Source: a virus
DNA length: 64,000 bases
Reading direction: 5' to 3' (one strand)
IMG/VR virus record: IMGVR_UViG_3300025133_000063
Location: 16,405 to 80,404 of that record
Within the stretch, counting starts at the first letter, position 1. Each line of letters begins with the position of its first letter. The notes beneath the pieces were generated by a model. That model was not told the DNA's origin and made no database searches. It saw nothing but the letters and a program-made list of their open reading frames with translations. This document shows, one piece after another, positions 1 through 64,000 of this stretch. The translations under genes were made by a program, and so were the position numbers.

Positions 1-90
1 TCATTTAGTGGATTTGTTAGTCATTATCACGTTAGTAAAAGGAAAATTGATTGTGCTGGTTTAGATATTGCAAAATTACTTAATGAATAA
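1..90 (+). CDS. C-terminal fragment of a probable N-acetylmuramoyl-L-alanine amidase (endolysin), truncated by the window edge
   Basis: Frame 1 reads SFSGFVSHYHVSKRKIDCAGLDIAKLLNE*. The H-x-H...K-x-D-C pattern resembles the Amidase_2 / T7 lysozyme C-terminal Zn-ligand region. Confidence 0.55.
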   Translation, partial: SFSGFVSHYHVSKRKIDCAGLDIAKLLNE

Positions 91-140
91 AAGCATAAAA
101 ATGTAATATTTAGAAGTGTTACGTTTATGTCGAGGTCTTT

Positions 141-680
141 ATGAGTGTACGCCTTCAGCGCCTTCGGGCACTTACGGATGAATTAGTCGTTCGTGATCAA
201 AAAAAGCTTAAACAGCTTGATTTATATCATGCGTTTTTTGATAACATTCCTGTAAATACGCTTACGTGGTCTATTGATTCAGAGTGTAATGTTACCATAA
301 AAAGTAAATCAACCTCAAGTGAATTAGGTGGTATTTTACCAAATGGAACAATTTATGATATGTATGCATGTGATAAAACAAACGAAACAAATGTTTATTA
401 TCATAAAAAAGCCCTTACCGGTAATAAGCAGACGTATTTAGTGCAAGAGTGTAATGCTACATTTCTTACAACACTTGTTCCTGTTGAAAGTCAAGTAGAA
501 AATAATATTGTTCATGGTTGTTTGTGGGATGTTACAAATTTAGTAAAACTTATTGAATCATATAAATTAGTTGAGTCAAATGTACCAGAACACAATAAAC
601 AATTATTAGAACCGTTAAAGCAAGCTTTTAGGGAAAACAAACTTTTACAACTTGTAAAGGAAATGTTAAATGGGCGATAA
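141..680 (+). CDS. Stand-alone PAS-fold protein
   Basis: FFDNIPV..WSID, HKKALTG, LVPV and HGCLWDVT follow the PAS_4/PAC pattern, preceded by an N-terminal coiled coil. Confidence 0.55.
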   Translation: MSVRLQRLRALTDELVVRDQKKLKQLDLYHAFFDNIPVNTLTWSIDSECNVTIKSKSTSSELGGILPNGTIYDMYACDKTNETNVYYHKKALTGNKQTYLVQECNATFLTTLVPVESQVENNIVHGCLWDVTNLVKLIESYKLVESNVPEHNKQLLEPLKQAFRENKLLQLVKEMLNGR

Positions 681-1002
681 CGGTTCACAAAATGGTTGGA
701 ATGAATATTCGAGGCTTGTCCTTAAAGAGCTTGAAACCCTTTCTGCGTCAATCGATGATCTCCGAGAAGATCTTCAAGGTGTTAAGCAAGAAATTACGAA
801 AATTCAAGTAAAAGAAGATAATATTAACCAAGTTAGAGAATGGAAAGCAAAAATTGACGAAATTTCGTCACCAACTCAATTAAAAGAATATTTACTAAAG
901 GTAGATGAGCTTATACAATTTAAGACAAAGTCGGTGACCGTATTTATGGTTGTACAATTTATAATGGCTCTGGCAGTTACATTGACAAAGGTGTTTTCAT
1001 AA
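670..1002 (+). CDS. Coiled-coil protein with C-terminal transmembrane helix (holin/XhlA-like)
   Basis: Heptad-rich body, hydrophobic C-terminus VTVFMVVQFIMALAVTL, and proximity to the amidase. Confidence 0.45.
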   Translation: MGDNGSQNGWNEYSRLVLKELETLSASIDDLREDLQGVKQEITKIQVKEDNINQVREWKAKIDEISSPTQLKEYLLKVDELIQFKTKSVTVFMVVQFIMALAVTLTKVFS

Positions 1003-1334
1003 TGTTAAGTAAAAGATATGTTCGTAATTTAATACATTCGGCAATAATAAAAGAAAATATGCATATGACTATTGATGGTGATGTGGTTCCACATGATTGT
1101 GAAGATTGTATTAACGATTTGGATTTTAGAATTAATGATATGGTGTCAAGTAGAAACAAATGCCCTTCTGGCTCTGCGGCCCGGGCCCATTATAGTGGCG
1201 TTTTAAATGATTTGCGTAAAAAGCGCAGGCGCGCTATCAAGCACAATGTTGCCAAAGCCCCAGTAGATAATCATAATGATGATAATGATGATTTATTAAA
1301 AACTTTTGTTGAACATATTTTAAGCGTAAAATAA
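1002..1334 (+). CDS. Hypothetical protein with leader-like N-terminus and CxxC
   Basis: N-terminus MLSKRYVRNLIHSAIIKE; CEDC motif. Confidence 0.55.
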   Translation: MLSKRYVRNLIHSAIIKENMHMTIDGDVVPHDCEDCINDLDFRINDMVSSRNKCPSGSAARAHYSGVLNDLRKKRRRAIKHNVAKAPVDNHNDDNDDLLKTFVEHILSVK

Positions 1335-1362
1335 ACTTATCATAATTGAGAGTTTAGACATT

Positions 1363-2148
1363 ATACTTGAAGGTCCACAATATCGACATATAGCGCATAA
1401 ACTAGCTAAAATTGTCTCTGGTAAAACGCTTGTATCAATTGATATACTGTCAGGTCGTTATAAAAAAAATGAATTAAGCGGACTGAAGAGGTTACGATCG
1501 GATTTACCGTTAACTATAGCCGGTGCCGGCGTTCATGGTAGATTTATATACATAATATGTGATAATGAATTTGTGATTTGGAATACACTTGGTACAGCAG
1601 GTACATGGGTTACAGAAAAAACAGATACCTCGCGTTGTAAATTTACGTTTTCAGACAATTCAAGTTTATTTTTTACAGATTCAAGAAATTTTGGCACATT
1701 AAAAATTGTTACTGGGCGCCATCAGACAATTGAAAAATTACAATCTTTAGGTATGGATTTACTTGCTAATGATCCAGGTGCTGGTTTGTTTTTAACACGT
1801 ATTAGAAAGAAAAATTCTAGCAATATCTGTAAAGTACTAACAGATCAAAAAATAATTGCCGGAATTGGAAATTGTATAAAATCAGAAGTGTTGTGGCATG
1901 CAAAAATATATCCTTTTGCGATGGTTTCTGATTTATCTGATGCAGATATTGCTGAACTTTATAAAAGTATACGCGAAATCATGCATATAGGTTTTGAAAC
2001 TAAAAATCAAAAAAATGATTACTTAGACAGTCTTTTTGTTTATAATAAGCAAGTGGATAAAACAGGAAATAATGTTATAAAAGGTATGACGCCTGACAAC
2101 AAAAACACCTATTGGGTTGAAAAGAAACAAATTCGAGGAAAAAAATGA
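1363..2148 (+). CDS. Fpg/Nei-family DNA glycosylase homolog with degenerate catalytic N-terminus (ATA start; possible pseudogene)
   Basis: H2TH motif DQKIIAGIGNCIKSEVLW and FTDSRNFG. The frame is open upstream of 1573 back to ATA CTT GAA GGT CCA CAA (ILEGPQ versus canonical MPEGPE). Confidence 0.75.
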   Translation: MLEGPQYRHIAHKLAKIVSGKTLVSIDILSGRYKKNELSGLKRLRSDLPLTIAGAGVHGRFIYIICDNEFVIWNTLGTAGTWVTEKTDTSRCKFTFSDNSSLFFTDSRNFGTLKIVTGRHQTIEKLQSLGMDLLANDPGAGLFLTRIRKKNSSNICKVLTDQKIIAGIGNCIKSEVLWHAKIYPFAMVSDLSDADIAELYKSIREIMHIGFETKNQKNDYLDSLFVYNKQVDKTGNNVIKGMTPDNKNTYWVEKKQIRGKK

Positions 2149-2345
2149 AACTAGACGATTCGGCTATTGCACAGATTGCCAAAAGCTTGCAGGTTGCAAT
2201 GTTAACAGGAACAGATATTGTTGATAACTTACGGCAACTTGAGTTTATTTGTGAAGATAACACTTTACATGTAGATCCAGATTATGCTACCCGCTTTGAA
2301 GAAAATGTTGAAAAAATGTTGAGTGAAGTAAATCAAACCGTTTAA
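2145..2345 (+). CDS. Hypothetical protein
   Basis: ATGA overlap with the upstream stop; GAGGA ribosome binding site. Confidence 0.6.
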   Translation: MKLDDSAIAQIAKSLQVAMLTGTDIVDNLRQLEFICEDNTLHVDPDYATRFEENVEKMLSEVNQTV

Positions 2346-2372
2346 TATCTTCATATTTAGATGAGGGGTTAA

Positions 2373-3176
2373 ATGACACCAAGAAGCGCGCGATCAAAAA
2401 GTATTGGTGTTGCGACCCTAAAGGCACTGGGTACGCAATATTCGATGTTTGATAATATGTTTGAGCAGGTAATGGTGCTTCACGTTGAATTTGAACTTGA
2501 ATTGATGGAGGTATTACAACTTGTAAGTACTAAAAGTCAAGAGTCTAAAAATTCAAATGCATCAACTGAAACAACTTTACAATCAGATATTAATAGTGAT
2601 TCTAATTCTAAATCACAGGTTAATGGTTCTATCGATGAAGATTCTATAAGTAACGATCTATCTTTAGATGATCAACTTTCTACTAAAAATACCTGGATGA
2701 GAAAATTGTTTAAACGTATAGCATTACAATGTCATCCTGATAAAGTGCTTACTAGCACTGACAACACTGAGATTAAACATCAAAAGCTTGTAATGTACAA
2801 TAAGGCCCGCAGGGCGCTTGATGATTCAAATGAGTCGTCAATGATTTCTATTGGCTTAAAATATGATGAAATACCTACAATTGGCATAAAAAAATCAAAA
2901 ACTATTTTAGCCTCCGGGGTTAAAGAACTTGAAGTCGCAATAGCAACAAAACAAAAGAGCATTGCCTGGTTTTGGGGTATGTCAGAAGACGATTTTTCTA
3001 CAAAGGCAAAATTGTTAATACAGGCTGTTGAACAGGTATATAATAAAAAAATAACCGATGATGAAGCGTTAAAAATTATTAAAACATTTTTTAATGTACA
3101 TGAAAAAAAGAAACGGCGCAAGGTAGGTGAACACCCTGGGCCAAGATTAAGAGCATGCAAGAATAATGTTGATTGA
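2373..3176 (+). CDS. J-domain (DnaJ-like) protein
   Basis: RKLFKRIALQCHPDKV carries the HPD motif in J-domain helix context. Confidence 0.65.
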   Translation: MTPRSARSKSIGVATLKALGTQYSMFDNMFEQVMVLHVEFELELMEVLQLVSTKSQESKNSNASTETTLQSDINSDSNSKSQVNGSIDEDSISNDLSLDDQLSTKNTWMRKLFKRIALQCHPDKVLTSTDNTEIKHQKLVMYNKARRALDDSNESSMISIGLKYDEIPTIGIKKSKTILASGVKELEVAIATKQKSIAWFWGMSEDDFSTKAKLLIQAVEQVYNKKITDDEALKIIKTFFNVHEKKKRRKVGEHPGPRLRACKNNVD

Positions 3177-3365
3177 ATTTATAGATGACTGCTATGTATA
3201 TAAATACGACAAAAATCCTCAACGGCCCTTATTTTTAAAACCACTTAAAATTTCTTCTGGTAATGTTGGCTTAATTATTTCGGAAACATCTCATGACGTT
3301 ATGTTTTTGCTAGGCAATGTTTTATTATTTGTTAACAAGCAAGACTCATGTCATGCGTATGTAGC

Positions 3366-4055
3366 TTAACATTCTTTCATTTCACCTGGAAAACCTTGAC
3401 TGACCTTATATGTTATAATATTTGGTCCACCTTTATATTCGTCACACAGTTGATGAATGGCTTCAACATTTAAATCATTGTCGTCATAAAAATATACTGT
3501 TTTCGGATTTAGCGCGTCGATATATCGCCGAACAATTCTTGCTTTAGCAGCAGGATCACTATCACCAACAGGAAAAACTTGGCTTCCATCTATTTTGGCA
3601 CCCGCAGATTTTAAAAAATCCGATATGTCATCCCTATTTGTTGGTGTAACTTTTCCAAAAGGCGATGTAAATTCACTATTACCTCTAGCGGTTACAACAA
3701 TTACTCGTGTGTTTTTAGTACTTTCGGCCTGTTTTAGAATTTTAATAATTTCTGGATTTTCTTTCGACGTCGATTGATTTACACCAGATGTATCTGAAAA
3801 GTCAAAATACTCAACTGTCTCATCACTTATTTCATCTGACGCAAATTTTTGGTATTTTGCGAAATCTTCCGACGTTAGATAATAATAAATTAAGTCATCT
3901 GCTTTTTCTTCACTTACTGGAAATAAATCATGCTCAATTAGCCACTGTCGAAACAAAGTATCGTTTTGGTCTTTATGTGTTCTAGCTACACCAATTGTTG
4001 CAATTGTTTCAGCCAATGTATCGTCGAAATCAAAGACGAATAAGTAATCAGTCAT
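3366..4055 (-). CDS. HAD-superfamily phosphatase
   Basis: Motif I FDFDDTL, motif II VTAR, motif IV FYDD. Confidence 0.75.
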   Translation of the reverse strand: MTDYLFVFDFDDTLAETIATIGVARTHKDQNDTLFRQWLIEHDLFPVSEEKADDLIYYYLTSEDFAKYQKFASDEISDETVEYFDFSDTSGVNQSTSKENPEIIKILKQAESTKNTRVIVVTARGNSEFTSPFGKVTPTNRDDISDFLKSAGAKIDGSQVFPVGDSDPAAKARIVRRYIDALNPKTVYFYDDNDLNVEAIHQLCDEYKGGPNIITYKVSQGFPGEMKEC

Positions 4056-4100
4056 ATGTACACCTTTTAATTACTAAATATATTATTCAAAGGAGATATT

Positions 4101-4475
4101 ATGGATAACAAATTAGAAAATATGTTTATAACTCGTGAAGCTTTTATGCGAGCTATTTGTGATAAATACCCAAGCAGCTACCCTGATTGGCCTGTTGATG
4201 TAACAAAAAAGAGAAGCCAGAAGGCTCTGCGTGAAACTGCGCTAAAGGGCGTTGAAGAAATGTTTGAGGCATTACAGGAACTTAAAAACTGGAAAACGCA
4301 TAAAAAGAAAGGTTCATCAGATTTTAATCGCGATGATTTTTTAGAAGAGATGGTTGATGCGTTTAATTATTTTTTTGCGATGTTTATTATGCTTGGTGTA
4401 ACACCTGACGAATTGTATGATGCTTATATGAATAAAAATAAGAAAATTCATTCAAGACTTATTGACGGTTATTAG
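4101..4475 (+). CDS. All-alpha dNTP pyrophosphatase (dimeric dUTPase / T4 gp56 dCTPase-like)
   Basis: EEMFEALQELKNWKTH and EEMVDAFNYF (ExxE...EExxD), with a KN..IHSR C-terminus. Confidence 0.8.
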   Translation: MDNKLENMFITREAFMRAICDKYPSSYPDWPVDVTKKRSQKALRETALKGVEEMFEALQELKNWKTHKKKGSSDFNRDDFLEEMVDAFNYFFAMFIMLGVTPDELYDAYMNKNKKIHSRLIDGY

Positions 4476-4485
4476 TAGATAAATT

Positions 4486-4514
4486 GTGAAAATACGTCAT
4501 ATACATGATATAAT
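4486..4514 (+). promoter_or_regulatory. Class A promoter GTGAAA-N17-TATAAT with extended TG
   Basis: The same architecture recurs at 8 intergenic sites; this one precedes dnaE. Confidence 0.8.
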
Positions 4515-4551
4515 ATAAACATTGATAAACATAGTAGCTTAAAGGATATTC

Positions 4552-7500
4552 ATGGATATTAAGCCAGTCAAATTTGTAGGTCTTCATTCTCATTCGGGTT
4601 TTTCTACTTTCGATGGAATGGATCTACCTCAAAAGCATATTGATTTTGTTCGTTCAAATGGTATGAATGCCTGGGCGTTAACAGATCATGGTAACATGAA
4701 TGGTTATTGTCATGCGTACTTACATATGCAAAAAATTAATGCAGAAGATCCAGAGAATCAATTTAAGTTTATTCCTGGTTGTGAAATGTATGTTCATCCA
4801 GATCTTGATGTTTGGAAACTTGATTACGAAATTCAACGTGCTATCAAGGCAAATGACGAAGAAAAACGCTTGCAATTAGTTTCTCAACGAGCCGAGATTG
4901 CTGGTCCAGTTTTCGAAATTCAACGTGAGCATAAACAAGAACATGAAGTAAATGATGAAGATGCTTCAATGACTGTTGAAAATGAAGATGAAACAAAGTC
5001 ATCAAAATTTTATAATCCGATTAAGCGCCGTCATCATATGGTTGTTTTACCCAAGACATCTGTCGGTCTTAAGAGACTTTTTGGACTTGTTTCAAAAGGC
5101 TATCTTGAAGGCTTTTATCGTTTTCCTCGTGTAGATTATAAAATGATAAAGGAAGCTGCCAAAGGTGGTCATATTATTGTGACATCTGCTTGTATTGGCG
5201 GCCCGTTGGCATATGAAATATTTAAACACTTTCAAGGTGTTGAATTTGAAGATTTAAAACCAGAGCTTTTAGATGATAGCGACGTTTTTAAGCGGGTGCT
5301 TCATAGTGTTGGTCTTGGATATTCTGCAATAGCAAATACTGTTGGTGAGGAAAATTTTTATCTTGAGCTACAATTTAATAAGTTAAACGCACAACACTTA
5401 GTCAACCGCGTTCTTTTGGCATTTGCTGAACAGGAGGGTTTACAGAGTAAGCTAATTGTTACTACTGATTCTCATTATTCTCAACCAGAATTATGGCGTG
5501 AAAGAGAATTATATAAGAAGCTTGGGTGGCTAAATTATAAGGACTTTGATCCGGATAAATTGCCAAAATCAAAAGATGAACTTAAGTGTGAATTGTTTCC
5601 AAAAAATGCACAACAAGTTTGGAATACTTATCTTGACACAAAACAAACCCGATCTTTTTATAATGATCAAATTATTTGTGATGCAATTGAAAGAACATAT
5701 GATATTGCACATGATGTAATTCAAGATATTAGGCCAGACACAACGATGAAGTTGCCATCGTATGTTTGTCCAGAGGGTAAAACAGACAATCAGGCGTTAT
5801 TGGAATTATGCGTTAAAGGTCTTCATAGAAAAGGTTTGCTTAAAGATAAAGAATATGTCGATCGCCTAAAGTATGAATTAAAGGTAATTGCTGATAAGGA
5901 TTTTTCTCGTTATTTCTTGACAATGTTTGCAGTTGTAGAAGTGGCTCGAAGAAAGATGACTGTTGGGGCCGGCCGTGGATCTGCTGCCGGTTCATTAGTT
6001 GCGTTTGTTCTTCGATTAACAAATATTGATCCACTAAAGTATGATTTAATGTTTGAGCGGTTTTTGAATCCGTCACGTAAAGGAGCACCAGATATCGATA
6101 CTGACATTGCTGATCGTGATCTTCTGATAACAATGCTTAAAGAAGAATTTGGCGACTTAAATGTTATTCCAATTTCCAACTATAATACATTTAAATTGAA
6201 GAGCTTGGTTAAAGATGTATCTCGTTTTTATGGAATCGACTACTCTGAGGTTAACGCTTCGTTAAAGACAGTTGAGAATGATGTTAAACGAAAGGTTATG
6301 AATCGAGGGCAAGATAAAAACCTGTTTGTACTAAAGTATTCTGACGCTATAAAACATAGTCCAACATTCAAAAAGTTTATCGATAAATATCCAGATGTTG
6401 GTCAATCTATTGAAGGTTTGTTTCAGCAAAATAAAGCTCTTGGTAGACATGCTGGTGGTGTTATTGTCGCGGAAGATATTCCGGAACAAATGCCTGTTAT
6501 TATGGCCCGTGGCGAGCCACAGACTCCTTGGGTCGAAGGTATGCAATATAAACATCTTGAAAGCTTTGGGTGGATCAAGCTTGATCTACTTGGTCTTGAG
6601 ACACTCCGATTAATTGAACGAACTGCTGAATTGATCCTCAGGCGTCATCATGGAATTGAAAACCCGACATTTCCAGAAATTAGAGACTGGATTGAAGAAA
6701 ATTTAGATCCAAGTATTCTTGATCTTGACGATCAAAAAGTATACAAGTATGTTTATGAAGACGGTCACTTTGCTGGTGTGTTTCAATTAACTTCTGGCGG
6801 TGCACAAAAATTGTTTAAAAAAGCAAAACCAAAGAGCATTATTGATATTGCAACATTGACATCAATTTATAGACCAGGTCCTTTAAGTGCAAAAGTTGAT
6901 AAATTGTACGTTGAGGCAAAAAATAATCCTGAAGATATCGACTATGGTCATCCGCTAATAGAAAGCGTGTTAAAAGAAACATATGGTCTAATAGTATTTC
7001 AGGAATCTATTATGAAATTATGCAGTGTTGTAGGTGGTTTTCCAGAAAAGGAAACCGATTCAATACGTCGTAATATTATGAAAAGAACCGGTGCAAAACA
7101 AGCCGAGACTTTGGCCGCGGCCGTCGCTGCTAAGAAAAGTTTCGTTGCTGGTGCCATGAAAAATGGTGTTGATAGACAATTGGCTGATGATCTTTATGAA
7201 AAGGTCTTGTTCTTCTCTGGTTATGGCTTTAATAAGAGCCATGCGGTGTCATATGCCGTTGATTCATATCAATGTGCATGGTTACATACCTATTATGAAG
7301 AAGAGTGGCTCTGCGCCTATCTTGAAGCTATGTCAAGTAATGATAAGAAGCGTGCCCGGGCTTTTGCCGACGTTAAAAAAATGGGATATACAATTGTTCC
7401 CTTAGACATAAATTACGCTGAGAAAACGTGGACAATTTTGCCAGGTAAAAAGTTTATGCCTTCGTTTTTATCGTGTAAAGGAATTGGTGAAGCCGCTATT

Positions 7501-8211
7501 GATGAGCTAATTAAAATTAGAAAAACAGCAGGAGCACCATTTAACACTATACAAGATATGCTTTGGAATGAAGATGGTGAATGGAGATTTTCAAAGTTTA
7601 ATAAACGAGCTATAGAGGGATTAATATCTATTAAGGCATTTGCTTCGATGGACGTAGTTGGGCAAGATAAAACTTTTGCATCATACAAGCATATGCATAA
7701 TGTCTTGGTTGAAAATAATACACTCATTAAACGCCGCTTAAAGTCAAAGCCAAAAATTGGTCAACAAAATTTTCAAGAGTTATGTCAAGCAAAAATGCTT
7801 ATTGACGATGCCGATTCTATAACCCAACACGAATGGGACGAATGGACTCCTCGCGAAGTTGCTGAGCGTAGTGTTAAGTGTCTCGGATCATTTTCTGCAC
7901 AACAACTACTTGATAGTAGTGAAATTGAATTTTTGGAAAAATCAGGTTATACACCTCTAGATGAAGTAAAAAAGAAAAGTAAATACTGGTTTATTGTTTG
8001 TGATACCGTGCCTAAGCTTACAAAGAATGGAAAACCTTATCTTATCGTCACGGCTACAGGCCTTTCCGGAGCTCGTCATCGAATGTTTTGCTGGGGTTGG
8101 AATGGTAGACAAAAAATAGAACCATATTCATTATGTGTTTCAAAGGTTGGTCCAAGTGATTTTGGGCTACAAACCTCAATGCGCGATTTTGAAAATTTAA
8201 GTGAACAATAG
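4552..8211 (+). CDS. dnaE: DNA polymerase III alpha subunit (family C)
   Basis: PHP motifs HSHS..STFDG, TDHG and TDSHY; GRGSAAGSL; FERFLNP; PDIDTD; RPGP; FSGYGFNKSHA. Confidence 0.97.
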   Translation: MDIKPVKFVGLHSHSGFSTFDGMDLPQKHIDFVRSNGMNAWALTDHGNMNGYCHAYLHMQKINAEDPENQFKFIPGCEMYVHPDLDVWKLDYEIQRAIKANDEEKRLQLVSQRAEIAGPVFEIQREHKQEHEVNDEDASMTVENEDETKSSKFYNPIKRRHHMVVLPKTSVGLKRLFGLVSKGYLEGFYRFPRVDYKMIKEAAKGGHIIVTSACIGGPLAYEIFKHFQGVEFEDLKPELLDDSDVFKRVLHSVGLGYSAIANTVGEENFYLELQFNKLNAQHLVNRVLLAFAEQEGLQSKLIVTTDSHYSQPELWRERELYKKLGWLNYKDFDPDKLPKSKDELKCELFPKNAQQVWNTYLDTKQTRSFYNDQIICDAIERTYDIAHDVIQDIRPDTTMKLPSYVCPEGKTDNQALLELCVKGLHRKGLLKDKEYVDRLKYELKVIADKDFSRYFLTMFAVVEVARRKMTVGAGRGSAAGSLVAFVLRLTNIDPLKYDLMFERFLNPSRKGAPDIDTDIADRDLLITMLKEEFGDLNVIPISNYNTFKLKSLVKDVSRFYGIDYSEVNASLKTVENDVKRKVMNRGQDKNLFVLKYSDAIKHSPTFKKFIDKYPDVGQSIEGLFQQNKALGRHAGGVIVAEDIPEQMPVIMARGEPQTPWVEGMQYKHLESFGWIKLDLLGLETLRLIERTAELILRRHHGIENPTFPEIRDWIEENLDPSILDLDDQKVYKYVYEDGHFAGVFQLTSGGAQKLFKKAKPKSIIDIATLTSIYRPGPLSAKVDKLYVEAKNNPEDIDYGHPLIESVLKETYGLIVFQESIMKLCSVVGGFPEKETDSIRRNIMKRTGAKQAETLAAAVAAKKSFVAGAMKNGVDRQLADDLYEKVLFFSGYGFNKSHAVSYAVDSYQCAWLHTYYEEEWLCAYLEAMSSNDKKRARAFADVKKMGYTIVPLDINYAEKTWTILPGKKFMPSFLSCKGIGEAAIDELIKIRKTAGAPFNTIQDMLWNEDGEWRFSKFNKRAIEGLISIKAFASMDVVGQDKTFASYKHMHNVLVENNTLIKRRLKSKPKIGQQNFQELCQAKMLIDDADSITQHEWDEWTPREVAERSVKCLGSFSAQQLLDSSEIEFLEKSGYTPLDEVKKKSKYWFIVCDTVPKLTKNGKPYLIVTATGLSGARHRMFCWGWNGRQKIEPYSLCVSKVGPSDFGLQTSMRDFENLSEQ

Positions 8212-8223
8212 GAAAAGTATTAA

Positions 8224-9252
8224 ATGCATATTGGAACATTTACAGATTTTACGACTTGTTACTTGTCGTTAATTAAAAGTGTATATAACAACCCACAATA
8301 TATTTCAGCACCTCGTGGTCAAAAAATTAAAGAGGTGTTAGGTGCAACGTTTACAATTAGTGATGCAAGACAACGGTTACCATATGTTGTTGGTAGAAAA
8401 TTTTCATTAACGTATTTAATTGCTGAATTAACATGGTATCTATCAGGTAATGATAAAACTGAATGGATATCGAAATACTCATCATTTTGGAAAAGCATAT
8501 CTGATGATGGTGTAACAGCAAATTCAGCATATGGTGCAAGACTATTTCAGCCCCATGATTCAATTGCAGAATCAAGGTTTACACAATGGGATTATGTTGT
8601 TGAAGAATTGCGCAAGGATCCTGATTCACGAAGAGCAATTATGCATCTTAGGGTACCAGCAGATAGTATTGATGCCAGATTAGACGTACCTTGTACGTTA
8701 GCGCTTCAATTTTTTATTCGTGATAATAAATTACATCAAATTGCAACAATGCGCAGTTCGGACGTTATTTTTGGTATAGCGTATGACGTTCCAGCATTTA
8801 CAATGTTTCAAGAGATACTGGCTGCCGAAGTTGGGGTCGACGTTGGTAGTTATACACACGTAAGCAATTCGCTTCATATCTATGAACGTCATTTTGATAT
8901 GGCTGCCAGAATATTAAAGAGAGAGAATGTTGAAAGTTCAATGGCTTGGTCATATCGTCATTTACCCAATAAGGGTTTACGTTGTATGACAAATGCTACA
9001 AATTCTTTAAGTGGTTTACGAAATACAATTATTAATGATTTAATTGAATTTGAGACAATAATAACTAGTGAGATTAATTGTGACAAAATATTAGAGGCCA
9101 CATACAATTTCCAGGCCCCAGGTTTTTGGAGGGATTATGCAATTATATTTGCGGCTAAAAGACTTAAAGAACTTAATTTACCAACACAATATAAGAATTT
9201 AATGAAAAATTTAAGTAATAGTGATTATGATTTTTATGTAAGGAGACTTTAA
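8224..9252 (+). CDS. Thymidylate synthase family enzyme, probably dCMP hydroxymethylase-type
   Basis: DPDSRRA, PCT, RSSDVIFGIAYD and SLHIYE. Asp occupies the position of E. coli ThyA Asn177, as in T4 gp42. Confidence 0.85.
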   Translation: MHIGTFTDFTTCYLSLIKSVYNNPQYISAPRGQKIKEVLGATFTISDARQRLPYVVGRKFSLTYLIAELTWYLSGNDKTEWISKYSSFWKSISDDGVTANSAYGARLFQPHDSIAESRFTQWDYVVEELRKDPDSRRAIMHLRVPADSIDARLDVPCTLALQFFIRDNKLHQIATMRSSDVIFGIAYDVPAFTMFQEILAAEVGVDVGSYTHVSNSLHIYERHFDMAARILKRENVESSMAWSYRHLPNKGLRCMTNATNSLSGLRNTIINDLIEFETIITSEINCDKILEATYNFQAPGFWRDYAIIFAAKRLKELNLPTQYKNLMKNLSNSDYDFYVRRL

Positions 9253-9758
9253 TGCAAAATTTAATTATTTGGGAAGGTTGTGACGGCTGTGGCAAAACCA
9301 ATATAGCAGCAGCTGTTTCTGAAAAATTGGGTATTCCGGTTTACAAAAGTGGGCTTGAAGATCAAATGTTTTACGACAAGGATTCGCAATATTTGGTTCT
9401 TAAGCACGGGAATTATGAAATGATTAAATTACTTGATGTGGCAAACTCAAATATAATGTTTGATAGGTTCTTCCCTTCAGAATGGGTTTATTCACAGGTT
9501 TTTAATCGTCAACAGGGACTAGACATAGTTTTAGCCCTTGACGAATATTGGTCACGATTAGGTGGAAAAATTATTTGGCTTGATAAACCAAATATTGAAG
9601 AAAGTGATGAACTAGTTCCTAAAAGCAAATATAATGAAATACGTCAGAAATATAAAGAATATATGAATTTAACAAAATGTGACGTATTATATCTTGATAC
9701 AACTGATCGTAACTTAGAAAAGCAAGTTAATTTAATTAGCAAATTTATTATGGAGTAA
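9252..9758 (+). CDS. Deoxynucleoside monophosphate kinase (TMPK-like)
   Basis: P-loop EGCDGCGKT and FDRFFPSEWVY. Confidence 0.85.
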   Translation: MQNLIIWEGCDGCGKTNIAAAVSEKLGIPVYKSGLEDQMFYDKDSQYLVLKHGNYEMIKLLDVANSNIMFDRFFPSEWVYSQVFNRQQGLDIVLALDEYWSRLGGKIIWLDKPNIEESDELVPKSKYNEIRQKYKEYMNLTKCDVLYLDTTDRNLEKQVNLISKFIME

Positions 9759-9761
9759 AAA

Positions 9762-10904
9762 ATGAATAGAATTTATTATTATGGTGTCGGTTCACTACAC
9801 AACAACGAGAGTTCCGTCGACGGCGGAAAGCACATTCGGTTACCTTTGGTTGAGGCGTTTAAGAAAAATGGTTTCGATGTTACATGGCTTGGGTTTGAAA
9901 CTTCTGGTAATGTAAAAAACCACTATCTTGATCTTATCGGTCTTTATGCAGATGATTTTAATCATGATGTACGAGATCAAGTTGACAATCATTCAAGTCA
10001 ATTTATGAATAGCGAAAAGACAGGTATTACAGACAGCGCTAAAAATCATATTAAAAATAACCCCGGAGTACTATTGGTTGAATTACGACCAAAACTTGAT
10101 AAGCCAGGTTATAATTTTATGAACGAATACAATGTACAAATGGAATACGTGTATGAATTTCTAAATAATAATCTTCCAGTATTTATTTGGGATCAAGATG
10201 GCTGGTGTGATATGCTTCCAGACGACATTAAAGATGACGTTGTACTACTGAAGCCTTATACGGAGATGCTTGATTCAAGCTTTCCAAAGCAAGAAGATTT
10301 TTTGTTTGGTTGGTTTAAACCACAATTTGATAATAAGTTAGCAACATTGGCAAAAAACAAAAAGTTTGATGTTGGCTATTGTGGTAATGTTTATGGCCGT
10401 CGTGATGATTTTTATGAATATTTTGGCCGTTTTGCAAAGACAGATAGAGCCGTAAATATTCAAGGGAATTGGCTTCGCAAGAAGTATGGTGATAGAGACT
10501 TTTCGTTAGATAATTTTCCAAACTTCATGTTTTTTGGTAGAACACCACACTGGTCAACACTACCAACTATTGCAATGAGTAAATCTGTTTTTCATTTTTC
10601 AAATCCACACCAGCAAAATATTGGTATGCCAACCGCTCGAGTCTTTGAGGCACTGATGGGTAAATCAACGTTGTTTTGTTCATCAAAGATTAAAAATATT
10701 GATAGGTTTGTACCAGAAGAATTAATTGTCGAAACCGGTGATGAATTGTTTGAAAAATGGAATGCTATTGAATGCGATGGAAATTGGGAGCACTATCGAC
10801 AATTATTCGTTGATAAGCTAGCTGTTTATGAACATACATATGATTATAGGGCAAAGCAGTTTATCTCATATATTAATAAATATTTTGGTGGTAGACAACA
10901 ATGA
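9762..10904 (+). CDS. GT-B glycosyltransferase (T4 beta-glucosyltransferase / CgeB-like), putative DNA glycosyltransferase
   Basis: KKFDVGYCG, NIQGN, FFGRTP, TARVFEAL and EHTYDYRA parallel the C-terminal nucleotide-sugar-binding domain of T4 BGT and CgeB-like proteins. Confidence 0.7.
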   Translation: MNRIYYYGVGSLHNNESSVDGGKHIRLPLVEAFKKNGFDVTWLGFETSGNVKNHYLDLIGLYADDFNHDVRDQVDNHSSQFMNSEKTGITDSAKNHIKNNPGVLLVELRPKLDKPGYNFMNEYNVQMEYVYEFLNNNLPVFIWDQDGWCDMLPDDIKDDVVLLKPYTEMLDSSFPKQEDFLFGWFKPQFDNKLATLAKNKKFDVGYCGNVYGRRDDFYEYFGRFAKTDRAVNIQGNWLRKKYGDRDFSLDNFPNFMFFGRTPHWSTLPTIAMSKSVFHFSNPHQQNIGMPTARVFEALMGKSTLFCSSKIKNIDRFVPEELIVETGDELFEKWNAIECDGNWEHYRQLFVDKLAVYEHTYDYRAKQFISYINKYFGGRQQ

Positions 10905-11905
10905 TTGCTGCGCCAACAATACCTCAGCGTGTATTAGTTACAGGTTGCTGTGGTTTCATCGGCGCGCATGTAGTAACAGCCCTTCTTGATAAAGGGTATA
11001 TTGTTGATGGCATTGATAATATGTCAACAGCAAATTATGACTTTTTTGTTACAGAGCATACTAAAAGGTCAATTAGGGTGTTACCTACTGAGATGGGTTT
11101 TATTTGGGAAACCACGGCTGAGGAGCATGATAAATCTGATATTATTGTATTTGAAGGTGATTTTGTAGATCCATTTATTTTAAGGCGTATTATAAGCGAT
11201 AAGTACGATGCCGTAATTCACTTGGCTGCCGAACCTCGAATAGAATATTCAATTAAATATCCAGTTAGTACTTACGAAAATAATTGTCAAAAGACAACAG
11301 AGCTATTTCATGTTTGTGCAAATACAAACACAAGGGTTGTGTTTGCCTCCTCTGCTGCGGTCTATGGTAATACACCAACACCGTCGTTAGAGGCAGGCCT
11401 GTTAAAACCAGCATCACCTTATGCCATTCAGAAAAAACATTCTGAAGAGATTGGATTACTTTTTTCCGATTTATATGATTTACAGTTTGTAGCACTTAGG
11501 TTTTTTAACGTATATGGTCGTGGACAACTTGGTAATTCTTCATATTCGACAGTTATTGCTTCATGGCTTGATAAGCTAAAAAATAAATCTCCTCTGCGAT
11601 TAGATGGTGATGGAGAACAAACAAGGGATTATATTAATGTACTAGATGTAGCACAAGCTTGTCTGACTGCAGTACAATATGAGAAATCAGACATATTTAA
11701 TATTGCATCTGGTGTATCAATATCAAACAATGACGTGCTTAATATATTGGCAACATATGTTGATATTGTTACTAAAAATGCACCGCCACGAATAGGTGAT
11801 ATTAAACATAGTCTTGCCAACATAGAAAAAGCCAATAAATGTCTTAAATTTAATTCACGAATAGATATTAATGCTGGTTTAAAAGAGCTAATATTAGCAA
11901 AATAG
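10901..11905 (+). CDS. NAD-dependent nucleotide-sugar epimerase/dehydratase (extended SDR)
   Basis: TGCCGFIG, HLAA, ASSAAVYG, YAIQK (YxxxK), LRFFNVYG, GDGEQTRDY. Confidence 0.92.
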   Translation: MIAAPTIPQRVLVTGCCGFIGAHVVTALLDKGYIVDGIDNMSTANYDFFVTEHTKRSIRVLPTEMGFIWETTAEEHDKSDIIVFEGDFVDPFILRRIISDKYDAVIHLAAEPRIEYSIKYPVSTYENNCQKTTELFHVCANTNTRVVFASSAAVYGNTPTPSLEAGLLKPASPYAIQKKHSEEIGLLFSDLYDLQFVALRFFNVYGRGQLGNSSYSTVIASWLDKLKNKSPLRLDGDGEQTRDYINVLDVAQACLTAVQYEKSDIFNIASGVSISNNDVLNILATYVDIVTKNAPPRIGDIKHSLANIEKANKCLKFNSRIDINAGLKELILAK

Positions 11906-11913
11906 GAATTTAA

Positions 11914-12303
11914 ATGGGTGATGGGTATAAAACGGTTTGGAGTACTACCTCAGACAATGTAACTAAAGACTGGGGTTCTGAAACCACAATAGGAACATTA
12001 AATACCATTAGGGCTAAAGTAATTTATATTGATTCTGGAAAGCAAACATCGCTGAAGTATTATACGAATAAAGATGAAATACTTTTTGTTCGAACCGGTA
12101 AAATTCTTGTTGAATTTGATTCTGAAAAATATCATTTTCAAGATAGATCTAAGCAATTAAAGACAACAACATTAGTTGCAGGTGATGTTTTATATGTTCA
12201 ATCAATGTGCCCATATAGAATCAGCGCAGTAGAATATTCCGAAATTATTGAAATAGGCTCTGGTGGAAATTCTGAGGCAATAAGGATTACAAGGGAATTT
12301 TAA
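11914..12303 (+). CDS. Cupin-fold protein (sugar isomerase-like)
   Basis: KDWGSE, SLKYY..KDE.LFV..G, L.AGD.LYV. The metal-binding His positions appear substituted by Tyr. Confidence 0.65.
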   Translation: MGDGYKTVWSTTSDNVTKDWGSETTIGTLNTIRAKVIYIDSGKQTSLKYYTNKDEILFVRTGKILVEFDSEKYHFQDRSKQLKTTTLVAGDVLYVQSMCPYRISAVEYSEIIEIGSGGNSEAIRITREF

Positions 12304-13292
12304 TGGGAAGACCTAATCCGAATGAAGTCGAAATAGTTTTATATCATGCAAACTGTAGTGATGGCTTCGGCGCAGCCTGGGCTGCATGGAAACTTCTTGG
12401 CTCAAAGGCAAAATATATTGCATGTAAGCATGGTACCTCACCACCAGATGTAACTGGAAAAAATGTAGCAATATGTGATTTTAGTTTTGATAATGTAACA
12501 ACAAAACAAATGATTGAAGATGCAAACTCGCTTGTTATACTTGATCATCATAAATCTGCAGTTGTAGAATTGCATGATATATCAGAAGCTATATTCGACA
12601 TGAATCATTCAGGTGCTGTAATTACTTGGAAATTTTTCCACCCTGGAAAAGAACCTCCAAGACTTTTGAATCTAATTGAAGATCGAGATCTTTGGAAATG
12701 GAAGATCTCTTATTCAAAAGAGTTTAGTGCGTATTTCGACATGGTTCCGTTTGAATTCGAAGAGTTTTCAAAATTTGAAGATGAATCAGTAATAGAAGCT
12801 GCAATGAAACAGGGCGCAATTATTTTGGCCTATTCTAAGACGGTTGTCAAAAAAATCGCAGATAAAGCAAAAAAGAGAGTGTTTAAAGGCAAAAACGCGT
12901 ATGTTGTAAACTCATCTCACTGGATGTCTGAAATCGGCTCACGACTTGCACCTGATTGCGATGTAGCCGTTATATGGTATTATGATCACGAGCAGCGAAA
13001 TATTAAGGTAAGCCTAAGGGCTCATCATGACAATATAGACGTTTCAGAATTTGCAAAAGAATTTGGCGGTGGTGGCCATCCTAAGGCTGCTGGTTTTACT
13101 TTACCTGGTGATACTGTTGTCGATGATTTATTTGATGTTGTAGAAGAAAAAGTAGACACATCTGCCGCAAAAGAAGAACTTGAAAAGATTAAGGCACAAC
13201 TCGAAGAAGCTGGAGATGTCGAAAAAGCCGCAGCTATTGAAGCGGCAACTGTACTGCTGACAGGCGTATCAACCACTGATAAAGAAGATTAA
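12303..13292 (+). CDS. DHH/DHHA1 phosphoesterase
   Basis: YHANCSDG, LDHH, EDRDLW, SLR, GGGGHPKAAGF. Confidence 0.9.
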   Translation: MGRPNPNEVEIVLYHANCSDGFGAAWAAWKLLGSKAKYIACKHGTSPPDVTGKNVAICDFSFDNVTTKQMIEDANSLVILDHHKSAVVELHDISEAIFDMNHSGAVITWKFFHPGKEPPRLLNLIEDRDLWKWKISYSKEFSAYFDMVPFEFEEFSKFEDESVIEAAMKQGAIILAYSKTVVKKIADKAKKRVFKGKNAYVVNSSHWMSEIGSRLAPDCDVAVIWYYDHEQRNIKVSLRAHHDNIDVSEFAKEFGGGGHPKAAGFTLPGDTVVDDLFDVVEEKVDTSAAKEELEKIKAQLEEAGDVEKAAAIEAATVLLTGVSTTDKED

Positions 13293-13310
13293 TTGTAAGA
13301 AAGATATAAA

Positions 13311-13760
13311 ATGTTGGACCTAAATAATATCACTGACCGTGAACGACAAAAAATAAATGTTTTTAAGAATGTTTGCGTTGAAATATCAACATTGTCACAT
13401 GATCCAAAACTTAAAGTTGGTACAATTATTATTACCGATGATTTTAGAGATGTCTGCGCAATTGGGTTGAACGGAAATTATACCGGCGGCCCAAATTCTC
13501 GTGATTCTAATGAGGTAGGAATGTCTGGTTTTTTACATTCTGAGGAAAATGCTCTTTTTCACTTAAGCAAGCCATATGAGCTTCGTGATAATTTAATAAT
13601 GATTTGCACACATAAGCCATGCCCAATGTGTGCAAAAAGAATAGTAAATTCAGGTATAAAACGAATACTATATATAAATGAATATAACGCTCTTGGAACA
13701 GCAACCGATATTATATTCAAGCACAGCAACGTTTTTTGTTCAAGTATACACGATATCTGA
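13311..13760 (+). CDS. dCMP deaminase family protein
   Basis: HSEENA and PCPMC Zn motifs; KVGTII. Confidence 0.88.
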   Translation: MLDLNNITDRERQKINVFKNVCVEISTLSHDPKLKVGTIIITDDFRDVCAIGLNGNYTGGPNSRDSNEVGMSGFLHSEENALFHLSKPYELRDNLIMICTHKPCPMCAKRIVNSGIKRILYINEYNALGTATDIIFKHSNVFCSSIHDI

Positions 13761-13823
13761 ATATAATAAGGTTATTAAACCAATAATCATTATAATTAAG
13801 ATTGTTATTTTTTTTGGAGTTGA

Positions 13824-15917
13824 ATGATGTCAAACAAGTCTGCCCTTTTATTATATGAAGGACTGTTGGAAATATACGAACTTGCTTACGAAGCAAAAGC
13901 TGAAAAACCAATGTTGTATGAAGGTGTTGGATATTCACCTTTGCAAATTGTATTACAAGAAGCAGGTGCCGAAGCGAAAAGTAAAGGTAAGAAGAAAAAA
14001 GGTAAAGGTGGAAATTTTCTAGCTAGAACAACTGCAGCAGTAAAAAAAATAACTGCCGCCGGAGAGGCGGGTGTAAAAGAGCTTACTACTTTACGTGATA
14101 GTCTTCAAGCTACAGATCCACCAATGATAAATTCAGTTACTGCAGCAACTAAGGCAATAGACAAATTAAAAAAATCAATGCCTGGCTCTGGTTTTCTTGG
14201 AAAAATTTCTACATTAGGTTCTGCAATTTTTGGTAATGAAGATGATCCAATTGAGGCAATAACTGAAATTGTTGCAGATTCTGCAGCGTTCCAAACAATG
14301 ATATCAAATATAGTTAAGGCAGTGTTGGAAAAGCTGGACGAAATTAAACCAGAAGAGATTGTTGAGCAAGAAGCTGAAGATAACGAAGATGCTGCTCCAA
14401 TTGATGATTCTCAAAAAAATGAATATATTAAACAAATAAAAGAAAAAATGCTTTCTGGAACCATTAATGATATATTAAGTTCTGATGATGAAATGTATGT
14501 GGCAGTTAGGGAAGCAACAGGTTTTAATAGCGGCATAATTAAAAAGGCAATTAAGACATCTGCGAAACCAGCAAAATGGTTTTCAGGTTTAAAGAGCCTT
14601 GGAGGTGCCTTAGGTATTGGCCTTGGCGGCGATTTACCATTTAAGAAATTTGGATTAAAGATCGGAGGCTTGGAGCAAGATATTATACTTGTAAAAATAT
14701 CATCACTACGTGAATTAGCAGGTGGAGTAAAACCAGATAAAAAAGATGCAGCAGTAATAAAAACAACGACTGCTGCAATTGGTGATCTGGCTGATATTAA
14801 GAACGATCAGCAAAACCAGCCAGAGGCACAGCCTGATGAAGGTACTACAACTCCTGGTTCTACTAGTGAAGACCCATCCGGAGATGTAGCCGACGAGCCC
14901 ACCCCGGAGCAAGCAGAGGACAAAAGTAAGTACCTTAAAATTGTTAAGACCGTTCCAGGCCTTAATGATCCTGAAGGTGCTGCTACTAAATTGGCATCGC
15001 TTCTAGCCGCTGATATTTCATTTTCTAGGGTGTCACTTCTTGATATATTGTCTGAGAAGGTATTGAGATATGACGACGTTGTTGCATCGATGAAAGATCA
15101 TTTACCAGAAAATGAAACAGAAATTCCAGCAGTTGTAAAGAAGCTTGCTGATGAAGTAAAAGTCGAGCTTGGTGCTGATTTTGATATAGTTGGAATACCG
15201 TCTGCATCGGAACAGCTTGAAAAATTACGTGCAGAGTTAGCTGCTTTACGTGATGAAATAAAATCTGCACCTGAAGATGATAGAGAAGCACTTGAAACAG
15301 AGTTATCTTCTAGGCTTGAAGACGACGGGTTAGATTCAGCTGTTGCTGAAGACTTAGTTGATGTTAATACAGATCTTGATTCTGCCATTGAAGATTCAAC
15401 AGCCGGTCTAGATGTTGAAGAGGAAGAGGACAAATTAGCACAAATGATAGATTTTATTCAGAAATTAAAATCATCATACGACAAAATCTATTCTGACACA
15501 ATTGAAGATACACCTGCAGTAGAAGATGAAGGCGAAGAATCTAAGGCTACAAAAACTACTAGAGAACCAGGCTCATATTGGAAAGTATCAGATGAAGCTT
15601 TGGCAAAGGATAGTAAAAAACGTCCATGGGCAGCAAAGGGTAAAGGGCCAAAGTCAAAGAAGCAACAGCGGTTTAAGAGTGAAGAATCTGCAAAAAAATA
15701 CTCCCTTAAGACAGAGCGGATTGTACTTGCAAATATGCGTGCTTATATTTTAAATGAAACAAACAATTTTAGAAAAGTATCAAATATGCCTCCACGTGAA
15801 GTTATTGTTGAATATTATAGACTTGGTGGAACAAACAACAGAATAAAACAAGTGCTGACTGAATCTTCATTTGATTCTTCACGCTTAAGTCTTCTTGCTG
15901 GAATTACAAATGAATAA
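13824..15917 (+). CDS. Large acidic hypothetical protein, putative virion/internal head protein
   Basis: 697 aa with many LxE sites (LLYE, LLE, MLYE, VLQE, ILNE, VLTE) and C-terminal RLSLLAGI. ATAATTA element upstream. Confidence 0.6.
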   Translation: MMSNKSALLLYEGLLEIYELAYEAKAEKPMLYEGVGYSPLQIVLQEAGAEAKSKGKKKKGKGGNFLARTTAAVKKITAAGEAGVKELTTLRDSLQATDPPMINSVTAATKAIDKLKKSMPGSGFLGKISTLGSAIFGNEDDPIEAITEIVADSAAFQTMISNIVKAVLEKLDEIKPEEIVEQEAEDNEDAAPIDDSQKNEYIKQIKEKMLSGTINDILSSDDEMYVAVREATGFNSGIIKKAIKTSAKPAKWFSGLKSLGGALGIGLGGDLPFKKFGLKIGGLEQDIILVKISSLRELAGGVKPDKKDAAVIKTTTAAIGDLADIKNDQQNQPEAQPDEGTTTPGSTSEDPSGDVADEPTPEQAEDKSKYLKIVKTVPGLNDPEGAATKLASLLAADISFSRVSLLDILSEKVLRYDDVVASMKDHLPENETEIPAVVKKLADEVKVELGADFDIVGIPSASEQLEKLRAELAALRDEIKSAPEDDREALETELSSRLEDDGLDSAVAEDLVDVNTDLDSAIEDSTAGLDVEEEEDKLAQMIDFIQKLKSSYDKIYSDTIEDTPAVEDEGEESKATKTTREPGSYWKVSDEALAKDSKKRPWAAKGKGPKSKKQQRFKSEESAKKYSLKTERIVLANMRAYILNETNNFRKVSNMPPREVIVEYYRLGGTNNRIKQVLTESSFDSSRLSLLAGITNE

Positions 15918-16299
15918 AATTTTATCTGAACAATTACGCAAAGAATATGTTTCAAAATTACTTGAAGCCCTTAAAGAAGTTGACATTCTTGATAAAGAAG
16001 GAAACATTTTAATATCAAAAGATCTAAAGGTTTTTCATAAAAAGTCTGGATATGAATATACAGTTCATGATGTTGTTAATACACCAGAAGGTATTAAGGT
16101 TATGTTGCGGCTACCAGATTCACCACGTCCTATCCAGGGCAAAGCAACAAGACCGTTGGATGAAATATCCACCGATAACTTAGAAGTCCCAGAAACAACT
16201 CATAATGATACTAATCCTTCAGCACTTTCTGATTTGGTCGATGATGACATATTTATTGTTGATGAAGAATTATTTGAAAAGGAATACGAGGTAAAATGA
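15910..16299 (+). CDS. Hypothetical protein with leader-like N-terminus
   Basis: MNKILSEQLRKEYVSKLLE; overlaps the upstream stop. Confidence 0.6.
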   Translation: MNKILSEQLRKEYVSKLLEALKEVDILDKEGNILISKDLKVFHKKSGYEYTVHDVVNTPEGIKVMLRLPDSPRPIQGKATRPLDEISTDNLEVPETTHNDTNPSALSDLVDDDIFIVDEELFEKEYEVK

Positions 16300-16982
16300 A
16301 AATCACAGAAAAAGATATCGTTTCTGGAATTATTAACGATTTAAAAATAGATAAATTACGTAAAGTAAATGAAGCGTATGTAGTATCATCACAGAAATTT
16401 GATTATAATGTTGATATTGTAGGTGATAAGACAAAGCTTGCACATCAAAAGTTACTTAACGATTACGTTGATTCACTAAATAAAATTGCCGCTGAACTTG
16501 ATACTGTAAATAGAGATGATGCAAATTCCACGAATTCTATTTATCGTTCATTTAAAATTGATGAAGTATATAATTTAAATGCTGCTTTTCTTCATGGAAT
16601 GTTTTTTGAAAATATTACTGAAAGTTCGACTATTACAGTCGACTCTCTGGCATTTTTACGCTTAGAACGTGATTTTGGAAGTTTTGATAGCTGGCAAAAA
16701 GATTTTATAGCCACGGCTCAATCCGCTAGAAGCGGTTGGGCTGTTACTGTTTACAATACATTTTTGCGAAGATATATTAATGTTGTTGTTGATTCACACG
16801 CAAATAATGTTCCATTTAGTTCTTATCCAGTTATAGTAATTGATATGTGGGAGCATGCATATTTTGATGATTATCTTAATGATAAAAAGAAATATATATA
16901 TGCAGTAATGAAACAGCTTGATTGGCAAAAAATCAATGAAAGATTTCAACGTGCCGAAGATATTGCCGAGGTTTTTAAATGA
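16296..16982 (+). CDS. Fe/Mn superoxide dismutase with N-terminal extension
   Basis: AHQKL, FLHGMFF, FGSFDSW, SGWA and DMWEHAY; all four metal ligands are present. Confidence 0.9.
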   Translation: MKITEKDIVSGIINDLKIDKLRKVNEAYVVSSQKFDYNVDIVGDKTKLAHQKLLNDYVDSLNKIAAELDTVNRDDANSTNSIYRSFKIDEVYNLNAAFLHGMFFENITESSTITVDSLAFLRLERDFGSFDSWQKDFIATAQSARSGWAVTVYNTFLRRYINVVVDSHANNVPFSSYPVIVIDMWEHAYFDDYLNDKKKYIYAVMKQLDWQKINERFQRAEDIAEVFK

Positions 16983-17563
16983 TTAAAACAGACAAACTAA
17001 GTCTTAAAATGCTTTTAGAAGAAGAAGAACCTGTTGAAGATGATGCTGAAGTTGTTGATTCCGATGACGAGGATCTACTTGATACAGACGACGAATCCAC
17101 CGATACAGATACTGACACGGATACATCTACGGACGCTACTGAGGAAGAGGTTGATGTTTCTGCTGATGAGGAGGTGGAATTAAAGAAGCCGTTAGAAGCA
17201 CAGGTTGATATGGTTTTAGGTGACTTTGAGATGGATGCCCTTAAGAGTGCAAAAGTTAATGAACATCTAACGTTTCGATCTATTCTAAATGAAGATACAA
17301 ACAATTTCGATGTCCAGCATTTTGCCAATAATGTTGCAAGATTAATTGACAATTACACAACCTTGCTAGATATAGAGTCGGCAATTTATTATCGAGCTAT
17401 AGCGATGTTGGAAAAAAATTATGGAGCGGACGTTGTTGATGCCTTCCGTGAAACATTACATAGCCGTCATGGTTTTGACTTTGGCGATGTTAGGATCGAT
17501 CCTATAGAAAATTCTGCTCCATTGGCACTTGGTTCCGGAGGCGAAGGCGGCGCCGGCGCATGA
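16979..17563 (+). CDS. Acidic hypothetical protein, putative virion protein
   Basis: LKMLLEE leader, D/E/T low-complexity tract, internal FRSILNE. Confidence 0.6.
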   Translation: MIKTDKLSLKMLLEEEEPVEDDAEVVDSDDEDLLDTDDESTDTDTDTDTSTDATEEEVDVSADEEVELKKPLEAQVDMVLGDFEMDALKSAKVNEHLTFRSILNEDTNNFDVQHFANNVARLIDNYTTLLDIESAIYYRAIAMLEKNYGADVVDAFRETLHSRHGFDFGDVRIDPIENSAPLALGSGGEGGAGA

Positions 17564-17841
17564 GTCAATTTCAAACCCACAAGTCGGTCCATATTAAACT
17601 TACAACAAGTACTCACTATAATTTAAGAATGGAATTGTTTAGGCGAGGATTGTCAATGCAAGAGGTATTAGAAGCACTATCATGTGAGTTTGTCAATGGA
17701 AATAAACATATTTGTAAAATTATAGACGAACTAGAATATAATAAAAAACACAAAATTAAGGTTAAGAAAGTTGCTAAAACGGATAATGAATCTATTTTTG
17801 ATGCCATTGCGGTCGATGGGCCTTTTACGAAAGAAGGATGA
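17560..17841 (+). CDS. Small protein, possible ribbon-helix-helix DNA binder
   Basis: KSVHIKL..STHYNLRMEL.RRGLSMQEVL strand-helix-helix pattern. Confidence 0.45.
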   Translation: MSQFQTHKSVHIKLTTSTHYNLRMELFRRGLSMQEVLEALSCEFVNGNKHICKIIDELEYNKKHKIKVKKVAKTDNESIFDAIAVDGPFTKEG

Positions 17842-18108
17842 TATGCTAGAAATAAATAGCACTATTTTACGTATTGAAACAAGCATCGCAAAGCTTAGCA
17901 ACGATAATCGTATTATAAAGAAAAATATTGAATTAATTAACAAAAAGACGAAAGAACTTGGTGTTGTTAACGATATACTTTTAAGTGTTCAGCAAAGTAT
18001 GCTTGATGAGTTTGTTGTTGAAAATCCTTCAAAACAAATAACGGTATTTCCATTGACATCAGATAATGATGATGATTTACCAAATTAAAAACAGCAGGAG
18101 AAAATAAT

Positions 18109-18297
18109 ATGGCAAAAGCACTTTTAGATAAGATTATTGAGAAATTTATTTCTAGAAAATTTTTAGTATTTGCAACCGCAACTGGTTTGATGGCTTATTC
18201 AAATTTAGATTCAGAGACCTGGGGCCTCATTGCAATTACATATATAGGTACTCAAGGTGCCGTTGACGCTATGAAAACTTGGAGACATGGAGGCTAA
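18109..18297 (+). CDS. Small two-TM holin-like protein
   Basis: SRKFLVFATATGLM...WGLIAITYIG; strong AGGAG ribosome binding site. Confidence 0.5.
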   Translation: MAKALLDKIIEKFISRKFLVFATATGLMAYSNLDSETWGLIAITYIGTQGAVDAMKTWRHGG

Positions 18298-18710
18298 TGT
18301 TAAATTCTGCCCTTGCAAAAGCCTTATTTTCATTTGCTAAAACAAATTGGAAAGAAATTCTTTTAGTTGGGTTTCTTATTGCTGCGTTGGGTAAAACCCG
18401 CGCTGACTATATGAGGTTAAAAGAAGCATATGCAACGACAGAGACGTCTTTAAGAAATCAACTGGATAGTCTTTCTGAACTACATGAAGAAGAATTACGC
18501 CTTCGCGACGAAGCAATTGAAAATTATCAAAGAGATTTAGTTGCGTTGCAAAAACAGTATGATGACAATTTAAGACAGGCCGATACTGATCGAGCCGAGC
18601 ATCATGAAGAAATTGTTAACGAGATAATAGACAATGATCAATTTTTTGAAAACAAGGATGAATTAGCGGAACGAATTAGTGATGCATTTGGATTTGAATA
18701 TGTTCATTAA
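18297..18710 (+). CDS. Protein with N-terminal TM and coiled coil (i-spanin-like)
   Basis: WKEILLVGFLIAALG followed by a long heptad coil; TAATG-coupled to the holin-like gene. Confidence 0.45.
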   Translation: MLNSALAKALFSFAKTNWKEILLVGFLIAALGKTRADYMRLKEAYATTETSLRNQLDSLSELHEEELRLRDEAIENYQRDLVALQKQYDDNLRQADTDRAEHHEEIVNEIIDNDQFFENKDELAERISDAFGFEYVH

Positions 18711-19134
18711 ATTTTTAATTTTATTGTTATTATCACCGGCCCATGCTCAAGATACGCCTTTTGAACCTGGCTCTTTTACAATTTTGAGTCAAAGGCAGTG
18801 TGCACCATTTAATGGGGTCTTATTTGATATTAATGCCACAGCAACATTATTAACCTTACCTGATTATTATGTATCACAATGTAAAGCAAAAATTGATTTT
18901 CAACTTGGTGAACAAGCTGCAGAACATCAACTTGAAATTACAAACCTGAATATTAGGCTTAATGCTTTAAGCGAACAATATACGACAACTATAACTCAAA
19001 AAGATTTTGAAATTGATGCACTTCAAGCAGCACTTACAAAAAATTCGTTTAGAAATCATTGGCTTTGGGCTCTTGGTGGTGTTGCTGTAGGGTCTGCGGC
19101 AACAATTGCTATAGTTGAAACGGTTAATAGATGA
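18700..19134 (+). CDS. Exported coiled-coil protein with C-terminal TM (spanin-partner-like)
   Basis: Signal peptide MFIKFLILLLLSPAHA; C-terminus WLWALGGVAVGSAATIAIV. Confidence 0.45.
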   Translation: MFIKFLILLLLSPAHAQDTPFEPGSFTILSQRQCAPFNGVLFDINATATLLTLPDYYVSQCKAKIDFQLGEQAAEHQLEITNLNIRLNALSEQYTTTITQKDFEIDALQAALTKNSFRNHWLWALGGVAVGSAATIAIVETVNR

Positions 19135-19158
19135 TATTTAAAACGTGAGGAATGAATA

Positions 19159-20163
19159 ATGTCACTTACTAAAAAAATTAAAAGTATTTTATTTGAAGAT
19201 TCATACAATATGTATGGTTCTGAATATATGTCACACCCTGTAGCAGAAAAAGATCAATTAACGATTCATGCTGAACTACCGATAGCACCTTCTGCCCATG
19301 CAAATATGCAGCTAACAGATTCTGCCCCCCCTATAGATGATGAGGCATATGTTCCAGTAAACAATAAAGAATTGGGTTCGGCTTTAGCCGCTTTAGCATT
19401 AAAGGTTCCAGATAATTTTGTTGGCAATGTATATAGACAAATTAAAGCAGTAGTTTTATCCGCAGAACAATCCGATGCCACCATGGTTTCTCCCGACGAC
19501 GCAGAGTCGAAGCCTTCCACTCCTCCGGAAGAAGAAATGTCTGAACGTTTAAACAGGCTAGTCTCTAAAATGTCTAATAACGCTAACCTAACTGAGTCTG
19601 ATTGGTCACAAATTAAATTTGGCGCTCAAGATGATGTTGAAGAGGAAGAGGAAGAGGAAATAGTTGATCGACCTCCTGATGTTGTGAAAGGTAAATACTT
19701 GGCACAATATTATAGAGACCGCCCTGGAAAAGATCCTTCAAAACATAAAGGTTCTGGTGAATCTACTATGGTTACTGGTACAGGTCGTTTATTACAGAAT
19801 GTCGTAAGACCATTACTTGATGTTCCCAAAGATCAACTTCAAGATGCAGTTGAATATTTAAGATTACAATTCAGAATGCTTACACGTGACGTTGAGACCC
19901 TACCTAAAGAAGCGCCAAAAACATTTTCTGGTATGTATTTAAAAAAATTAGTACCAAAATTAGACGATAATCAATTAGGTGCCAATTTTCTGACAACGGT
20001 CGTTAGAGATTTTAAAGATAGGAACGATAAGTGGTTAAACGATTTAGCTCAAAAAGCACTTGCTGAAACAGAATCAGAAAGAAAAGCGTTTCAACGTCTC
20101 AAAGATACACTTGCAAAAGAAGATCCAGCCCAGGCTGAATTGGTAGACAATTTAATTAATTAA
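19159..20163 (+). CDS. Hypothetical protein, putative virion protein
   Basis: MSLTKKIKSILFE leader-like start; ATATTTA upstream. Confidence 0.6.
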   Translation: MSLTKKIKSILFEDSYNMYGSEYMSHPVAEKDQLTIHAELPIAPSAHANMQLTDSAPPIDDEAYVPVNNKELGSALAALALKVPDNFVGNVYRQIKAVVLSAEQSDATMVSPDDAESKPSTPPEEEMSERLNRLVSKMSNNANLTESDWSQIKFGAQDDVEEEEEEEIVDRPPDVVKGKYLAQYYRDRPGKDPSKHKGSGESTMVTGTGRLLQNVVRPLLDVPKDQLQDAVEYLRLQFRMLTRDVETLPKEAPKTFSGMYLKKLVPKLDDNQLGANFLTTVVRDFKDRNDKWLNDLAQKALAETESERKAFQRLKDTLAKEDPAQAELVDNLIN

Positions 20164-20177
20164 GCCGGATAGTATAA

Positions 20178-20519
20178 GTGCAGATAACAACATTAATGGA
20201 GGGTTACTTTAGAGATCGCCAGCCACACTTATCTCTAACAACTGAAAATATTTCCAAATTTTCCAATTGGGAAATAATAGAATCACCCCAACGCTTAATA
20301 AAGGATTTTCAATTTGCTAATAGATCTTTGGCTTATGAATTTTTAAGACAAATTATGTTGTACGAAAACGAAGTATTACATTACGGTAAATTAACGCTTG
20401 AAGAACTAAATGTCAGAATTGAAGTATACACGTCAGATATTGACAGTATTACGAATCTTGATTATGAGTACGCGGAATTTATAGAACAAATATTTGTTGA
20501 TGTGTGTGAATATGCCTGA
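20178..20519 (+). CDS. Pterin-4-alpha-carbinolamine dehydratase-like protein (degenerate active site)
   Basis: W....RLIKDFQF.N...AYEF...HYG.L......V...YTSD...IT.LD fits the PCD fold, with HHP changed to HYG and TH to TS. Confidence 0.6.
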   Translation: MQITTLMEGYFRDRQPHLSLTTENISKFSNWEIIESPQRLIKDFQFANRSLAYEFLRQIMLYENEVLHYGKLTLEELNVRIEVYTSDIDSITNLDYEYAEFIEQIFVDVCEYA

Positions 20520-21078
20520 TAACGAATATTTAGCGCACCTGGAATCATCTTCGGCTTTTATGAGTGAAAATCTTAGACCACGTATTAATTCTGATCGACA
20601 AACATTATCAATAAATATGTTAATTACAAATACGACTGGTCTAAAATTACAAATACAAGATATTAAAAAGATAAAGTGTAGTGCTGATAATTTTGAGGTG
20701 TGTGCCCTTTTACCGCCATCTGCAATAGATAAAGTATTGCGGGTGTATCAAGAAACAAACAACATAGTGTATGGTTCAATAAGACATAATGATATTTTGT
20801 GTGATGAATACTCGATTGAATATTCATCATCTAATGCTATGATTGTAACATTACTGTTTTCTAAATAATTAAAGTACACGGGAGGATTAATATGTCTAAT
20901 AAAGCAAATAAAACAAAGAATTACTTTGACAAATTTATTGATGATCAAATACAGCGAGAGACAACAACTACACAGCGTAAAAGGCAACGAATTGTGCCAA
21001 ATGACTTAGATGTAAAAAGAACACTACTTCGTCGATATAGGGAAAGTGTTTCACATTTAATAAAGCGAAATAAGAAAA

Positions 21079-21672
21079 ATGCCTAATTTATTATCACAAA
21101 TTGAAGAAATGATGAATAAAACAATCGAGGCCGCTCTATTAGAGGCGGCGGATGAGAAAGGTATTCAGTCAACACTTGTAAAGCGCATAAAGGCTGATGG
21201 CAGAAAGCTTAAGGCAACTAATAATGATAAGAACGTCGACGAAGTTGAAGATACAGACACTCCCTCTGGAGAGGATAGTAAATCTTCAAAGTCAGGTGGC
21301 GATATGTCGAAACGTGATGTTATTGTTCCAGATGAGCTTCCTGCATCTATAACTGTAGATATGGTAATCGATTCTATCGACGCAATTAGATCTGCTAGAT
21401 CACTTAAAAAACCTGAGGTTCGAGAAGAATTTGAAGAATACTTCAATTCACTAGATTCAGCTGAAAAAATAGCATTATTGGCATTTATGCATGGTGTTGC
21501 CCAAACACTCATTGGAAGTGATGAAGGCACTGAAGTTGATCCAGCATCAGCTCCATACAATGTTGATATGAAGGCTCGACCAGAACAATCGACCTCCCCA
21601 TCAAAAACGTCACAGGCCAATGATTCAATTGAGAAACAAGATGCAAGTATGCCAATTGTTGTTGGTGGTTAA
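21079..21672 (+). CDS. Acidic hypothetical protein, putative virion protein
   Basis: 197 aa ORF; IEAALLE leader-like segment. Confidence 0.55.
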   Translation: MPNLLSQIEEMMNKTIEAALLEAADEKGIQSTLVKRIKADGRKLKATNNDKNVDEVEDTDTPSGEDSKSSKSGGDMSKRDVIVPDELPASITVDMVIDSIDAIRSARSLKKPEVREEFEEYFNSLDSAEKIALLAFMHGVAQTLIGSDEGTEVDPASAPYNVDMKARPEQSTSPSKTSQANDSIEKQDASMPIVVGG

Positions 21673-21680
21673 TAAAAAAT

Positions 21681-21709
21681 GTGAAGATCCTTCTATTATG
21701 TGTTATAAT
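21681..21709 (+). promoter_or_regulatory. Class A promoter GTGAAG-N17-TATAAT with extended TG
   Basis: Matches the recurrent motif; intergenic. Confidence 0.8.
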
Positions 21710-21750
21710 ATATCTATAAAACGTTAATAATAACATAGGAGAGAATAGTC

Positions 21751-23007
21751 ATGGGAGGAAATGCTAAGCATATGCAGCATATTTGGGAACGTTACGACGC
21801 AACGTTTTCTGATGTATTTAAGCTGCTTAATGATTTAACAACTGGATCGATTCAGGTAACTGAAAAATTTGATGGTGCAAATATTCACTTTCGAGTTGAT
21901 AATGCTGGTACAGTTAAGTTTTCTAGAAATAAGGCTACGCTTACATCTGGTGGTTTTACGTTTCAAGATGCATTAACAATTTATCAAAATCATCCTGCAA
22001 GAGATTTGTTTGTCGAAGGTTGCCGCGTTTATGACGAGGTGTATACCGATAAGTGGTGGCCTTTCGGATATTCCGGCCGTGATTGGATTAATGCAGAAAT
22101 TGTTTTTAAGGCACAGCCACAGTTGCTAAATTATTCTGAGAGTGCAATTGTATTACATCAGGTTGCAACATTTTTACCAAGCGGTGAGAAGTTTATTGAC
22201 CATGAAAAACAAGCTAAAATTGCTAACTTAACTGAAGCATCTCAATTTACTAGTAATACCGGTCATACATGGAAATTATTTGGCCCACAAGTTATAGAAT
22301 TAACGAATGATTCTGGCACTGGATATTTAACTGAAGCGATAAGTAGGTTACGGCAATGCATGTACGCAGCTGGTCTTAGTGAACATAATACATTACAAGA
22401 TTTTCTACGTCATTCTATTTATGAAGGATTTGTGTCAAAAATTAGAACATCCCAACACGTTAAGTCAAAGCTTGCTGATAAAATTAGTGGTGTAGATACA
22501 TCTATTAGACTAGTTGATTTAAAACGTAATCAACCACCTGGAGTTATTAAGCAGATTAGTGAATATGGCCAGCGTAAAAATGAAGCTAAGTTACAAAAAG
22601 CTGCCATGCGCCCAATTATTAGTACATTGGACACCTTTGCGTCTGCTCGTCTTTCAAATGTAACCTCGGTACTAATCGATGATCCTATTTTTGAACGTAA
22701 TAGAATTATGCGAGAAATTACAGAGCTTGGTGTACTTGTTGATACATACCAAGATGCGTTTTCTGTAGAAAGAAAAGCCTTATTCAACGACTTGTTCAAT
22801 GAATGGAACACCGTTGAAAGGCGCCCAGCTGCTATTGAAGGTGTTACATTTAACTTTCTTGGTACAACGACAAAAATAACAGGTGGCTTCGCAAGCTTAA
22901 ACCAACTTCTTGGCTTAAGGAAATATGGACGAGGTAAAATTCCAGGTATGATAGAGCCAAGCTCTAAGCAAAATATTAACTTAACTGACTTTTTTGCGCT
23001 GGAGTGA
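21751..23007 (+). CDS. Ligase-like covalent nucleotidyltransferase-fold protein
   Basis: Motif I TEKFDGAN (KxDG), NAEIV, EGVTF and KITG. Confidence 0.55.
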   Translation: MGGNAKHMQHIWERYDATFSDVFKLLNDLTTGSIQVTEKFDGANIHFRVDNAGTVKFSRNKATLTSGGFTFQDALTIYQNHPARDLFVEGCRVYDEVYTDKWWPFGYSGRDWINAEIVFKAQPQLLNYSESAIVLHQVATFLPSGEKFIDHEKQAKIANLTEASQFTSNTGHTWKLFGPQVIELTNDSGTGYLTEAISRLRQCMYAAGLSEHNTLQDFLRHSIYEGFVSKIRTSQHVKSKLADKISGVDTSIRLVDLKRNQPPGVIKQISEYGQRKNEAKLQKAAMRPIISTLDTFASARLSNVTSVLIDDPIFERNRIMREITELGVLVDTYQDAFSVERKALFNDLFNEWNTVERRPAAIEGVTFNFLGTTTKITGGFASLNQLLGLRKYGRGKIPGMIEPSSKQNINLTDFFALE

Positions 23008-23028
23008 CATAGTTATATGATACGATAG

Positions 23029-24252
23029 GTGTTTAATATGAGTAAAGAAACGGAGGTTTTCCTTCGAGCCGAAATTAAGGATTGTCTTTATACAAAATAT
23101 TTTTATAAAAAGCAATTACACGAAAATTATGCTATAAATATGAGTTCAGATGAATTTGCAAAAATATTCATTAATCCATGGAAGAATGCAGTTAAAAATG
23201 CATTTAATGAATTAAAGAAAATTGCAAGTCAAGCAGTTACAACTGTTCGTCTCGCATTTACATTGAATCAGAAAAAAGCAGAAGAAATAGTAGCTCGTCA
23301 AAAAGATAGAATGAAGCATCTTGATGCAAAAACAAAAGATTTAATGGGTAAATTGGATGCTGACAATACGGATTTAAATATTTTATTTTTTGCAGCTTCT
23401 CCTGGTGCATTTGCAGCAAAGGCATTATTTCAAGGTGCCGAAGCAGTTGGCAAAGGGACTATTGATTTTGCAAAAGAGGTTGGTTTAAGCGACAAGTCAA
23501 TTAAAACATTTAAGGGTGAGGAGACTGAGGAGGATGCTCTCGTCCGCCGGCGGAAAGAAGACGGTCCAGTAAAGAAAGCCCTCCGCGGATTGGAACAAAT
23601 ATTTTTTTTAGCCCATGCAGCACCATCTGGTAATTTAATTGTAGAGTCAGCCTTGAGTCAAGAGGCAATCGAGAAGGAAATCATGGCCGGTCCTTATGGT
23701 GATACTATAAGGGAATATCGGGAAGGTTTTGAGAGTGACATGAATACCTTTATGACACTTGTAAAGCAGGTTGCTGCCCAAAATGCATTTCTTTCATCGA
23801 TTGCTCGTATAGAAACAGCCGAAAATCCCTCAAAGGGACTTGCTCAAATGGATCTTGCTTTAAACGAACTTGCCAAAAATGATCCAGAAGCAGCTGCTAA
23901 GTTTAAAATATTGCCAGCAGAGATAAAGAAAGAAGCCCTTGCATTAGCAGACAGTAAGAAATTTCAAGATGAAGTAAAATCACAAAGTTCTGAAGACGAA
24001 GAGCTTAGCAAAGAACAAATATCTGATAAGGCCCTCTTAGCTGTTATGGGCGCAACGTTTAAAGACAACATAAAGGAATACATTTCTGCAATTAATGAAA
24101 ATAATGGTCTTATTGACAAAACATTACAGAGTATGTTAAACGCTACAGAAATTAATAAAGATCTTGTCGCAAGTATTGATTTAATGATGCCTGGTTTTAA
24201 AAAATCAATAATGATTGCTGAAAAATTATTACAACGAAGAATTATTGTATAG
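23029..24252 (+). CDS. Helical hypothetical protein, putative virion protein
   Basis: 407 aa; FLRAEIKDCL..QLHE leader-like segment; ATAGTTA upstream. Confidence 0.55.
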   Translation: MFNMSKETEVFLRAEIKDCLYTKYFYKKQLHENYAINMSSDEFAKIFINPWKNAVKNAFNELKKIASQAVTTVRLAFTLNQKKAEEIVARQKDRMKHLDAKTKDLMGKLDADNTDLNILFFAASPGAFAAKALFQGAEAVGKGTIDFAKEVGLSDKSIKTFKGEETEEDALVRRRKEDGPVKKALRGLEQIFFLAHAAPSGNLIVESALSQEAIEKEIMAGPYGDTIREYREGFESDMNTFMTLVKQVAAQNAFLSSIARIETAENPSKGLAQMDLALNELAKNDPEAAAKFKILPAEIKKEALALADSKKFQDEVKSQSSEDEELSKEQISDKALLAVMGATFKDNIKEYISAINENNGLIDKTLQSMLNATEINKDLVASIDLMMPGFKKSIMIAEKLLQRRIIV

Positions 24253-24309
24253 TTTACATTTAAATTGTGAGCGTTATGTTTAATCATAAAAATATTAACG
24301 AGGTTTTTT

Positions 24310-24642
24310 ATGTCTAATAACAATTGGTATCCAGAAATTATGTACGAAGAAGATTCAAAAATCCCATTCGTTCCAGTCCCTGAGGGTGAAAAAATGCCCG
24401 ATCTTTTATTTATGTTCGAAAGTCGTGAGACTGGAGAGTTTGAGCCAGATCAGGATGGAAATCCTTTACCAATAATTCAAATGGATTTGTATCAATATGC
24501 AAATATGTCAATTCTTAAAAGTGCTTTGACACCAAAGGCGTTTGATAAAGTTAGATCTGCTCTTGGTCTTGAATCATTACTAGAGGCTGCAGAGAAAGGA
24601 AATAAAATAACAAATAATATCAAAAATACATTAGAAAAATGA
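24310..24642 (+). CDS. Hypothetical protein
   Basis: 110 aa ORF with GAGG ribosome binding site. Confidence 0.6.
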   Translation: MSNNNWYPEIMYEEDSKIPFVPVPEGEKMPDLLFMFESRETGEFEPDQDGNPLPIIQMDLYQYANMSILKSALTPKAFDKVRSALGLESLLEAAEKGNKITNNIKNTLEK

Positions 24643-24667
24643 ACTCTTAACACAAACCTGTTATAAT
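24639..24667 (+). promoter_or_regulatory. Class A promoter ATGAAC-N17-TATAAT with extended TG
   Basis: Matches the recurrent motif. Confidence 0.7.
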
Positions 24668-24690
24668 AAAAACAGCTTGGAGGAAGTATT

Positions 24691-25344
24691 TTGAATTGTT
24701 ACGTTACAAAAGAAATGACCGCAACTGCATTGGAAAATATGCAAAAATTTTATGGAGATCTTGTATCTCTTTATAAACAATATGGTATTAATGTCGAATC
24801 AGATTTAGGTCGCCGCAATATGCTTATGTCGTCTTTACAAGAAAAGATGTTTGCAGAGCAAATAAAGTTAACATATCCGAGTGCATACTCAGATGGTAAA
24901 ACAGGTGAGCCAGATATTGTTATTCCAGAAATTGATTCTGAACTTGAATGTAAATTAACAAGTAAGGGAAAATCTGGTAGTTGGCAATTACAAACCGACT
25001 ATGGCACTTTAAAAGTGAAAGGTTCGCTTGATTATCTGTATGTTTTGGCATCAAATGATTTTTCTGAATTTGCGGTATTATTTTTTAAACAATTGACAAA
25101 CGATGATTTTTATCCTCCCGCCCCCGGGAGTAGAGGTAAATCAAGAATGCGCCTATCTACTGCACTAAAGAAATGTACTATTCTTTGTGGAGATTATACA
25201 GATAAGAGCCTTGCTTATTTAGCCGCTGCCCATGAAGTAATTGATAATAAAACAAGTTCAAATTACGAATTAAAAAAGGCGCTATCAAGAATCGAACATT
25301 GGACAAACACGTCAAAGATTTCATTCGCGCTTGAGGCAGTATGA
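24691..25344 (+). CDS. PD-(D/E)XK restriction-endonuclease-like nuclease
   Basis: QEKMF...GEPDIVI...ELECKLT gives an E..PD..ExK pattern. Confidence 0.6.
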   Translation: MNCYVTKEMTATALENMQKFYGDLVSLYKQYGINVESDLGRRNMLMSSLQEKMFAEQIKLTYPSAYSDGKTGEPDIVIPEIDSELECKLTSKGKSGSWQLQTDYGTLKVKGSLDYLYVLASNDFSEFAVLFFKQLTNDDFYPPAPGSRGKSRMRLSTALKKCTILCGDYTDKSLAYLAAAHEVIDNKTSSNYELKKALSRIEHWTNTSKISFALEAV

Positions 25345-25753
25345 TGGCATTTGGTGTTGGTAAAATTTTATACTTGTTGTCAAACAAAAATCTAAAAATA
25401 GTTGCTGCAAGAGTTGAAGCGGTTACGACAGTTGAAAGTGTTGCTGGCAGTAAAACAACACATCAGGTTTCTGTTCTTGGATATGATGACAATATTGTTT
25501 TAGAGACTTTGGACGTAAAGCCCTTTGTGGATGTTGCGGTATTAAAAGAACATCTCTTAAAAGTAATTAGTGATAAAGTAAATTCAGAAGTGGCAGATGT
25601 CGTTAATTTAGCCAGCACAGAATGGAATCTGACAGATGCTGATAAAGATTTATCAACAATTGGTGAAGTTGTTGGTTCCAGTGTTGATGACACCGTTCAC
25701 GTTGAATTAGGCGATGGTGTACGAGCTCGAGTGCATATTCCAAAGGAACTACT

Positions 25754-26590
25754 ATGAACGTTGTTTTTTATGATGCGTACAATTTAATTTATCGTGCAAA
25801 ACATGCTCTTCCTCATCATATGCAGAAATCTAGCTTTGGTATTCTTTTTGCTTTTTTTCGATCATTCGCTGCAGTCAATAGAAAATTGCAGCCAGATCTT
25901 GCGTATTTTGTAACTGAAGGTACACCGGTTGAGCGATTACAATTGTTACCAGAATATAAAGGAAATCGTGTTTATGAAAAAGATGATAATTTTATTTCTC
26001 AGCGTAGAAAGATAATTGAAATAATGGCAAGTGATATGCCTGTTGTTGTTGCAAATCACTTAAATCACGAATGTGATGATATTCTTGCTCACCTTGTAAA
26101 GAAACACGCCAAATTGGGAGATGACGTTACCGTTGTATCAACAGACACTGATTTTTTACAACTTGCAAATACGGTTGATGGTTATAAGCAATATGATCCA
26201 ATTAGAAAAGCGTATAAAATTTTACCAGAACACGACTATATATCATGGAAGGCCCTTGTTGGTGATTCAAGTGATAATATCTCGGGATTCAAAGGGATTG
26301 GTAACAAGCGTGCCTTGGGTTTTTTAGATGATACCAAAAAATTAAACGATTTTTTATTACTCGATAATAACAGCGAGAAGTTTCTACTTAATAAAAAGCT
26401 AATTTCGTTTATCGATGTTACTAATACCGAACACATGATTACACTTAGTAAGTGCAGCCCAAATTGGGATACCTTATTTAAAACATTTTCAGATATGAAT
26501 CTTAAGTCAATTATTTCCAATAAAGGTTGGACAAATTTTATCGATGCTTTTGGAGGGTGTTGTGGAGCAAATGAAAACAGTAGACACTGA
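25754..26590 (+). CDS. 5'-3' exonuclease / flap endonuclease (PolA N-terminal, T4 RNase H-like)
   Basis: DAYNLIYRA, YKGNR, ECDD, STDTDFLQL, LVGDSSDNI.G.KGIG.KRA. Confidence 0.92.
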   Translation: MNVVFYDAYNLIYRAKHALPHHMQKSSFGILFAFFRSFAAVNRKLQPDLAYFVTEGTPVERLQLLPEYKGNRVYEKDDNFISQRRKIIEIMASDMPVVVANHLNHECDDILAHLVKKHAKLGDDVTVVSTDTDFLQLANTVDGYKQYDPIRKAYKILPEHDYISWKALVGDSSDNISGFKGIGNKRALGFLDDTKKLNDFLLLDNNSEKFLLNKKLISFIDVTNTEHMITLSKCSPNWDTLFKTFSDMNLKSIISNKGWTNFIDAFGGCCGANENSRH

Positions 26591-26764
26591 AACTCAGGTA
26601 CTACTTCGTACTAAAGGTTTAATTGGTGAACAAGAAGTTGTTCATATACAAGGTGATTTGCTTGTCGTAGTAAATGTTGTTGAGAATTCTCGACGTATAT
26701 TAGGGCCGGCAGCTAATTTTTTAAACGAGTCCGTAAATAAACGAATATTAAAAGGGTAAAGAGT

Positions 26765-28345
26765 ATGGACGTTGCCGCTAAAGAAGTTATATTTAAGGAC
26801 GATTCACAGGAAAAATTGGCCAAAGGTGTTAATGTGCTTGCGGACGCAGTCCGTGTTACAATGGGCCCGGGTGGAGAAAATGTAATTATAGAAACTGAAT
26901 CCGGTCCACCAATTTTAACGAAAGATGGTGTCACAGTTGCTAAAGCAATTGCTCTTTCGCTTCCATTTCAAAACATGGGTGTTCAGGCCGTTAAAGAAGC
27001 CGCGGCTAAAACTGCCGAAACGGCCGGCGATGGTACTACCACTGCAACTGTTTTAACTCAAGTACTTGTTAATAAAGGTCAAAAGCTTGTCGCTGCCGGT
27101 CATAATCCAGTAAAAATTAGAAAAGGTATTAAACTTGCAACAGCTGAGATTCTTAAAGAATTAAAAGAAAACTCATACCCTGTTGAAAGCGATGATGAAA
27201 TTATAAATGTTGGTGCAATTTCTGCGAATGGTGATAAGCAAATAGGTGTATTCCTTGCTGAGGCTATGTCTCATGTTGGTAGAGATGGCGTGATTACCGT
27301 TGATGAAGCCCGAGGGTTTGATACCACACTCGAAATCGTAGATGGTTTTGAGTTAAACAGGGGATTTATATCACCATATTTTATTACCAATCAAGGCCGT
27401 GGTGTTGTTGAGTTTGATAACCCAAAGATTCTTTTAGCGAATAGACGAATATCAGCCGTTCAGGACTTAGTGCCGTTGTTAGAATCTGTCCGTCGCCAAT
27501 CGGAAAATTTGCTTATTATTGCAGACGACGTCGATGGCGACGCACTCAAGGTTTGTGTTCTAAACAACTTAAAGTCAATTATCAAAATTTGTGTAATTCG
27601 ATCTCCTGGATTTGGAAATATGCGTGCTGAATCACTAAATGACTTGTCACTTCTATTTGATACAAAAGTATATACTCAAGGCGAAAATCTACCAGCAGAC
27701 GTTTCAGAACTTGGTACATGTGAGAAGTTTACAAGTTATCGAAATTCGTCAATTTTTGTTGGCACGTCAACTAATAGTACAGATCAGATTGTCAATCGAC
27801 TCGACGCTGTAATAGAAATGTCAAACAATCCTGGAATTACACCACAGGAACATCAATACTTACAACGCCGGCAGGCTGTGCTAAGTGGTGGAATAGCAGT
27901 AATTAGAGTTGGTGGTTCAACTGATTTAGAGCTTCGAGAAAGAAAAGATAGAATTGACGATGCAGTTTGTGCCACCAGGGCAGCAGCAAGAAGCGGAATT
28001 GTTGAAGGTGGTGGTTTTGCATTAATTAGGGCAAGTAATAAAGTTGCTAAGCTTGATAATACTATCCTTGATAAGGATGTTCTGGCTGGTTGGAATCTTC
28101 TATTATCAGCTGTGTCCGCACCAGCCCAGCAAATTGTTTCTAATGCTGGATATGTTCCTGAAATTATAATGGCAAAATTACTTGAAGATCCAACCATTGG
28201 TTTTAATTCTAGAACGGGCGAATGGGTAAACCTTAGAGAGACAGGCGTAATCGATCCACTTCTTGTAGTAGAATCAGCACTAATTCATGCCTCATCTGCA
28301 GCAATGAACTTGTTATCAGTTGGTTGTGCAATTGCAAATGAATAA
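26765..28345 (+). CDS. groEL: Group I chaperonin
   Basis: VTMGPGG.NV, TKDGVTVAK, AGDGTTTA, ISANGD, GGIAVIRVGG and GVIDP; no GGM tail. Confidence 0.95.
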   Translation: MDVAAKEVIFKDDSQEKLAKGVNVLADAVRVTMGPGGENVIIETESGPPILTKDGVTVAKAIALSLPFQNMGVQAVKEAAAKTAETAGDGTTTATVLTQVLVNKGQKLVAAGHNPVKIRKGIKLATAEILKELKENSYPVESDDEIINVGAISANGDKQIGVFLAEAMSHVGRDGVITVDEARGFDTTLEIVDGFELNRGFISPYFITNQGRGVVEFDNPKILLANRRISAVQDLVPLLESVRRQSENLLIIADDVDGDALKVCVLNNLKSIIKICVIRSPGFGNMRAESLNDLSLLFDTKVYTQGENLPADVSELGTCEKFTSYRNSSIFVGTSTNSTDQIVNRLDAVIEMSNNPGITPQEHQYLQRRQAVLSGGIAVIRVGGSTDLELRERKDRIDDAVCATRAAARSGIVEGGGFALIRASNKVAKLDNTILDKDVLAGWNLLLSAVSAPAQQIVSNAGYVPEIIMAKLLEDPTIGFNSRTGEWVNLRETGVIDPLLVVESALIHASSAAMNLLSVGCAIANE

Positions 28346-28359
28346 AAGTGAATGAAATT

Positions 28360-28388
28360 GTGAAAGTTTCCTTTACATGTGGTATAAT
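28360..28388 (+). promoter_or_regulatory. Class A promoter GTGAAA-N17-TATAAT with extended TG, upstream of the sigma operon
   Basis: Matches the recurrent motif. Confidence 0.8.
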
Positions 28389-28606
28389 ATAAACATAACA
28401 AATGAGGCATGGTGATAAATGTCTAAAGAGTTAACTGTTGATATGACTACATATGTAGAAATACAACGACTACGAAAACGAATAAGAATATTGTTACAAC
28501 TAATAAAAGACGGAAATTTGTCAAAGGAGAAAGAACTTGAATTGCAGTTAGAACATTGTTATTTACAACGTGAATTAGAAATTTTTGAAAAGGATTATAG
28601 AAAAAA

Positions 28607-29374
28607 ATGAATTTAGACGCTTTCTTTAAAGAAGTAGGTCAACACAAATTGTTGACAAGAGAACAAGAGGTACAATTGGCACAAGCTATTGAGGGTGGTG
28701 ATAAACTAGCTCGTGATAGAATGATTCAAAGCAATTTGCGCTTAGCCATTAGTATTGCAAAGCAGTATAATAAAAGTGGTTGTGCACTTGAAGATTTGAT
28801 TCAAGAATCAACTGTTGGGTTGATGGAGGCTGTCGATCGATTTGATTGGCGTCGAGGCTTTAAGTTTTCCACCTATGCATGTTGGTGGATTAAACAGGCT
28901 GTGCGTAAGCATGTAACATCTCATTCATCAATGATTCGTCTACCTAATCATGCTAGAACAGTTTTGTGGCAAGCAGGACAGCTTAAGAAAGACTACGTTA
29001 AATCTTTTGGTAAGGAGCCAACATTAGACGAGATCGCAGAGGCCCTTGGTCTTCCAACTAAATCTTTACGCTCATTATATCAAAGCGCTGGTACAATGAT
29101 GTCTTTAGATGCAACAGTTGGCTCAAAGGATGAGGGATCTCGAAAACTATATGAAGTGATTCCAGATGAAGGTGCAACAATTGTTGAAAAAATGGTTCGT
29201 CAAGATACACAAGATGTTATTCGTAAAGCGCTGGTGTCTTTATCTGCTCGCGAAGAAAAAGTTATTAGGCTTCGTTTTGGTATAACGGCCGATAGAAATG
29301 ATTCAGATAATTTCCCAATTACTCAAAATGAGCTCAAAGAGCTTGAAGGAAGAATTAAAAATGCCAATGCCTAA
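28607..29374 (+). CDS. Sigma70-family sigma factor lacking the region 4.2 HTH
   Basis: LLTREQEVQLA, NLRLAISIAK, DLIQE, RGFKFSTYACWWIKQA, IRLP, EPT.DEIA and LSAREEKVIRLRFGI; the protein ends 29 aa later. Confidence 0.92.
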   Translation: MNLDAFFKEVGQHKLLTREQEVQLAQAIEGGDKLARDRMIQSNLRLAISIAKQYNKSGCALEDLIQESTVGLMEAVDRFDWRRGFKFSTYACWWIKQAVRKHVTSHSSMIRLPNHARTVLWQAGQLKKDYVKSFGKEPTLDEIAEALGLPTKSLRSLYQSAGTMMSLDATVGSKDEGSRKLYEVIPDEGATIVEKMVRQDTQDVIRKALVSLSAREEKVIRLRFGITADRNDSDNFPITQNELKELEGRIKNANA

Positions 29375-29639
29375 AGGATATACTAGTAAATTTGGTTATG
29401 CTTCAGTAGCATCAGATGATGATTGTTTGACCTACCGTGAAATCGCAGAAATTATGACCGCTGATGGTGATAAGATTAATCACAGTACTGCACGTAACAT
29501 TTTTCTTCGTGCAATGCGTAAAATTGCAAGCGAAGTTACATCGAGTTATGCAGTTGAAGATAGCTGTAATAGCAATGACATTGCGGAGGATCCACGGTTT
29601 CAGGCAGCAATTCAAGAGTTGGCAACTGAATTTTTGTAA
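29361..29639 (+). CDS. Sigma region 4.2-like HTH protein
   Basis: LTYREIAEIM...INHSTARNIFLRAMRKI. It has its own GAAGGA ribosome binding site and overlaps the sigma stop. Confidence 0.7.
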   Translation: MPMPKGYTSKFGYASVASDDDCLTYREIAEIMTADGDKINHSTARNIFLRAMRKIASEVTSSYAVEDSCNSNDIAEDPRFQAAIQELATEFL

Positions 29640-29666
29640 TATTTATAAACATCAAGGAGATAAAAG

Positions 29667-29963
29667 ATGTCAATTTCATGGAATTTTTACGTTAAACGTC
29701 GAAAGATAAATGTTGAAGAATTTGTTAGATCTAAAAAATGTAAGACTTATAATGAGTTTTGTAATGCCCTCAATCAGCATGATGTAATACCACCGCTTGA
29801 AAAAGAAGTGTCAGCGTATTTTGTTAAGTCTCCGCCCAAACCTCGGGTCCGGCCACCACAAAAAGCAAAACCATTAAAGAAGCCTTCGCCTAAAGAGCAG
29901 GTTAAAGATAGTGAATCTAAGCCTGAGCCTAAAGTGAAAAAAAGTTCAAAAAGCGCAACATAA
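29667..29963 (+). CDS. Basic hypothetical protein with Pro/Lys-rich tail
   Basis: AAGGAG ribosome binding site; ATATTTA upstream. Confidence 0.6.
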   Translation: MSISWNFYVKRRKINVEEFVRSKKCKTYNEFCNALNQHDVIPPLEKEVSAYFVKSPPKPRVRPPQKAKPLKKPSPKEQVKDSESKPEPKVKKSSKSAT

Positions 29964-30396
29964 AGTGTCTATTGTAGAACTTGCTCATGGTGCAACAATA
30001 GATATAGACTCAGGTTTGATTAATTTGCCAATTGGTAATGTAACACTTAATTTTTCGCTTGAAGAATGGTTGGTGTTTGCAGGCGTTATTGACGATATAA
30101 ATACGGTAATTCAAGTTAATACATTGGAGAATGTAATGAAATGTTCGACATGCAATACAATTACTTCGTATGTTCATTATGAGGAACCAGATGAAAACGA
30201 AATTAATTAAAAATAGTTTAATAAATTTAAAGCCTGGTGAATATATTTGTTCTGCTGAAGGTGCTAATGCATTATTAAAAATACAGACAAGTACACAAGG
30301 GTTGATTGTCGACATTGTTGGAGATTCTCATAGATGTGATAAGTTATTAACGGTTTTGGTCAATGGCAAATTAATTAATGTGTGGTCTGAGAAAGT

Positions 30397-30567
30397 GTGA
30401 AGCGTTTAATATTACCAAGCTGGTTTTGGTTGGCGCTAATTATAGTAAATGTATTTGTGTTTACGGTTGGCTTCTTTGTCGCCGATAGAGGTTTGATGGC
30501 CACAGCATTATTTAGTGGCTTATCATGTTATTGTGTTTTAAAATTAAATGGAGAAAAAAATGAATAA
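30397..30567 (+). CDS. Small two-TM membrane protein (not in the ORF track)
   Basis: GTG start overlaps the upstream TGA; WFWLALIIVNVFVFTVGFFV; the ORF fills the gap exactly. Confidence 0.6.
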   Translation: MKRLILPSWFWLALIIVNVFVFTVGFFVADRGLMATALFSGLSCYCVLKLNGEKNE

Positions 30568-30796
30568 TAATAAGACGTTACTGGTTGAGTTTGTTGAAAA
30601 GTATACCAATATTGAGAATGAGCGCAAGCTTCTTGGTGAAGATAGAAAACTATTAATTTCGGATTATAAAGATAAGCTAGACGTTAAAGCAGTTCAAGCT
30701 GCGATGCGAATTGTAAAGATGCGTGCTAGTTTAGACATATCCGACACCGAATTTGACAATATGCTTCTTGCACTTGATCGTATTACAACGGTTTAA
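30560..30796 (+). CDS. GapR/DUF2312-like (T4 DsbA-like) dsDNA-binding protein
   Basis: FVEKYTNIENERKLL.ED.K.....YK..LDVKAVQAAMRI.K pattern. Confidence 0.65.
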   Translation: MNNNKTLLVEFVEKYTNIENERKLLGEDRKLLISDYKDKLDVKAVQAAMRIVKMRASLDISDTEFDNMLLALDRITTV

Positions 30797-30799
30797 TAA

Positions 30800-31402
30800 A
30801 TGGCTTTTCGGAAAATTTTAAAATTTCCACATCAAGATTTATTAAAAAAGTCAGAATTGGTTTGTGATATAGATGACTCAATCGTTGCACTAATCAATGA
30901 TTTACGTGATACAGTTAATGTCGCTGGTGGGGTTGGATTATCTGCTCCACAGGTTGGTGTATTAAAACGAGTTATATATGTCGCATGTGATACTTTTTCT
31001 GATATATTAATAAATCCTGTTATTAAAGAAACCTATGATTTTGCTGGTGTACAAGAACAATGCCTTTCATTTCCAGGTGTATCAGAAATAGTTCCAAGAT
31101 ATTCTAGAATTACAGTAGAATATATAGATGAATTAGGTCAAAGTCAAATCTCAGATTTTGATGGTCTTGTATCACAAGTAATCCAACATGAAATTGATCA
31201 TTTAGATGGAAGGCTTATTATCCATCATCTTAGTAGATTAAAGCAGAGGATGATAAGAAAACGTGTCGAAAAGGTAAAGAATAAGGTAAAAAAAATATTG
31301 AAATCTTCAGATAATTCTAACATAGGTCGTAGTAAAAAAAATAATCATTTAAGTAGAAAAGAAGTAAAATTGCGTCGTAAACGCCGTAAACAAAGTCTTT
31401 AA
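30800..31402 (+). CDS. def: Peptide deformylase with basic C-terminal tail
   Basis: GVGLSAPQVG, EQCLS (EGCLS variant), QHEIDHLDG. Confidence 0.93.
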   Translation: MAFRKILKFPHQDLLKKSELVCDIDDSIVALINDLRDTVNVAGGVGLSAPQVGVLKRVIYVACDTFSDILINPVIKETYDFAGVQEQCLSFPGVSEIVPRYSRITVEYIDELGQSQISDFDGLVSQVIQHEIDHLDGRLIIHHLSRLKQRMIRKRVEKVKNKVKKILKSSDNSNIGRSKKNNHLSRKEVKLRRKRRKQSL

Positions 31403-31906
31403 ATTGAATATTTAAAGATATGGAGGTACTTAATATGACTGACATCGAGCGCGCCCGAATTCGTCAATACTCGTTTAGAAAATATAATCTAATGGGACCA
31501 AAATCTTTAATGGTTGCAAGAAAAAAATTGTGCCAAAAGATAACAAATATGACAAATATTGATGAAGATGCATTAAACGAGATAATTAATGATACCATTA
31601 CAGAAAATGACTGGTCTGAACCAGAAGCACTAGCATACTTTGAATGTACAAGCATTGAGGATAGAATTTAGATGGAAATTGAAATAGATGAATTGTTAGG
31701 TATTGCAACAACATCGGAACTTGTCTCCGCAGATATTGCACAAGAAATATTAAGCTTAGGAATGTCAGAATTTTTAAGCCATGGCATAAGCTATGATGAG
31801 GCTATTAACTTGATTACAAAGGCACAATTATCTGTTGCACATCAAGCACACCAAAAGTCATTACTTGTTGTCGACACCAGTGATAGTGAATAAGCGGTTG
31901 TTATAA

Positions 31907-32236
31907 ATGTCTGATTTATTACAAATTCGTGTCGACTTGTTACTTGAGTCATTAACAAAGACAGACAAGAAAGATATTGAAAAAATGATTAAAAAGATTG
32001 TTGCTGACAACGACAAAACAAAAAAACAAGATTTTCAAGATTTTTTTAGTAAAGAAGTAAAAACTCAGAAATTTAAAAAAGCGTTAAATACAATGATTCA
32101 AGATGAACTTAGCAAAGGTTTAAAGTCAAAACAGTCTAAAGATATTACTGTTGATATAGTAAAACGTGTAATGGTTAAGTTGTATCGAGAATTGGCATAT
32201 AATTATTCACCTGTTATTGATAGAATCAAAATTTAA
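31907..32236 (+). CDS. Lys-rich hypothetical protein
   Basis: 109 aa ORF; DLLLES leader-like segment. Confidence 0.55.
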   Translation: MSDLLQIRVDLLLESLTKTDKKDIEKMIKKIVADNDKTKKQDFQDFFSKEVKTQKFKKALNTMIQDELSKGLKSKQSKDITVDIVKRVMVKLYRELAYNYSPVIDRIKI

Positions 32237-32777
32237 ATACGAGAATTATTATGGTTACTTTTTTTAAAATTATTTTAACATTGTCTTTTTTCTTTGTTAT
32301 TACTTTACTTTTAATGGGTTCCAGTGATGAAAAAAGACAATCACAACCCGCGCTGGAACCAGCAATAGAAAATATGCGGTTTGAACATGTACCTGGTACG
32401 GTAAGAAGAGGAGTTAACAGTGAGAAAAAATTCAGTTGGAACATTGAGGCGCGACGTAGACGATATATGCAAAACCCAAGCCAGGCTAGATAGAAGACTA
32501 AAGTACATAAGCTGGGTAGTTGCTCTACTGTCGATATTAACAATATATAACATGTTGTAGTCTATATGCGCGAAGGTCAGCTTGTCAATATTAAGGTAGA
32601 TACAAAGCTTCAAGGTGAAGGCCCTTATATAATTCTTAGAGGCCCATATGAATTTGCAAAGATCCTAAACATCGCCGGTAATAAAATTACCGAAATTACA
32701 ACGTGTGTTGATCTTCTATCATCAACTGGTGATATTTTTGAAGCAATTAAGTGCAAAACACTGGAAAGAATTAAATA

Positions 32778-33122
32778 ATGTCACAATTGATTACGGGCGT
32801 TTTTATGTTTGCTGTAATGCATTTTGGCATATGGTGGTCAGCAAACGCACAATTTATTGATGGTTGGGATAAGAAAACTGCTCTTACATTATCTATATTA
32901 ATGTCTATTCCAATTACACTTTTGGCATTTTTTGCATCACGATATACATATTATGCGCTTGATGAAAAAATGTGGACTGTTCGCTTTTTAGCATTTGGAA
33001 TGTCATACCTTATTTTTCCAGTATTAACATGGCTTTTTCTTAATGAAACACCATTTACGGCAAAAACAATTGTCTGTACAATATTATCCGTATTAATTAT
33101 TTTTGTACAATTGAGATATTAA
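32778..33122 (+). CDS. Four-TM membrane protein (DMT/SMR-like size)
   Basis: Four hydrophobic segments; FLNETPFT before the last TM. Confidence 0.55.
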   Translation: MSQLITGVFMFAVMHFGIWWSANAQFIDGWDKKTALTLSILMSIPITLLAFFASRYTYYALDEKMWTVRFLAFGMSYLIFPVLTWLFLNETPFTAKTIVCTILSVLIIFVQLRY

Positions 33123-33934
33123 TGCCTTCCCGTATTCCAGACAAGTTTTATCGCCCTCTTAATATGGCTATACTTGAGTCAAATTTTTGGTTGGAGACGA
33201 ACGATCCAGATTCTGCAGATTATAATACGATTGAAGGTGAAAATGTAGATCAAACTCCAGCAGCTGAGGTTTTAGGTCATGCGCTTACTACATTTTTTAA
33301 AGAGTCCGGTTATTTAACGAATGTTCTTGTTCGATCGCCAGATCCAGAAAATAACCCAAATTCGACATTTGATAAAAGTCACACCAACTATCCAGATAAG
33401 ATTGTTATTGGTGGTGAGATGGGTTTATCCTCTAGAGGAAGAAGAATGCTTTACCTCAATCTTGCAACATATGCAGAAGATTTTGATGTTAATGATATTA
33501 CACCACAAATTCTTGCAGCCGAGGCTGCTGAAACCATACGCCATGAGCTAATCCATTCAGGACAATACGATAAAAGATCGCAAGCTCAAAAAGTTTCTAG
33601 AGTAGCAGCTAAAGAAAGCTATTATGATGAAGGTCAAATATCAACGTCGAACAATCGCGAACAGTACCTTTCTGCATATATTGAAATAGATGCATATGCT
33701 CATGAATTTGCCGAATACTTGTTACGAAATTACGGTAAGCAAAAGGCACTAAGCATTATTAAGAAACCTAAAGGTCTAAATAACGTCAAGCTGCCCGATC
33801 AAATGAAAGAGTATCTAGATGGTGTTTCAAGTAAAAAGGCGTATATAAACCTGTTGAAGAAGATATATTTTCATATTAACGATCTCTTTGACAGGAAATT
33901 AATAGAAAACGTGCTTAAGCGTCTAATATCTTAG
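33122..33934 (+). CDS. Zincin-like HEXXH metallopeptidase-domain protein
   Basis: RHELIHSGQ...YLSAYIEIDAYAHE; C-terminal LIENVLKRLIS is leader-like. Confidence 0.6.
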   Translation: MPSRIPDKFYRPLNMAILESNFWLETNDPDSADYNTIEGENVDQTPAAEVLGHALTTFFKESGYLTNVLVRSPDPENNPNSTFDKSHTNYPDKIVIGGEMGLSSRGRRMLYLNLATYAEDFDVNDITPQILAAEAAETIRHELIHSGQYDKRSQAQKVSRVAAKESYYDEGQISTSNNREQYLSAYIEIDAYAHEFAEYLLRNYGKQKALSIIKKPKGLNNVKLPDQMKEYLDGVSSKKAYINLLKKIYFHINDLFDRKLIENVLKRLIS

Positions 33935-33973
33935 TGCCAATATAATATTTAAAGCAGTATAAAGGAACCAACA

Positions 33974-34261
33974 GTGAAAATTACAAAAACACAAATCAGA
34001 AGAATTATTAGTGAGAGTAGAATACTCCCCGGTGAGCGAGCCTTGGACTTATACGCAGATATGTCTTTGACCGCAGATATTAAATCGAATATGCTTAAGC
34101 TTATTGAACAAGTAGCAGACAACGCAAACCTTGATGGCTTGAATGACGATGAGGCTCTAGAATCTGCCCATGACGCATTTTGTTCACTAGTGTCGGAGAT
34201 AGCCGACGCTGTTGGTTATCATCATGTCGCAAATCAAATGGACACATTTCAACGAAAGTAA
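33974..34261 (+). CDS. Leader type II (MKITK..IRRII.E) cargo protein, function unknown
   Basis: MKITKTQIRRIISES; ATATTTA upstream. Confidence 0.7.
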   Translation: MKITKTQIRRIISESRILPGERALDLYADMSLTADIKSNMLKLIEQVADNANLDGLNDDEALESAHDAFCSLVSEIADAVGYHHVANQMDTFQRK

Positions 34262-34277
34262 GCTTTAGGGCTAATTT

Positions 34278-35111
34278 ATGTCATATGGTAATACACCTCT
34301 TATAAAAATTTCTGATGGGATTTATGGAAAACTTGAAGCATATAATCCAACAGGTTCAGTTAAAGATAGACTGATCAAGTTTCTTATTGAAAAAGAAGTT
34401 TCTAATAAGAAAATAAATTCTGACACGGTGTTCTGTGAGGCTACATCTGGAAATACTGGAATAGCCCTTGCTTCGGCTGCTGCCTCCTTTGGTGTTATTT
34501 GTAGGATATATATGCCTGCAAACATGTCAAAGGAACGTGTGGATATGATGAGTGCCTTCGGTGCTAAAATTATAAAGGTTCCTGATAATGATTTTGAAGA
34601 AGCCATACGACAACGCGATATATTTTTAAATAAAAACAAAAATTCTTGGTCGCCAATGCAGTTTAGCAATCCAAATAATATTGATTGTCATTTTTCTACT
34701 ACTGCTCCAGAAATTCATAAACAAGTCGCTAAGAAATGGTCGGCATTTATTCATGGTTCTGGTACCGGTGGAACAATCGCCGGCGTTAAGAAATATATTG
34801 ATAGCTTATCACTACCAACAAAGGTCTGTCTAGTTGTTCCTGCCGAGGAAAAACATGGAATTCAAGGAATTGGCGATGGTCAAGATTTTTTAGCAACACC
34901 AAGTGAGTATGACGACATTTATATTATAAGAACTGAAGATGCAATTACACGATCAAAACAATTTGCAAAATCCAGCGGCTATTTAGTAGGCATCAGTTCA
35001 GGGGCAAATATACTTGCTGCTGAATTGTGGAAGAAAAAAAATAAACCTGATGGAGATATTATTACTATATTGGCCGATAGAGGTGAACGTTATATGTCAA
35101 TTTATAGTTAA
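34278..35111 (+). CDS. Cysteine synthase family PLP enzyme (CysK/CysM-like)
   Basis: GNTPL, KLE..NPTGSVKDR, EATSGNTG, GTGGT, HGIQGIG, GISSGAN, DRGERY. Confidence 0.92.
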   Translation: MSYGNTPLIKISDGIYGKLEAYNPTGSVKDRLIKFLIEKEVSNKKINSDTVFCEATSGNTGIALASAAASFGVICRIYMPANMSKERVDMMSAFGAKIIKVPDNDFEEAIRQRDIFLNKNKNSWSPMQFSNPNNIDCHFSTTAPEIHKQVAKKWSAFIHGSGTGGTIAGVKKYIDSLSLPTKVCLVVPAEEKHGIQGIGDGQDFLATPSEYDDIYIIRTEDAITRSKQFAKSSGYLVGISSGANILAAELWKKKNKPDGDIITILADRGERYMSIYS

Positions 35112-35137
35112 ATGAATATTTAAATACAGAGGTTTTT

Positions 35138-35506
35138 GTGTTAGAATATTCTATGCCATTTTTTTATGAAGACAGTAATGTTCCAGCCGTGCTGTCAAAA
35201 ATCTCCCCAATTGAAATCGGCGCCATTACATTGGGGCCATTTGTTTTTTCTAGAGGGAAAATAAGTGAATCAACACGTATACACGAAACAATACACTGGC
35301 AACAATATATTGAGACAGGGATAATTGGTTTTCTTGTCTTATATTTATTGTTTTGGATAATAGGTTTATTCAAATATCGGAGTGGTGTATTGGCTTATCG
35401 TAATATGCCATTTGAGCATGAAGCATATAAACACCAAGATGATGTATCATATTTGTTTAACAGATCACGTTATGAGTGGTGTCGATTAGGATATTACAAT
35501 GAATGA
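35138..35506 (+). CDS. Small HEXXH protein with a membrane segment
   Basis: AITLG, RIHETIHWQQ, PFEHEAY. Confidence 0.6.
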   Translation: MLEYSMPFFYEDSNVPAVLSKISPIEIGAITLGPFVFSRGKISESTRIHETIHWQQYIETGIIGFLVLYLLFWIIGLFKYRSGVLAYRNMPFEHEAYKHQDDVSYLFNRSRYEWCRLGYYNE

Positions 35507-36950
35507 ATTAACGTTAAGACACTATATTAGAGAAGCTCTTGTATTAGATGCCGGTGCCGCTGGAACAGCCAGCTTAGACATACCAGATGGTATTAAAAAT
35601 ATAGATATAATGGATATAGTCACCGCAGAAATAGCCAAAGGTGATCCTACCGGTAAGAGAATGCAGCAAATTTTAGCATTTAATGAAATGGTTTACAATA
35701 TTGCTATGGAAGGTGGAAATAAAAATGCATGGCAAGCAATTGCCGAAAAAATGTTGGCTTATTGGGGTTATAATGTTGAAGACCAAACAGGCGCCGATGC
35801 AACAGGAATAACTGTTTTTTACGATGTTGAGAAAGACAATATATACTATTCAGTAAAATCATCGTTTAAATCAGGTGCTAACAGCTATAGGGCTGCTACA
35901 TCAAGCTCCAATGTTAAAATTCAGTCTATTTGTGCACTTATTATTAAGGAGCCTGAAAAGAACGTATTGGGTAATATTGGGTGTTTTTGTAACAAGAAGA
36001 ACCCTATCATAGGGTGGGGACAAGTTACTGCTCCAATATCAAGAGAAGCAGTGATAAAGAATATTTTGTCTATTGTTTCTAGTGATAATGATTTAGCAAA
36101 AAGATTTATCGATGCAACAGAAAACAAACCATCTTCTTCCATTGCTGATAAAATTATTAGTGATATTAAAAATTATTTTGCCTCGGCCGGCTTAACACCA
36201 GCAGATGGTCGTATGGGCTTAAGCCCTATGGCTGCAGTTCTTGGTGATATAAATGAAAAAGAAATAGGATCTCTTACCCTTGTAGATCCAGTTGAGCTTT
36301 TTGAAAAAACATTGGGTTCAGGTATAAAAGATGGTGTTCGTTCAGATGGCACTAAGGTTGCTCCTGAAGAGGATAGATCTGACTTTTTAAGAAGAATGAG
36401 ATCTGTCGCTAGAACGTTAAGTAGCGTTGAGATGGAAGATGTTATAGCGGCGGCTATAGGAATGTTGACATCTGCTAAGCCTGATGCACCATTGGAGGAA
36501 ACCTTAAGACAATTTACTCCTTCTACACAAGCTTATCTTAGAGAGCATTTTAAAATAAATGAATCAAGATTATTAAAAAAATATATCCGAAGTTTACTTG
36601 AATGTGGTGAAGAACCAGGGCAAACTTTACAACCTCTTATGGATCCCTTATTTAATCTTCGCGAAATAGTAAAAGAGCTAACTCTTCTAGAAGATCATAT
36701 GAATAATCCGTCAAAACAATGTCCGGATTGTATTAACAAACATTTAATGAAGTGTGAGGCCTTGTCTGAAGAGGCTATTTCTTTAGATGGTGATAACCAG
36801 TACCCATTTATTTCCAGTGTACCACAGGTTATTAGAGGGTGGCATAAGGCCGTATTAGATAACGATGTTATACCTCCAGCTGTTCCAGCTGAGATGAGAA
36901 GATTTAGAAAAATGATTATGCCACATGTGGCCAATAAATTTGAGGTTTAG
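35499..36950 (+). CDS. Leader type I polyprotein (two domains separated by an internal leader)
   Basis: N-terminal LRHYIREAL; internal NESRLLKKYIRSLLE; C-terminal domain with LLEDH...CPDC..KH. Confidence 0.7.
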   Translation: MNELTLRHYIREALVLDAGAAGTASLDIPDGIKNIDIMDIVTAEIAKGDPTGKRMQQILAFNEMVYNIAMEGGNKNAWQAIAEKMLAYWGYNVEDQTGADATGITVFYDVEKDNIYYSVKSSFKSGANSYRAATSSSNVKIQSICALIIKEPEKNVLGNIGCFCNKKNPIIGWGQVTAPISREAVIKNILSIVSSDNDLAKRFIDATENKPSSSIADKIISDIKNYFASAGLTPADGRMGLSPMAAVLGDINEKEIGSLTLVDPVELFEKTLGSGIKDGVRSDGTKVAPEEDRSDFLRRMRSVARTLSSVEMEDVIAAAIGMLTSAKPDAPLEETLRQFTPSTQAYLREHFKINESRLLKKYIRSLLECGEEPGQTLQPLMDPLFNLREIVKELTLLEDHMNNPSKQCPDCINKHLMKCEALSEEAISLDGDNQYPFISSVPQVIRGWHKAVLDNDVIPPAVPAEMRRFRKMIMPHVANKFEV

Positions 36951-36957
36951 TATAGCA

Positions 36958-36996
36958 ATGAAAATTACTAAAACAAAAAAGAGGATTTTAAAATGA
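36958..36996 (+). other. 12-codon leader-only micro-ORF (MKITKTKKRILK*), probable cassette scar
   Basis: ATGAAAATTACTAAAACA resembles the type II leader start; its TGA overlaps the ATG at 36993. Confidence 0.55.
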
Positions 36997-37385
36997 AAAT
37001 CACAAAGAGACAGCTACGAAGAATTATTAGAGAAGCTTTTACAACGGTGTCTGATGAAGAATTTGACAGGGACACCTTTGCAGACTATAGGGGTGGACTA
37101 CGAGATTTAGTTCCATCAGATCCAAAGCGCCCATGGGGATCATATGCTGGTGTTGGTGATGAGACATATTCTGATACTATTGTGATGAGTCCAAATGGAG
37201 ACTCAGTCTTGGTTGATGGTCTAGAAACTTATATACAAGATGTACCCTCACAATTACACCATACTTCAGGTTTTGAAATGAGTAAGACCGATGCAGATAA
37301 TTTAATATTCGCCCTTGAAACTCAGGAACAAGATGGTTATATAGAGCTTGGTGTCGAATACAAAAATGGAAAATGGAGTTGGTAA
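36993..37385 (+). CDS. Leader type II cargo protein, function unknown
   Basis: MKITKRQLRRIIRE. Confidence 0.75.
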   Translation: MKITKRQLRRIIREAFTTVSDEEFDRDTFADYRGGLRDLVPSDPKRPWGSYAGVGDETYSDTIVMSPNGDSVLVDGLETYIQDVPSQLHHTSGFEMSKTDADNLIFALETQEQDGYIELGVEYKNGKWSW

Positions 37386-37762
37386 TGAGAATTACAAAGA
37401 GACAACTACGAAAAATTATTAGAGAAGTTAGCGACTGGTATGATGACGAAAACGAGACGCTTGCCGACAAAAAATTTCGTGACTCCTATGAGAGTGAAAA
37501 ACGGCCCCGCGATGATTTACGAAATCGAGTACATCAATACTTGATTGATAAAAAGTTTTTCAAAGGACGTAATCTCAATGGCCGGCCACAGATCGAGATA
37601 TTCTGGGGACCACCTGAAGGACCAGATGTCCCAAAAGGTGCAGGATATACAAATCCCGCCCATGATTTTCTAAAATCAGCAGTTGAATCCGGTGACATTG
37701 ACTGGGCCACATGGGAAGAAATTGAGCCTATCTGGCGAGAAATTGACAGATCAATTAACTGA
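37385..37762 (+). CDS. Leader type II cargo protein, function unknown
   Basis: MRITKRQLRKIIRE; TAATG coupling. Confidence 0.75.
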   Translation: MRITKRQLRKIIREVSDWYDDENETLADKKFRDSYESEKRPRDDLRNRVHQYLIDKKFFKGRNLNGRPQIEIFWGPPEGPDVPKGAGYTNPAHDFLKSAVESGDIDWATWEEIEPIWREIDRSIN

Positions 37763-37782
37763 CATTTAAAAAGGAGATAACA

Positions 37783-38739
37783 ATGAAAATTACAAAAAGA
37801 CAACTTAGAAGAATCATTAGAGAAACTGGCCGGCCCGAACACGATGCCGAAGCCCGCGGCATGGTGGCTTCATACCGTCAAGGTTACAATGATGCCTATC
37901 GCGGACCAGGATATAAAAAACGTGGCAATCGCGAATATCTTCGAGGGTACCAACAGGGTGTTGCTGACGTCGAACAAGGTAAGCCCCCACCGGACGGCTT
38001 CCGGCCAGCCCGGCGCATTAGGGAAGCCGAAGGCTCTACCAAGAAATACGATGATGACTCTGCGCTTAAGGGCGGGCAAAGCAAACTTCCTGATGCCCTT
38101 CAAAAAGGGATCATTGATAAGACAGTTGATGACCGTGAAGAGCGTGAAGAAGAAGAGAGAGAAGAGAAGAATGAATCCGTACAAATTATAAAGCGACAGC
38201 TTAGAAGAACTATTCGCGAAATGATGAGGGGTCCAGCTGCTGAGATGGCTGCAGCCGCTGCAGAGACCGGTGCAGCCGGTATGGCACATCGCCGTGATGG
38301 CCTCGGTAAAAATATCACCGACGTTGACTTTCCAATTATCGTAGGTTACGAAGGTAAGTCGGAGATTGCATATAATCAGGATGAGCTGGACGACATATTG
38401 GATTATGTTGCTCCTACCCATGGCAGTTCTGGAATTCCATACAGCTTAGATTCTATTTCTGATTTAGAACCACACTCTGTTCCTGTAGGTGTTGGAATAG
38501 AGCAATTGTCTGCTGGAAAGAAAATAAAGATTACAAAAAGTCATTTAAAAAGAATTATTCAAGAAACAGTATTACGTGAAAATTTAAACAGTGCTATTGA
38601 AAAAGCACTAACAATGTCAGACACTAAATCTATTAATGTTGTAATAGAAAAAGTAAAAGAGATTGTTGGTGATCAATATAATGATGAACAAATTGCAATT
38701 GCTGTTGAAGATAGCTTTGATAACGCCATGGGAATATAA
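37783..38739 (+). CDS. Leader type II polyprotein (three or more leader copies)
   Basis: MKITKRQLRRIIRE, NESVQIIKRQLRRTIRE, KIKITKSHLKRIIQE. Confidence 0.75.
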   Translation: MKITKRQLRRIIRETGRPEHDAEARGMVASYRQGYNDAYRGPGYKKRGNREYLRGYQQGVADVEQGKPPPDGFRPARRIREAEGSTKKYDDDSALKGGQSKLPDALQKGIIDKTVDDREEREEEEREEKNESVQIIKRQLRRTIREMMRGPAAEMAAAAAETGAAGMAHRRDGLGKNITDVDFPIIVGYEGKSEIAYNQDELDDILDYVAPTHGSSGIPYSLDSISDLEPHSVPVGVGIEQLSAGKKIKITKSHLKRIIQETVLRENLNSAIEKALTMSDTKSINVVIEKVKEIVGDQYNDEQIAIAVEDSFDNAMGI

Positions 38740-38775
38740 AAAGTAAGATATATTTTGAACCTAACGGAAACTAAA

Positions 38776-39339
38776 GTGAACATTATTCGTGAATATATAA
38801 GAGAGCTTCTTGTTGAAGATTTAGCTAAGCGTCAAACTATGGTTATAGAACTGATAACTGAAGAAGACAATTCAGCAGGTCCAGGGTTTAAATACATTCA
38901 CCGTGGAATGAAGATTGATATAGGTAGTGCACCTCTCGCCTCACAGATAAGAAAAGTAGCACAAAAGAAATCAGCCGGTATAAGTGAGCGCGAAGCTGGT
39001 GCTTTTATTATGGCCAAGTTGAAAAACGAAGAAATCGGTGAATCTTGGACAACAAATAGAGATGTAGCTTCAAACTTTGCAGATGTTTGGGAGGCAACCA
39101 ATCGAGGCAGCACTCTTCACGTGATGTTTACTGGCAAGATTCCAAATAATTTTGGTTATGATCCAACAATAACTGGTGAAGAGCCTGCGATGTTTGACGA
39201 TGAAAGTGAGGTTCGAATTCCAAAAGGCGAAGAAATAGAAATCTCTTCTGTTTCTGTTTTTATTGCTAGTAAGGCCAGCGGCAAAAATTGGATGAAATTT
39301 CGCCCAGTCGCATTTAGCTTAGGCAAGGTAAGAGCATGA
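38776..39339 (+). CDS. Leader type I plus ADP-ribosyltransferase-like (R-S-E) domain
   Basis: VNIIREYIRELLVE; YIHRG...ESWTTNRDVASNFA...ESEVRI. Confidence 0.7.
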   Translation: MNIIREYIRELLVEDLAKRQTMVIELITEEDNSAGPGFKYIHRGMKIDIGSAPLASQIRKVAQKKSAGISEREAGAFIMAKLKNEEIGESWTTNRDVASNFADVWEATNRGSTLHVMFTGKIPNNFGYDPTITGEEPAMFDDESEVRIPKGEEIEISSVSVFIASKASGKNWMKFRPVAFSLGKVRA

Positions 39340-40127
39340 ACCTACTCCGCGAATACATAAGAGAGCTGCTAGCAGAAGACGCCATGGGCTTTGTCCACGA
39401 TCTTGCAGCTACATCAGAAGAGTTTGGTGAAGAAGGCGAAATGTTCTTTGGTGGTAATCCCGGAAAAGGCGGAGGCAAGGCAATTAAGCGCGCATTCAAT
39501 GCAAATGCTGATCACCAATGGTTGGCAACACTAGACACTGTCCATTGGACCGGTGAGATTTACAATATGGAAGGGCTTGTTGGAAAAGGAAAGGACGAAC
39601 TTTCTGCAACAATGACGCTTCCAGGCGAAGATTTTGATTGGCAGCTTTATTATGGATTATGGATAAAGGGCCGCATAACCTTAGCAGCAAATGATCAAGA
39701 CGCGTTATATACAGGTCACTATTCGACAGGTACTCCAGACGAGAAACAAGCACATATAGATAAATCTTCTGGAAGAAACAAGCTGCCATCCGTCTCAAAA
39801 GATTATAGTCGTTACGGACAACTTAAACGTGGGAACGAATATGCCGAAAGGACGGCGAAGAAAATTCCATATCTTTTAGACCAGTCTATGTGGAATCCTT
39901 CTGGGAATAATAACGAAGCACTGGTCGACAATTGGAAACCTGTTGGAATAATCCTAACGAAATTCGACGAGATAGATATCGTTTCAGGATTGGGGTATGT
40001 TGAGGGCACCAAAGAAGATATTGAAGAATTTACGCTTGGTGTGACGAAACAAATTCTATTAACGGCCCTTGCGTTTGGTGTACCAGTTTATGATACAGAG
40101 CGAGAGTTATTATGGAGCCCGGAATGA
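39336..40127 (+). CDS. Leader type I plus unknown domain (possibly ART-like)
   Basis: MNLLREYIRELLAE; VHW...ELSA...NEALV spacing. Confidence 0.65.
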   Translation: MNLLREYIRELLAEDAMGFVHDLAATSEEFGEEGEMFFGGNPGKGGGKAIKRAFNANADHQWLATLDTVHWTGEIYNMEGLVGKGKDELSATMTLPGEDFDWQLYYGLWIKGRITLAANDQDALYTGHYSTGTPDEKQAHIDKSSGRNKLPSVSKDYSRYGQLKRGNEYAERTAKKIPYLLDQSMWNPSGNNNEALVDNWKPVGIILTKFDEIDIVSGLGYVEGTKEDIEEFTLGVTKQILLTALAFGVPVYDTERELLWSPE

Positions 40128-40633
40128 AATTCATGTCATTTCAGAGCTGGCTGGCACAAACAATAGCAGATGATGGTTGTTGTCAATCTGAAAACATATC
40201 ATATCTTTGGGCTGATCCGAATCAGGAAGATGTGCTGGATTATTTCGCCACTCAATATGATTTAAACACTATACGGATGGAAGACATTCAAGCTGCTGCC
40301 GATGAAATGTATCAGAAAACTCAGTCTGCCATAGCCTCTGATTTTCCAGATGAGATTCAAGTTTGGCGGTGTGGTGGATTAGCCGGTGATGTAACATCGG
40401 TGACGACTAACAAGAGAGTTGCTGATGGTGGGTGTAGCGGTGGTTATTATGGTGGCAAGGATGCCACCGTCACATCATATATGGTAAATCGTTCTGATGT
40501 TCTAGCTTCGGTTGAGCATCTCTGGCCCGCGGGCGATTTTGTGGAGGACGAACTCTTGGTCCGCCCCGGAGCACTCCGGCCAATGAAAGAATCTTTACTC
40601 CGTGAATACATAAGAGGGCTCCTAGAGGTTTAG
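40124..40633 (+). CDS. ART-like (R-S-E) domain with C-terminal type I leader
   Basis: VWRCG..VTSVTTNKRVA...EDELLV; ends MKESLLREYIRGLLEV. Confidence 0.7.
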   Translation: MKFMSFQSWLAQTIADDGCCQSENISYLWADPNQEDVLDYFATQYDLNTIRMEDIQAAADEMYQKTQSAIASDFPDEIQVWRCGGLAGDVTSVTTNKRVADGGCSGGYYGGKDATVTSYMVNRSDVLASVEHLWPAGDFVEDELLVRPGALRPMKESLLREYIRGLLEV

Positions 40634-40634
40634 A

Positions 40635-41252
40635 ATGAAATTACTTAGAAAATATATAAAGCAACTTTTAAAAGAAGAATATAACATTGAAAAAAACAAG
40701 TGGACACTTTTAGGACCTGACGATTTAAGACGTGATGACGTAATGCAACAATTATATGATATGACGTGTGAAACTTATGGTCCAATTGGTGGTCACCCAA
40801 AAATATCATGTCCTTTAGCATTAAATAAATACATGTATTGGATTGTCGCAGATATCGATGATGATCCAGAAATTGATGTTGGAATGTATGGAAAGCCAAC
40901 TGCTGCCGGCCATAAAATGGGTGGTGCAGCAAATGATGGTACTCCTCAAGCCGCACAGGCATATAAAGAAAAGTCCGCAGAATTACGTTCTGGTGGATCA
41001 ATAGATGGTGTTGGTAATTGGTATGGTGAAGTTTCCGGAAAGCCAGCGTACGCAATGTTATCAAGAGGGGCTCCGGCTATAGTAAATGAACAACAGGTCA
41101 AGGCACTATTAAAAGGCAAAGGTGTAATTTGGCATGGAATGCATCCTGATCCAGCTGCACCAGCTGTTTTTAAAAATAGCCCTGGATGGTATTCTAGAAA
41201 CTTAGGTGGTGTTCTTCATACAAAAATAATTGTTGGCTCACCAAAGGTTTAA
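40635..41252 (+). CDS. Leader type I cargo protein, function unknown
   Basis: MKLLRKYIKQLLKE. Confidence 0.7.
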   Translation: MKLLRKYIKQLLKEEYNIEKNKWTLLGPDDLRRDDVMQQLYDMTCETYGPIGGHPKISCPLALNKYMYWIVADIDDDPEIDVGMYGKPTAAGHKMGGAANDGTPQAAQAYKEKSAELRSGGSIDGVGNWYGEVSGKPAYAMLSRGAPAIVNEQQVKALLKGKGVIWHGMHPDPAAPAVFKNSPGWYSRNLGGVLHTKIIVGSPKV

Positions 41253-41254
41253 CA

Positions 41255-42256
41255 GTGCACTCCATTCTTTTAAAAAGTTATATTAATGAAGTAGCACTCA
41301 TAGATTATAACCATAAACAGATCAATGAAGCTCTTGAAATTAAAGAGCTCTTGCGTGATGTGGTTCGTACCGCTCTTGACGCTGGTGCTATAACATTGTC
41401 TGGAGGAATGGGTGGTGACACAGTTGTAGATATAATATTTGCCGTGGAGTCATCTAAAGAAATACTAAAGGCTGTTAATGATGCTATTAATTCGGCTAAT
41501 GAAATTGCCCAAGCACTGAAAGCGGCCATGGCGGCAAATATAAGCTCTGGCCCCGATTCGATTTATGCAGCAGTGGAGAACGTTATAGAAACAATTGTTG
41601 AAAATTCTGATTCTGCTACTGATACCATAGAAAATATGTCTTCTAAGGTTGAAGATCTTTTAAGCCGTTTGGCTGCATCTGTTGGCGATTGGGTCGCGAC
41701 TGTGTTACCTGATGATGCTGGACTTGGTGGTATATTAGTTCGCGAGACGCTTCAAGAAATTATAACAAAACTTGGTCAAAATGTTTTTGATTTTGCCAAA
41801 GGTGCATTTTCAAAATTACCTACACAAGCACAAAATTTTATAGCAAGTCCAGAAGCCATGGCTAATTTTCTTAATGAAATAGCAAATAAGATCGTTGTAC
41901 ATTTAAGTCCTGATGGTGAAAATAACGAGGCCAATGGTGGTTTTTTAGGAATGGCGTCAACAGCAACAAATATAGTTCAGGGTGATTATAGTAAGCTTGC
42001 AAAAGATAAAGCTGTATCATTTTTAAATGGTGATTTTAGAAAAATGATTCCTGTTGCAACACAAATTTTAAATAAACTTATTACGGCATTTTTTGGTGGT
42101 GTTGCCGTAGCACAAATATTGGCAAACTGGAATGAACGGGATGAAGATGAAGAGCAAAATGAAGAGCAAGAGAGCCAAGAAGAATCGCTAGTTCGTGACT
42201 GTATTAAACATATGCTTTATGAAAATGCAACATTAATAAATGGACATGTAAAGTGA
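41255..42256 (+). CDS. Amphipathic helical protein with N- and C-terminal type I-like leaders
   Basis: LLKSYINEVAL at the start; EESLVRDCIKHMLYE near the end. Confidence 0.65.
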   Translation: MHSILLKSYINEVALIDYNHKQINEALEIKELLRDVVRTALDAGAITLSGGMGGDTVVDIIFAVESSKEILKAVNDAINSANEIAQALKAAMAANISSGPDSIYAAVENVIETIVENSDSATDTIENMSSKVEDLLSRLAASVGDWVATVLPDDAGLGGILVRETLQEIITKLGQNVFDFAKGAFSKLPTQAQNFIASPEAMANFLNEIANKIVVHLSPDGENNEANGGFLGMASTATNIVQGDYSKLAKDKAVSFLNGDFRKMIPVATQILNKLITAFFGGVAVAQILANWNERDEDEEQNEEQESQEESLVRDCIKHMLYENATLINGHVK

Positions 42257-43116
42257 AGATATTATTTTTACATGGTTTAGAATCTCAGCCTGGAGGTTCA
42301 AAAGTTAAATATCTTCAAGGCTTAGGGCATACTGTTTTAAATCCTCTTTTACCAAAACATGATTTCGATGAGTCAGTTAAAATTGCACAAGCGCTTATAG
42401 ATAGCGAACATCCTGAAATTGTTGTTGGTTCTAGTCGAGGCGGCGCTGTAGCCATGAACATCAATGCTCAAGGTGCTAGACTAATCTTAATAGCTCCTGC
42501 ATGGAAGCGTTTTGGAAATTCTTCATCTATTCCGGTAAATACAACAATATTACATTGTAGAGACGATAAAATTGTACCATATAAAGATAGCGCTGAATTA
42601 GGTGTTAATTTAATGAGTTGTGGTGATGATCATAGAATGTCTGACAAATTGGCTTTGACGGCTCTTGGACAAGCAGTTGGCTTACAAAAAGATAAAAATA
42701 TGAAAACAGAAAATTTTCTTCGTAAATATATAAGAGAAACGTTGTGTGAATTTATAAATCAGCCGATTGGAACAGTGGATGGCGACGACCCTCGTCCCAC
42801 ACCATCAGAAGAAGAATTTGTTACTGGGCAGGATATTTTGGCTGGTTATATTGTTGTAAGTGATTCTCACGATAATATCATAGTAGGATACGCTCCAATA
42901 ACCCGTACTGATGGTCCTGATAGACCCTTCCTTGTAAGGACGACTGACACCAAATGGCTTATTCCCTTTGGTATGGTGAGGGCCTTATATCCTCAAGTGG
43001 AGGACACATTTAACTGGGTCGATTCAAAGGAAGACTGGCGAGATCTCGGTGTTGGATCTCGTGGAACGGTTGGAAATTTTTCATGGGAGTGGTTAGAAAA
43101 TGAACCTACTCCATGA
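42253..43116 (+). CDS. YqiA/YcfP-like alpha/beta hydrolase fused through an internal leader to an unknown domain
   Basis: FLHGLES, GSSRGG nucleophile elbow, D..VP, DDH; internal MKTENFLRKYIRETLCE. Confidence 0.8.
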   Translation: MKILFLHGLESQPGGSKVKYLQGLGHTVLNPLLPKHDFDESVKIAQALIDSEHPEIVVGSSRGGAVAMNINAQGARLILIAPAWKRFGNSSSIPVNTTILHCRDDKIVPYKDSAELGVNLMSCGDDHRMSDKLALTALGQAVGLQKDKNMKTENFLRKYIRETLCEFINQPIGTVDGDDPRPTPSEEEFVTGQDILAGYIVVSDSHDNIIVGYAPITRTDGPDRPFLVRTTDTKWLIPFGMVRALYPQVEDTFNWVDSKEDWRDLGVGSRGTVGNFSWEWLENEPTP

Positions 43117-44239
43117 ATACATAAGAGTTTTACTCGAGCAAGAGCAAGGATCGAAAGGCAGTCTTATTGTTGTCGACATTCAACCAGAGTACGAGAGCGG
43201 CACACTGTTCGATGTCGGTGATATGTTAAGAGCTGCAGCAGAAGATTATTCCAGAGTGTTATTCTTATTCAACGGTGAAGACACTCTTGGTATGGTTTCA
43301 GAATCTGCACTAAAGAACTTCTATTTTGAAAAGCTTGACTACGATGAAGAAGTGTTTGATGAATTACTATCTAAGTCAGAGTTTTTTGACAAAGGCTACG
43401 GCTTCTTTAGGGACGTCATGGATTCCGATGCTTGCTTTGACCGCAACCAGGTTGTGAAAATCGTCAAATATATGATCGATAAAGACATTCAAGATATTCG
43501 TGATCTTGAAGAAGAAGACATTGAAGTTATTGGGGTTAGTGAGCTGTTATTTGATGATCTTGAAGACTACGGATTCTGGGTTCCTGAACTATCTGATGAG
43601 TTGCCTAATTGGAACGGATCAGATCTTGTAGGTGGCGCCAGAAACGAATGTATGGCTGAAGTTGAGATACTCGGCGTAGCACAAGGGTTAAGCTTTAATC
43701 ACGTTGACAAGTTCATATATGAGGGCGACAATAGATATATAGAAACCTTGACAGAGGCTGCTACGTTTAAGCATAAGGGATCTACGGTTTATGGACACAA
43801 GATAGAAGACTTGCTCCGTAATCTTAAGAGGGGCGAAGGCATATATGAAGACGAAGGACTTGAAATGATAGAATTCCAGAAAGATTATCTGGAAGGCATG
43901 TCGAAGAAGCCGTCAGTCGAACTATACAGAGTAGTGTTTGCAAAGTCGATTGATGATGTCGATAGAAGTAATCTCGGGCATCACTATACAGACGACTATG
44001 ATTCGTTCACTTTGCAGATGATGGAATCTTTGTTATCTCAGGCGAGGCAGGAAAACCCTTCGCTTGAGCTGGAGGACGCTCGGATAGTAAAAGTAAGCGC
44101 CCCGGCAAATGCGATAGATTACGAAGAAGTTATGAGGACATGGTCATTATTCCCATATGAATATGAGATCACTCTAGGCGACACTAGCGGCGTAGAGATA
44201 CTTGACATAGACGATGCTTACGAAAGTAGCGAGAGATAA
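43100..44239 (+). CDS. Leader type I plus isochorismatase-like domain plus ART-like domain
   Basis: MNLLHEYIRVLLE; LIVVDIQP...VGGARNEC; LTE linker; LYRVV..LGHHYT...EYEITL. Confidence 0.65.
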   Translation: MNLLHEYIRVLLEQEQGSKGSLIVVDIQPEYESGTLFDVGDMLRAAAEDYSRVLFLFNGEDTLGMVSESALKNFYFEKLDYDEEVFDELLSKSEFFDKGYGFFRDVMDSDACFDRNQVVKIVKYMIDKDIQDIRDLEEEDIEVIGVSELLFDDLEDYGFWVPELSDELPNWNGSDLVGGARNECMAEVEILGVAQGLSFNHVDKFIYEGDNRYIETLTEAATFKHKGSTVYGHKIEDLLRNLKRGEGIYEDEGLEMIEFQKDYLEGMSKKPSVELYRVVFAKSIDDVDRSNLGHHYTDDYDSFTLQMMESLLSQARQENPSLELEDARIVKVSAPANAIDYEEVMRTWSLFPYEYEITLGDTSGVEILDIDDAYESSER

Positions 44240-44241
44240 AT

Positions 44242-44820
44242 ATGAACCTACTCCGTGAATACATAAGAGAACTCCTCACTGAATCTGTCGATCCCAAAAT
44301 CATGTCAATGATTGATAAACTCGAGGAACTAGAAGGTTTTGTTGAGATCATGCCAGACAGAGCAGTGATTATGATTAACAAAGTTGTTGGGGAAGATCGC
44401 TATCCGGTTCCACTCGGCCATGTGGCGTGGGGAGAAGGAAGGCTCGATGGTCCATGCCTTGGAGCAAAAATAGTATCTTCATCCACTATGAAAATGGGTT
44501 TTGGTCCGCTTGCTTACGATGTTGCGATTGAGGTAACCGGCGGACTAACATCAGATCGAGATTCAGTTACGAAATATGCAAATGCTGTCTGGGATCGATA
44601 TATGAATGGTCGTCCTGATGTCCAAGTGCTACAAATGGATAATGATCGAAATCACCTAACTCCTGAAGACGAAGATAATTGTGAACAACGTTCCGCCAGA
44701 GTCGATTCAGGAGGATGGTCACCACCAGGCAGCTTTTGGGATTCTTCTTTGAGTAAGGTTTACAAAAAATCAGGCACTCCAGTCATGGATGAGTTGCGCC
44801 GAAGAGGGATGTTAGACTAA
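44242..44820 (+). CDS. Leader type I plus GNAT-like domain
   Basis: MNLLREYIRELLTE; GFGPLAYDVA...LTSDR.SV..YANAVWD. Confidence 0.6.
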   Translation: MNLLREYIRELLTESVDPKIMSMIDKLEELEGFVEIMPDRAVIMINKVVGEDRYPVPLGHVAWGEGRLDGPCLGAKIVSSSTMKMGFGPLAYDVAIEVTGGLTSDRDSVTKYANAVWDRYMNGRPDVQVLQMDNDRNHLTPEDEDNCEQRSARVDSGGWSPPGSFWDSSLSKVYKKSGTPVMDELRRRGMLD

Positions 44821-45179
44821 TGGAACTCATCCGCGAATACATAAGAGATTTGATAAAAGAATCGATAGCTATCGGCCAATGTTATCCTCACGCTGTTAAT
44901 ATGGCAAAAGATTCAAAAGTGTCAGATAGAAATGATCTGTCGAAATTCAAGGTAGTGCACGGTCGAGTTACAAACAAATGGAATGATAAGTCATTTGAAC
45001 ATGCATGGGTTGAAAAGGGTGATATGATATTTGATTGGCAAACCCATTCAACAAAACCAGACGGTGTTCCTCATGATGTATACTACGATATGTATCAGCC
45101 TGAGATCTACAAAGAATACACCGGTGCAGAAACAATAATGAACTGTGTCAATTCAGGACATGCAGGACCTTGGCGATGA
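44820..45179 (+). CDS. Leader type I plus transglutaminase/papain-like Cys-His-Asp domain
   Basis: MELIREYIRDLIKE; GQCY...VVHG...HAWVE...IFD. Confidence 0.65.
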   Translation: MELIREYIRDLIKESIAIGQCYPHAVNMAKDSKVSDRNDLSKFKVVHGRVTNKWNDKSFEHAWVEKGDMIFDWQTHSTKPDGVPHDVYYDMYQPEIYKEYTGAETIMNCVNSGHAGPWR

Positions 45180-45490
45180 AACTGTTACGTGAATACATAA
45201 GAGAGATGCTTAATGAACAAATAGACCTGCAGGCTGTTATAAATGATTTGGATAATCTTACTGCAGATGAGATCATGAAGCTGTGGCGTGCTGTCGCTAC
45301 TGCCAGTAGGAAGAAAGAAAAGGAGATAAAAGCCGACTTTAACAAAGGCGACAAAGTCGAATTCGACCACGATGGCGAGACAATCACTGGCACTGTCGCC
45401 CGGCGAGGTGGAAAGTTTGTGAGTGTTAATGTTCACGGGTACGGCTCGCCGTGGAAAAGAAATCCATCTAGCCTGAGAAAAATATCATGA
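45176..45490 (+). CDS. Leader type I plus small SH3-like domain
   Basis: MKLLREYIREMLNE; FNKGDKVEF...GTV...KFVSV...WK..PS.L. Confidence 0.65.
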   Translation: MKLLREYIREMLNEQIDLQAVINDLDNLTADEIMKLWRAVATASRKKEKEIKADFNKGDKVEFDHDGETITGTVARRGGKFVSVNVHGYGSPWKRNPSSLRKIS

Positions 45491-45993
45491 ACATTCTCCG
45501 CGAGTACATAAGAGAGCTATTGAGAGAAAAACGAAATACCGCCGGCACCTTTTATCACTTTAGTAATGAAAAGTTTGATGAATTTAGTCTCTCCAACGCG
45601 TCGGATAGCGCAATATGGGGGAAGGGAATTTATCTTTCTGACGACCCTGACGATTTGAGCGGCTGGGGGAAAGAAGACAGAAACCGAGGCTTCTTGTACA
45701 CAGTGGAGATAAAATCCGATCAGAAAAATATTATAGATATGACACAACCGATCCCTCCAGAAATATATGAAAGGATTGAGGCGCATCTTGAAAGACCTCT
45801 GTCAGACATAACCAAAGAGGATGGGATATTCCCTTTTAATACTTTAGATCGAAAATCTGGATCTGTGGCAAACGCAATGCGAGAAATGGGCTTTGAAGTT
45901 TTAAAGCACCCACCACCGGGTAGCCATAAGGGAAGCCATTATTTAGTCACCGAACCATCAGTTATAGGCGTTTTAGAGGTTCAACAACAATGA
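45487..45993 (+). CDS. Leader type I plus ART-like (H-Y class) domain
   Basis: MNILREYIRELLRE; FYHFS..FDEF...WGKGIYLS...LYTVEI...HYLV. Confidence 0.7.
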   Translation: MNILREYIRELLREKRNTAGTFYHFSNEKFDEFSLSNASDSAIWGKGIYLSDDPDDLSGWGKEDRNRGFLYTVEIKSDQKNIIDMTQPIPPEIYERIEAHLERPLSDITKEDGIFPFNTLDRKSGSVANAMREMGFEVLKHPPPGSHKGSHYLVTEPSVIGVLEVQQQ

Positions 45994-46529
45994 ACCTCCT
46001 ACGCGAATACATAAGAGAGCTGCTAGCTGAGGCTCCCACCCTTAACCACAAGGGGGATGAGAATTATTTCCGAGTTGAACTGGGAAGAATTGGATATGCC
46101 CAAGGTGCCCGACATCTTAGGTTCCAAGACTGTCAAGCTGACGTCGATAAAATCATGCAAACACCTGAGTACCTGGTTGCTAAAGAAAAATACGAAACCA
46201 CCAACACGACGAAGGACATGGTTGAAGATCCGGATTCTCCGAATGGGTTCAGGATGCAGAAAAAACCAGCAACATTCCGGCCACCGTTCTACGATGTAGC
46301 AAATGCATGGATCCACGATGAAGATAATCGTGGCAAAGGTCATGGTAAAGAAATCTATAAAGCATTCATAGACAAAGCCAGTGAGTATGCAAAAAGAAGC
46401 GGTGGTGTCTTTATCGGAGCACATCACTGCACAATAGGTTCAGGCACATCAGAAGCGGCAAAGCGGGTTTGGAAATCTATAACTAAAAACTACACATCAT
46501 CTGGTGATGTTATCTTTATAGGATTATGA
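45990..46529 (+). CDS. Leader type I plus GNAT acetyltransferase
   Basis: MNLLREYIRELLAE; acetyl-CoA motif A NRGKGHGKEIY; SEAAKRVW. Confidence 0.75.
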   Translation: MNLLREYIRELLAEAPTLNHKGDENYFRVELGRIGYAQGARHLRFQDCQADVDKIMQTPEYLVAKEKYETTNTTKDMVEDPDSPNGFRMQKKPATFRPPFYDVANAWIHDEDNRGKGHGKEIYKAFIDKASEYAKRSGGVFIGAHHCTIGSGTSEAAKRVWKSITKNYTSSGDVIFIGL

Positions 46530-46530
46530 A

Positions 46531-47892
46531 ATGAGCTTACTTCGTGAATACATAAGGTTGTTAAGTGAAAAACAAGTTCGTGATCAAAAAAAGAAACGTG
46601 TTCTTTATCACATTGGTCCACGCCCTGCAAAGCCTATGCCAATGTCTCGCCCTTATGCACAGTCCTGGCGCCGGTACTGGCTCGATCAAGGTGTGGAATC
46701 TGGAGTATTTTTCTCACCCAACCCAATTGACATAGCCCAGTATCATGGAATTAGTGGTGATGTTTATGCCTACAAAATTCCAGAGTGGGTAATTGCAAAA
46801 GCAGGCGGAGTCCACAGATATGATCATGGCTCTGAAGTGTTGATTTCTGCCGATGTATGGCAAGAAGCTGGAGATGAAATAGAGTTTCTTGGAAAGAGCA
46901 TGCCGGAAAAAGAGCTTTGGGAGAAGATTGAATCTCTTGGAGCTGAACCATTAAGAAGATCTGCCGGAAGCCGACCAGGCTGGATGAGTGATGACGAATG
47001 GGAAAAAGCAAGTATGAACAAAACCACACAGAGTCATATATCTGGACTAAGATCTACTAAGCATCTAAAAAACGCCATCCGCATGATGAAGCCCAATGAG
47101 CGTGACGAAGCTCTTACCGCGTTTGAGACTATTGATGTCCTTAGAAAAAAAGATTATGAGATAATAGATATGATCAAGAGCTATATGAATGAGTCATCTC
47201 TTCGGGGTTACATAAAAGAGGTGTTGGAAAGTCAACCTGAAGAGCCAGATATGACTCAATACGTTGACGATCTAGAAAATGAGATTTTTACGATGCTTTT
47301 TCAAAAGAGCACATATGACTATCTTCAGTCTCAGGATGAAGGTATAGAATCGACGATGATCATGAATACATCTCTGTTTGATGAATATAATAATATAAAC
47401 GAAGTACATTTAGGTATCCTGGTGAACGATTCAGAGTCCGCGGACGTCGAAGCTGCATATGTTTGTGCCCCAGAGGAGAGGAATAAGTCGAACCTTGTGT
47501 TGAGTATCAATATTCCTAGAAACTATCCCCAGGTTGAGGGTTTCCAAGATTGGCTCAGTGCGGAGCTAGCCGATAGTTTATCTCACGAAATCCAGCACAG
47601 TTGTGATACATCCGAAATGTTGGCTGCCGATATTCCGGAAGGTGAGGCGAAATGGGAGAGTTTGGAAAACATAGAAAAGTACTATGCTTCCGAAGCCGAA
47701 ACAAGAGGTCACATCGCCGGTATGATGGGAAGAGCTCGGAGGACTGAACAAGATCCTGAGAAGCTTTTGCAACATGACGTTGAAACTGTGATGATGAATG
47801 CTCTCGACAAAGGGTATACAAAACAGGAGATGATTCCCGTCGTTCAAAGAATATATGATAAGTGGTCTGAGAGATTGGGGGATCGAAAATGA
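46531..47892 (+). CDS. Leader type I polyprotein: ART-like domain, internal leader, HEXXH domain
   Basis: MSLLREYIRLLSE; LYHIG..GVFFS..SEVLI; MNESSLRGYIKEVLES; SHEIQH...YY..EAETRGH. Confidence 0.7.
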   Translation: MSLLREYIRLLSEKQVRDQKKKRVLYHIGPRPAKPMPMSRPYAQSWRRYWLDQGVESGVFFSPNPIDIAQYHGISGDVYAYKIPEWVIAKAGGVHRYDHGSEVLISADVWQEAGDEIEFLGKSMPEKELWEKIESLGAEPLRRSAGSRPGWMSDDEWEKASMNKTTQSHISGLRSTKHLKNAIRMMKPNERDEALTAFETIDVLRKKDYEIIDMIKSYMNESSLRGYIKEVLESQPEEPDMTQYVDDLENEIFTMLFQKSTYDYLQSQDEGIESTMIMNTSLFDEYNNINEVHLGILVNDSESADVEAAYVCAPEERNKSNLVLSINIPRNYPQVEGFQDWLSAELADSLSHEIQHSCDTSEMLAADIPEGEAKWESLENIEKYYASEAETRGHIAGMMGRARRTEQDPEKLLQHDVETVMMNALDKGYTKQEMIPVVQRIYDKWSERLGDRK

Positions 47893-48563
47893 AATACTTA
47901 CGACAATACATAAGAGAAGTATTAGAAACTTCATTACCGGTGCAGCCTAATTCACAGATATTTTGTGACATGGATGGAGTATTAGTAGATTTTGAAACAT
48001 CAGTTGTTACTTTTATAAATCACTTACTAGATGGTGGTAGTATTCCAAATGTTAAAAGAAGCAAAGGGCATTTTTACCGTCTTAATTTAATACATAAAGA
48101 AATGGGAAAAGATTGGAGGCTACAGACTGGATCCGACTTAAATCTTCCGGTAATACGATCATTTATGTTTATTAGCATCGCCGCAAATCCCGGTGCAATA
48201 TTTGCTTCAATGAAACCACTTCAAGATGGTGTAGATCAACTTTGGCCGGCTTTAAATTCTACAGATTTAACAGTGAATATTTTATCTGCTCCAATCAATG
48301 GAAACAAAAGCGCACCAATGTCCGCTGCCGAGGGAAAAACAAGCTGGGTAGAGCACTGGTTAAAACCACAACCAAACAATATTATTATTACTCCAGCTCG
48401 CCAAAAGCCAGAATACGCCAACACTAATGGTACGCCAAATATACTTATAGATGATAAAGCATCAACTATTGATTCGTGGAACGCTGCTGGTGGAATTGGA
48501 ATTCTTCATACACCTGGAAATAGTACAAAAACGATAACGGTTTTAAAAGAATTACTGAAATGA
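47889..48563 (+). CDS. Leader type I plus HAD 5'(3')-deoxyribonucleotidase-like domain
   Basis: MKYLRQYIREVLE; FCDMDGVLVDF, ILSAP, GK..W, LIDDK...W.AAGG.GILH. Confidence 0.85.
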   Translation: MKYLRQYIREVLETSLPVQPNSQIFCDMDGVLVDFETSVVTFINHLLDGGSIPNVKRSKGHFYRLNLIHKEMGKDWRLQTGSDLNLPVIRSFMFISIAANPGAIFASMKPLQDGVDQLWPALNSTDLTVNILSAPINGNKSAPMSAAEGKTSWVEHWLKPQPNNIIITPARQKPEYANTNGTPNILIDDKASTIDSWNAAGGIGILHTPGNSTKTITVLKELLK

Positions 48564-49963
48564 AAATTACAAGAAGACAACTAAGAAGAATTATTAAGGA
48601 AGAATTATACCACAATTCTTTTAGTAATTTAGATCTTTCTAGAAATCACCTATCTTTTCGAGGAGATTCACGGCTTTTTGAAAGATCATATATTACTGGA
48701 ACATTAGGTCTTTCTATTCCTCTTCAGGAATCTTATCCATATTCACCATCGTTTGAAAAGCGCATTATTCATGAGCAGACACTCTACGAAAACTGGTGGG
48801 GAGACGATTGGTATCTTTTTGAGGGTGCTTATGGAGAATTATTAAAAACACATTCGGCAGAAGCTCTATTGGAGAAATTGCATGAAGGACCCATTCTTGA
48901 TTGGGGAAAAGGTCTTTTATCTACTGCGGTTCAGAAAGGAAAAGAGGTAGTTAAGAAAGGTATTGAAGCTGGTAAAGAAGCCCTTATGAGTGCAGAAGAG
49001 GGCATCAAAAAATTTGGTAAGGATGCATGGAATATTTTAAGTGCAATGTGGTTAACCATGAAAGGTGGCGCAAGTGAAATTGGATCATGGGTTAAGTCTG
49101 TAGTTCGATTAGGAATCGGCTCTATGTTGGAAAGCATTGAGAAAGCACTCAAGTTTCTAGCAACAAAATTACCAGAATGGAAGATGCCCACGTTCGGTGA
49201 ATATGCTCAAAAGGGTCTTGACTTTATAAATTCTTTAAAAGGCAAACTAGAGAACCTCGATGGATGGAAGGGTGTTATTACAGTCTCGGGGATTGCGATT
49301 GGATTGAAGTGGCTTTGGAATAAGGTAGGCAAATGGATAGACGAATTAAAAGAGAAGGTGGGTGGTAAATTCACTGAGACATCGGAAATTGCATCAAACG
49401 TAGCAGGTGGTATCGATGCTGCTAAAGAATGGATAAAAGAAACTGCAAAAGAAAAGCTTGCGGCTATAGGCGGCAACGCCTTTAAGAAAATTATGGGAGT
49501 GTTGGCTTCCGTATCATCAGGTGTAAAGCCGTGGTGGGATGCAGCTGTAAAAGTAGCCGGCGGAGTAGAATTAATTATTTCTTCCCTTGGAGATGCAGCC
49601 AGTCGCTTTATGCGAATAAACAAACCAAAAGAAGTTCAGACGGAAAATATAAAAATTACAAGAAAACAACTTAGAAAAATTATTAGAGAAGTTTCAACTC
49701 CAACACTTCAACAATGGGCAAATCAACATAATTTACCTATAGACTTAGATCCGATTACTGGAGAAGAAGTTATACTCATTGATGATGAATTTGCAATGAG
49801 ACAAGGAATTCCGGACGGTGCCCAATGGAGTGTTGAGCGATCATATGATGATGATGGTTGGGTTGTATCAATCCCAAATTCTGATACACTAGGGTTTGAG
49901 GAAATTTCATATGGTGGCTTAGACGATATGGATGATATAGAAATGCAGGTTAGAGGTTATTAA
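48560..49963 (+). CDS. Leader type II polyprotein with a long amphipathic helical domain
   Basis: MKITRRQLRRIIKEE; internal TENIKITRKQLRKIIRE. Confidence 0.7.
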   Translation: MKITRRQLRRIIKEELYHNSFSNLDLSRNHLSFRGDSRLFERSYITGTLGLSIPLQESYPYSPSFEKRIIHEQTLYENWWGDDWYLFEGAYGELLKTHSAEALLEKLHEGPILDWGKGLLSTAVQKGKEVVKKGIEAGKEALMSAEEGIKKFGKDAWNILSAMWLTMKGGASEIGSWVKSVVRLGIGSMLESIEKALKFLATKLPEWKMPTFGEYAQKGLDFINSLKGKLENLDGWKGVITVSGIAIGLKWLWNKVGKWIDELKEKVGGKFTETSEIASNVAGGIDAAKEWIKETAKEKLAAIGGNAFKKIMGVLASVSSGVKPWWDAAVKVAGGVELIISSLGDAASRFMRINKPKEVQTENIKITRKQLRKIIREVSTPTLQQWANQHNLPIDLDPITGEEVILIDDEFAMRQGIPDGAQWSVERSYDDDGWVVSIPNSDTLGFEEISYGGLDDMDDIEMQVRGY

Positions 49964-50006
49964 TAAAATGAAGAAATGTACCTTTTACCTTATAGGATTA
50001 AGATAA

Positions 50007-50915
50007 ATGAGTAATTTATTAAGAACATATGTCCGTACTGTTTTGACTGAATCATCTAAATGGTTAGGTATGACACCTGCAGATATTCTTGTTGATTTAA
50101 AGCGATTAGAAGGTAAGAACATTATATTTTTCGACACCGAAACAACTGGGTTAGGCCCTAAGAAATCGCAAATTACAGAAGTAGCAGCGATGGTTGTACC
50201 ATTGACAGGGTGGCAAGATAAATTTGTTATAACACAATCATTTCATGAAAAAGCAAACCTTACACCTGAAACTGTTGATAGAGCGAATGCCCACGATGCT
50301 GAGAGAATTCAGAAACTTGCTGACGATCCAAACTACAAGCCATCAGCAAAATCAGAGCGTGAATTACTGAGTATGACAAACTATGGTAGTCATTCTAAAG
50401 ATTATATGGATGAGCATAATCTTTTAGTTACATATAGCGAATGGTGTGATTCAATTCCCAATAAAGTATATGCTGCTCATAATGCTCCATTTGACATGAG
50501 GATGTTAAATGGTAGGTTAAGAAAGTATGGTGAGAAGCCAATACCAAAAGCCGAGGTTTTAGATACCTTAACACTAGTGCAACTATTCCTTCAACCGGTA
50601 ATAAAAGCTGCTACACCAGATGGAAGAACGGCTGATATGGCTTCTAAGCTAGATACAGGTCGAAGGGGTTTATACAAATATTCGTCTAGACTGGGAACTC
50701 TTGCAAAAGCTGCTGGTGTATCCATTGATAATTGGCACAGTGCTGATGCAGACGTAATAATGATGATGAGTGTTGTCGCTGCCGTAATAGACGAAATTGA
50801 AAATGGCGAATATGATTCAGAAAAAGCTGCTGAAGGATCTAAGTTTGCTCAAAAAAGATATTTTAGAAAGCGTGAGAAAAAATATAGAAAAGAAAAAGCA
50901 GCAAAGAAGAAATAA
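50007..50915 (+). CDS. Leader type I plus DEDDh 3'-5' exonuclease
   Basis: LLRTYVRTVLTE; FDTETTG, AHNAPFD, WHSADAD. Confidence 0.88.
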   Translation: MSNLLRTYVRTVLTESSKWLGMTPADILVDLKRLEGKNIIFFDTETTGLGPKKSQITEVAAMVVPLTGWQDKFVITQSFHEKANLTPETVDRANAHDAERIQKLADDPNYKPSAKSERELLSMTNYGSHSKDYMDEHNLLVTYSEWCDSIPNKVYAAHNAPFDMRMLNGRLRKYGEKPIPKAEVLDTLTLVQLFLQPVIKAATPDGRTADMASKLDTGRRGLYKYSSRLGTLAKAAGVSIDNWHSADADVIMMMSVVAAVIDEIENGEYDSEKAAEGSKFAQKRYFRKREKKYRKEKAAKKK

Positions 50916-50918
50916 GGA

Positions 50919-51662
50919 ATGAAACACTTGTCTGAAAAATCAATTCTTAGAGAATATATTAGAAATTTGTTATTAGAATCTGCTTCTGCCCCAAAAGTTA
51001 TTTTCCTTGCAGGGGCTCCTGGATCTGGAAAGTCTACAGTAATTCAACGTTTAGGATTAGCCAATAAATTTGAGATAGTAAATCCTGATGATGCATATGA
51101 AGAAGCAAAAAGAAGGGACAATCTTCCATTTGACAAGACAGATATATTAGATAAATACAAGCCAATAAAAGATGAATACTTGGCCGCCATCGCAATAGAT
51201 GATCAAGAAACCATTAATAGATTAGAACCTGAATATTTGCGTTTGAAAGCACCTCTTTCTGCTGATGCAAAGGCGTTTAGTGCAGCAAGATCAGGGGCAA
51301 GTAAAAGAAAAAAGCAATTAGCGGTAGAAAATAAAGATTTTTTGGTTGATGGTACAGGTGGTAACTTTAACGAAATTAATTCTCAAATAAAAAAGTTACG
51401 CAACATTGGGTATAAAACGGCAATGATTTATATCGATATTGATTTGGAAACATCAATTGCCAGGAATATTGATAGAGGTAAAAGGGGTGGCAGAAGATTG
51501 ACCGACAGTGCTGTTGAAAGATCTCATTCAGGTGTCACCGCAAATAAAGAATTATATAAAGATTTGTTTGGAAAAAACTTTTTTTATATTGATGCTTCAC
51601 CGGCAGGTTATGAGAAAAGCATCAACAATGTAGCACAAGAAATAAAAGAATTTTTGAGATAA
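50919..51662 (+). CDS. Leader type I plus Zeta-toxin-like P-loop kinase
   Basis: ILREYIRNLLLE; AGAPGSGKST, VNPDD, VDGTG, RN..RG..GGR. Confidence 0.8.
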   Translation: MKHLSEKSILREYIRNLLLESASAPKVIFLAGAPGSGKSTVIQRLGLANKFEIVNPDDAYEEAKRRDNLPFDKTDILDKYKPIKDEYLAAIAIDDQETINRLEPEYLRLKAPLSADAKAFSAARSGASKRKKQLAVENKDFLVDGTGGNFNEINSQIKKLRNIGYKTAMIYIDIDLETSIARNIDRGKRGGRRLTDSAVERSHSGVTANKELYKDLFGKNFFYIDASPAGYEKSINNVAQEIKEFLR

Positions 51663-51847
51663 GCTAATATGATAAAAAATTATAATACAACATTCGACGG
51701 CCCAGCAAACAAAATTAGTAACGGTCAATTTCAGTGGTTTTCGTTTTCACTTGAATCAGGTTATAAGAACAAAAAAATTCAATTTATATCTAGTCACCTA
51801 TGGCTTTTCGGATTTCAAATATTTGAGATCTGCTTTAAAAGAATAAA

Positions 51848-52555
51848 TTAGCGATTTTCTTTTAATTCAGTAATAACAGCATCAATTTGTTCAATGTGTT
51901 GTTCTGTTAATGGTGCACCATATACTAGTGTTTCTAAAACTTGAGGGTGCCCATAAAAGCTTTCTACACTCACAGCACTCAATACACCTATTACCCTTCC
52001 GCGGGAATTTATAAAGCCAGATCCTGAAGCACCGAACCATGCATATCCTTGAATTGCTAGTTGACCATTATAATTTGGATTAGCTATTGTACATGCAAAT
52101 GTTAACATTTCGTGAGAGCTTGGATAGCCACTATAAATAACGGTGTTTCCAGCTTCAATTTGTGGATAAGCATCCATACGTAAAGAATTAAGACCTGCTA
52201 TTTCTCCTGTAATTAAAAACGCAATATCGGCATCGTCGTCTTTCCATAATAAAGCACCAATGTTTTGTTGTCCACCACCCTCGATTAAAAAAACTTGCCC
52301 TTGTGTCACAACATGAGCCGCAGTAAGTATTCCATGAATACCATTATGTCGTACATAGGTTCCTGTACCATGCCCTCCCGATGGTGTTGTTATTTTAACT
52401 GTTGCTTCTCGGCTTCTTTCATAATGTCGACTATAATGTACATTGTTACTATCAATAATTTGAGAAGCCGCATCGTCTGATGCGGCAGCCGGTGATAAAA
52501 ATAATAAAAAAGTACTAAATATAGATATTATTAAATTGTTTAGTTTCATATTCAC
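51848..52555 (-). CDS. Trypsin-like serine protease with signal peptide
   Basis: Catalytic triad motifs LTAAHV, DIA and GASGSG; N-terminal hydrophobic signal ending AAA. Confidence 0.88.
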   Translation of the reverse strand: MNMKLNNLIISIFSTFLLFLSPAAASDDAASQIIDSNNVHYSRHYERSREATVKITTPSGGHGTGTYVRHNGIHGILTAAHVVTQGQVFLIEGGGQQNIGALLWKDDDADIAFLITGEIAGLNSLRMDAYPQIEAGNTVIYSGYPSSHEMLTFACTIANPNYNGQLAIQGYAWFGASGSGFINSRGRVIGVLSAVSVESFYGHPQVLETLVYGAPLTEQHIEQIDAVITELKENR

Positions 52556-52565
52556 TCCGTTGACT

Positions 52566-52577
52566 ATATTTAACTAT
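52566..52577. promoter_or_regulatory. Overlapping divergent class B elements (ATATTTA on +, ATAGTTA on -)
   Basis: The 35 bp gap between divergent genes carries the ATANTTA motif on both strands. Confidence 0.55.
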
Positions 52578-52590
52578 ACAAGAGATTACT

Positions 52591-53385
52591 ATGAGTCATA
52601 AAGTTTTAGGTTATATTAAAGACAGCTCTGATTTTCGAACAATTGCAGAATGGCAAAATATTGCCAGGCAAATATTGAAATTTCAAAAGGCTGGTTACGA
52701 CACTCGATCTGGTAAATTTCGGTGCATCGACATGTTAAGTTGTAGCATTGATGATTTTGAAAAATTTAAAAATATTATAAACAAAACATTTGGTTATCTT
52801 TTTCATGATGTTGATCGTTTTGAAAATGTTAACATGAAAAATTTCTTTAATTTTATTGAAGATTTCGTTAATTATCGTGTTTGGTCAATTCATAATGAAT
52901 TTGAATCATACTTTAATAATTTGTCAAAATTAAAAATAGCATTTTTTTATACACGCGATGATATTGAACCATATGTTATGATTGACGATGAATTTACTAT
53001 ACAAGCATATGGTAAACTTTATAATCCTAAAGTTTTATACCACTATACGACACCTGATGGTGCAAAAAACATTACAGCCGCCATAAAGAATAAACAAGAA
53101 TTTGACATATCATGCTTTACTGTAATTCGTAGACCGTTTTTTAGAAAGCAGTCTACAACGCTATTGACCCTTCTTGGAAGTGTTAGGGCTGGTTTTAAGA
53201 GTGATATTAAATCATATGCAATAAATAATGGCCGCCGAGCTTGTAATCTTTATCGACTTGGTCATCCTGGCACCGGCAACAATTTGTGCTATGATATTGA
53301 TGCTTGTGGCGAAGACGCAGAAACGTCATTGTGGAACGAATATATTACGACACCACTAAAGATAATAAGTTCTCAAGAAATTTAA
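52591..53385 (+). CDS. Hypothetical protein with possible C-terminal ART-like domain
   Basis: LYHYTT...ISCFT...WNEYI. Confidence 0.5.
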   Translation: MSHKVLGYIKDSSDFRTIAEWQNIARQILKFQKAGYDTRSGKFRCIDMLSCSIDDFEKFKNIINKTFGYLFHDVDRFENVNMKNFFNFIEDFVNYRVWSIHNEFESYFNNLSKLKIAFFYTRDDIEPYVMIDDEFTIQAYGKLYNPKVLYHYTTPDGAKNITAAIKNKQEFDISCFTVIRRPFFRKQSTTLLTLLGSVRAGFKSDIKSYAINNGRRACNLYRLGHPGTGNNLCYDIDACGEDAETSLWNEYITTPLKIISSQEI

Positions 53386-53389
53386 TCAC

Positions 53390-53632
53390 GTGTGGAGTGT
53401 TTATATTGTAGAGTGTATTGATCGTTCTTATTATTGTGGTATTACAACAAACATTACAAGACGATTAAGGCAACATAATTCAGGCAAAGGTGCAAAGTAT
53501 ACCCGCGGCCGCGGGCCTGTAGTATTAAAGGCTATAACATATGTAGATACTAAAAGTAAAGCCTTGAAACTTGAAGCAAAAATAAAAAAACAAAAGAAAA
53601 AAGATAAATTAGCTTATTTATTGAGTCATTAA
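53390..53632 (+). CDS. GIY-YIG nuclease (small UPF0213-like)
   Basis: VYIV.C.D.SYYCGIT....RR..QHNSGKGAKYTRGR.P...ALKLE.KIK. Confidence 0.92.
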   Translation: MWSVYIVECIDRSYYCGITTNITRRLRQHNSGKGAKYTRGRGPVVLKAITYVDTKSKALKLEAKIKKQKKKDKLAYLLSH

Positions 53633-53659
53633 AACATTTTTTTGTAGATATTTAAGAAT

Positions 53660-55261
53660 GTGATACTACAAAATAAAGCGCTAAGTGTTATTTTTATGTT
53701 TCTAATATGTCTCATATCTTTATCATGTTCCGATTATAAACTACGTACTATTCCTGATGATCCAGCACCTGAAATTTCTGTAACACCAACAGTAATTGAT
53801 TATGGTCCAGTTTTTGCAGGCGTTGATAAAGCTGTAGCAGATATTACAATAAGCAATCTTGGCACCGCGGTGCTTCACATTTCGTCAATTGAATTGGTCG
53901 TCGGAGATACTACGTTTTCTGGAACAATAAGTCATAGTATAGATGTTAACCCTGGTAATAGCATAATAGTTCCAGTTGAATATGAACCATTTACATATTC
54001 AACAAATATTGACAAAATACGTATATATTCAAATGATTCTGATGAACCGACTGTTGATGTAGATGTTTCTGGTACTGGCGATGCTCCAGTTATTTATGTA
54101 GAACCAGATTATTATTCGTTTTTTGATATATACGTTGGTTGTGGTACTTCAATTCCAATAAATATAAGCAATACTGGAAATATAGATCTTGTAATTGATT
54201 CATTAAATCATTTTGCAAGCCTACCAGCAGATTTTAGTTTGTATGATTATGAGCCATTTTATGGTATGGTTCCAATAGTAGTCCCCCCCGCTACTACAAT
54301 AACACTTGAAATAGCTTATTTACCAACTGATGCTTTTGACGATCTTGGGTATTTAGAAATACATTCAAATGATCCAATGACACCAATAGCATATGCTGAT
54401 CATGATGGCGATGGTGACTATGAAACGTGGGTAACTGATACATTCGAACAGAATGAAACAACTGATGTTGATATATTGTTTGTTGTTGATAATTCTGGCT
54501 CAATGGGATCAAATCAAACAAATTTTAAAAATAATTTCGCTTCCTTCATGGCGGTATTTTCATCATCAGGTGTTGATTATAGAATTGCATTTATTACAAC
54601 TGATTCTGAACAATTTGTTGGCTCTGTTATTACGCCAGCAGATAGTGATCCTGTTGGTCTTGCTGATAGTATAATTGATACGATTGGAACCAGTGGAAGT
54701 CCATTAGAATCAGGTCTGTATTATTCTTATTTGTCCACAACATCAGGATATCCAGCATCAATTGGTGCCGGATTTCTACGTGATGACGCAAAACTTGTTT
54801 TGATTTATATATCAGACGAACCTGATCATTCTAGTAGAAATAGCACAATGACTGAGTCTGATTATGCGTCATGGTTTTATTCACTTAAAACTGCTGTCAA
54901 TAAAATTGTAGCGCATGCTGTTGCAGGTGACTATCCAGCTGGATGCACTAGTAATGGCGGCGCGCAATTTGGCGATGGATATTATGATTTAGTTGGTTTG
55001 CTGGGTGGTTCGTTTATGTCAATATGTGATTCAAATTGGGGTACTGCTATGGATACCTTAGCTCGTGAATCTATTGCTCAAACAACATTTTCCTTAACAG
55101 AACATGCAATTGATGGTACTATTGAAATTGAAGTTGATGGTGTCCCATCAACCGGTTGGTATTATGATGAAGCTACGAATTCTGTACAATTTACAGTTAT
55201 TCCAGCTGAAGGCAGCATAATCGAAATTACATACGCAGTTTGGTCGTGCGAAGATGAGTAA
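53660..55261 (+). CDS. Lipoprotein with two Ig-like (ASH-type) repeats and a vWA domain
   Basis: Lipobox SLS-C; repeated I.V.P...I.N.G...L.I...I.SND; MIDAS motif DILFVVDNSGSM; ISDEPD. Confidence 0.8.
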   Translation: MILQNKALSVIFMFLICLISLSCSDYKLRTIPDDPAPEISVTPTVIDYGPVFAGVDKAVADITISNLGTAVLHISSIELVVGDTTFSGTISHSIDVNPGNSIIVPVEYEPFTYSTNIDKIRIYSNDSDEPTVDVDVSGTGDAPVIYVEPDYYSFFDIYVGCGTSIPINISNTGNIDLVIDSLNHFASLPADFSLYDYEPFYGMVPIVVPPATTITLEIAYLPTDAFDDLGYLEIHSNDPMTPIAYADHDGDGDYETWVTDTFEQNETTDVDILFVVDNSGSMGSNQTNFKNNFASFMAVFSSSGVDYRIAFITTDSEQFVGSVITPADSDPVGLADSIIDTIGTSGSPLESGLYYSYLSTTSGYPASIGAGFLRDDAKLVLIYISDEPDHSSRNSTMTESDYASWFYSLKTAVNKIVAHAVAGDYPAGCTSNGGAQFGDGYYDLVGLLGGSFMSICDSNWGTAMDTLARESIAQTTFSLTEHAIDGTIEIEVDGVPSTGWYYDEATNSVQFTVIPAEGSIIEITYAVWSCEDE

Positions 55262-55702
55262 ATAATGTTTAATATTGGTGATAAAGTAGAGTATTGGTAT
55301 AGAATGGGTCGGATTGGTGAAATTGTCGGCACCGAAATCCGCGGAAACAATACAATGCTTGAAGGCGGTACATTTTCAAATATCGTTGACATACTGGTAA
55401 AATTTGAAGATGGTAAAGTTGAAAAATACCCTATTAGTGATTTGCGGTTAGCAAATGAGTGAATTTGACGCTGTCTATTCATCACTATCTTTAAAAACAT
55501 CACTTGAGGAATTACTTGATTGGAATGAAGATCTTGTTGATTATTTGACAGGTGCTTGGAGTACGCTGCCAGCGTGCAAAACTCAAAGCGCAACAATTGC
55601 ACTATATGTAGGGCAGTTACCACCAAAAGAATACAAAAAATATTCAGAAAAATTAGAAAAATGGCTACTAACCAATTATAATAAAATTGTGAGGTAGGAA
55701 AT

Positions 55703-56545
55703 TTGTTACTTATAGATAATAATAGAAGTGGTGATATAACCATTTCTCAATTTACGAATGAAAAATTAAATGATGTTATAGTAGAATCAACATCAAACGA
55801 TGTATTTACATTATTTATTGATGTTGAAACTACAGGTTTGTCATACGACAACGATAAAATCATACAATTAGCATGTAGGCCAGTGCTGTTTGACAAAACG
55901 ACTGGTAAAATTACTAGATTGGCTGGAAGCCGGACGTTTTATAACGATCCGGGTTTTGAAATTTCTAGTGAAATTACTGCTTTAACAGGTGTCTCAAATA
56001 CACAAGTAAAAGAGCAGAGTGTTGATTGGGAATGGCTTGCAAAGATTATGGCGAAAGTTGATTTTGTTATTGCACACAATGTTAGATTTGATAGACATTT
56101 TGTAAAGAAACATATGATTGATGCTGACATTGTTATACCTGATACTATTTGGGCATGCTCAATGTCACAAATAGATTGGCGGCAAACGTGTACTGCTGGT
56201 AGATCATTGGAAACACTAGCTGTATTTCATGGTTTTTATTATGCTGCTCATGATGCAACAGCTGATATTAATGCGTTAATATATTTGCTTGCTATATCTA
56301 ATAGAGCCTCCGAATTATTTTCAGTGGCTGCAAAATCAGAGTACAGGGTTTTTGCGGTAAAGATTCCTTATGGACATAATGACGAATTAAAGTCTAGATC
56401 ATATAAGTGGGATCCGGATGTTAAGATGTGGTGGTGTGGATTTAATAGCGAAGAGGACGCAGAAACTGAGAATAAGTGGATGCAGGAGAGATTTAAAATA
56501 GAACCTCAGATCTTTGAGGTTAAACCTTGCCATTTATTTGATTGA
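55703..56545 (+). CDS. DEDDh 3'-5' exonuclease (DnaQ/epsilon-like)
   Basis: IDVETTG, AHNVRFD, WACSM, AHDATAD. Confidence 0.88.
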   Translation: MLLIDNNRSGDITISQFTNEKLNDVIVESTSNDVFTLFIDVETTGLSYDNDKIIQLACRPVLFDKTTGKITRLAGSRTFYNDPGFEISSEITALTGVSNTQVKEQSVDWEWLAKIMAKVDFVIAHNVRFDRHFVKKHMIDADIVIPDTIWACSMSQIDWRQTCTAGRSLETLAVFHGFYYAAHDATADINALIYLLAISNRASELFSVAAKSEYRVFAVKIPYGHNDELKSRSYKWDPDVKMWWCGFNSEEDAETENKWMQERFKIEPQIFEVKPCHLFD

Positions 56546-56581
56546 GCTGTAATATTTATTTAATAATATAGTGAGGTTCCA

Positions 56582-57046
56582 ATGTCATCATCGATAACTA
56601 AAAAAACACTGACGATATCAATTAATGAAACAATTGATATTGGTCCAACAGGCGATTATAGCAACAAGACAAAATTCACCATTTCAGGTATTGGTGAGGT
56701 CTCAAAACGAATATTGACTGTTCCAACACATCAAGTATCTGTACTTGCATTATCTTCTTCAGCTGGAGCAGGAACATTTGCTAGTGGTAGTTTGAAATAT
56801 GCTCGAATTACAAATCTAGACAATGAAAATTATGTAAGACTTACGTTTATGAGTTCATCTGCTGGATCGGTTAAAAATAAATCAGTGTTTAAGCTTGATC
56901 CATTAAGATCATTTATTGTAACAAATGATGCATATTCAGGTTCTGGTGTTGGAACAACTTTTGACACGTTTCAAAGCTTTACCGATATAAAAGCAAAGTC
57001 CAACTCTTCGTCTTGTGACGTTGAAATTTATATAGCATCAAAATAG
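56582..57046 (+). CDS. Ser/Thr-rich beta-type hypothetical protein, possibly structural
   Basis: Amino-acid composition; ATATTTA upstream. Confidence 0.5.
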   Translation: MSSSITKKTLTISINETIDIGPTGDYSNKTKFTISGIGEVSKRILTVPTHQVSVLALSSSAGAGTFASGSLKYARITNLDNENYVRLTFMSSSAGSVKNKSVFKLDPLRSFIVTNDAYSGSGVGTTFDTFQSFTDIKAKSNSSSCDVEIYIASK

Positions 57047-57277
57047 ACCACTTGATTGAAATGGGCGAATTAATTGATCTACAAAAATATCGTGAAGAAT
57101 TACTCATTGCAGAAATTCAAGATCTTAAGCGCCAACTTTTAGAAATTTGTCAAACGTTTAATTGTGAAGATGAACTTTTGCAAAATTATGGCTATTATAA
57201 TAATGTAGGCGATAACGGTTATTTCATGTTGCTCTATCCATTATCAAGCCTACCTTATTTTTACTAATGGAAGATAC

Positions 57278-58297
57278 ATGAAAATCTCAAAGGCATATTG
57301 CTTTGACGATGTTTTAATTAAACCAAAATATTCTGATATTTCTTCAAGAAAAGAAATCAGTCTTAGCGTTCAATTTGATAAAAACAATACACTTAAAATT
57401 CCAATAATTTCAAGCCCTATGGACACAGTAACTGAAACTGATATGGTTTGCAACTTAAGTTCGCTCGGCGGCTTAGGAATTATTCATCGATACAATTCAA
57501 TTAATGAACAAACACAAATTGTATCGCGGGCAAAGAGTTCAGGTGCCCAAAATATTGGCGCCGCAATTGGTGTTGGTGATGATGCAATTAAAAGAGCCAA
57601 TGCTCTTATAAAGTCAGGCGCTAACGTTATTTGTATTGATATTGCCCACGGCCACCATGCCCTTATGAGACATACACTTGCAACACTCAGAAACACTTTT
57701 GGTTATGATGTTCATATTATGGCTGGAAATGTTGCCACATTAAAAGCGTTTAATGATTTGGCTGATTGGGGGGCGTCCTCAATCCGCGTTGGTGTTGGGG
57801 GAGGAAGTATATGCAGTACCAGAATTCAAACCGGTCATGGTGTTCCAACACTTCAATCTGTTTTTGATTGTACCCGATCAGATCGCGGCGCAATATTAAT
57901 CGCAGACGGTGGAATTAGAAATAGTGGTGATATCGTTAAATGTATCGCTGCCGGTGCAGATGCCGTAATGCTCGGCTCTCTACTTGCTGGAACAGATGAA
58001 GCCCCCGGGGTTGTTAAAAATGTGGGTGGTGAAAATATTAAGACATACAGAGGAATGGCTAGTAAAGATGCTCAATTAAATTGGCGTGGTCATTATGCCT
58101 CAGTTGAGGGTGTTACGTCATTTGTAAAGTGTCAAGGTTCGTTGGAGAATAAGATTGGTGATTTATTGCGTGGAATTAGAAGTGGTTTATCATATAGTGG
58201 TTGTAGAAATATTACAGAATTTCAAGCAAGGGCAGAATTTATTACCCAAACTCCTCTTGGCCAAATAGAAAGTGGGACACATATTTTAAGCAAATAA
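57278..58297 (+). CDS. IMP dehydrogenase / GMP reductase family enzyme (no CBS domain)
   Basis: [51 protein letters not shown]. Confidence 0.92.
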
Positions 58298-58299
58298 AT

Positions 58300-58328
58300 T
58301 TGAACTTATAGACAATAGTAGTTATAAT
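58300..58328 (+). promoter_or_regulatory. Class A promoter TTGAAC-N17-TATAAT
   Basis: Matches the recurrent motif. Confidence 0.7.
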
Positions 58329-58360
58329 CAACCTATAAATAAGTATATACAGGAGGAAGT

Positions 58361-58918
58361 ATGAAAATTGGCCTTATTCCAATTTCTGCAAAGCCATATC
58401 ACATTGGACATCATTATCTTATTGAGCGCGCCTCTCTAGAAAATGATTCGGTATTAGTATATGCTTCTATTTCAGACAGAACACGAAAAGATGAGTACCC
58501 TATTCTGGGGAGCATAATGAAAGAAGTGTGGAATAATGAGATTTTAAAGATTCTACCAGAAAATGTTGAAGTTGTGTTTGGTGGTTCGCCAATTAGAAAG
58601 GTTTATGAAGCAATTGGATTAGCATGCGAAACAAATGAAACCTGTAATACATTCACAATTTATTCAGACATCATAGATACTAAAAGCAACTACTCAATTG
58701 AAAATAGACTTAAGTATATGAATCCGTTATGGGAAAATAAATTGGTAGCATTTGCTGCAGAACAAAACCCTTCATCATTTATCCGCGGCTCAGGTGCACC
58801 CGACGTTCGTGGTGAAGATCTTAGAGCATGTTTGACAAATAATGATTTTGCTACATTTATAAAGTATGTACCAAGTCAAATTGATGCATGTAAGTACTGG
58901 GCATATTTTAAACAATGA
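58361..58918 (+). CDS. HIGH-motif nucleotidyltransferase (cytidylyltransferase-like)
   Basis: KPYHIGH; C-terminal VRGEDLR...F..YVP. Confidence 0.75.
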   Translation: MKIGLIPISAKPYHIGHHYLIERASLENDSVLVYASISDRTRKDEYPILGSIMKEVWNNEILKILPENVEVVFGGSPIRKVYEAIGLACETNETCNTFTIYSDIIDTKSNYSIENRLKYMNPLWENKLVAFAAEQNPSSFIRGSGAPDVRGEDLRACLTNNDFATFIKYVPSQIDACKYWAYFKQ

Positions 58919-59475
58919 AAAATCCTGAATTCACTGTTTATTGTGGTCCAATGTTTGGTAGTAAGACGTCAAGACTATTAACAAGACTTGATAGGTTGGT
59001 GTATCAAAAGAAAAAGTTTATTGCGTTTAAGCCTGATATGGATATTAGATATAATAAAAATTATATTACCACTCATTTAGGCGCAAAAGTTCAGGCAATT
59101 TGTGTAAAACATGGTAAAGATATTTTGCCGTATATTAATGAGGAACATAGTGTGATTGCTGTTGATGAAGCATTTATGATACCAGATATTTCTTCATCAT
59201 TAATAAAATGTTATCATCAAGGAAAAACAATTCTAGTGTCTTCATTAGATATGTCGGCAACATTACAACCATTTGATGAAATGGAAAAAATGTATAGATG
59301 GGCAACAAGAATTGAGAAGTGTCCGGCTGTTTGTACAAAATGTAATAGAGACGCGTTTTATACATATAAAAAAGTATATACTGGAAATGAAATTGAAGTT
59401 GGTGGCGATGAACTTTATGAGCCAAGATGTTTTAAGCATCATGATCATTTGCGGATTATGAGTGAACGATACTAA
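58915..59475 (+). CDS. tdk: Thymidine kinase (type II)
   Basis: GPMFGSKT, AVDEAF, CTKC, VGG.ELYEPRC. Confidence 0.93.
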   Translation: MKNPEFTVYCGPMFGSKTSRLLTRLDRLVYQKKKFIAFKPDMDIRYNKNYITTHLGAKVQAICVKHGKDILPYINEEHSVIAVDEAFMIPDISSSLIKCYHQGKTILVSSLDMSATLQPFDEMEKMYRWATRIEKCPAVCTKCNRDAFYTYKKVYTGNEIEVGGDELYEPRCFKHHDHLRIMSERY

Positions 59476-60153
59476 CAAGAAAATAATTCACGAGCATATT
59501 CTTGAAGCCGCTAATGCATTAACTGGATCACTACCTGAACACTGGAAGCATCCTAAAGGTAGAAATCCATATGCACATATTCCAAAGGTAATCAAGTCGG
59601 TTATGGGTTCATCGTATAAAGATTTAGATGATAGCTCATTTGATGCTGTAATGGAAATTATTTTGTACTGTAAAACCAACCCATTTTAATTTACTAGGTT
59701 TTAAATATCTCCAATATGTATTTATATGGGAGATCTTTTAGAAGAGTCAGCAATTTCTGTCGGTGATTTTGTATTTGTTATTGGTACATCAATTTATGAC
59801 AATGGCAAAAAGTCAGTACCAAGTTGCCTCATTGCAATAGTTATTGCAATTGGTAAATATGAAATGTTTTTATCATGTCAAAAAACCTCTCGTGTATTTA
59901 AACGCCCAATTGAAAATTGTCGTAAAATTTCCAGTGATTTTATAAAATTACCTTATAATACAATACAATTACCAGTACTTGGTGATCTAGTATTATCTTA
60001 TTCTAATTCAAGATACACAAAAGAAAAGAAGCTTGTGGGTATTTTAGTTGAAATAATTGATGATCCACCGTTATCATTAAAGGCTACAATATTAACTGGC
60101 AACACACACCATTCAGTGGACTATAGCTCATTAATTACGTTGGAGTCAAATAA

Positions 60154-60648
60154 GTGCCTGTAATAAAAGTTGTATTTTACAAAGGTTCAGGTGGCTTGCT
60201 ACATAAAATAGTTAGGTGGTGGACAAAAAGTAAGTACAGCCATGCAGAACTGATTATGCCTGATAATGAAACATGGATTAGTATTAGCCCATTTTTATCT
60301 TCACGTGTAGCATGTCGGAAGATAGAGCATGAAATTAATGAGGACGACTGGGACACATTAACGTTTAATTTAAGTTTTCGTGAACCAGTTAAAGTATATC
60401 AAATAGAACAATTAACCAAGTTTATTAACAAAACAAAAGGGATGAAGTATGACTGGTTTGGCATGATTATATCAAATTTTAGCCCATTTCTTATAAAACA
60501 TCGTTATAAATGGTACTGTTCAGAATGGATTGCTCATGCATTAGTTAATTCAAGGGTTATTATGTGGGATGATATGTGTATATATAGCACACCTAATCTT
60601 TCACCTGGAAAATTATACGATATATTGGAGAAAAAGCAAGACGTATAA
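60154..60648 (+). CDS. Permuted papain-like (NlpC/P60, YiiX-type) enzyme
   Basis: YSHAEL...YDW...WYCSEW...SPGKL, with His before Cys. Confidence 0.75.
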   Translation: MPVIKVVFYKGSGGLLHKIVRWWTKSKYSHAELIMPDNETWISISPFLSSRVACRKIEHEINEDDWDTLTFNLSFREPVKVYQIEQLTKFINKTKGMKYDWFGMIISNFSPFLIKHRYKWYCSEWIAHALVNSRVIMWDDMCIYSTPNLSPGKLYDILEKKQDV

Positions 60649-60894
60649 TTAGAAATATGTCTGAATCTATTGTTAAGATCGCTGTTGGTTCGCTTGTTAC
60701 TCAAATTGAAGCAGGGCCAGCAACAGACTGCACTTCAGTGACTCACCCCGGTGAAATTGGAATAATTGTTGAGTTACGAGACACAATAGGGCAAACGGCT
60801 ATATGGTCTCCACTTATGGCAAAAATTTTATGGCCAGATGGTTCTATAGAATCAAACATTGCTATTGCATCATTACAAATAATTTGAAAATAAT

Positions 60895-60923
60895 GTGAAA
60901 GAGGCTACAACGTATGATATAAT
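60895..60923 (+). promoter_or_regulatory. Class A promoter GTGAAA-N17-TATAAT with extended TG
   Basis: Matches the recurrent motif; followed by ATATCTATA as at 21710. Confidence 0.8.
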
Positions 60924-60949
60924 ATATCTATAGAGTAGGAGATGCAGGT

Positions 60950-61114
60950 ATGCCATTTTTGTTGCTTATTTTATGGATGTTTGACGTCATAACGTTTAAG
61001 TGGTTGCTTATTTTTGGTGGGCTTGCTCTTATTTTAGAGATTATCTCAACGTTAATTGTGTTTAATTTTTGTTTGAGCGCCATGTTTATACTTACTTCAT
61101 TATTTGGATTTTAA
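60950..61114 (+). CDS. Small hydrophobic membrane protein (54 aa, not in the ORF track)
   Basis: First ORF after the promoter; almost entirely hydrophobic. Confidence 0.55.
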   Translation: MPFLLLILWMFDVITFKWLLIFGGLALILEIISTLIVFNFCLSAMFILTSLFGF

Positions 61115-61115
61115 T

Positions 61116-61244
61116 ATGGCTAATAAAAAGAAAGTAAAGACAAGAAATTGGATTGCAGTGGCTGTGCACTTTAAAACCGGTGCTGGTTTGCATAAATCAA
61201 AAAAGAAGTATACTAGAAAGATAAAGCATAAAGAGAAATATTGA
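61116..61244 (+). CDS. 42 aa basic peptide, ArfA/BrfA-like (not in the ORF track)
   Basis: MANKKKVKTRNWIAVAVHFKTGAGLHKSKKKYTRKIKHKEKY; the YxRKxKH end resembles that of ArfA. Confidence 0.5.
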   Translation: MANKKKVKTRNWIAVAVHFKTGAGLHKSKKKYTRKIKHKEKY

Positions 61245-61686
61245 ACATTTCCAAAACATTGTTAAAATATACTTGAACCTATAAATGTGGTTATTAAATG
61301 AAAGACAAATTTAATATTAAGCCTGAAGATATCAGTACTTCTGATGTTACAAATGCTAAGACACTTGAAGAATTATTTGAACAAACATCTGATTTAAGAG
61401 ATCGTGTTAATTCTATTGAGCGTTTAATGATGCAGATTCTTGACAAAATTGAGTCTGGCGCACCAATTTTTTGAGATGTATAATAGCGGTGAGTTTATAA
61501 AATGGTATGAATACTACGCATGCGGTACAGTATGCTCTGATGCTGGTTATGGTATTATAATTAAGCAATTCAACGTTAATGGTTATTTGATTTTAAAAAA
61601 TGGTAAGCATAAATTACAATTTTTTGAAGCTTATAATATAGAGAAGATACAACAATGAATGATTTGGTATTTACTAATGATAAAAA

Positions 61687-61715
61687 GTGAACTTATGGAT
61701 TATTTGAGATATAAT
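61687..61715 (+). promoter_or_regulatory. Class A promoter GTGAAC-N17-TATAAT
   Basis: Matches the recurrent motif. Confidence 0.7.
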
Positions 61716-61953
61716 ACAAGTATTGGAGACATTTAGATGCATAAGAAAAATTTGTTTATAAATTCTAATTTATTTGCCACAAGGCTTATTAATTCACTTT
61801 TACAGAGTGTTGCAATAATGGAACTAATGGAATGGAGTGTTGATGTGAATAATGGTCTTCTTGATTCGACACTACCTGACGAAATAAAAGAACAGGTACT
61901 TTTTGACTATAAAGAAATTGAAAAGCAATTTACCCAAATGACAGGATCGATAA

Positions 61954-62220
61954 ATGGCAACTAAGAATGTAACCCGGCAACCACGAATTAACCCTGAAAA
62001 GGATTATATTAGAGTTGGAAATTGTCGCCGCTGCGGACGAAATGAAGTAAGCGTTGTAATTCACCATCCAGAAAATAAAAGACCATATTCAGTATGTAAT
62101 TATTGTAATCAAGCTATGTGGTTTGCTGTTGGTGAGGCTAACAAGGTGAATTATCTGAAGTATGGTTCACCAACAGTACCAAGAAAGCGTGAGCGTAGGT
62201 CACGTGATAGTAGAAGTTAG
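61954..62220 (+). CDS. Small Zn-finger protein
   Basis: CRRC and CNYC pairs; basic tail. Confidence 0.55.
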   Translation: MATKNVTRQPRINPEKDYIRVGNCRRCGRNEVSVVIHHPENKRPYSVCNYCNQAMWFAVGEANKVNYLKYGSPTVPRKRERRSRDSRS

Positions 62221-62256
62221 TACTAGCTTAGGGCAATAATGTGAGTGGACATTTAC

Positions 62257-62865
62257 ATGCTTAAGATTATTGGTGATATTCCAAAAACTTGTTGTGTAGC
62301 AGTGTCTGGTGGTCTTGATTCAATGGCTGTTCTTGATTTTTTATCAAATTCTAGAGATGTAATCGCGATTCACTACAATCATGGCACTCCATTTGCGGAT
62401 TTAGCTGAGTCTTTAGTTCGCAAGTATTGCCTTGATAAAGGTATTCCGCTTATTGTAGATAGTCTACAAGAAGAAATGCCAAGAGGTGTTTCAAAAGAAG
62501 CGTGGTGGCGAGAAAAGCGATATGCATTTTTTGATAGCGCTAGTAGAAATAAGACGCTTAAGGTTATTATGGCTCATCATTTAGATGACGCTGTAGAAAA
62601 TTGGATTTTTACGTCGTTAAATGGAAACCCGTTTTTAATTCCACACTCTCGTGAAAATTATATGCGTCCTTTTATTTCTACACGCAAAACTGCTTTAAAG
62701 CAATGGTGCGTTCGAAAGGAAGTTCCTTATATTGACGATCCAAGCAATAAAGATTTTCGTTTTAGAAGAAATTACATTAGGCATAAATTAATGCCACTAG
62801 CATTAGATATTAACCCTGGATTGCACAAGGTTATTAAGAAAAAATATGAAAACATCAAGCATTAA
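62257..62865 (+). CDS. tilS: tRNA(Ile)-lysidine synthetase, catalytic domain only
   Basis: AVSGGLDSM, HYNHG, R..RY.FF, AHHLDD..E, RPF, DPSN....RNYIRH. Confidence 0.88.
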   Translation: MLKIIGDIPKTCCVAVSGGLDSMAVLDFLSNSRDVIAIHYNHGTPFADLAESLVRKYCLDKGIPLIVDSLQEEMPRGVSKEAWWREKRYAFFDSASRNKTLKVIMAHHLDDAVENWIFTSLNGNPFLIPHSRENYMRPFISTRKTALKQWCVRKEVPYIDDPSNKDFRFRRNYIRHKLMPLALDINPGLHKVIKKKYENIKH

Positions 62866-63333
62866 TACATTATTTTTGACCACCATTTTATTTCTTGGAA
62901 TAATCGATAGTGTACAAGATAATATTGTGACAATAGAATTATCCTCAGCGCACCAAGAAAGTGTTGTAATGGAGGTGGATTCGTTTTTATTTCCATGTGA
63001 AGTAACTGAGGGTGATTATTTCCACATAATAGTTTTGGACGGTGTTACTGAAATTAGATGTGGTGAACCAGAGCCAAATTAATAAAGCGAAGGACTAAAA
63101 ATGTTAAAGAAATTATCTGCTGGAACAAGATATTATAAAGGAAAGATGGGTCATAGAAATTTTAATTACCCTACTACCGATTATGATACCCTTATAGATG
63201 ATACAGCATGTGAATATATTCATTTTGTTGGTGGGGGTAATAAGAAGGCTGTAACAGTACCAGAGTATGCAATTAAGCACAATGGCGCAAAAAATAAAAT
63301 GATCGTCATTTGGATCGATCAAGAGGAATTAGT

Positions 63334-63660
63334 ATGAAAATAGTAACAATGTTAATGTTATTGGGTGTAAGCACCGCGTGTGTTGCACATTCACCACACA
63401 ATCATAGAAATAATAGTCATGTAAGACCACAGGCAAATCAATGGATTTGGGTGGAAGGTCATATGTCTCATGGAAGATGGGTTAAGCCTCATTGGTTGCA
63501 TCGAACGTATGGTGTTTCATATCAACCTCATACCCATGGCCCGCCTCGAGTTCCAGCTCGGGCACATGCTAATGATATTTGGGTTCCAGGTCATTATGCT
63601 GGCCGCGGCCATCGCAGACATTGGGTACCAGGCAGATGGCATAGTTCAAGAACTCGATAA
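63334..63660 (+). CDS. Lipoprotein with WXXGXW repeats
   Basis: Lipobox STA-C; WVEGH..W, WVPGHY, WVPGRW. Confidence 0.7.
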   Translation: MKIVTMLMLLGVSTACVAHSPHNHRNNSHVRPQANQWIWVEGHMSHGRWVKPHWLHRTYGVSYQPHTHGPPRVPARAHANDIWVPGHYAGRGHRRHWVPGRWHSSRTR

Positions 63661-63675
63661 AAGTTTTTCAAAATT

Positions 63676-63704
63676 GTGAAGCAACCACTTTAATATGATA
63701 TAAT
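63676..63704 (+). promoter_or_regulatory. Class A promoter GTGAAG-N17-TATAAT with extended TG, upstream of the tRNA
   Basis: Matches the recurrent motif. Confidence 0.8.
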
Positions 63705-63750
63705 ATACGTATTGGTTGGATTGATAGACAAGACAATCAAGCGTAAATAA

Positions 63751-63840
63751 GCCTGAGTGGCGGAATATTGGTAGACGCACGGGACTTAAAATCCCGAGAT
63801 CAATGCGATCGTGAGGGTTCGATTCCCTCCTCAGGTACCA
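63751..63840 (+). tRNA. tRNA-Leu, anticodon UAA, CCA encoded
   Basis: Acceptor stem GCCTGAG/CTCAGGT plus ACCA; anticodon arm CGGGA-CTTAAAA-TCCCG; long variable arm; T arm GAGGG-TTCGATT-CCCTC. Confidence 0.96.
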
Positions 63841-63886
63841 TTTATATAATTTAAAAATTAATATTAATACAATAGAGGTGTAGAAA

Positions 63887-64000
63887 ATGGGAAATAAGCC
63901 ACAACGACAAAATCAACATGTACGACGATTGACAATGAAGATCAAGCGCCATAAGGCCAGAGGCTGGGATACTAGCAAGATGGAGAAGGAACTTGGTTAC
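63887..64000 (+). CDS. Partial basic hypothetical protein running off the window
   Basis: GAGGTG ribosome binding site, ATG, and frame open to the end of the window. Confidence 0.55.
   Translation, partial: MGNKPQRQNQHVRRLTMKIKRHKARGWDTSKMEKELGY

Follow-up and report, generated by a model that had tools for sequence, protein, structure and literature searches.

A phage array of unrelated genes sharing two short leaders that resemble the capsid targeting sequence of T4

The stretch of viral DNA analysed here (the window, 64,000 nucleotides of an 80.4 kb contig) raises one question: why do nearly consecutive genes for unrelated proteins share the same short peptide? The peptide occurs in two classes, type I (M-x-LLREYIRELLxE) and type II (MKITKRQLRRIIRE). 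These leaders closely resemble the clip-off label by which T4 loads proteins into its head, and thus the phage, an uncultured marine giant relative of T4, probably delivers a large and shuffled set of enzymes to the host together with its DNA.

The leader-carrying genes

Between 33974 and 51662, 22 genes on the + strand carry leaders, in 26 clear copies and two degenerate ones. The degenerate type I-like pair is located within the gene 41255-42256. The genes are given below with one leaderless neighbour; G002 is the complete genome (293 kb) of a relative.

33122..33934, + strand: leaderless gene; the 52%-identical orthologue in G002 begins with the type I-like leader MRFLKEYISQVLKE
33974..34261, + strand: type II-tagged gene, 95 aa, GTG start, MKITKTQIRRIISE
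35499..36950, + strand: 483-aa gene with a degenerate N-terminal type I leader (35511) and an internal type I copy at 36570-36599
36993..37385, + strand: type II-tagged gene, 130 aa, with a conserved leader, a hypervariable linker and a compact alpha/beta domain
37385..37762, + strand: type II-tagged gene, ATG start at 37385, MRITKRQLRKIIRE
37783..38739, + strand: 318-aa gene with three type II copies (37786, 38182, 38527), a candidate polyprotein
38776..39339, + strand: type I-tagged gene with a GTG start at 38776 (187 aa), the start that gives the T4 register
39336..40127, + strand: type I-tagged gene, 263 aa, with a predicted ADP-ribosyltransferase-like fold in the cargo
40112..40633, + strand: 173-aa gene with a C-terminal type I copy (40595-40624)
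40635..41252, + strand: type I-tagged gene, 205 aa
41255..42256, + strand: 333-aa gene whose translation shows a degenerate type I-like stretch at its N-terminal end (LLKSYINEVAL) and another close to its C-terminal end
42253..43116, + strand: 287-aa gene with an alpha/beta-hydrolase-like domain, an internal type I copy (42715) and a second domain
43100..44239, + strand: type I-tagged gene, 379 aa
44242..44820, + strand: type I-tagged gene, 192 aa
44820..45179, + strand: type I-tagged gene, 119 aa
45176..45490, + strand: type I-tagged gene with an ATG start at 45176 (104 aa)
45487..45993, + strand: type I-tagged gene, 168 aa, with a weak ART-PolyVal match under Pfam's cut-off
45990..46529, + strand: type I-tagged gene, 179 aa
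46531..47892, + strand: 453-aa gene, tagged with type I at the N-terminus and again internally at 47197
47889..48563, + strand: type I-tagged gene, 224 aa, with a weak NT5C/HAD match
48560..49963, + strand: 467-aa gene, tagged with type II at the N-terminus and again internally at 49652
50007..50915, + strand: DEDDh exonuclease (RNase_T) with the degenerate type I leader LLRTYVRTVLTE
50919..51662, + strand: P-loop kinase of the Zeta-toxin/AAA_33 type, with a type I leader at residues 9-20 and L-S-E before it

Six-frame fuzzy matching that allowed up to 3-4 substitutions gave 24 leader copies, and a looser setting gave 27; every copy is on the + strand, and together they span 33977 to 50972. 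The matching covered the whole contig, a check suggested in an earlier note on this DNA, and outside the array it gave only chance-level matches at 4 mismatches. In a motif-free test, N-terminal 12-mers were clustered among ORFs unrelated at residues 26-60. In the contig, 11 ORFs came out as a type I group and 5 as a type II group, and T4 IPII and IPIII were recovered by the same clustering as a control. By both methods, the array of about 20 nearly adjacent genes with two leader types described in the earlier note is real. Its start, placed there at 33122, should be moved to 33974, and the range given there includes three leaderless genes (33122-33934, 34278-35111 and 35138-35506). The N-terminal placement of the leader, which has 12-14 residues there, is correct for 19 genes (14 of type I, two of them degenerate, and 5 of type II), whereas the seven internal or C-terminal copies, at 36570, 38182, 38527, 40595, 42715, 47197 and 49652, had been understated. 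All-against-all BLASTP of 24 array proteins with masked leaders gave nothing at E <= 0.01, in agreement with the earlier view that the cargo parts are mutually unrelated.

The phage encodes a GroEL. A secreted trypsin-like peptidase adjoins the array of the window, and its homologue in G002 is located far from any array.

Register, boundary and selection of the leaders

In T4, IPI, IPII, IPIII and Alt carry a capsid targeting sequence (CTS), which is removed by the prohead protease gp21 (Mullaney and Black 1996; PMC9026906, PMC3012670). The gp21 protease cleaves after L/I-x-E, and experiments on the IPIII CTS assigned residues 4 and 7 to targeting and residues 8 and 10 to processing (PMC9026906). 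The N-termini of IPIII and IPII are MKTYQEFIAE|A. The type I leader, M1-N2-L3-L4-R5-E6-Y7-I8-R9-E10, agrees with this CTS at positions 4, 6, 7, 8 and 10, where L4, E6, Y7, I8 and E10 correspond to Y4, E6, F7, I8 and E10 of T4. A T4-derived regular expression (^M..h.E[FYW][IL].E) matches 6 ORFs in the contig and 5 in G002, with 0.00 in shuffles. In type II, the I-x-E end alone fits the T4 motif and the likeness to the IPIII CTS is loose, which counts against a T4-type role of this class. The T4 gp24 propeptide, MAKINELLRE, is a nearer match to type II, yet a weak one.

The extent of conservation was determined from 118 non-redundant copies. Conservation stops at L10-x-E12 in the 73 type I copies (E in 78%) and at I11-x-E13 in the 45 type II copies (E in 96%), and the later positions look random. 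Across 52 type II orthologues, the majority identity is 83% in the leader, 23% in the next 15 residues (with 43% gaps) and 66% in the domain. Among orthologues that are 51-87% identical, no part is better conserved than the leader peptide, whose last residue is an invariant Glu; E14 is invariant in both orthologue alignments. Leu is conserved at positions 2 and 10 (16/18 at each), and its codons there are as random as background. Thus, selection acts on the peptide.

A 15-residue type I leader profile found no match in cultured phages; this result is uninformative because the profile also missed the CTS of T4 itself. The cultured Flavobacterium phage vB_FspM_immuto (MW353176, host Flavobacterium sp. 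LMO8) has four type II-like tagged genes (immuto35A_156, _175, _176 and _190) and an annotated prohead serine protease; a virion proteome of immuto phages was not found in the literature search. A leader-like 96-aa ORF adjoining DnaE in G002 was considered as a counter-example and rejected, being an isolated acidic orphan cassette and no replication protein.

The contig of the window is 27% complete and contains neither an S77 protease nor head genes. Therefore, the protease of this phage is deduced from synteny with G002, with which the contig is collinear (201 to 283 kb). Peptidase_S77 (the gp21 family) is above Pfam's cut-off in all five large related genomes, and the protease of the relatives directly matches the T4 S77 family. 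The head region of G002 comprises terminase, portal, protease, two small core proteins, a 562-aa scaffold-like protein and two capsid paralogues, and matches the PHROG portal, protease and major head families. The cleavage site LTE65|A of T4 gp23 is aligned to LRE61|A of the G002 capsid protein. Against the type II PSSM, the head-core Protein A ranks 3 of about 400 non-array proteins with a modest 9.4 bits, and the head-core Protein B is unranked. The earlier proposal of a T4-type targeting and maturation tag is supported in silico by the type I register, the L/I-x-E boundary, the protease and T4-like head module of the relatives, the capsid site, the selection on the peptide and the modularity of the tag between orthologues.

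Cargo domains and cassette rearrangement

Of the cargo assignments in the earlier note, the DEDDh exonuclease (RNase_T, 1.5e-13) and the Zeta/AAA_33 kinase (1.3e-12) are confirmed, one ADP-ribosyltransferase (ART)-like fold is supported by a structure prediction, and the alpha/beta hydrolase, ART-PolyVal and NT5C/HAD calls have weak matches only. For the GNAT, transglutaminase-like, isochorismatase-like and HExxH calls, Pfam gave nothing even at E <= 1. MuF domains were absent from the Pfam scans of the array proteins (E <= 0.01; E <= 1 for ten of them).

The AF2 model of the cargo 39336-40127 has a pLDDT of 82.6. Its best structural match is CteC, with Z 7.1 over 162 residues (Z < 8) and a Foldseek E of 0.014, and further ART matches are Tpt1 (Z 5.6), DarT (Z 4.6), SopF and pierisin. 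Residues R52, S144-S145 and E194 are invariant across 57 orthologues and occur in the order of the ART R / S-x-S / E triad. At the sequence level, the family profile gave zero matches against PDB sequences. According to the model, this cargo has a candidate ADP-ribosyltransferase-like fold, and T4 Alt is such an enzyme. The type II cargo domain of the gene 36993-37385 gave no convincing fold match (best Z 4.2, Foldseek E about 1). The ESM Atlas search returned viral hypothetical clusters only, plus one lead, EspN/DUF4765 at 0.91. In the AF2 models, the leader is a separate helix followed by a low-confidence stretch. A search of the large protein collection limited to residues 1-40 gave no proteins other than orthologues of the cargo in question, and its result is no census of tagged proteins.

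The tag is modular, as orthologues occur with and without the leader and domains occur fused or separate. The gene 33122-33934 and its G002 orthologue have the same cargo, with the tag missing in the former and present in the latter. A 95%-identical homologue of 40112-40633 in locus L020 reads through the leader into a downstream cargo, and the first domain of 42253-43116 is a stand-alone, leaderless gene in G002. In a marine relative, the homologue of 44242-44820 is located directly after that of 45990-46529. The array is less conserved than the backbone: 11 of 23 array genes have a homologue in G002, against 50 of 62 backbone genes (p = 0.006). G002 and a 90%-identical marine relative have the cassettes in another order, with the breakpoints at leader ends and at gene starts. 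Two marine metagenomes each contain about 20 contigs that match the 42-nt type II leader alone, with unlike flanks. Many leader-to-leader joints were multi-mapping artefacts of the repeated leader; only long-flank joints (record 30) or those with defined inserted letters were counted. The codons of the leader core TAC ATA AGA are biased even relative to the codon usage of the array itself (p 0.005 to 0.0003), and the biased DNA core spans 9-18 nt only.

Proposed role of the leaders and known systems

Judged from sequence, both leaders are quite likely T4-type capsid targeting sequences, which the prohead protease would remove so that the cargo is kept in the head and delivered with the DNA. 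As a short amphipathic helix, the leader would attach the new protein to the scaffolding core while the prohead is being assembled. A prohead protease of the gp21 family (Peptidase S77) would then cut behind the Glu of L/I-x-E and remove the leader, at I8-R9-E10 and/or L12-x-E14 in type I and at I12-R13-E14 in type II. The freed cargo would remain in the head and enter the host together with the DNA; the set would include an exonuclease, a P-loop kinase, one or more enzymes resembling ADP-ribosyltransferases, and many acidic proteins of small size. Genes with internal or C-terminal copies may encode polyproteins of the form 'domain A - tag - domain B', which would be loaded whole and then cut apart. 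Since the tag is the sole conserved stretch, its DNA would also give short homology for swapping, loss and reordering of cassettes between phages. Further points count against the proposal. The nucleotidase-like and kinase cargo would be equally plausible as ordinary cytoplasmic enzymes, and one orthologue has no tag. To our knowledge, 30-40 different cargo species per head would be far beyond anything measured.

The same leaders might instead act mainly as a DNA-level handle for recombination, the peptide being incidental. The codon bias of TAC ATA AGA, the metagenome contigs that share the type II leader alone and the breakpoints at gene starts and leader ends all favour such a handle. The biased core is short, however, the Leu codons at positions 2 and 10 are random, the peptide is best conserved in diverged orthologues up to the invariant Glu, and the match to the T4 register is a property of the protein. 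We consider this explanation quite unlikely, and the role in DNA exchange is best seen as a secondary consequence of the leader, not its primary function.

An amphipathic helix could also serve within the cell, in localisation, oligomerisation, recognition by a chaperonin or protease, or control of stability. Several types of cargo are normal enzymes of the cytoplasm, one orthologue does without the tag, and the phage GroEL and the peptidase adjoining the array would be possible partners. Such a role seems unlikely, as it leaves unexplained the T4 register, the L/I-x-E boundary, the disordered linker after the Glu and the confinement of the leaders to phages whose protease is of the gp21 type and whose head is T4-like; the separation of the peptidase from the arrays in G002 argues against that partner, and a hydrophobic core like that of Sec or Tat signals is missing from the leader. 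Descent from one diverged paralogue family, with an N-terminus that is retained but has no function by itself, would fit genes of similar size in tandem on the same strand. This is very improbable: the masked comparison shows zero similarity, the cargo folds differ (RNase_T, P-loop kinase, ART-like, alpha/beta hydrolase-like), conservation halts sharply at the Glu, and leaders are also found at internal and C-terminal positions.

The capsid-loading reading is closest to the T4 system. In both, a propeptide of 10-19 residues at the N-terminus of otherwise unrelated proteins ends with L/I-x-E, and the relatives have a gp21-family protease, a T4-like head module and the conserved capsid cleavage site. 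T4 Alt, a CTS-tagged and packaged ART, corresponds to the predicted ART-like cargo; it is also processed at the C-terminus. IP genes vary among T-even phages while the CTS stays (PMC9026906, PMC3012670). T4 has about four tagged genes, whereas 22 are found here and about 35-38 in G002. Unlike T4, there are two leader classes, located in separate arrays in G002; the 14-residue leader possibly has two cleavage sites; some proteins, judged from the internal copies, may be polyproteins; and much of the cargo is enzyme-sized or acidic, whereas that of T4 is small and basic. The lineage is also different, being uncultured and marine, with a genome of about 290 kb and a DnaE polymerase. The principle of a loading tag is already established for T4 (PMC9026906, PMC3012670), and therefore this is not an undescribed kind of system, as the earlier note had thought possible. 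What is new is the scale, together with the use of two tags, the putative polyproteins and the cargo of enzymes. In the literature search, the leader strings gave zero matches, and papers on large CTS-tagged arrays were not found.

In phiKZ, 201phi2-1 and SPN3US, ejection and inner-body proteins are processed by a diverged gp21 homologue, and in phiKZ-like phages many head-internal proteins lose N-terminal propeptides cut after Glu (PMC5694885, PMC9026906). These propeptides are thought to target proteins to the prohead, and there are paralogues with conserved N-termini. The motif there is S/A-x-E and most propeptides exceed 100 residues, in contrast to L/I-x-E and 14 residues here; 8 to 19 proteins, mostly structural, are processed, and no tandem cassette array is known. 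In MuF-fused polymorphic toxins and polyvalent proteins of phages (Iyer/Aravind work cited in PMC9503650), diverse effectors, often ARTs, are head-delivered with modular effector exchange, but by fusion to a whole structural domain (MuF, portal) or within a giant multidomain protein. The tag here would be a cleavable 14-residue peptide. In encapsulins, a short terminal peptide likewise sends unrelated enzymes into an HK97-fold shell; that peptide is C-terminal and uncleaved, binds the shell protein itself, and does not lead to delivery to another cell.

A more far-reaching scheme is possible, and we put it forward tentatively. The arrays might form an integron-like, integrase-free arsenal, in which dozens of effector cassettes are interchangeable within a marine phage community through a 14-residue tag whose DNA is the exchange site. 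The two classes might be orthogonal addresses that set copy number, position or order of release, and each virion might carry tens of pre-made enzymes and inhibitors. If the tags act as in T4, a simple rule based on the N-terminal leader would be enough to read off all injected proteins of a whole lineage of giant marine phages, which are abundant and uncultured. The outcome would be a large catalogue, as yet unannotated, of candidate proteins for host takeover and anti-defence, divergent ADP-ribosyltransferases among them. In that case, the CTS would not be peculiar to T-even phages but a loading signal of the T4 superfamily, ancient and portable, expandable to about 8-9% of a genome, usable in polyproteins and exchangeable between phages. 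Short, natural, sequence-diverse loading tags would be useful for protein delivery by phage capsids, for which the T4 CTS is already in use.

Promoters were compared between head genes and arrays. The T4 late promoter TATAAATA was found 7 times against 9.2 expected, with no enrichment. A late-promoter motif common to the head genes and the arrays was not found upstream of the arrays, which counts against the proposed capsid loading. The candidate late motif ATGAATATTTAT is located upstream of the portal, the scaffold and two other structural genes in G002; it is not found upstream of the arrays, and its single match in the window, at 35112, is within chance. Sigma70-type promoters are absent from the window's array and from the main type II array and head module of G002, and are present upstream of replication genes and, at 285,653, inside the second type II array of G002.

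Leader copies in the array

The window covers 64 kb of an 80.4 kb viral contig (27% complete), and carries genes for DnaE polymerase, a ThyA-like enzyme, GroEL and peptide deformylase. Two motifs were detected in 24–27 copies by six-frame fuzzy matching of the contig; by our count, 26 copies are clear and 2 are degenerate. All copies fall within 33977–50972 on the + strand, and this matching detected none on the rest of the contig. The consensus is M-x-L-L-R-E-Y-I-R-E-L-L-x-E for type I and M-K-I-T-K-R-Q-L-R-R-I-I-R-E for type II. The leader is N-terminal in 19 genes, and 7 more copies are internal or C-terminal.

According to the earlier note, the proteins are unrelated behind the leader. This is borne out by pairwise BLASTP of the leader-masked array proteins (n = 24), which gave no match at E ≤ 0.01. 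Within the range proposed there for the array, genes 33122, 34278 (PLP enzyme) and 35138 are untagged. Of its cargo labels, DEDDh exonuclease and Zeta/AAA_33 kinase were recovered with Pfam, alpha/beta hydrolase, ART-PolyVal and NT5C gave weak matches only, and the others were not reproduced. Two genes lie at the borders of the array.

34278–35111: untagged PLP-dependent cysteine-synthase-like gene (PALP, 3.6e-52), at the array edge
51848–52555, − strand: Trypsin_2 peptidase (6e-14) with signal peptide, immediately past the array

The former and its next gene are kept as a pair beside the type I array of G002 (4343–5532), a complete related genome of 293 kb. The G002 homologue of the trypsin-like peptidase is at ~250 kb, remote from every array; thus, this peptidase is probably unrelated to leader processing.

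Comparison with the T4 capsid targeting sequence

In T4, the capsid targeting sequence (CTS) is a propeptide of 10–19 residues; targeting depends on residues 4 and 7, processing depends on residues 8 and 10, and gp21 cleaves after L/I-x-E (PMC9026906). The N-terminus of IPIII and IPII, MKTYQEFIAE↓A, has a register in common with the type I leader (L4, E6, Y7, I8 and E10). A regular expression built from the T4 positions has 6 matches among the ORFs of the contig and 5 among those of G002, versus 0.00 in shuffles. Among the non-redundant copies (73 of type I, 45 of type II), leader conservation comes to an end precisely at L-x-E or I-x-E. One type II protein was compared across 52 orthologues: the leader has a majority identity of 83% and an invariant E14, the following 15 residues have 23% with 43% gaps, and the domain has 66%. 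The AF2 model of this protein shows a leader helix, then a disordered linker, then a confident domain.

A Peptidase_S77 (T4 gp21) protease is found above the Pfam cut-off in all five large related genomes examined, including G002, and we infer from these relatives that the phage of the window has one. In an alignment with the G002 capsid protein, the site at which T4 gp23 is matured, LTE65↓A, falls on LRE61↓A. In all five genomes, two small proteins beside the protease have an N-terminus that resembles the leaders, and a PSSM test showed this likeness to be only modest. Judged from these sequences, the leaders are quite likely to be capsid-targeting, cleavable tags, and packaging, cleavage and injection of the cargo are predicted.

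A Glu residue is present ≤4 residues upstream of the internal copies in 9/10 cases for type I and 3/4 for type II. This would fit cleavage on both sides, with P3 not always L, I or V. The untagged gene 33122 has a G002 orthologue with a type I-like leader, and the first, hydrolase-like domain of gene 42253 is a stand-alone untagged gene in G002. Gene 40112 carries its leader C-terminally, and in locus L020 it is fused through that leader to the downstream cargo.

The cargo is mostly acidic (median pI 5.1 for type I, 4.5 for type II). The gene 39336 family has 57 orthologues, with invariant R52, S144-S145 and E194. According to the structure search with its AF2 model (pLDDT 82.6), the best matches belong to the ART superfamily: CteC (Z 7.1 over 162 residues), Tpt1 (5.6), DarT, SopF and pierisin. 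The scores are moderate; as with T4 Alt, an ART is the probable identity of this cargo, in a divergent form. For a type II cargo, the structure search found no fold match.

The kind of system is already known, because T4 reviews describe the CTS as the sole common part of diverse internal proteins, and as possibly allowing T4-like phages to load various proteins (PMC9026906, PMC3012670). The leader strings and such arrays were not found in the searchable literature. The apparent novelty lies in the scale (22 tagged genes in the window, 35–38 in G002), in having two classes of tag as well as internal copies, in a cargo rich in enzymes and in the exchange of cassettes across the community.

Selection on the leader and cassette exchange

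Codons at the conserved Leu positions follow background usage, and codon bias is confined to the core TAC ATA AGA. The peptide is therefore the main target of selection, but the leader DNA still matters. In two marine metagenomes, ~20 contigs each match the 42-nt type II leader only, with unlike flanks. On a 3.6 kb marine contig, a relative with 90% identity carries genes 45990, 44242 and 39336 in this order, and the breakpoints fall at the gene starts; other marine contigs join the leader of one gene to the cargo of another, or skip three cassettes. G002 also has a cassette order unlike that of the window. The array is less conserved (11/23 genes) than the backbone (50/62; p = 0.006).

At 43781–44247, a ~96%-identical variant of the 3′ part of gene 43100–44239 is present in all four marine metagenomes at a depth of 28–234×, versus 3–18× for the rest of the array. 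The variant ends at the next leader, and different sequence follows. The pattern points to a more abundant relative in which this cargo domain is next to another cassette.

Related phages and promoters

Clusters of the type I leader's DNA core were found on many IMG/VR contigs, of which five large ones, G002 among them, were examined. The contig is collinear with G002 201–283 kb (protein identity 35–70%). By its capsid protein, the lineage belongs to the wider T4 superfamily; among cultured phages, the closest are Microcystis phage Mel-JY01, the Flavobacterium 'immuto' phages and RM378. In G002, 38 copies of the leaders are grouped into a few arrays, type I across the genome ends and type II at 47.6–56.6 and 284.5–286.3 kb. 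De novo N-terminal clustering gave one group of 27 type II ORFs and another of 8 type I ORFs. Outside the arrays, just upstream of DnaE, a lone acidic 96-aa ORF (G002 221322–221612) has the type I-like N-terminus MNSLRLLIREILRE, and is without counterpart in the window.

The G002 head module has terminase, portal, protease, small core proteins, an acidic scaffold-like protein and two capsid paralogues. The latter are in tandem (locus L036, 16269–18167 and 18261–20000+), near-identical over the first ~120 residues including the propeptide, and presumably correspond to gp23 and gp24. Four G002 genes, for the portal, the scaffold-like protein, a 400-aa protein and a structural protein of 1054 aa, are preceded at a distance of 37–93 nt by the motif ATGAATATTTAT (L036 8599, 14503, 20570 and 23834; genome 168599, 174503, 180570 and 183834). 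This motif is a candidate late promoter, without genome-wide enrichment. Promoters of the extended −10 type (TGnTATAAT, −35-like box TTGTGAA) precede DnaE, the GroEL region and other non-structural genes by 30–60 nt, at window 4506, 21701, 24659, 28380, 60915 and 63696 and at many G002 sites. None was found in the array of the window or in the G002 head module, and they are likely the early/middle class of the lineage.

Four annotated genes of Flavobacterium phage vB_FspM_immuto bear type II-like tags, and this phage also has a prohead protease. In Mel-JY01 (PP395634), three neighbouring ORFs at 60276, 60923 and 62056 start with MIKLKSLLQEIISD. This N-terminus is possibly a diverged leader, Asp-ended rather than Glu-ended; the three ORFs may also be simply paralogues. 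Thirteen small ORFs of 60–86 aa at G002 17870–32250 (loci L028–L029) all start with MKVGDLVK. These tiny proteins form a tandem family of their own and have no relation to either leader.

Follow-up and report, generated by a model that had tools for sequence, protein, structure and literature searches.

Leader-coding DNA as a probable exchange site in an internal-protein-like cassette locus of a marine jumbo phage

A leader-tagged gene array in an uncultivated jumbo phage

The analysed DNA (referred to as the window) is a 64,000-nucleotide stretch of IMG/VR record IMGVR_UViG_3300025133_000063, which derives from an uncultivated marine jumbo phage of approximately 300 kb belonging to a lineage in which relatives carry T4-type head genes. 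Within it lies an array of about 15 small genes that start with a common leader. Their cargos are mutually dissimilar except for a few paralogues, and the leader-coding DNA, above all its 13-15-nt core GAATACATAAGAG(AG), is the sole sequence that the cassettes have in common. The encoded leader peptide is MNLLREYIRELLxE, with the core beginning 15 nt into it. Between 38791 and 47916, the 13-nt core GAATACATAAGAG occurs in 12 + strand copies, seven of which are exact (see below). When at most two mismatches were allowed, 13 matches were found against 2.7 ± 1.7 in shuffled sequences, and none of 100 shuffles reached 13. The locus and its surroundings consist of the following features:

35499..36950 (+): gene c4, internal A-type leader 36564-36605
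36993..38739 (+): three class B genes (MKITKRQLRRIIRE, a 42-nt DNA block), with starts at 36993, 37373/37385 and 37783
38755..39339 (+): cassette A1, leader start 38776; core 38791-38803, 1 mismatch
39336..40127 (+): cassette A2, exact core 39351-39363
40074..40620 (+): island with 91% DNA identity to contig G006, the surrounding context being unalignable
40112..40633 (+): cassette x3, without N-terminal leader; C-terminal orphan leader 40589-40633, exact core 40604-40616
40635..41252 (+): cassette A4, divergent leader (MKLLRKYIKQLL)
41255..42256 (+): gene x5, without leader; GC3 like that of core genes (0.22)
42253..43116 (+): gene x6, an N-part, an internal leader 42709-42750 (core 42724-42736, 2 mismatches) and then a second domain
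43100..44239 (+): cassette A7, exact core 43115-43127; degenerate internal leader (RYIETL) at ~43733
44242..44820 (+): cassette A8, exact core 44257-44269; most widespread cargo family
44820..45179 (+): cassette A9, exact core 44835-44847
45176..45490 (+): cassette A10, exact core 45191-45203
45487..45993 (+): cassette A11, core 45502-45514, 1 mismatch
45990..46529 (+): cassette A12, exact core 46005-46017; 2/38 leader nt differ from A2
46531..47892 (+): cassette A13, a two-module fusion; N-terminal core 46546-46558, 2 mismatches
47889..48563 (+): cassette A14, core 47904-47916, 1 mismatch; GC3 like that of core genes
48560..49963 (+): class B gene closing the array, internal B leader at 49649
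50919..51662 (+): gene A15, outlying and of the A-leader type; Zeta_toxin / P-loop kinase-like (weak match), with the leader at residue 9

The near-invariant core that the original prediction had placed at ten sites proved to be real. The positions given there are leader or gene starts, and the core lies 15 nt 3′ of each of them (21 nt for 40583). The leaders at 39336 and 45990 indeed mismatch at just two of their first 38 nt, and the genes are butt-joined as described, by seven ATGA overlaps and one TAATG overlap and otherwise by spacers of +1 to +2 nt, the total range inside the array being -17 to +2 nt. The cargo DNA, earlier judged to be GC-richer by eye, showed a GC content of 0.412-0.413 in the array (GC3 0.34) versus 0.356 in the rest (GC3 0.24).

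Further A-type leaders are located inside ORFs at 36570, 42715, ~43733 (degenerate) and 47200. The one in A13 (47194-47235; GGTTACATAAAAG) precedes a second module with an HExxH motif. The array is flanked by the second leader class B, with starts at 36993, 37385, 37783 and 48560 and internal copies at approximately 38164 (weaker), 38524 and 49649. Pfam and PHROGs assigned none of the cargos to a family, although weak Pfam matches pointed to an alpha/beta-hydrolase-like N-part in x6 and, below cut-off, to ART-PolyVal in A11. By eye, the A1 cargo shows R-S-E-like motifs.

Synonymous codons of the leader core

Outside the array, TAT (0.83) and ATT (0.62) dominate in the window, as had been noted by eye, and the array cargos use TAC at 0.32 and ATA at 0.45. 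Across 75 leaders from 11 genomes, we counted TAC in 57/74, ATA in 61/71, AGA in 52/65 and, for Glu10, GAG in 32/41 cases, while the Leu codons, Arg5 (CGT/CGC) and Glu6 of the same leaders were variable. In a conservative subset, from which leaders found by the search pattern were left out, ATA was still used in 32/42 (background 0.33, p=1e-8) and TAC in 28/45 cases (background 0.42, p=0.009). Glu10 lies outside the search pattern, and its GAG frequency of 32/41 compares with a background of 0.41 (p=3e-6). TAC, ATA and GAG are thus over-used in the leader core, and the synonymous conservation of TAC-ATA-AGA-GAG is real.

This conservation could arise because cassettes keeping a usable handle are favoured, or it could reflect a separate constraint at the level of RNA or translation, in which case recombination would merely be a by-product of sequence identity. 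Examples of such a constraint are a site bound by a translational regulator shortly after the start codon, the avoidance of TATA-like promoters, or the dependence of ATA and AGA on phage tRNAs. The core starts at +16, within the ribosome initiation footprint, and the bias is limited to four consecutive codons, with the flanking synonymous sites being saturated. It also persists in genomes of 36-51% GC, evolvability by itself exerts little selection, and the related phage G001 carries a tRNA-Arg(TCT) and a CAT-anticodon tRNA, all of which speak for the constraint. However, no conserved RNA structure was predicted around the leaders, antisense copies of the core were absent elsewhere in this record (G000) and in G001, and the core is partly retained in internal leaders, which lie away from start codons (40604, 47206). 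We consider an RNA- or translation-level cause somewhat unlikely; it is moreover compatible with shuffling and would alter only the reason for the conservation.

Leader peptide and T-even internal proteins

The leader peptide resembles the capsid-targeting sequence of phage T4, in which residues 4 and 7 serve targeting and residues 8 and 10 processing (PMC9026906). The T4 ipII and ipIII genes both start with MKTYQEFIAE, and the first 33 nt are identical between them, a conservation as DNA in which they resemble the present leader. Aligning M-N-L-L-R-E-Y-I-R-E with M-K-T-Y-Q-E-F-I-A-E yielded identity at 5/10 positions, and, by sequence pattern alone, the leader fits the gp21 cleavage pattern (L/I-x-E) with key positions 4, 7, 8 and 10. 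Head genes were not found in this record, which is a 27% fragment, but G001 encodes Portal_T4, Peptidase_S77 and two Gp23 genes, and the prohead set was likewise encountered in contig G003. By its likeness to T4, the leader would carry its cargo into the prohead core, where a gp21-type protease would cut it off after I-x-E or L-x-E. Some 15 unrelated cargos, many of them enzyme-like, begin with M-x-L-L-R-E-Y-I-R-E-L-L-x-E, and some hold the leader internally.

It is possible, though unlikely, that the leader is another type of N-terminal module, such as a signal for localisation or secretion, a helix that docks to another machine or a peptide with a regulatory function. The identity to T4 at only 5 of the 10 positions, the existence of a second leader class and the lack of Pfam or PHROGs families among the cargos would be in line with this. 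Against it, the length of the T4 sequence and its E6, aromatic-7, I8, E10 pattern are matched (PMC9026906), relatives possess the T4-type portal, S77 protease and gp23, the internal copies look like cleavable polyprotein linkers, and the cargos look like domains from injected polyvalent proteins (weak matches to ART-PolyVal and Zeta_toxin). We regard it as likely that this is an expanded locus of the internal-protein (IP) type, with a leader like the T4 capsid-targeting sequence and with the leader DNA acting as exchange site.

The closest known counterpart is the polymorphic T-even internal-protein locus. The T-even proteins IpI, IpII and IpIII are likewise unrelated small proteins with a common leader of about 10 aa ending in I-x-E, and a T4-type head with gp21 protease is a T-even feature that recurs in the relatives studied here. 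The T-even IP locus is described as highly variable among related phages, and shuffling of an 'IP palette' has been proposed without a mechanism (PMC4122927, citing Repoila 1994; PMC3012670; PMC12373910). The present locus differs in having about 15 tandem cassettes instead of one to three, many of them enzyme-sized and some being fused multi-leader ORFs, in having a second leader class, and in belonging to a DnaE-type seawater jumbo phage rather than to a T-even. Unlike in the T-even IP work, crossover points could here be mapped to leader-coding DNA.

Junctions between cassettes in related genomes

Cargo order was compared between the window, 10 IMG/VR contigs of related jumbo phages and 47 contigs from metagenomes. 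G001, a closed 293-kb assembly, is a complete relative, and 52 of the 76 ORFs in this record have homologues there, largely in collinear arrangement. The cassette order of the window (A1 A2 x3 A4 x5 x6 A7...A14) was not conserved: both order and content differed in every relative examined. Homologues of A1 (73-81% aa) were differently placed in G001, G004, G006 and G009, and orthologues of A8 (83-94% aa) had at least five downstream and at least four upstream neighbours across the metagenome contigs. A8 adjoins A9 in the window, G003, G004 and L104, and A2 in L098, L104 and run X4; A8-A2 and A8-A12 joins were also present in Logan contigs of other marine runs. The C-terminal half of A7 (43781-44247) was found alone in other metagenomes at 96% identity.

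All six non-collinear junctions whose two sides each reached 70% identity or more were located inside leaders, as the original prediction had anticipated for synteny breakpoints. The ends of homology blocks fell within 30 nt of the leader Tyr codon in 73 of 138 cases versus 8.9% for random positions, an enrichment that is partly expected by construction because the genes abut and start with a leader. Left ends clustered at the ATG; right ends did so where the core ends. The island shared with contig G006 begins at the A2/x3 overlap and stops on the right where the leader core ends. The conserved 3′ end of A2 (LWSPE plus ATGA overlap) forms a second junction type. The island common to G002 and L011 is cassette-sized, spanning from leader to next leader.

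The clearest junction was that of contig L089, a clean hybrid. Up to GGTTACATAA it follows the sequence around the internal leader of the gene at 46531, and from TACATAAGAG on it matches the leader and cargo of the gene at 44242 at approximately 100%, which places the crossover within TACATAA of the core, at a microhomology of about 10 nt. The N-domain of the gene at 46531 is hereby joined in frame to the 44242 cargo via a hybrid leader; in-frame swapping extends to the inside of fused ORFs. Contig L093 switches between nt 30 and nt 33 of the leader, and L088 at or before the ATG, outside the core. Moreover, in pairs orthologous only upstream (n=37), identity was 0.75 at leader nt 4-15 (baseline 0.60, permutation p=2e-4) and 0.51 versus 0.52 at nt 31-42, while pairs orthologous only in cargo (n=68) reached 0.63 versus 0.52 at nt 31-42 (p=2e-4). 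The 5′ leader sequence stays with the upstream gene and the 3′ leader sequence with the cargo, although the pairs in this analysis are non-independent and it is, together with the few hybrid junctions, the decisive support. The differing orders, the junctions in leaders, the hybrids and this linkage flip bear out the predicted shuffling with the leader as homology block. Exchange points in short conserved inter-module sequences, among mosaic relatives, also correspond to the Botstein/Susskind concept of homology-mediated exchange of modules at conserved linkers.

Alternatively, illegitimate recombination could occur anywhere and be followed by selection for gene-boundary products, the leader being a passive landmark instead of a homology handle. 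Since the genes abut, any surviving gene-level rearrangement would end by a leader, and both the L088 junction at the ATG and some homology boundaries away from canonical leaders (e.g. 40074-40127, 43781) fit such a scenario. However, the switches in hybrid leaders are in register and lie within the core or immediately behind it, some junctions (47218, 40616, 43743) sit at internal leaders away from gene boundaries, linkage ties the 5′ leader part to the upstream gene, and junction scars and variable spacers are absent, making a passive role quite improbable. That assemblers joined different phages at the repeated leader is extremely improbable: every relative is an assembled contig and leaders are repeats, but exact shared runs are mostly 11-17 nt (at least 20 nt in 2/78 pairs), below the usual assembler k-mer; the crossover microhomology in L089 is about 10 nt; A8-A2 and A8-A9 adjacencies recur across independent data sets; orthologous cargos differ by 6-50% and therefore come from different genomes; and G001 is closed.

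Shuffling without an integrase, as suggested in the original prediction, agrees with the lack of Phage_integrase or Resolvase matches in G001, G003 and this record. PF00589 (IntI-type tyrosine recombinase) likewise gave zero matches in these three, while the control search matched 14/14 control genomes, and no attC-like inverted repeats were found at cassette boundaries. Promoter-like sites (32 versus 43 expected) and terminator-like sites (11 versus 10) were not in excess in the array. A RecA homologue is present, and the exchange would likely be carried out by the RecA-type recombinase of the phage or by template switching during replication, without involvement of a site-specific recombinase or attC-like site. 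In-register crossovers at short homology lie between the leader ATG and approximately nt 35 and replace, add or delete the downstream cargo while keeping frame and tag. Exact in-register leader homology has a median of 11 nt and a maximum of 26 nt, below the usual RecA-type minimum. Leader identity was 0.651 within and 0.646 between genomes, and thus gave no sign of frequent intragenomic leader-to-leader conversion.

Tentatively, the core might be where cassettes for injected phage effectors recombine, in an integron-like system that works without an integrase, the synonymous sites of the core being kept by cassette-level selection. Cassettes keeping the 13-nt handle would then spread among co-infecting jumbo phages and those losing it would become fixed or disappear, and cleavable polyproteins would likewise be assembled and reassembled through this in-frame handle. 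In phage counter-defence, injected internal proteins stand in the front line, with Ip1, Ip2 and Ip3 of T4 each blocking a different GmrSD enzyme (PMC12373910). Polymorphic IP loci were observed in 1994 (Repoila 1994, via PMC4122927), and how the IP repertoire is renewed has been unclear since. A translated tag doubling as an approximately 13-nt crossover site is a concrete renewal route seen in natural sequence data: any cargo can be exchanged, gained, lost or fused in frame with its putative capsid address kept. The system has a wide distribution among uncultivated jumbo phages of marine and hydrothermal-vent origin, yields a large catalogue of candidate injected effectors, and points to a simple rule by which foreign proteins might be loaded into T4-type capsids.

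Three further systems share some of these traits. The PeSLs of T4-like phages lie between genes, measure about 100 bp and combine an early promoter with a stem-loop terminator (Arbiol 2010, PMC2839356; Comeau 2014, PMC4122927). As in the present locus, these short repeats flank accessory genes and serve as homologous exchange sites at which single genes are inserted, deleted or replaced with no dedicated recombinase. The array differs in lacking spacers and any promoter or terminator excess, and its repeat lies inside coding sequence, so that exchange must stay in frame, as observed. Integrons likewise consist of tandem, co-oriented, promoterless and unrelated genes bounded by repeats, with order and content varying among relatives, but here integrase and attC are absent, a translated leader forms the repeat and homology seems to drive the exchange. 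The polyvalent proteins of phages and conjugative elements, reportedly set out by Iyer et al. in 2017, are said to carry effector-like domains that would enter together with the DNA and then be processed into pieces. Candidate ART, zeta-toxin-like kinase and metallopeptidase-like domains are present at our locus as well (weak Pfam matches), although most of them are separate genes here, each with its own leader.

Core conservation in the leaders of the array

The core GAATACATAAGAG, which forms nt 16–28 of the A-type leader M-N-L-L-R-E-Y-I-R-E-L-L-x-E, had been noted to recur across the array of tandem small genes. This was confirmed, with 12 + strand copies (7 of them exact) between 38791 and 47916, against an expectation of 2.7 matches per whole window. 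The other observations of the original prediction were confirmed as well: 2 of 38 nt distinguish the near-identical leaders at 39336 and 45990, the butt-joined genes overlap by ATGA in seven cases and by TAATG in one, being otherwise separated by spacers of 1–2 nt, and the array is GC-richer (GC 0.41, GC3 0.34) than the remaining window (GC 0.356, GC3 0.24). A-type leaders also occur within ORFs and at one gene end, and a second (B) leader, MKITKRQLRRIIRE, marks the genes flanking the array.

Leaders at unusual positions and regions of B-leader genes (window coordinates unless stated)
36570: internal A-type leader, within an ORF
42715: internal A-type leader, within an ORF
~43733: internal A-type leader, within an ORF
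47200: internal A-type leader, within an ORF
40589–40633: orphan A-type leader, C-terminus of gene 40112–40633 (x3)
36993–38739: B-leader region
48560–49963: B-leader region
48.2–57 kb of the relative G001: B-leader region
285–286 kb of the relative G001: B-leader region

A complete A-type leader, five further codons and a stop close the x3 ORF, and the next gene, with its own leader, begins one base later. In the related contig G006, the x3 domain (95% aa identity to that of the window) continues past the leader and into a cargo of 160 aa, yielding a 343-aa ORF. At 43100–43116, gene 42253 terminates within the leader of the gene that follows, at a stop created where CGT (Arg) of this leader has become CAT (His), which leaves a 17-nt overlap between the ORFs.

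To examine synonymous codon use, the A-type leaders of 11 genomes (75 in total) were pooled. Codon choice varied at the Leu positions, at Arg5 (CGT/CGC) and at Glu6 (GAA 42, GAG 22); four adjacent codons were biased, namely Tyr7 (TAC 57/74), Ile8 (ATA 61/71), Arg9 (AGA 52/65) and Glu10 (GAG 32/41), and TAC, ATA and GAG exceeded the background frequencies of 0.42, 0.33 and 0.41 that they have among the cargo genes of these arrays. Because many loci had been retrieved with a core-containing pattern, the test was redone on the 46 leaders not matching this pattern, a subset biased against the consensus, and the preference for ATA (32/42, p=1e-8) and TAC (28/45, p=0.009) was upheld. The GAG bias at Glu10, a position outside the search pattern throughout, had p=3e-6. 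The core is therefore conserved as DNA, as originally proposed. Intragenomic homogenisation by concerted evolution or gene conversion was rejected as the cause of this conservation, since leaders are no more alike within one genome (identity 0.651) than between genomes (0.646). No conserved RNA fold was predicted around the leaders.

Cassette order and breakpoints

Cassette order was mapped by tblastn with the leaders masked, which replaced an ORF clustering that over-merged families via fusions and leaders. The cargos of the window proved to be differently ordered in each of the related contigs G001 and G003–G009, L011 and L036 being too short to judge. With the cargo of gene 44242 (cassette A8) as query, 47 metagenome contigs were retrieved, in which the neighbours of A8 orthologues (83–94% identity) varied: upstream lay a homologue of 45990 or 38755, the N-domain of 46531 or new genes, and downstream homologues of 44820, 45990, 39336 or 40112, or an A8 paralogue. 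The joins of A8 to 39336 and to 45990 were also present in Logan contigs from other marine runs. For such run contigs, joints with sides of <30 nt, uncovered parts and depth figures were left out of the evidence; in run X5, the joint linking 43127 with 44242 is ambiguous, as the same leader letters may fit both, and only its homology stop at 43127 was used. The array was GC-richer than its surroundings in every relative examined, and the GC of these relatives (0.39–0.51) was always above that of the present genome (0.364). This composition pattern fits a shared cassette pool exchanged across phages of unlike base composition.

The predicted location of breakpoints inside the leaders was supported. 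Among the 138 homology-block ends not due to contig ends, 73 were located at most 30 nt from a leader Tyr codon, compared with 8.9% for random positions, although such clustering is partly expected by construction. Left block ends pile up at the ATG and right ends 7–11 nt past the Tyr codon, which is the core end, and the leader-associated ends include internal leaders that are not gene starts (40616, 43743 and 47218). At all six non-collinear junctions whose flanking blocks each reach at least 70% identity, the left block ends at leader nt 25–37 and the right block begins at nt –6 to +10, with an overlap of 19–37 nt between them. Contig L089 follows the context of the 46531 internal leader up to GGTTACATAA, and the A8 leader and cargo, at ~100%, from TACATAAGAG on; its leader is a hybrid, with a crossover inside the core that produces an in-frame fusion ORF. 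The switch point lies between leader nt 30 and 33 in L093, and at or before the ATG in L088. Comparison of window 40074–40620 with G006 revealed a 547-bp island of 91% identity that ends where the core ends, past which the window has the five codons and stop of x3 and G006 its cargo. Between G002 and L011, a cassette-sized island extends from the ATG of one leader to just beyond the next core.

Linkage of the two leader ends to their neighbours changes over within the leader. Pairs with an orthologous upstream gene and non-orthologous cargo (n=37) showed raised identity in leader nt 4–15 (0.75 vs 0.60, permutation p=2e-4) and no excess in nt 31–42 (0.51 vs 0.52). Conversely, pairs with orthologous cargo and a different upstream gene (n=68) showed raised identity in nt 31–42 (0.63 vs 0.52, p=2e-4) and a smaller excess in nt 4–15. 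In 6-nt steps, the linkage curves cross between nt 19 and 36, corresponding to the core. Together with the hybrid leader of L089, this supports the proposal that the leader serves as a short homology block for in-frame cargo swaps.

Source genome, agent of exchange and known systems

The window belongs to an IMG/VR virus record of 80.4 kb with an estimated completeness of 27%, which encodes a DnaE-type polymerase and GroEL, and near-identical DNA is present in marine and hydrothermal-vent metagenomes. Its best relative is G001 (IMGVR_UViG_3300007513_000001), a genome of 293 kb closed by a 38-nt terminal overlap, which shares 52 of the 76 record ORFs of at least 120 aa in largely collinear order (median identity 49%). 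Array-flanking genes change place relative to the array: over 33122–35506, the PALP enzyme gene (34278) and its neighbour precede the array in the window and follow it in G001. The homologue of 33122 directly precedes that of cassette 40635 in G001 and G003. G001 also carries eight tRNAs (274609–279563 and 7607–9859), including Arg(TCT) and a CAT-anticodon tRNA, which might decode AGA and ATA, codons that are fixed in the leader core.

Shuffling had been proposed to occur without an integrase, and indeed neither Phage_integrase nor Resolvase had a match in the source record, G001 (complete) or G003. All three encode a RecA homologue, located just upstream of the window in the source record. 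Assembly chimeras at the repeated leaders might mimic such exchange, but exact in-register homology between leaders is short (median 11 nt, maximum 26 nt), which argues against them. Given this short homology, the agent of exchange may be a phage recombinase able to act on such short stretches, or template switching.

With no integrase or resolvase match in these three genomes and no inverted repeats found at cassette boundaries, the array was rejected as an integron. T4-like phages shuffle modules by way of PeSL repeats (PMC2839356), but these are intergenic, whereas the present repeat is a translated leader; membership was rejected, as promoter-like and terminator-like sites were not in excess. 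In T-even phages, internal-protein loci are polymorphic and share a targeting sequence that is conserved, and "palette" shuffling of these proteins was proposed earlier, without a mechanism (PMC4122927; PMC3012670; PMC12373910; see also Repoila 1994, as cited in PMC4122927 and PMC3012670). The N-terminal sequence MKTYQEFIAE is common to T4 ipII and ipIII, whose first 33 nt are identical. Its positions 4 and 7 have a role in targeting, and its positions 8 and 10 one in gp21 processing (PMC9026906); the leader of the array carries E6, an aromatic residue at 7, I8 and E10, then a second L-x-E. G001 encodes a T4-type head module with Portal_T4, Peptidase_S77 (gp21) and two Gp23 paralogues. From this sequence pattern and the relatives' head genes, the leader is best read as a putative capsid-targeting propeptide. 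The two Gp23-family genes are tandem (G001 176269–180150, equal to L081 4269–8150; 632 and 629 aa) and identical over their first ~60 residues.

The original prediction is thus confirmed in its observation and supported in its interpretation of leader-bounded cassette shuffling. Its novelty lies in the scale, in the lineage of marine DnaE-type jumbo phages, in the presence of a second leader class and of multi-leader fusion ORFs, and in crossovers that map to the translated leader itself; a full-text literature search for the leader strings found no paper.

B leaders, fused modules and cargo

The B leader is a 42-nt block with ~78% DNA identity between unrelated pairs, and G001 holds 12 B-leader genes in a separate cluster. 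The block also occurs in dozens of contigs from four other metagenome runs, where the flanks on either side are unlike. The linkage test was underpowered for this class, with 3 and 2 informative pairs.

Gene 46531 (46531–47892) consists of two modules fused via an internal leader, and L089 (3329–4570) joins its N-module to the 44242 cargo instead, through the hybrid leader. Together with the further multi-leader ORFs 35499, 37783, 42253 and 48560, it looks like a cleavable polyprotein. The C-terminal half of gene 43100 (43781–44247) reappears, at 96% identity, in contigs of three further marine runs with both flanks unlike, the left break lying ~45 nt past a degenerate internal leader (RYIETL at 43733).

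Neither megablast of the array nor tblastn of cassette A2 (39336..40127) yielded a match among 50,697 phage records. A PHROGs search assigned no family to 10 cargos, and in Pfam most cargos had weak matches or none. Family matches were almost absent, the exceptions being 45487, with a weak ART-PolyVal match, and 50919. The latter (50919–51662) encodes a Zeta_toxin/P-loop kinase-like protein (Pfam E=1e-12) with an A-type leader, and sits apart from the main array, following a DNA-polymerase-exonuclease-like gene.
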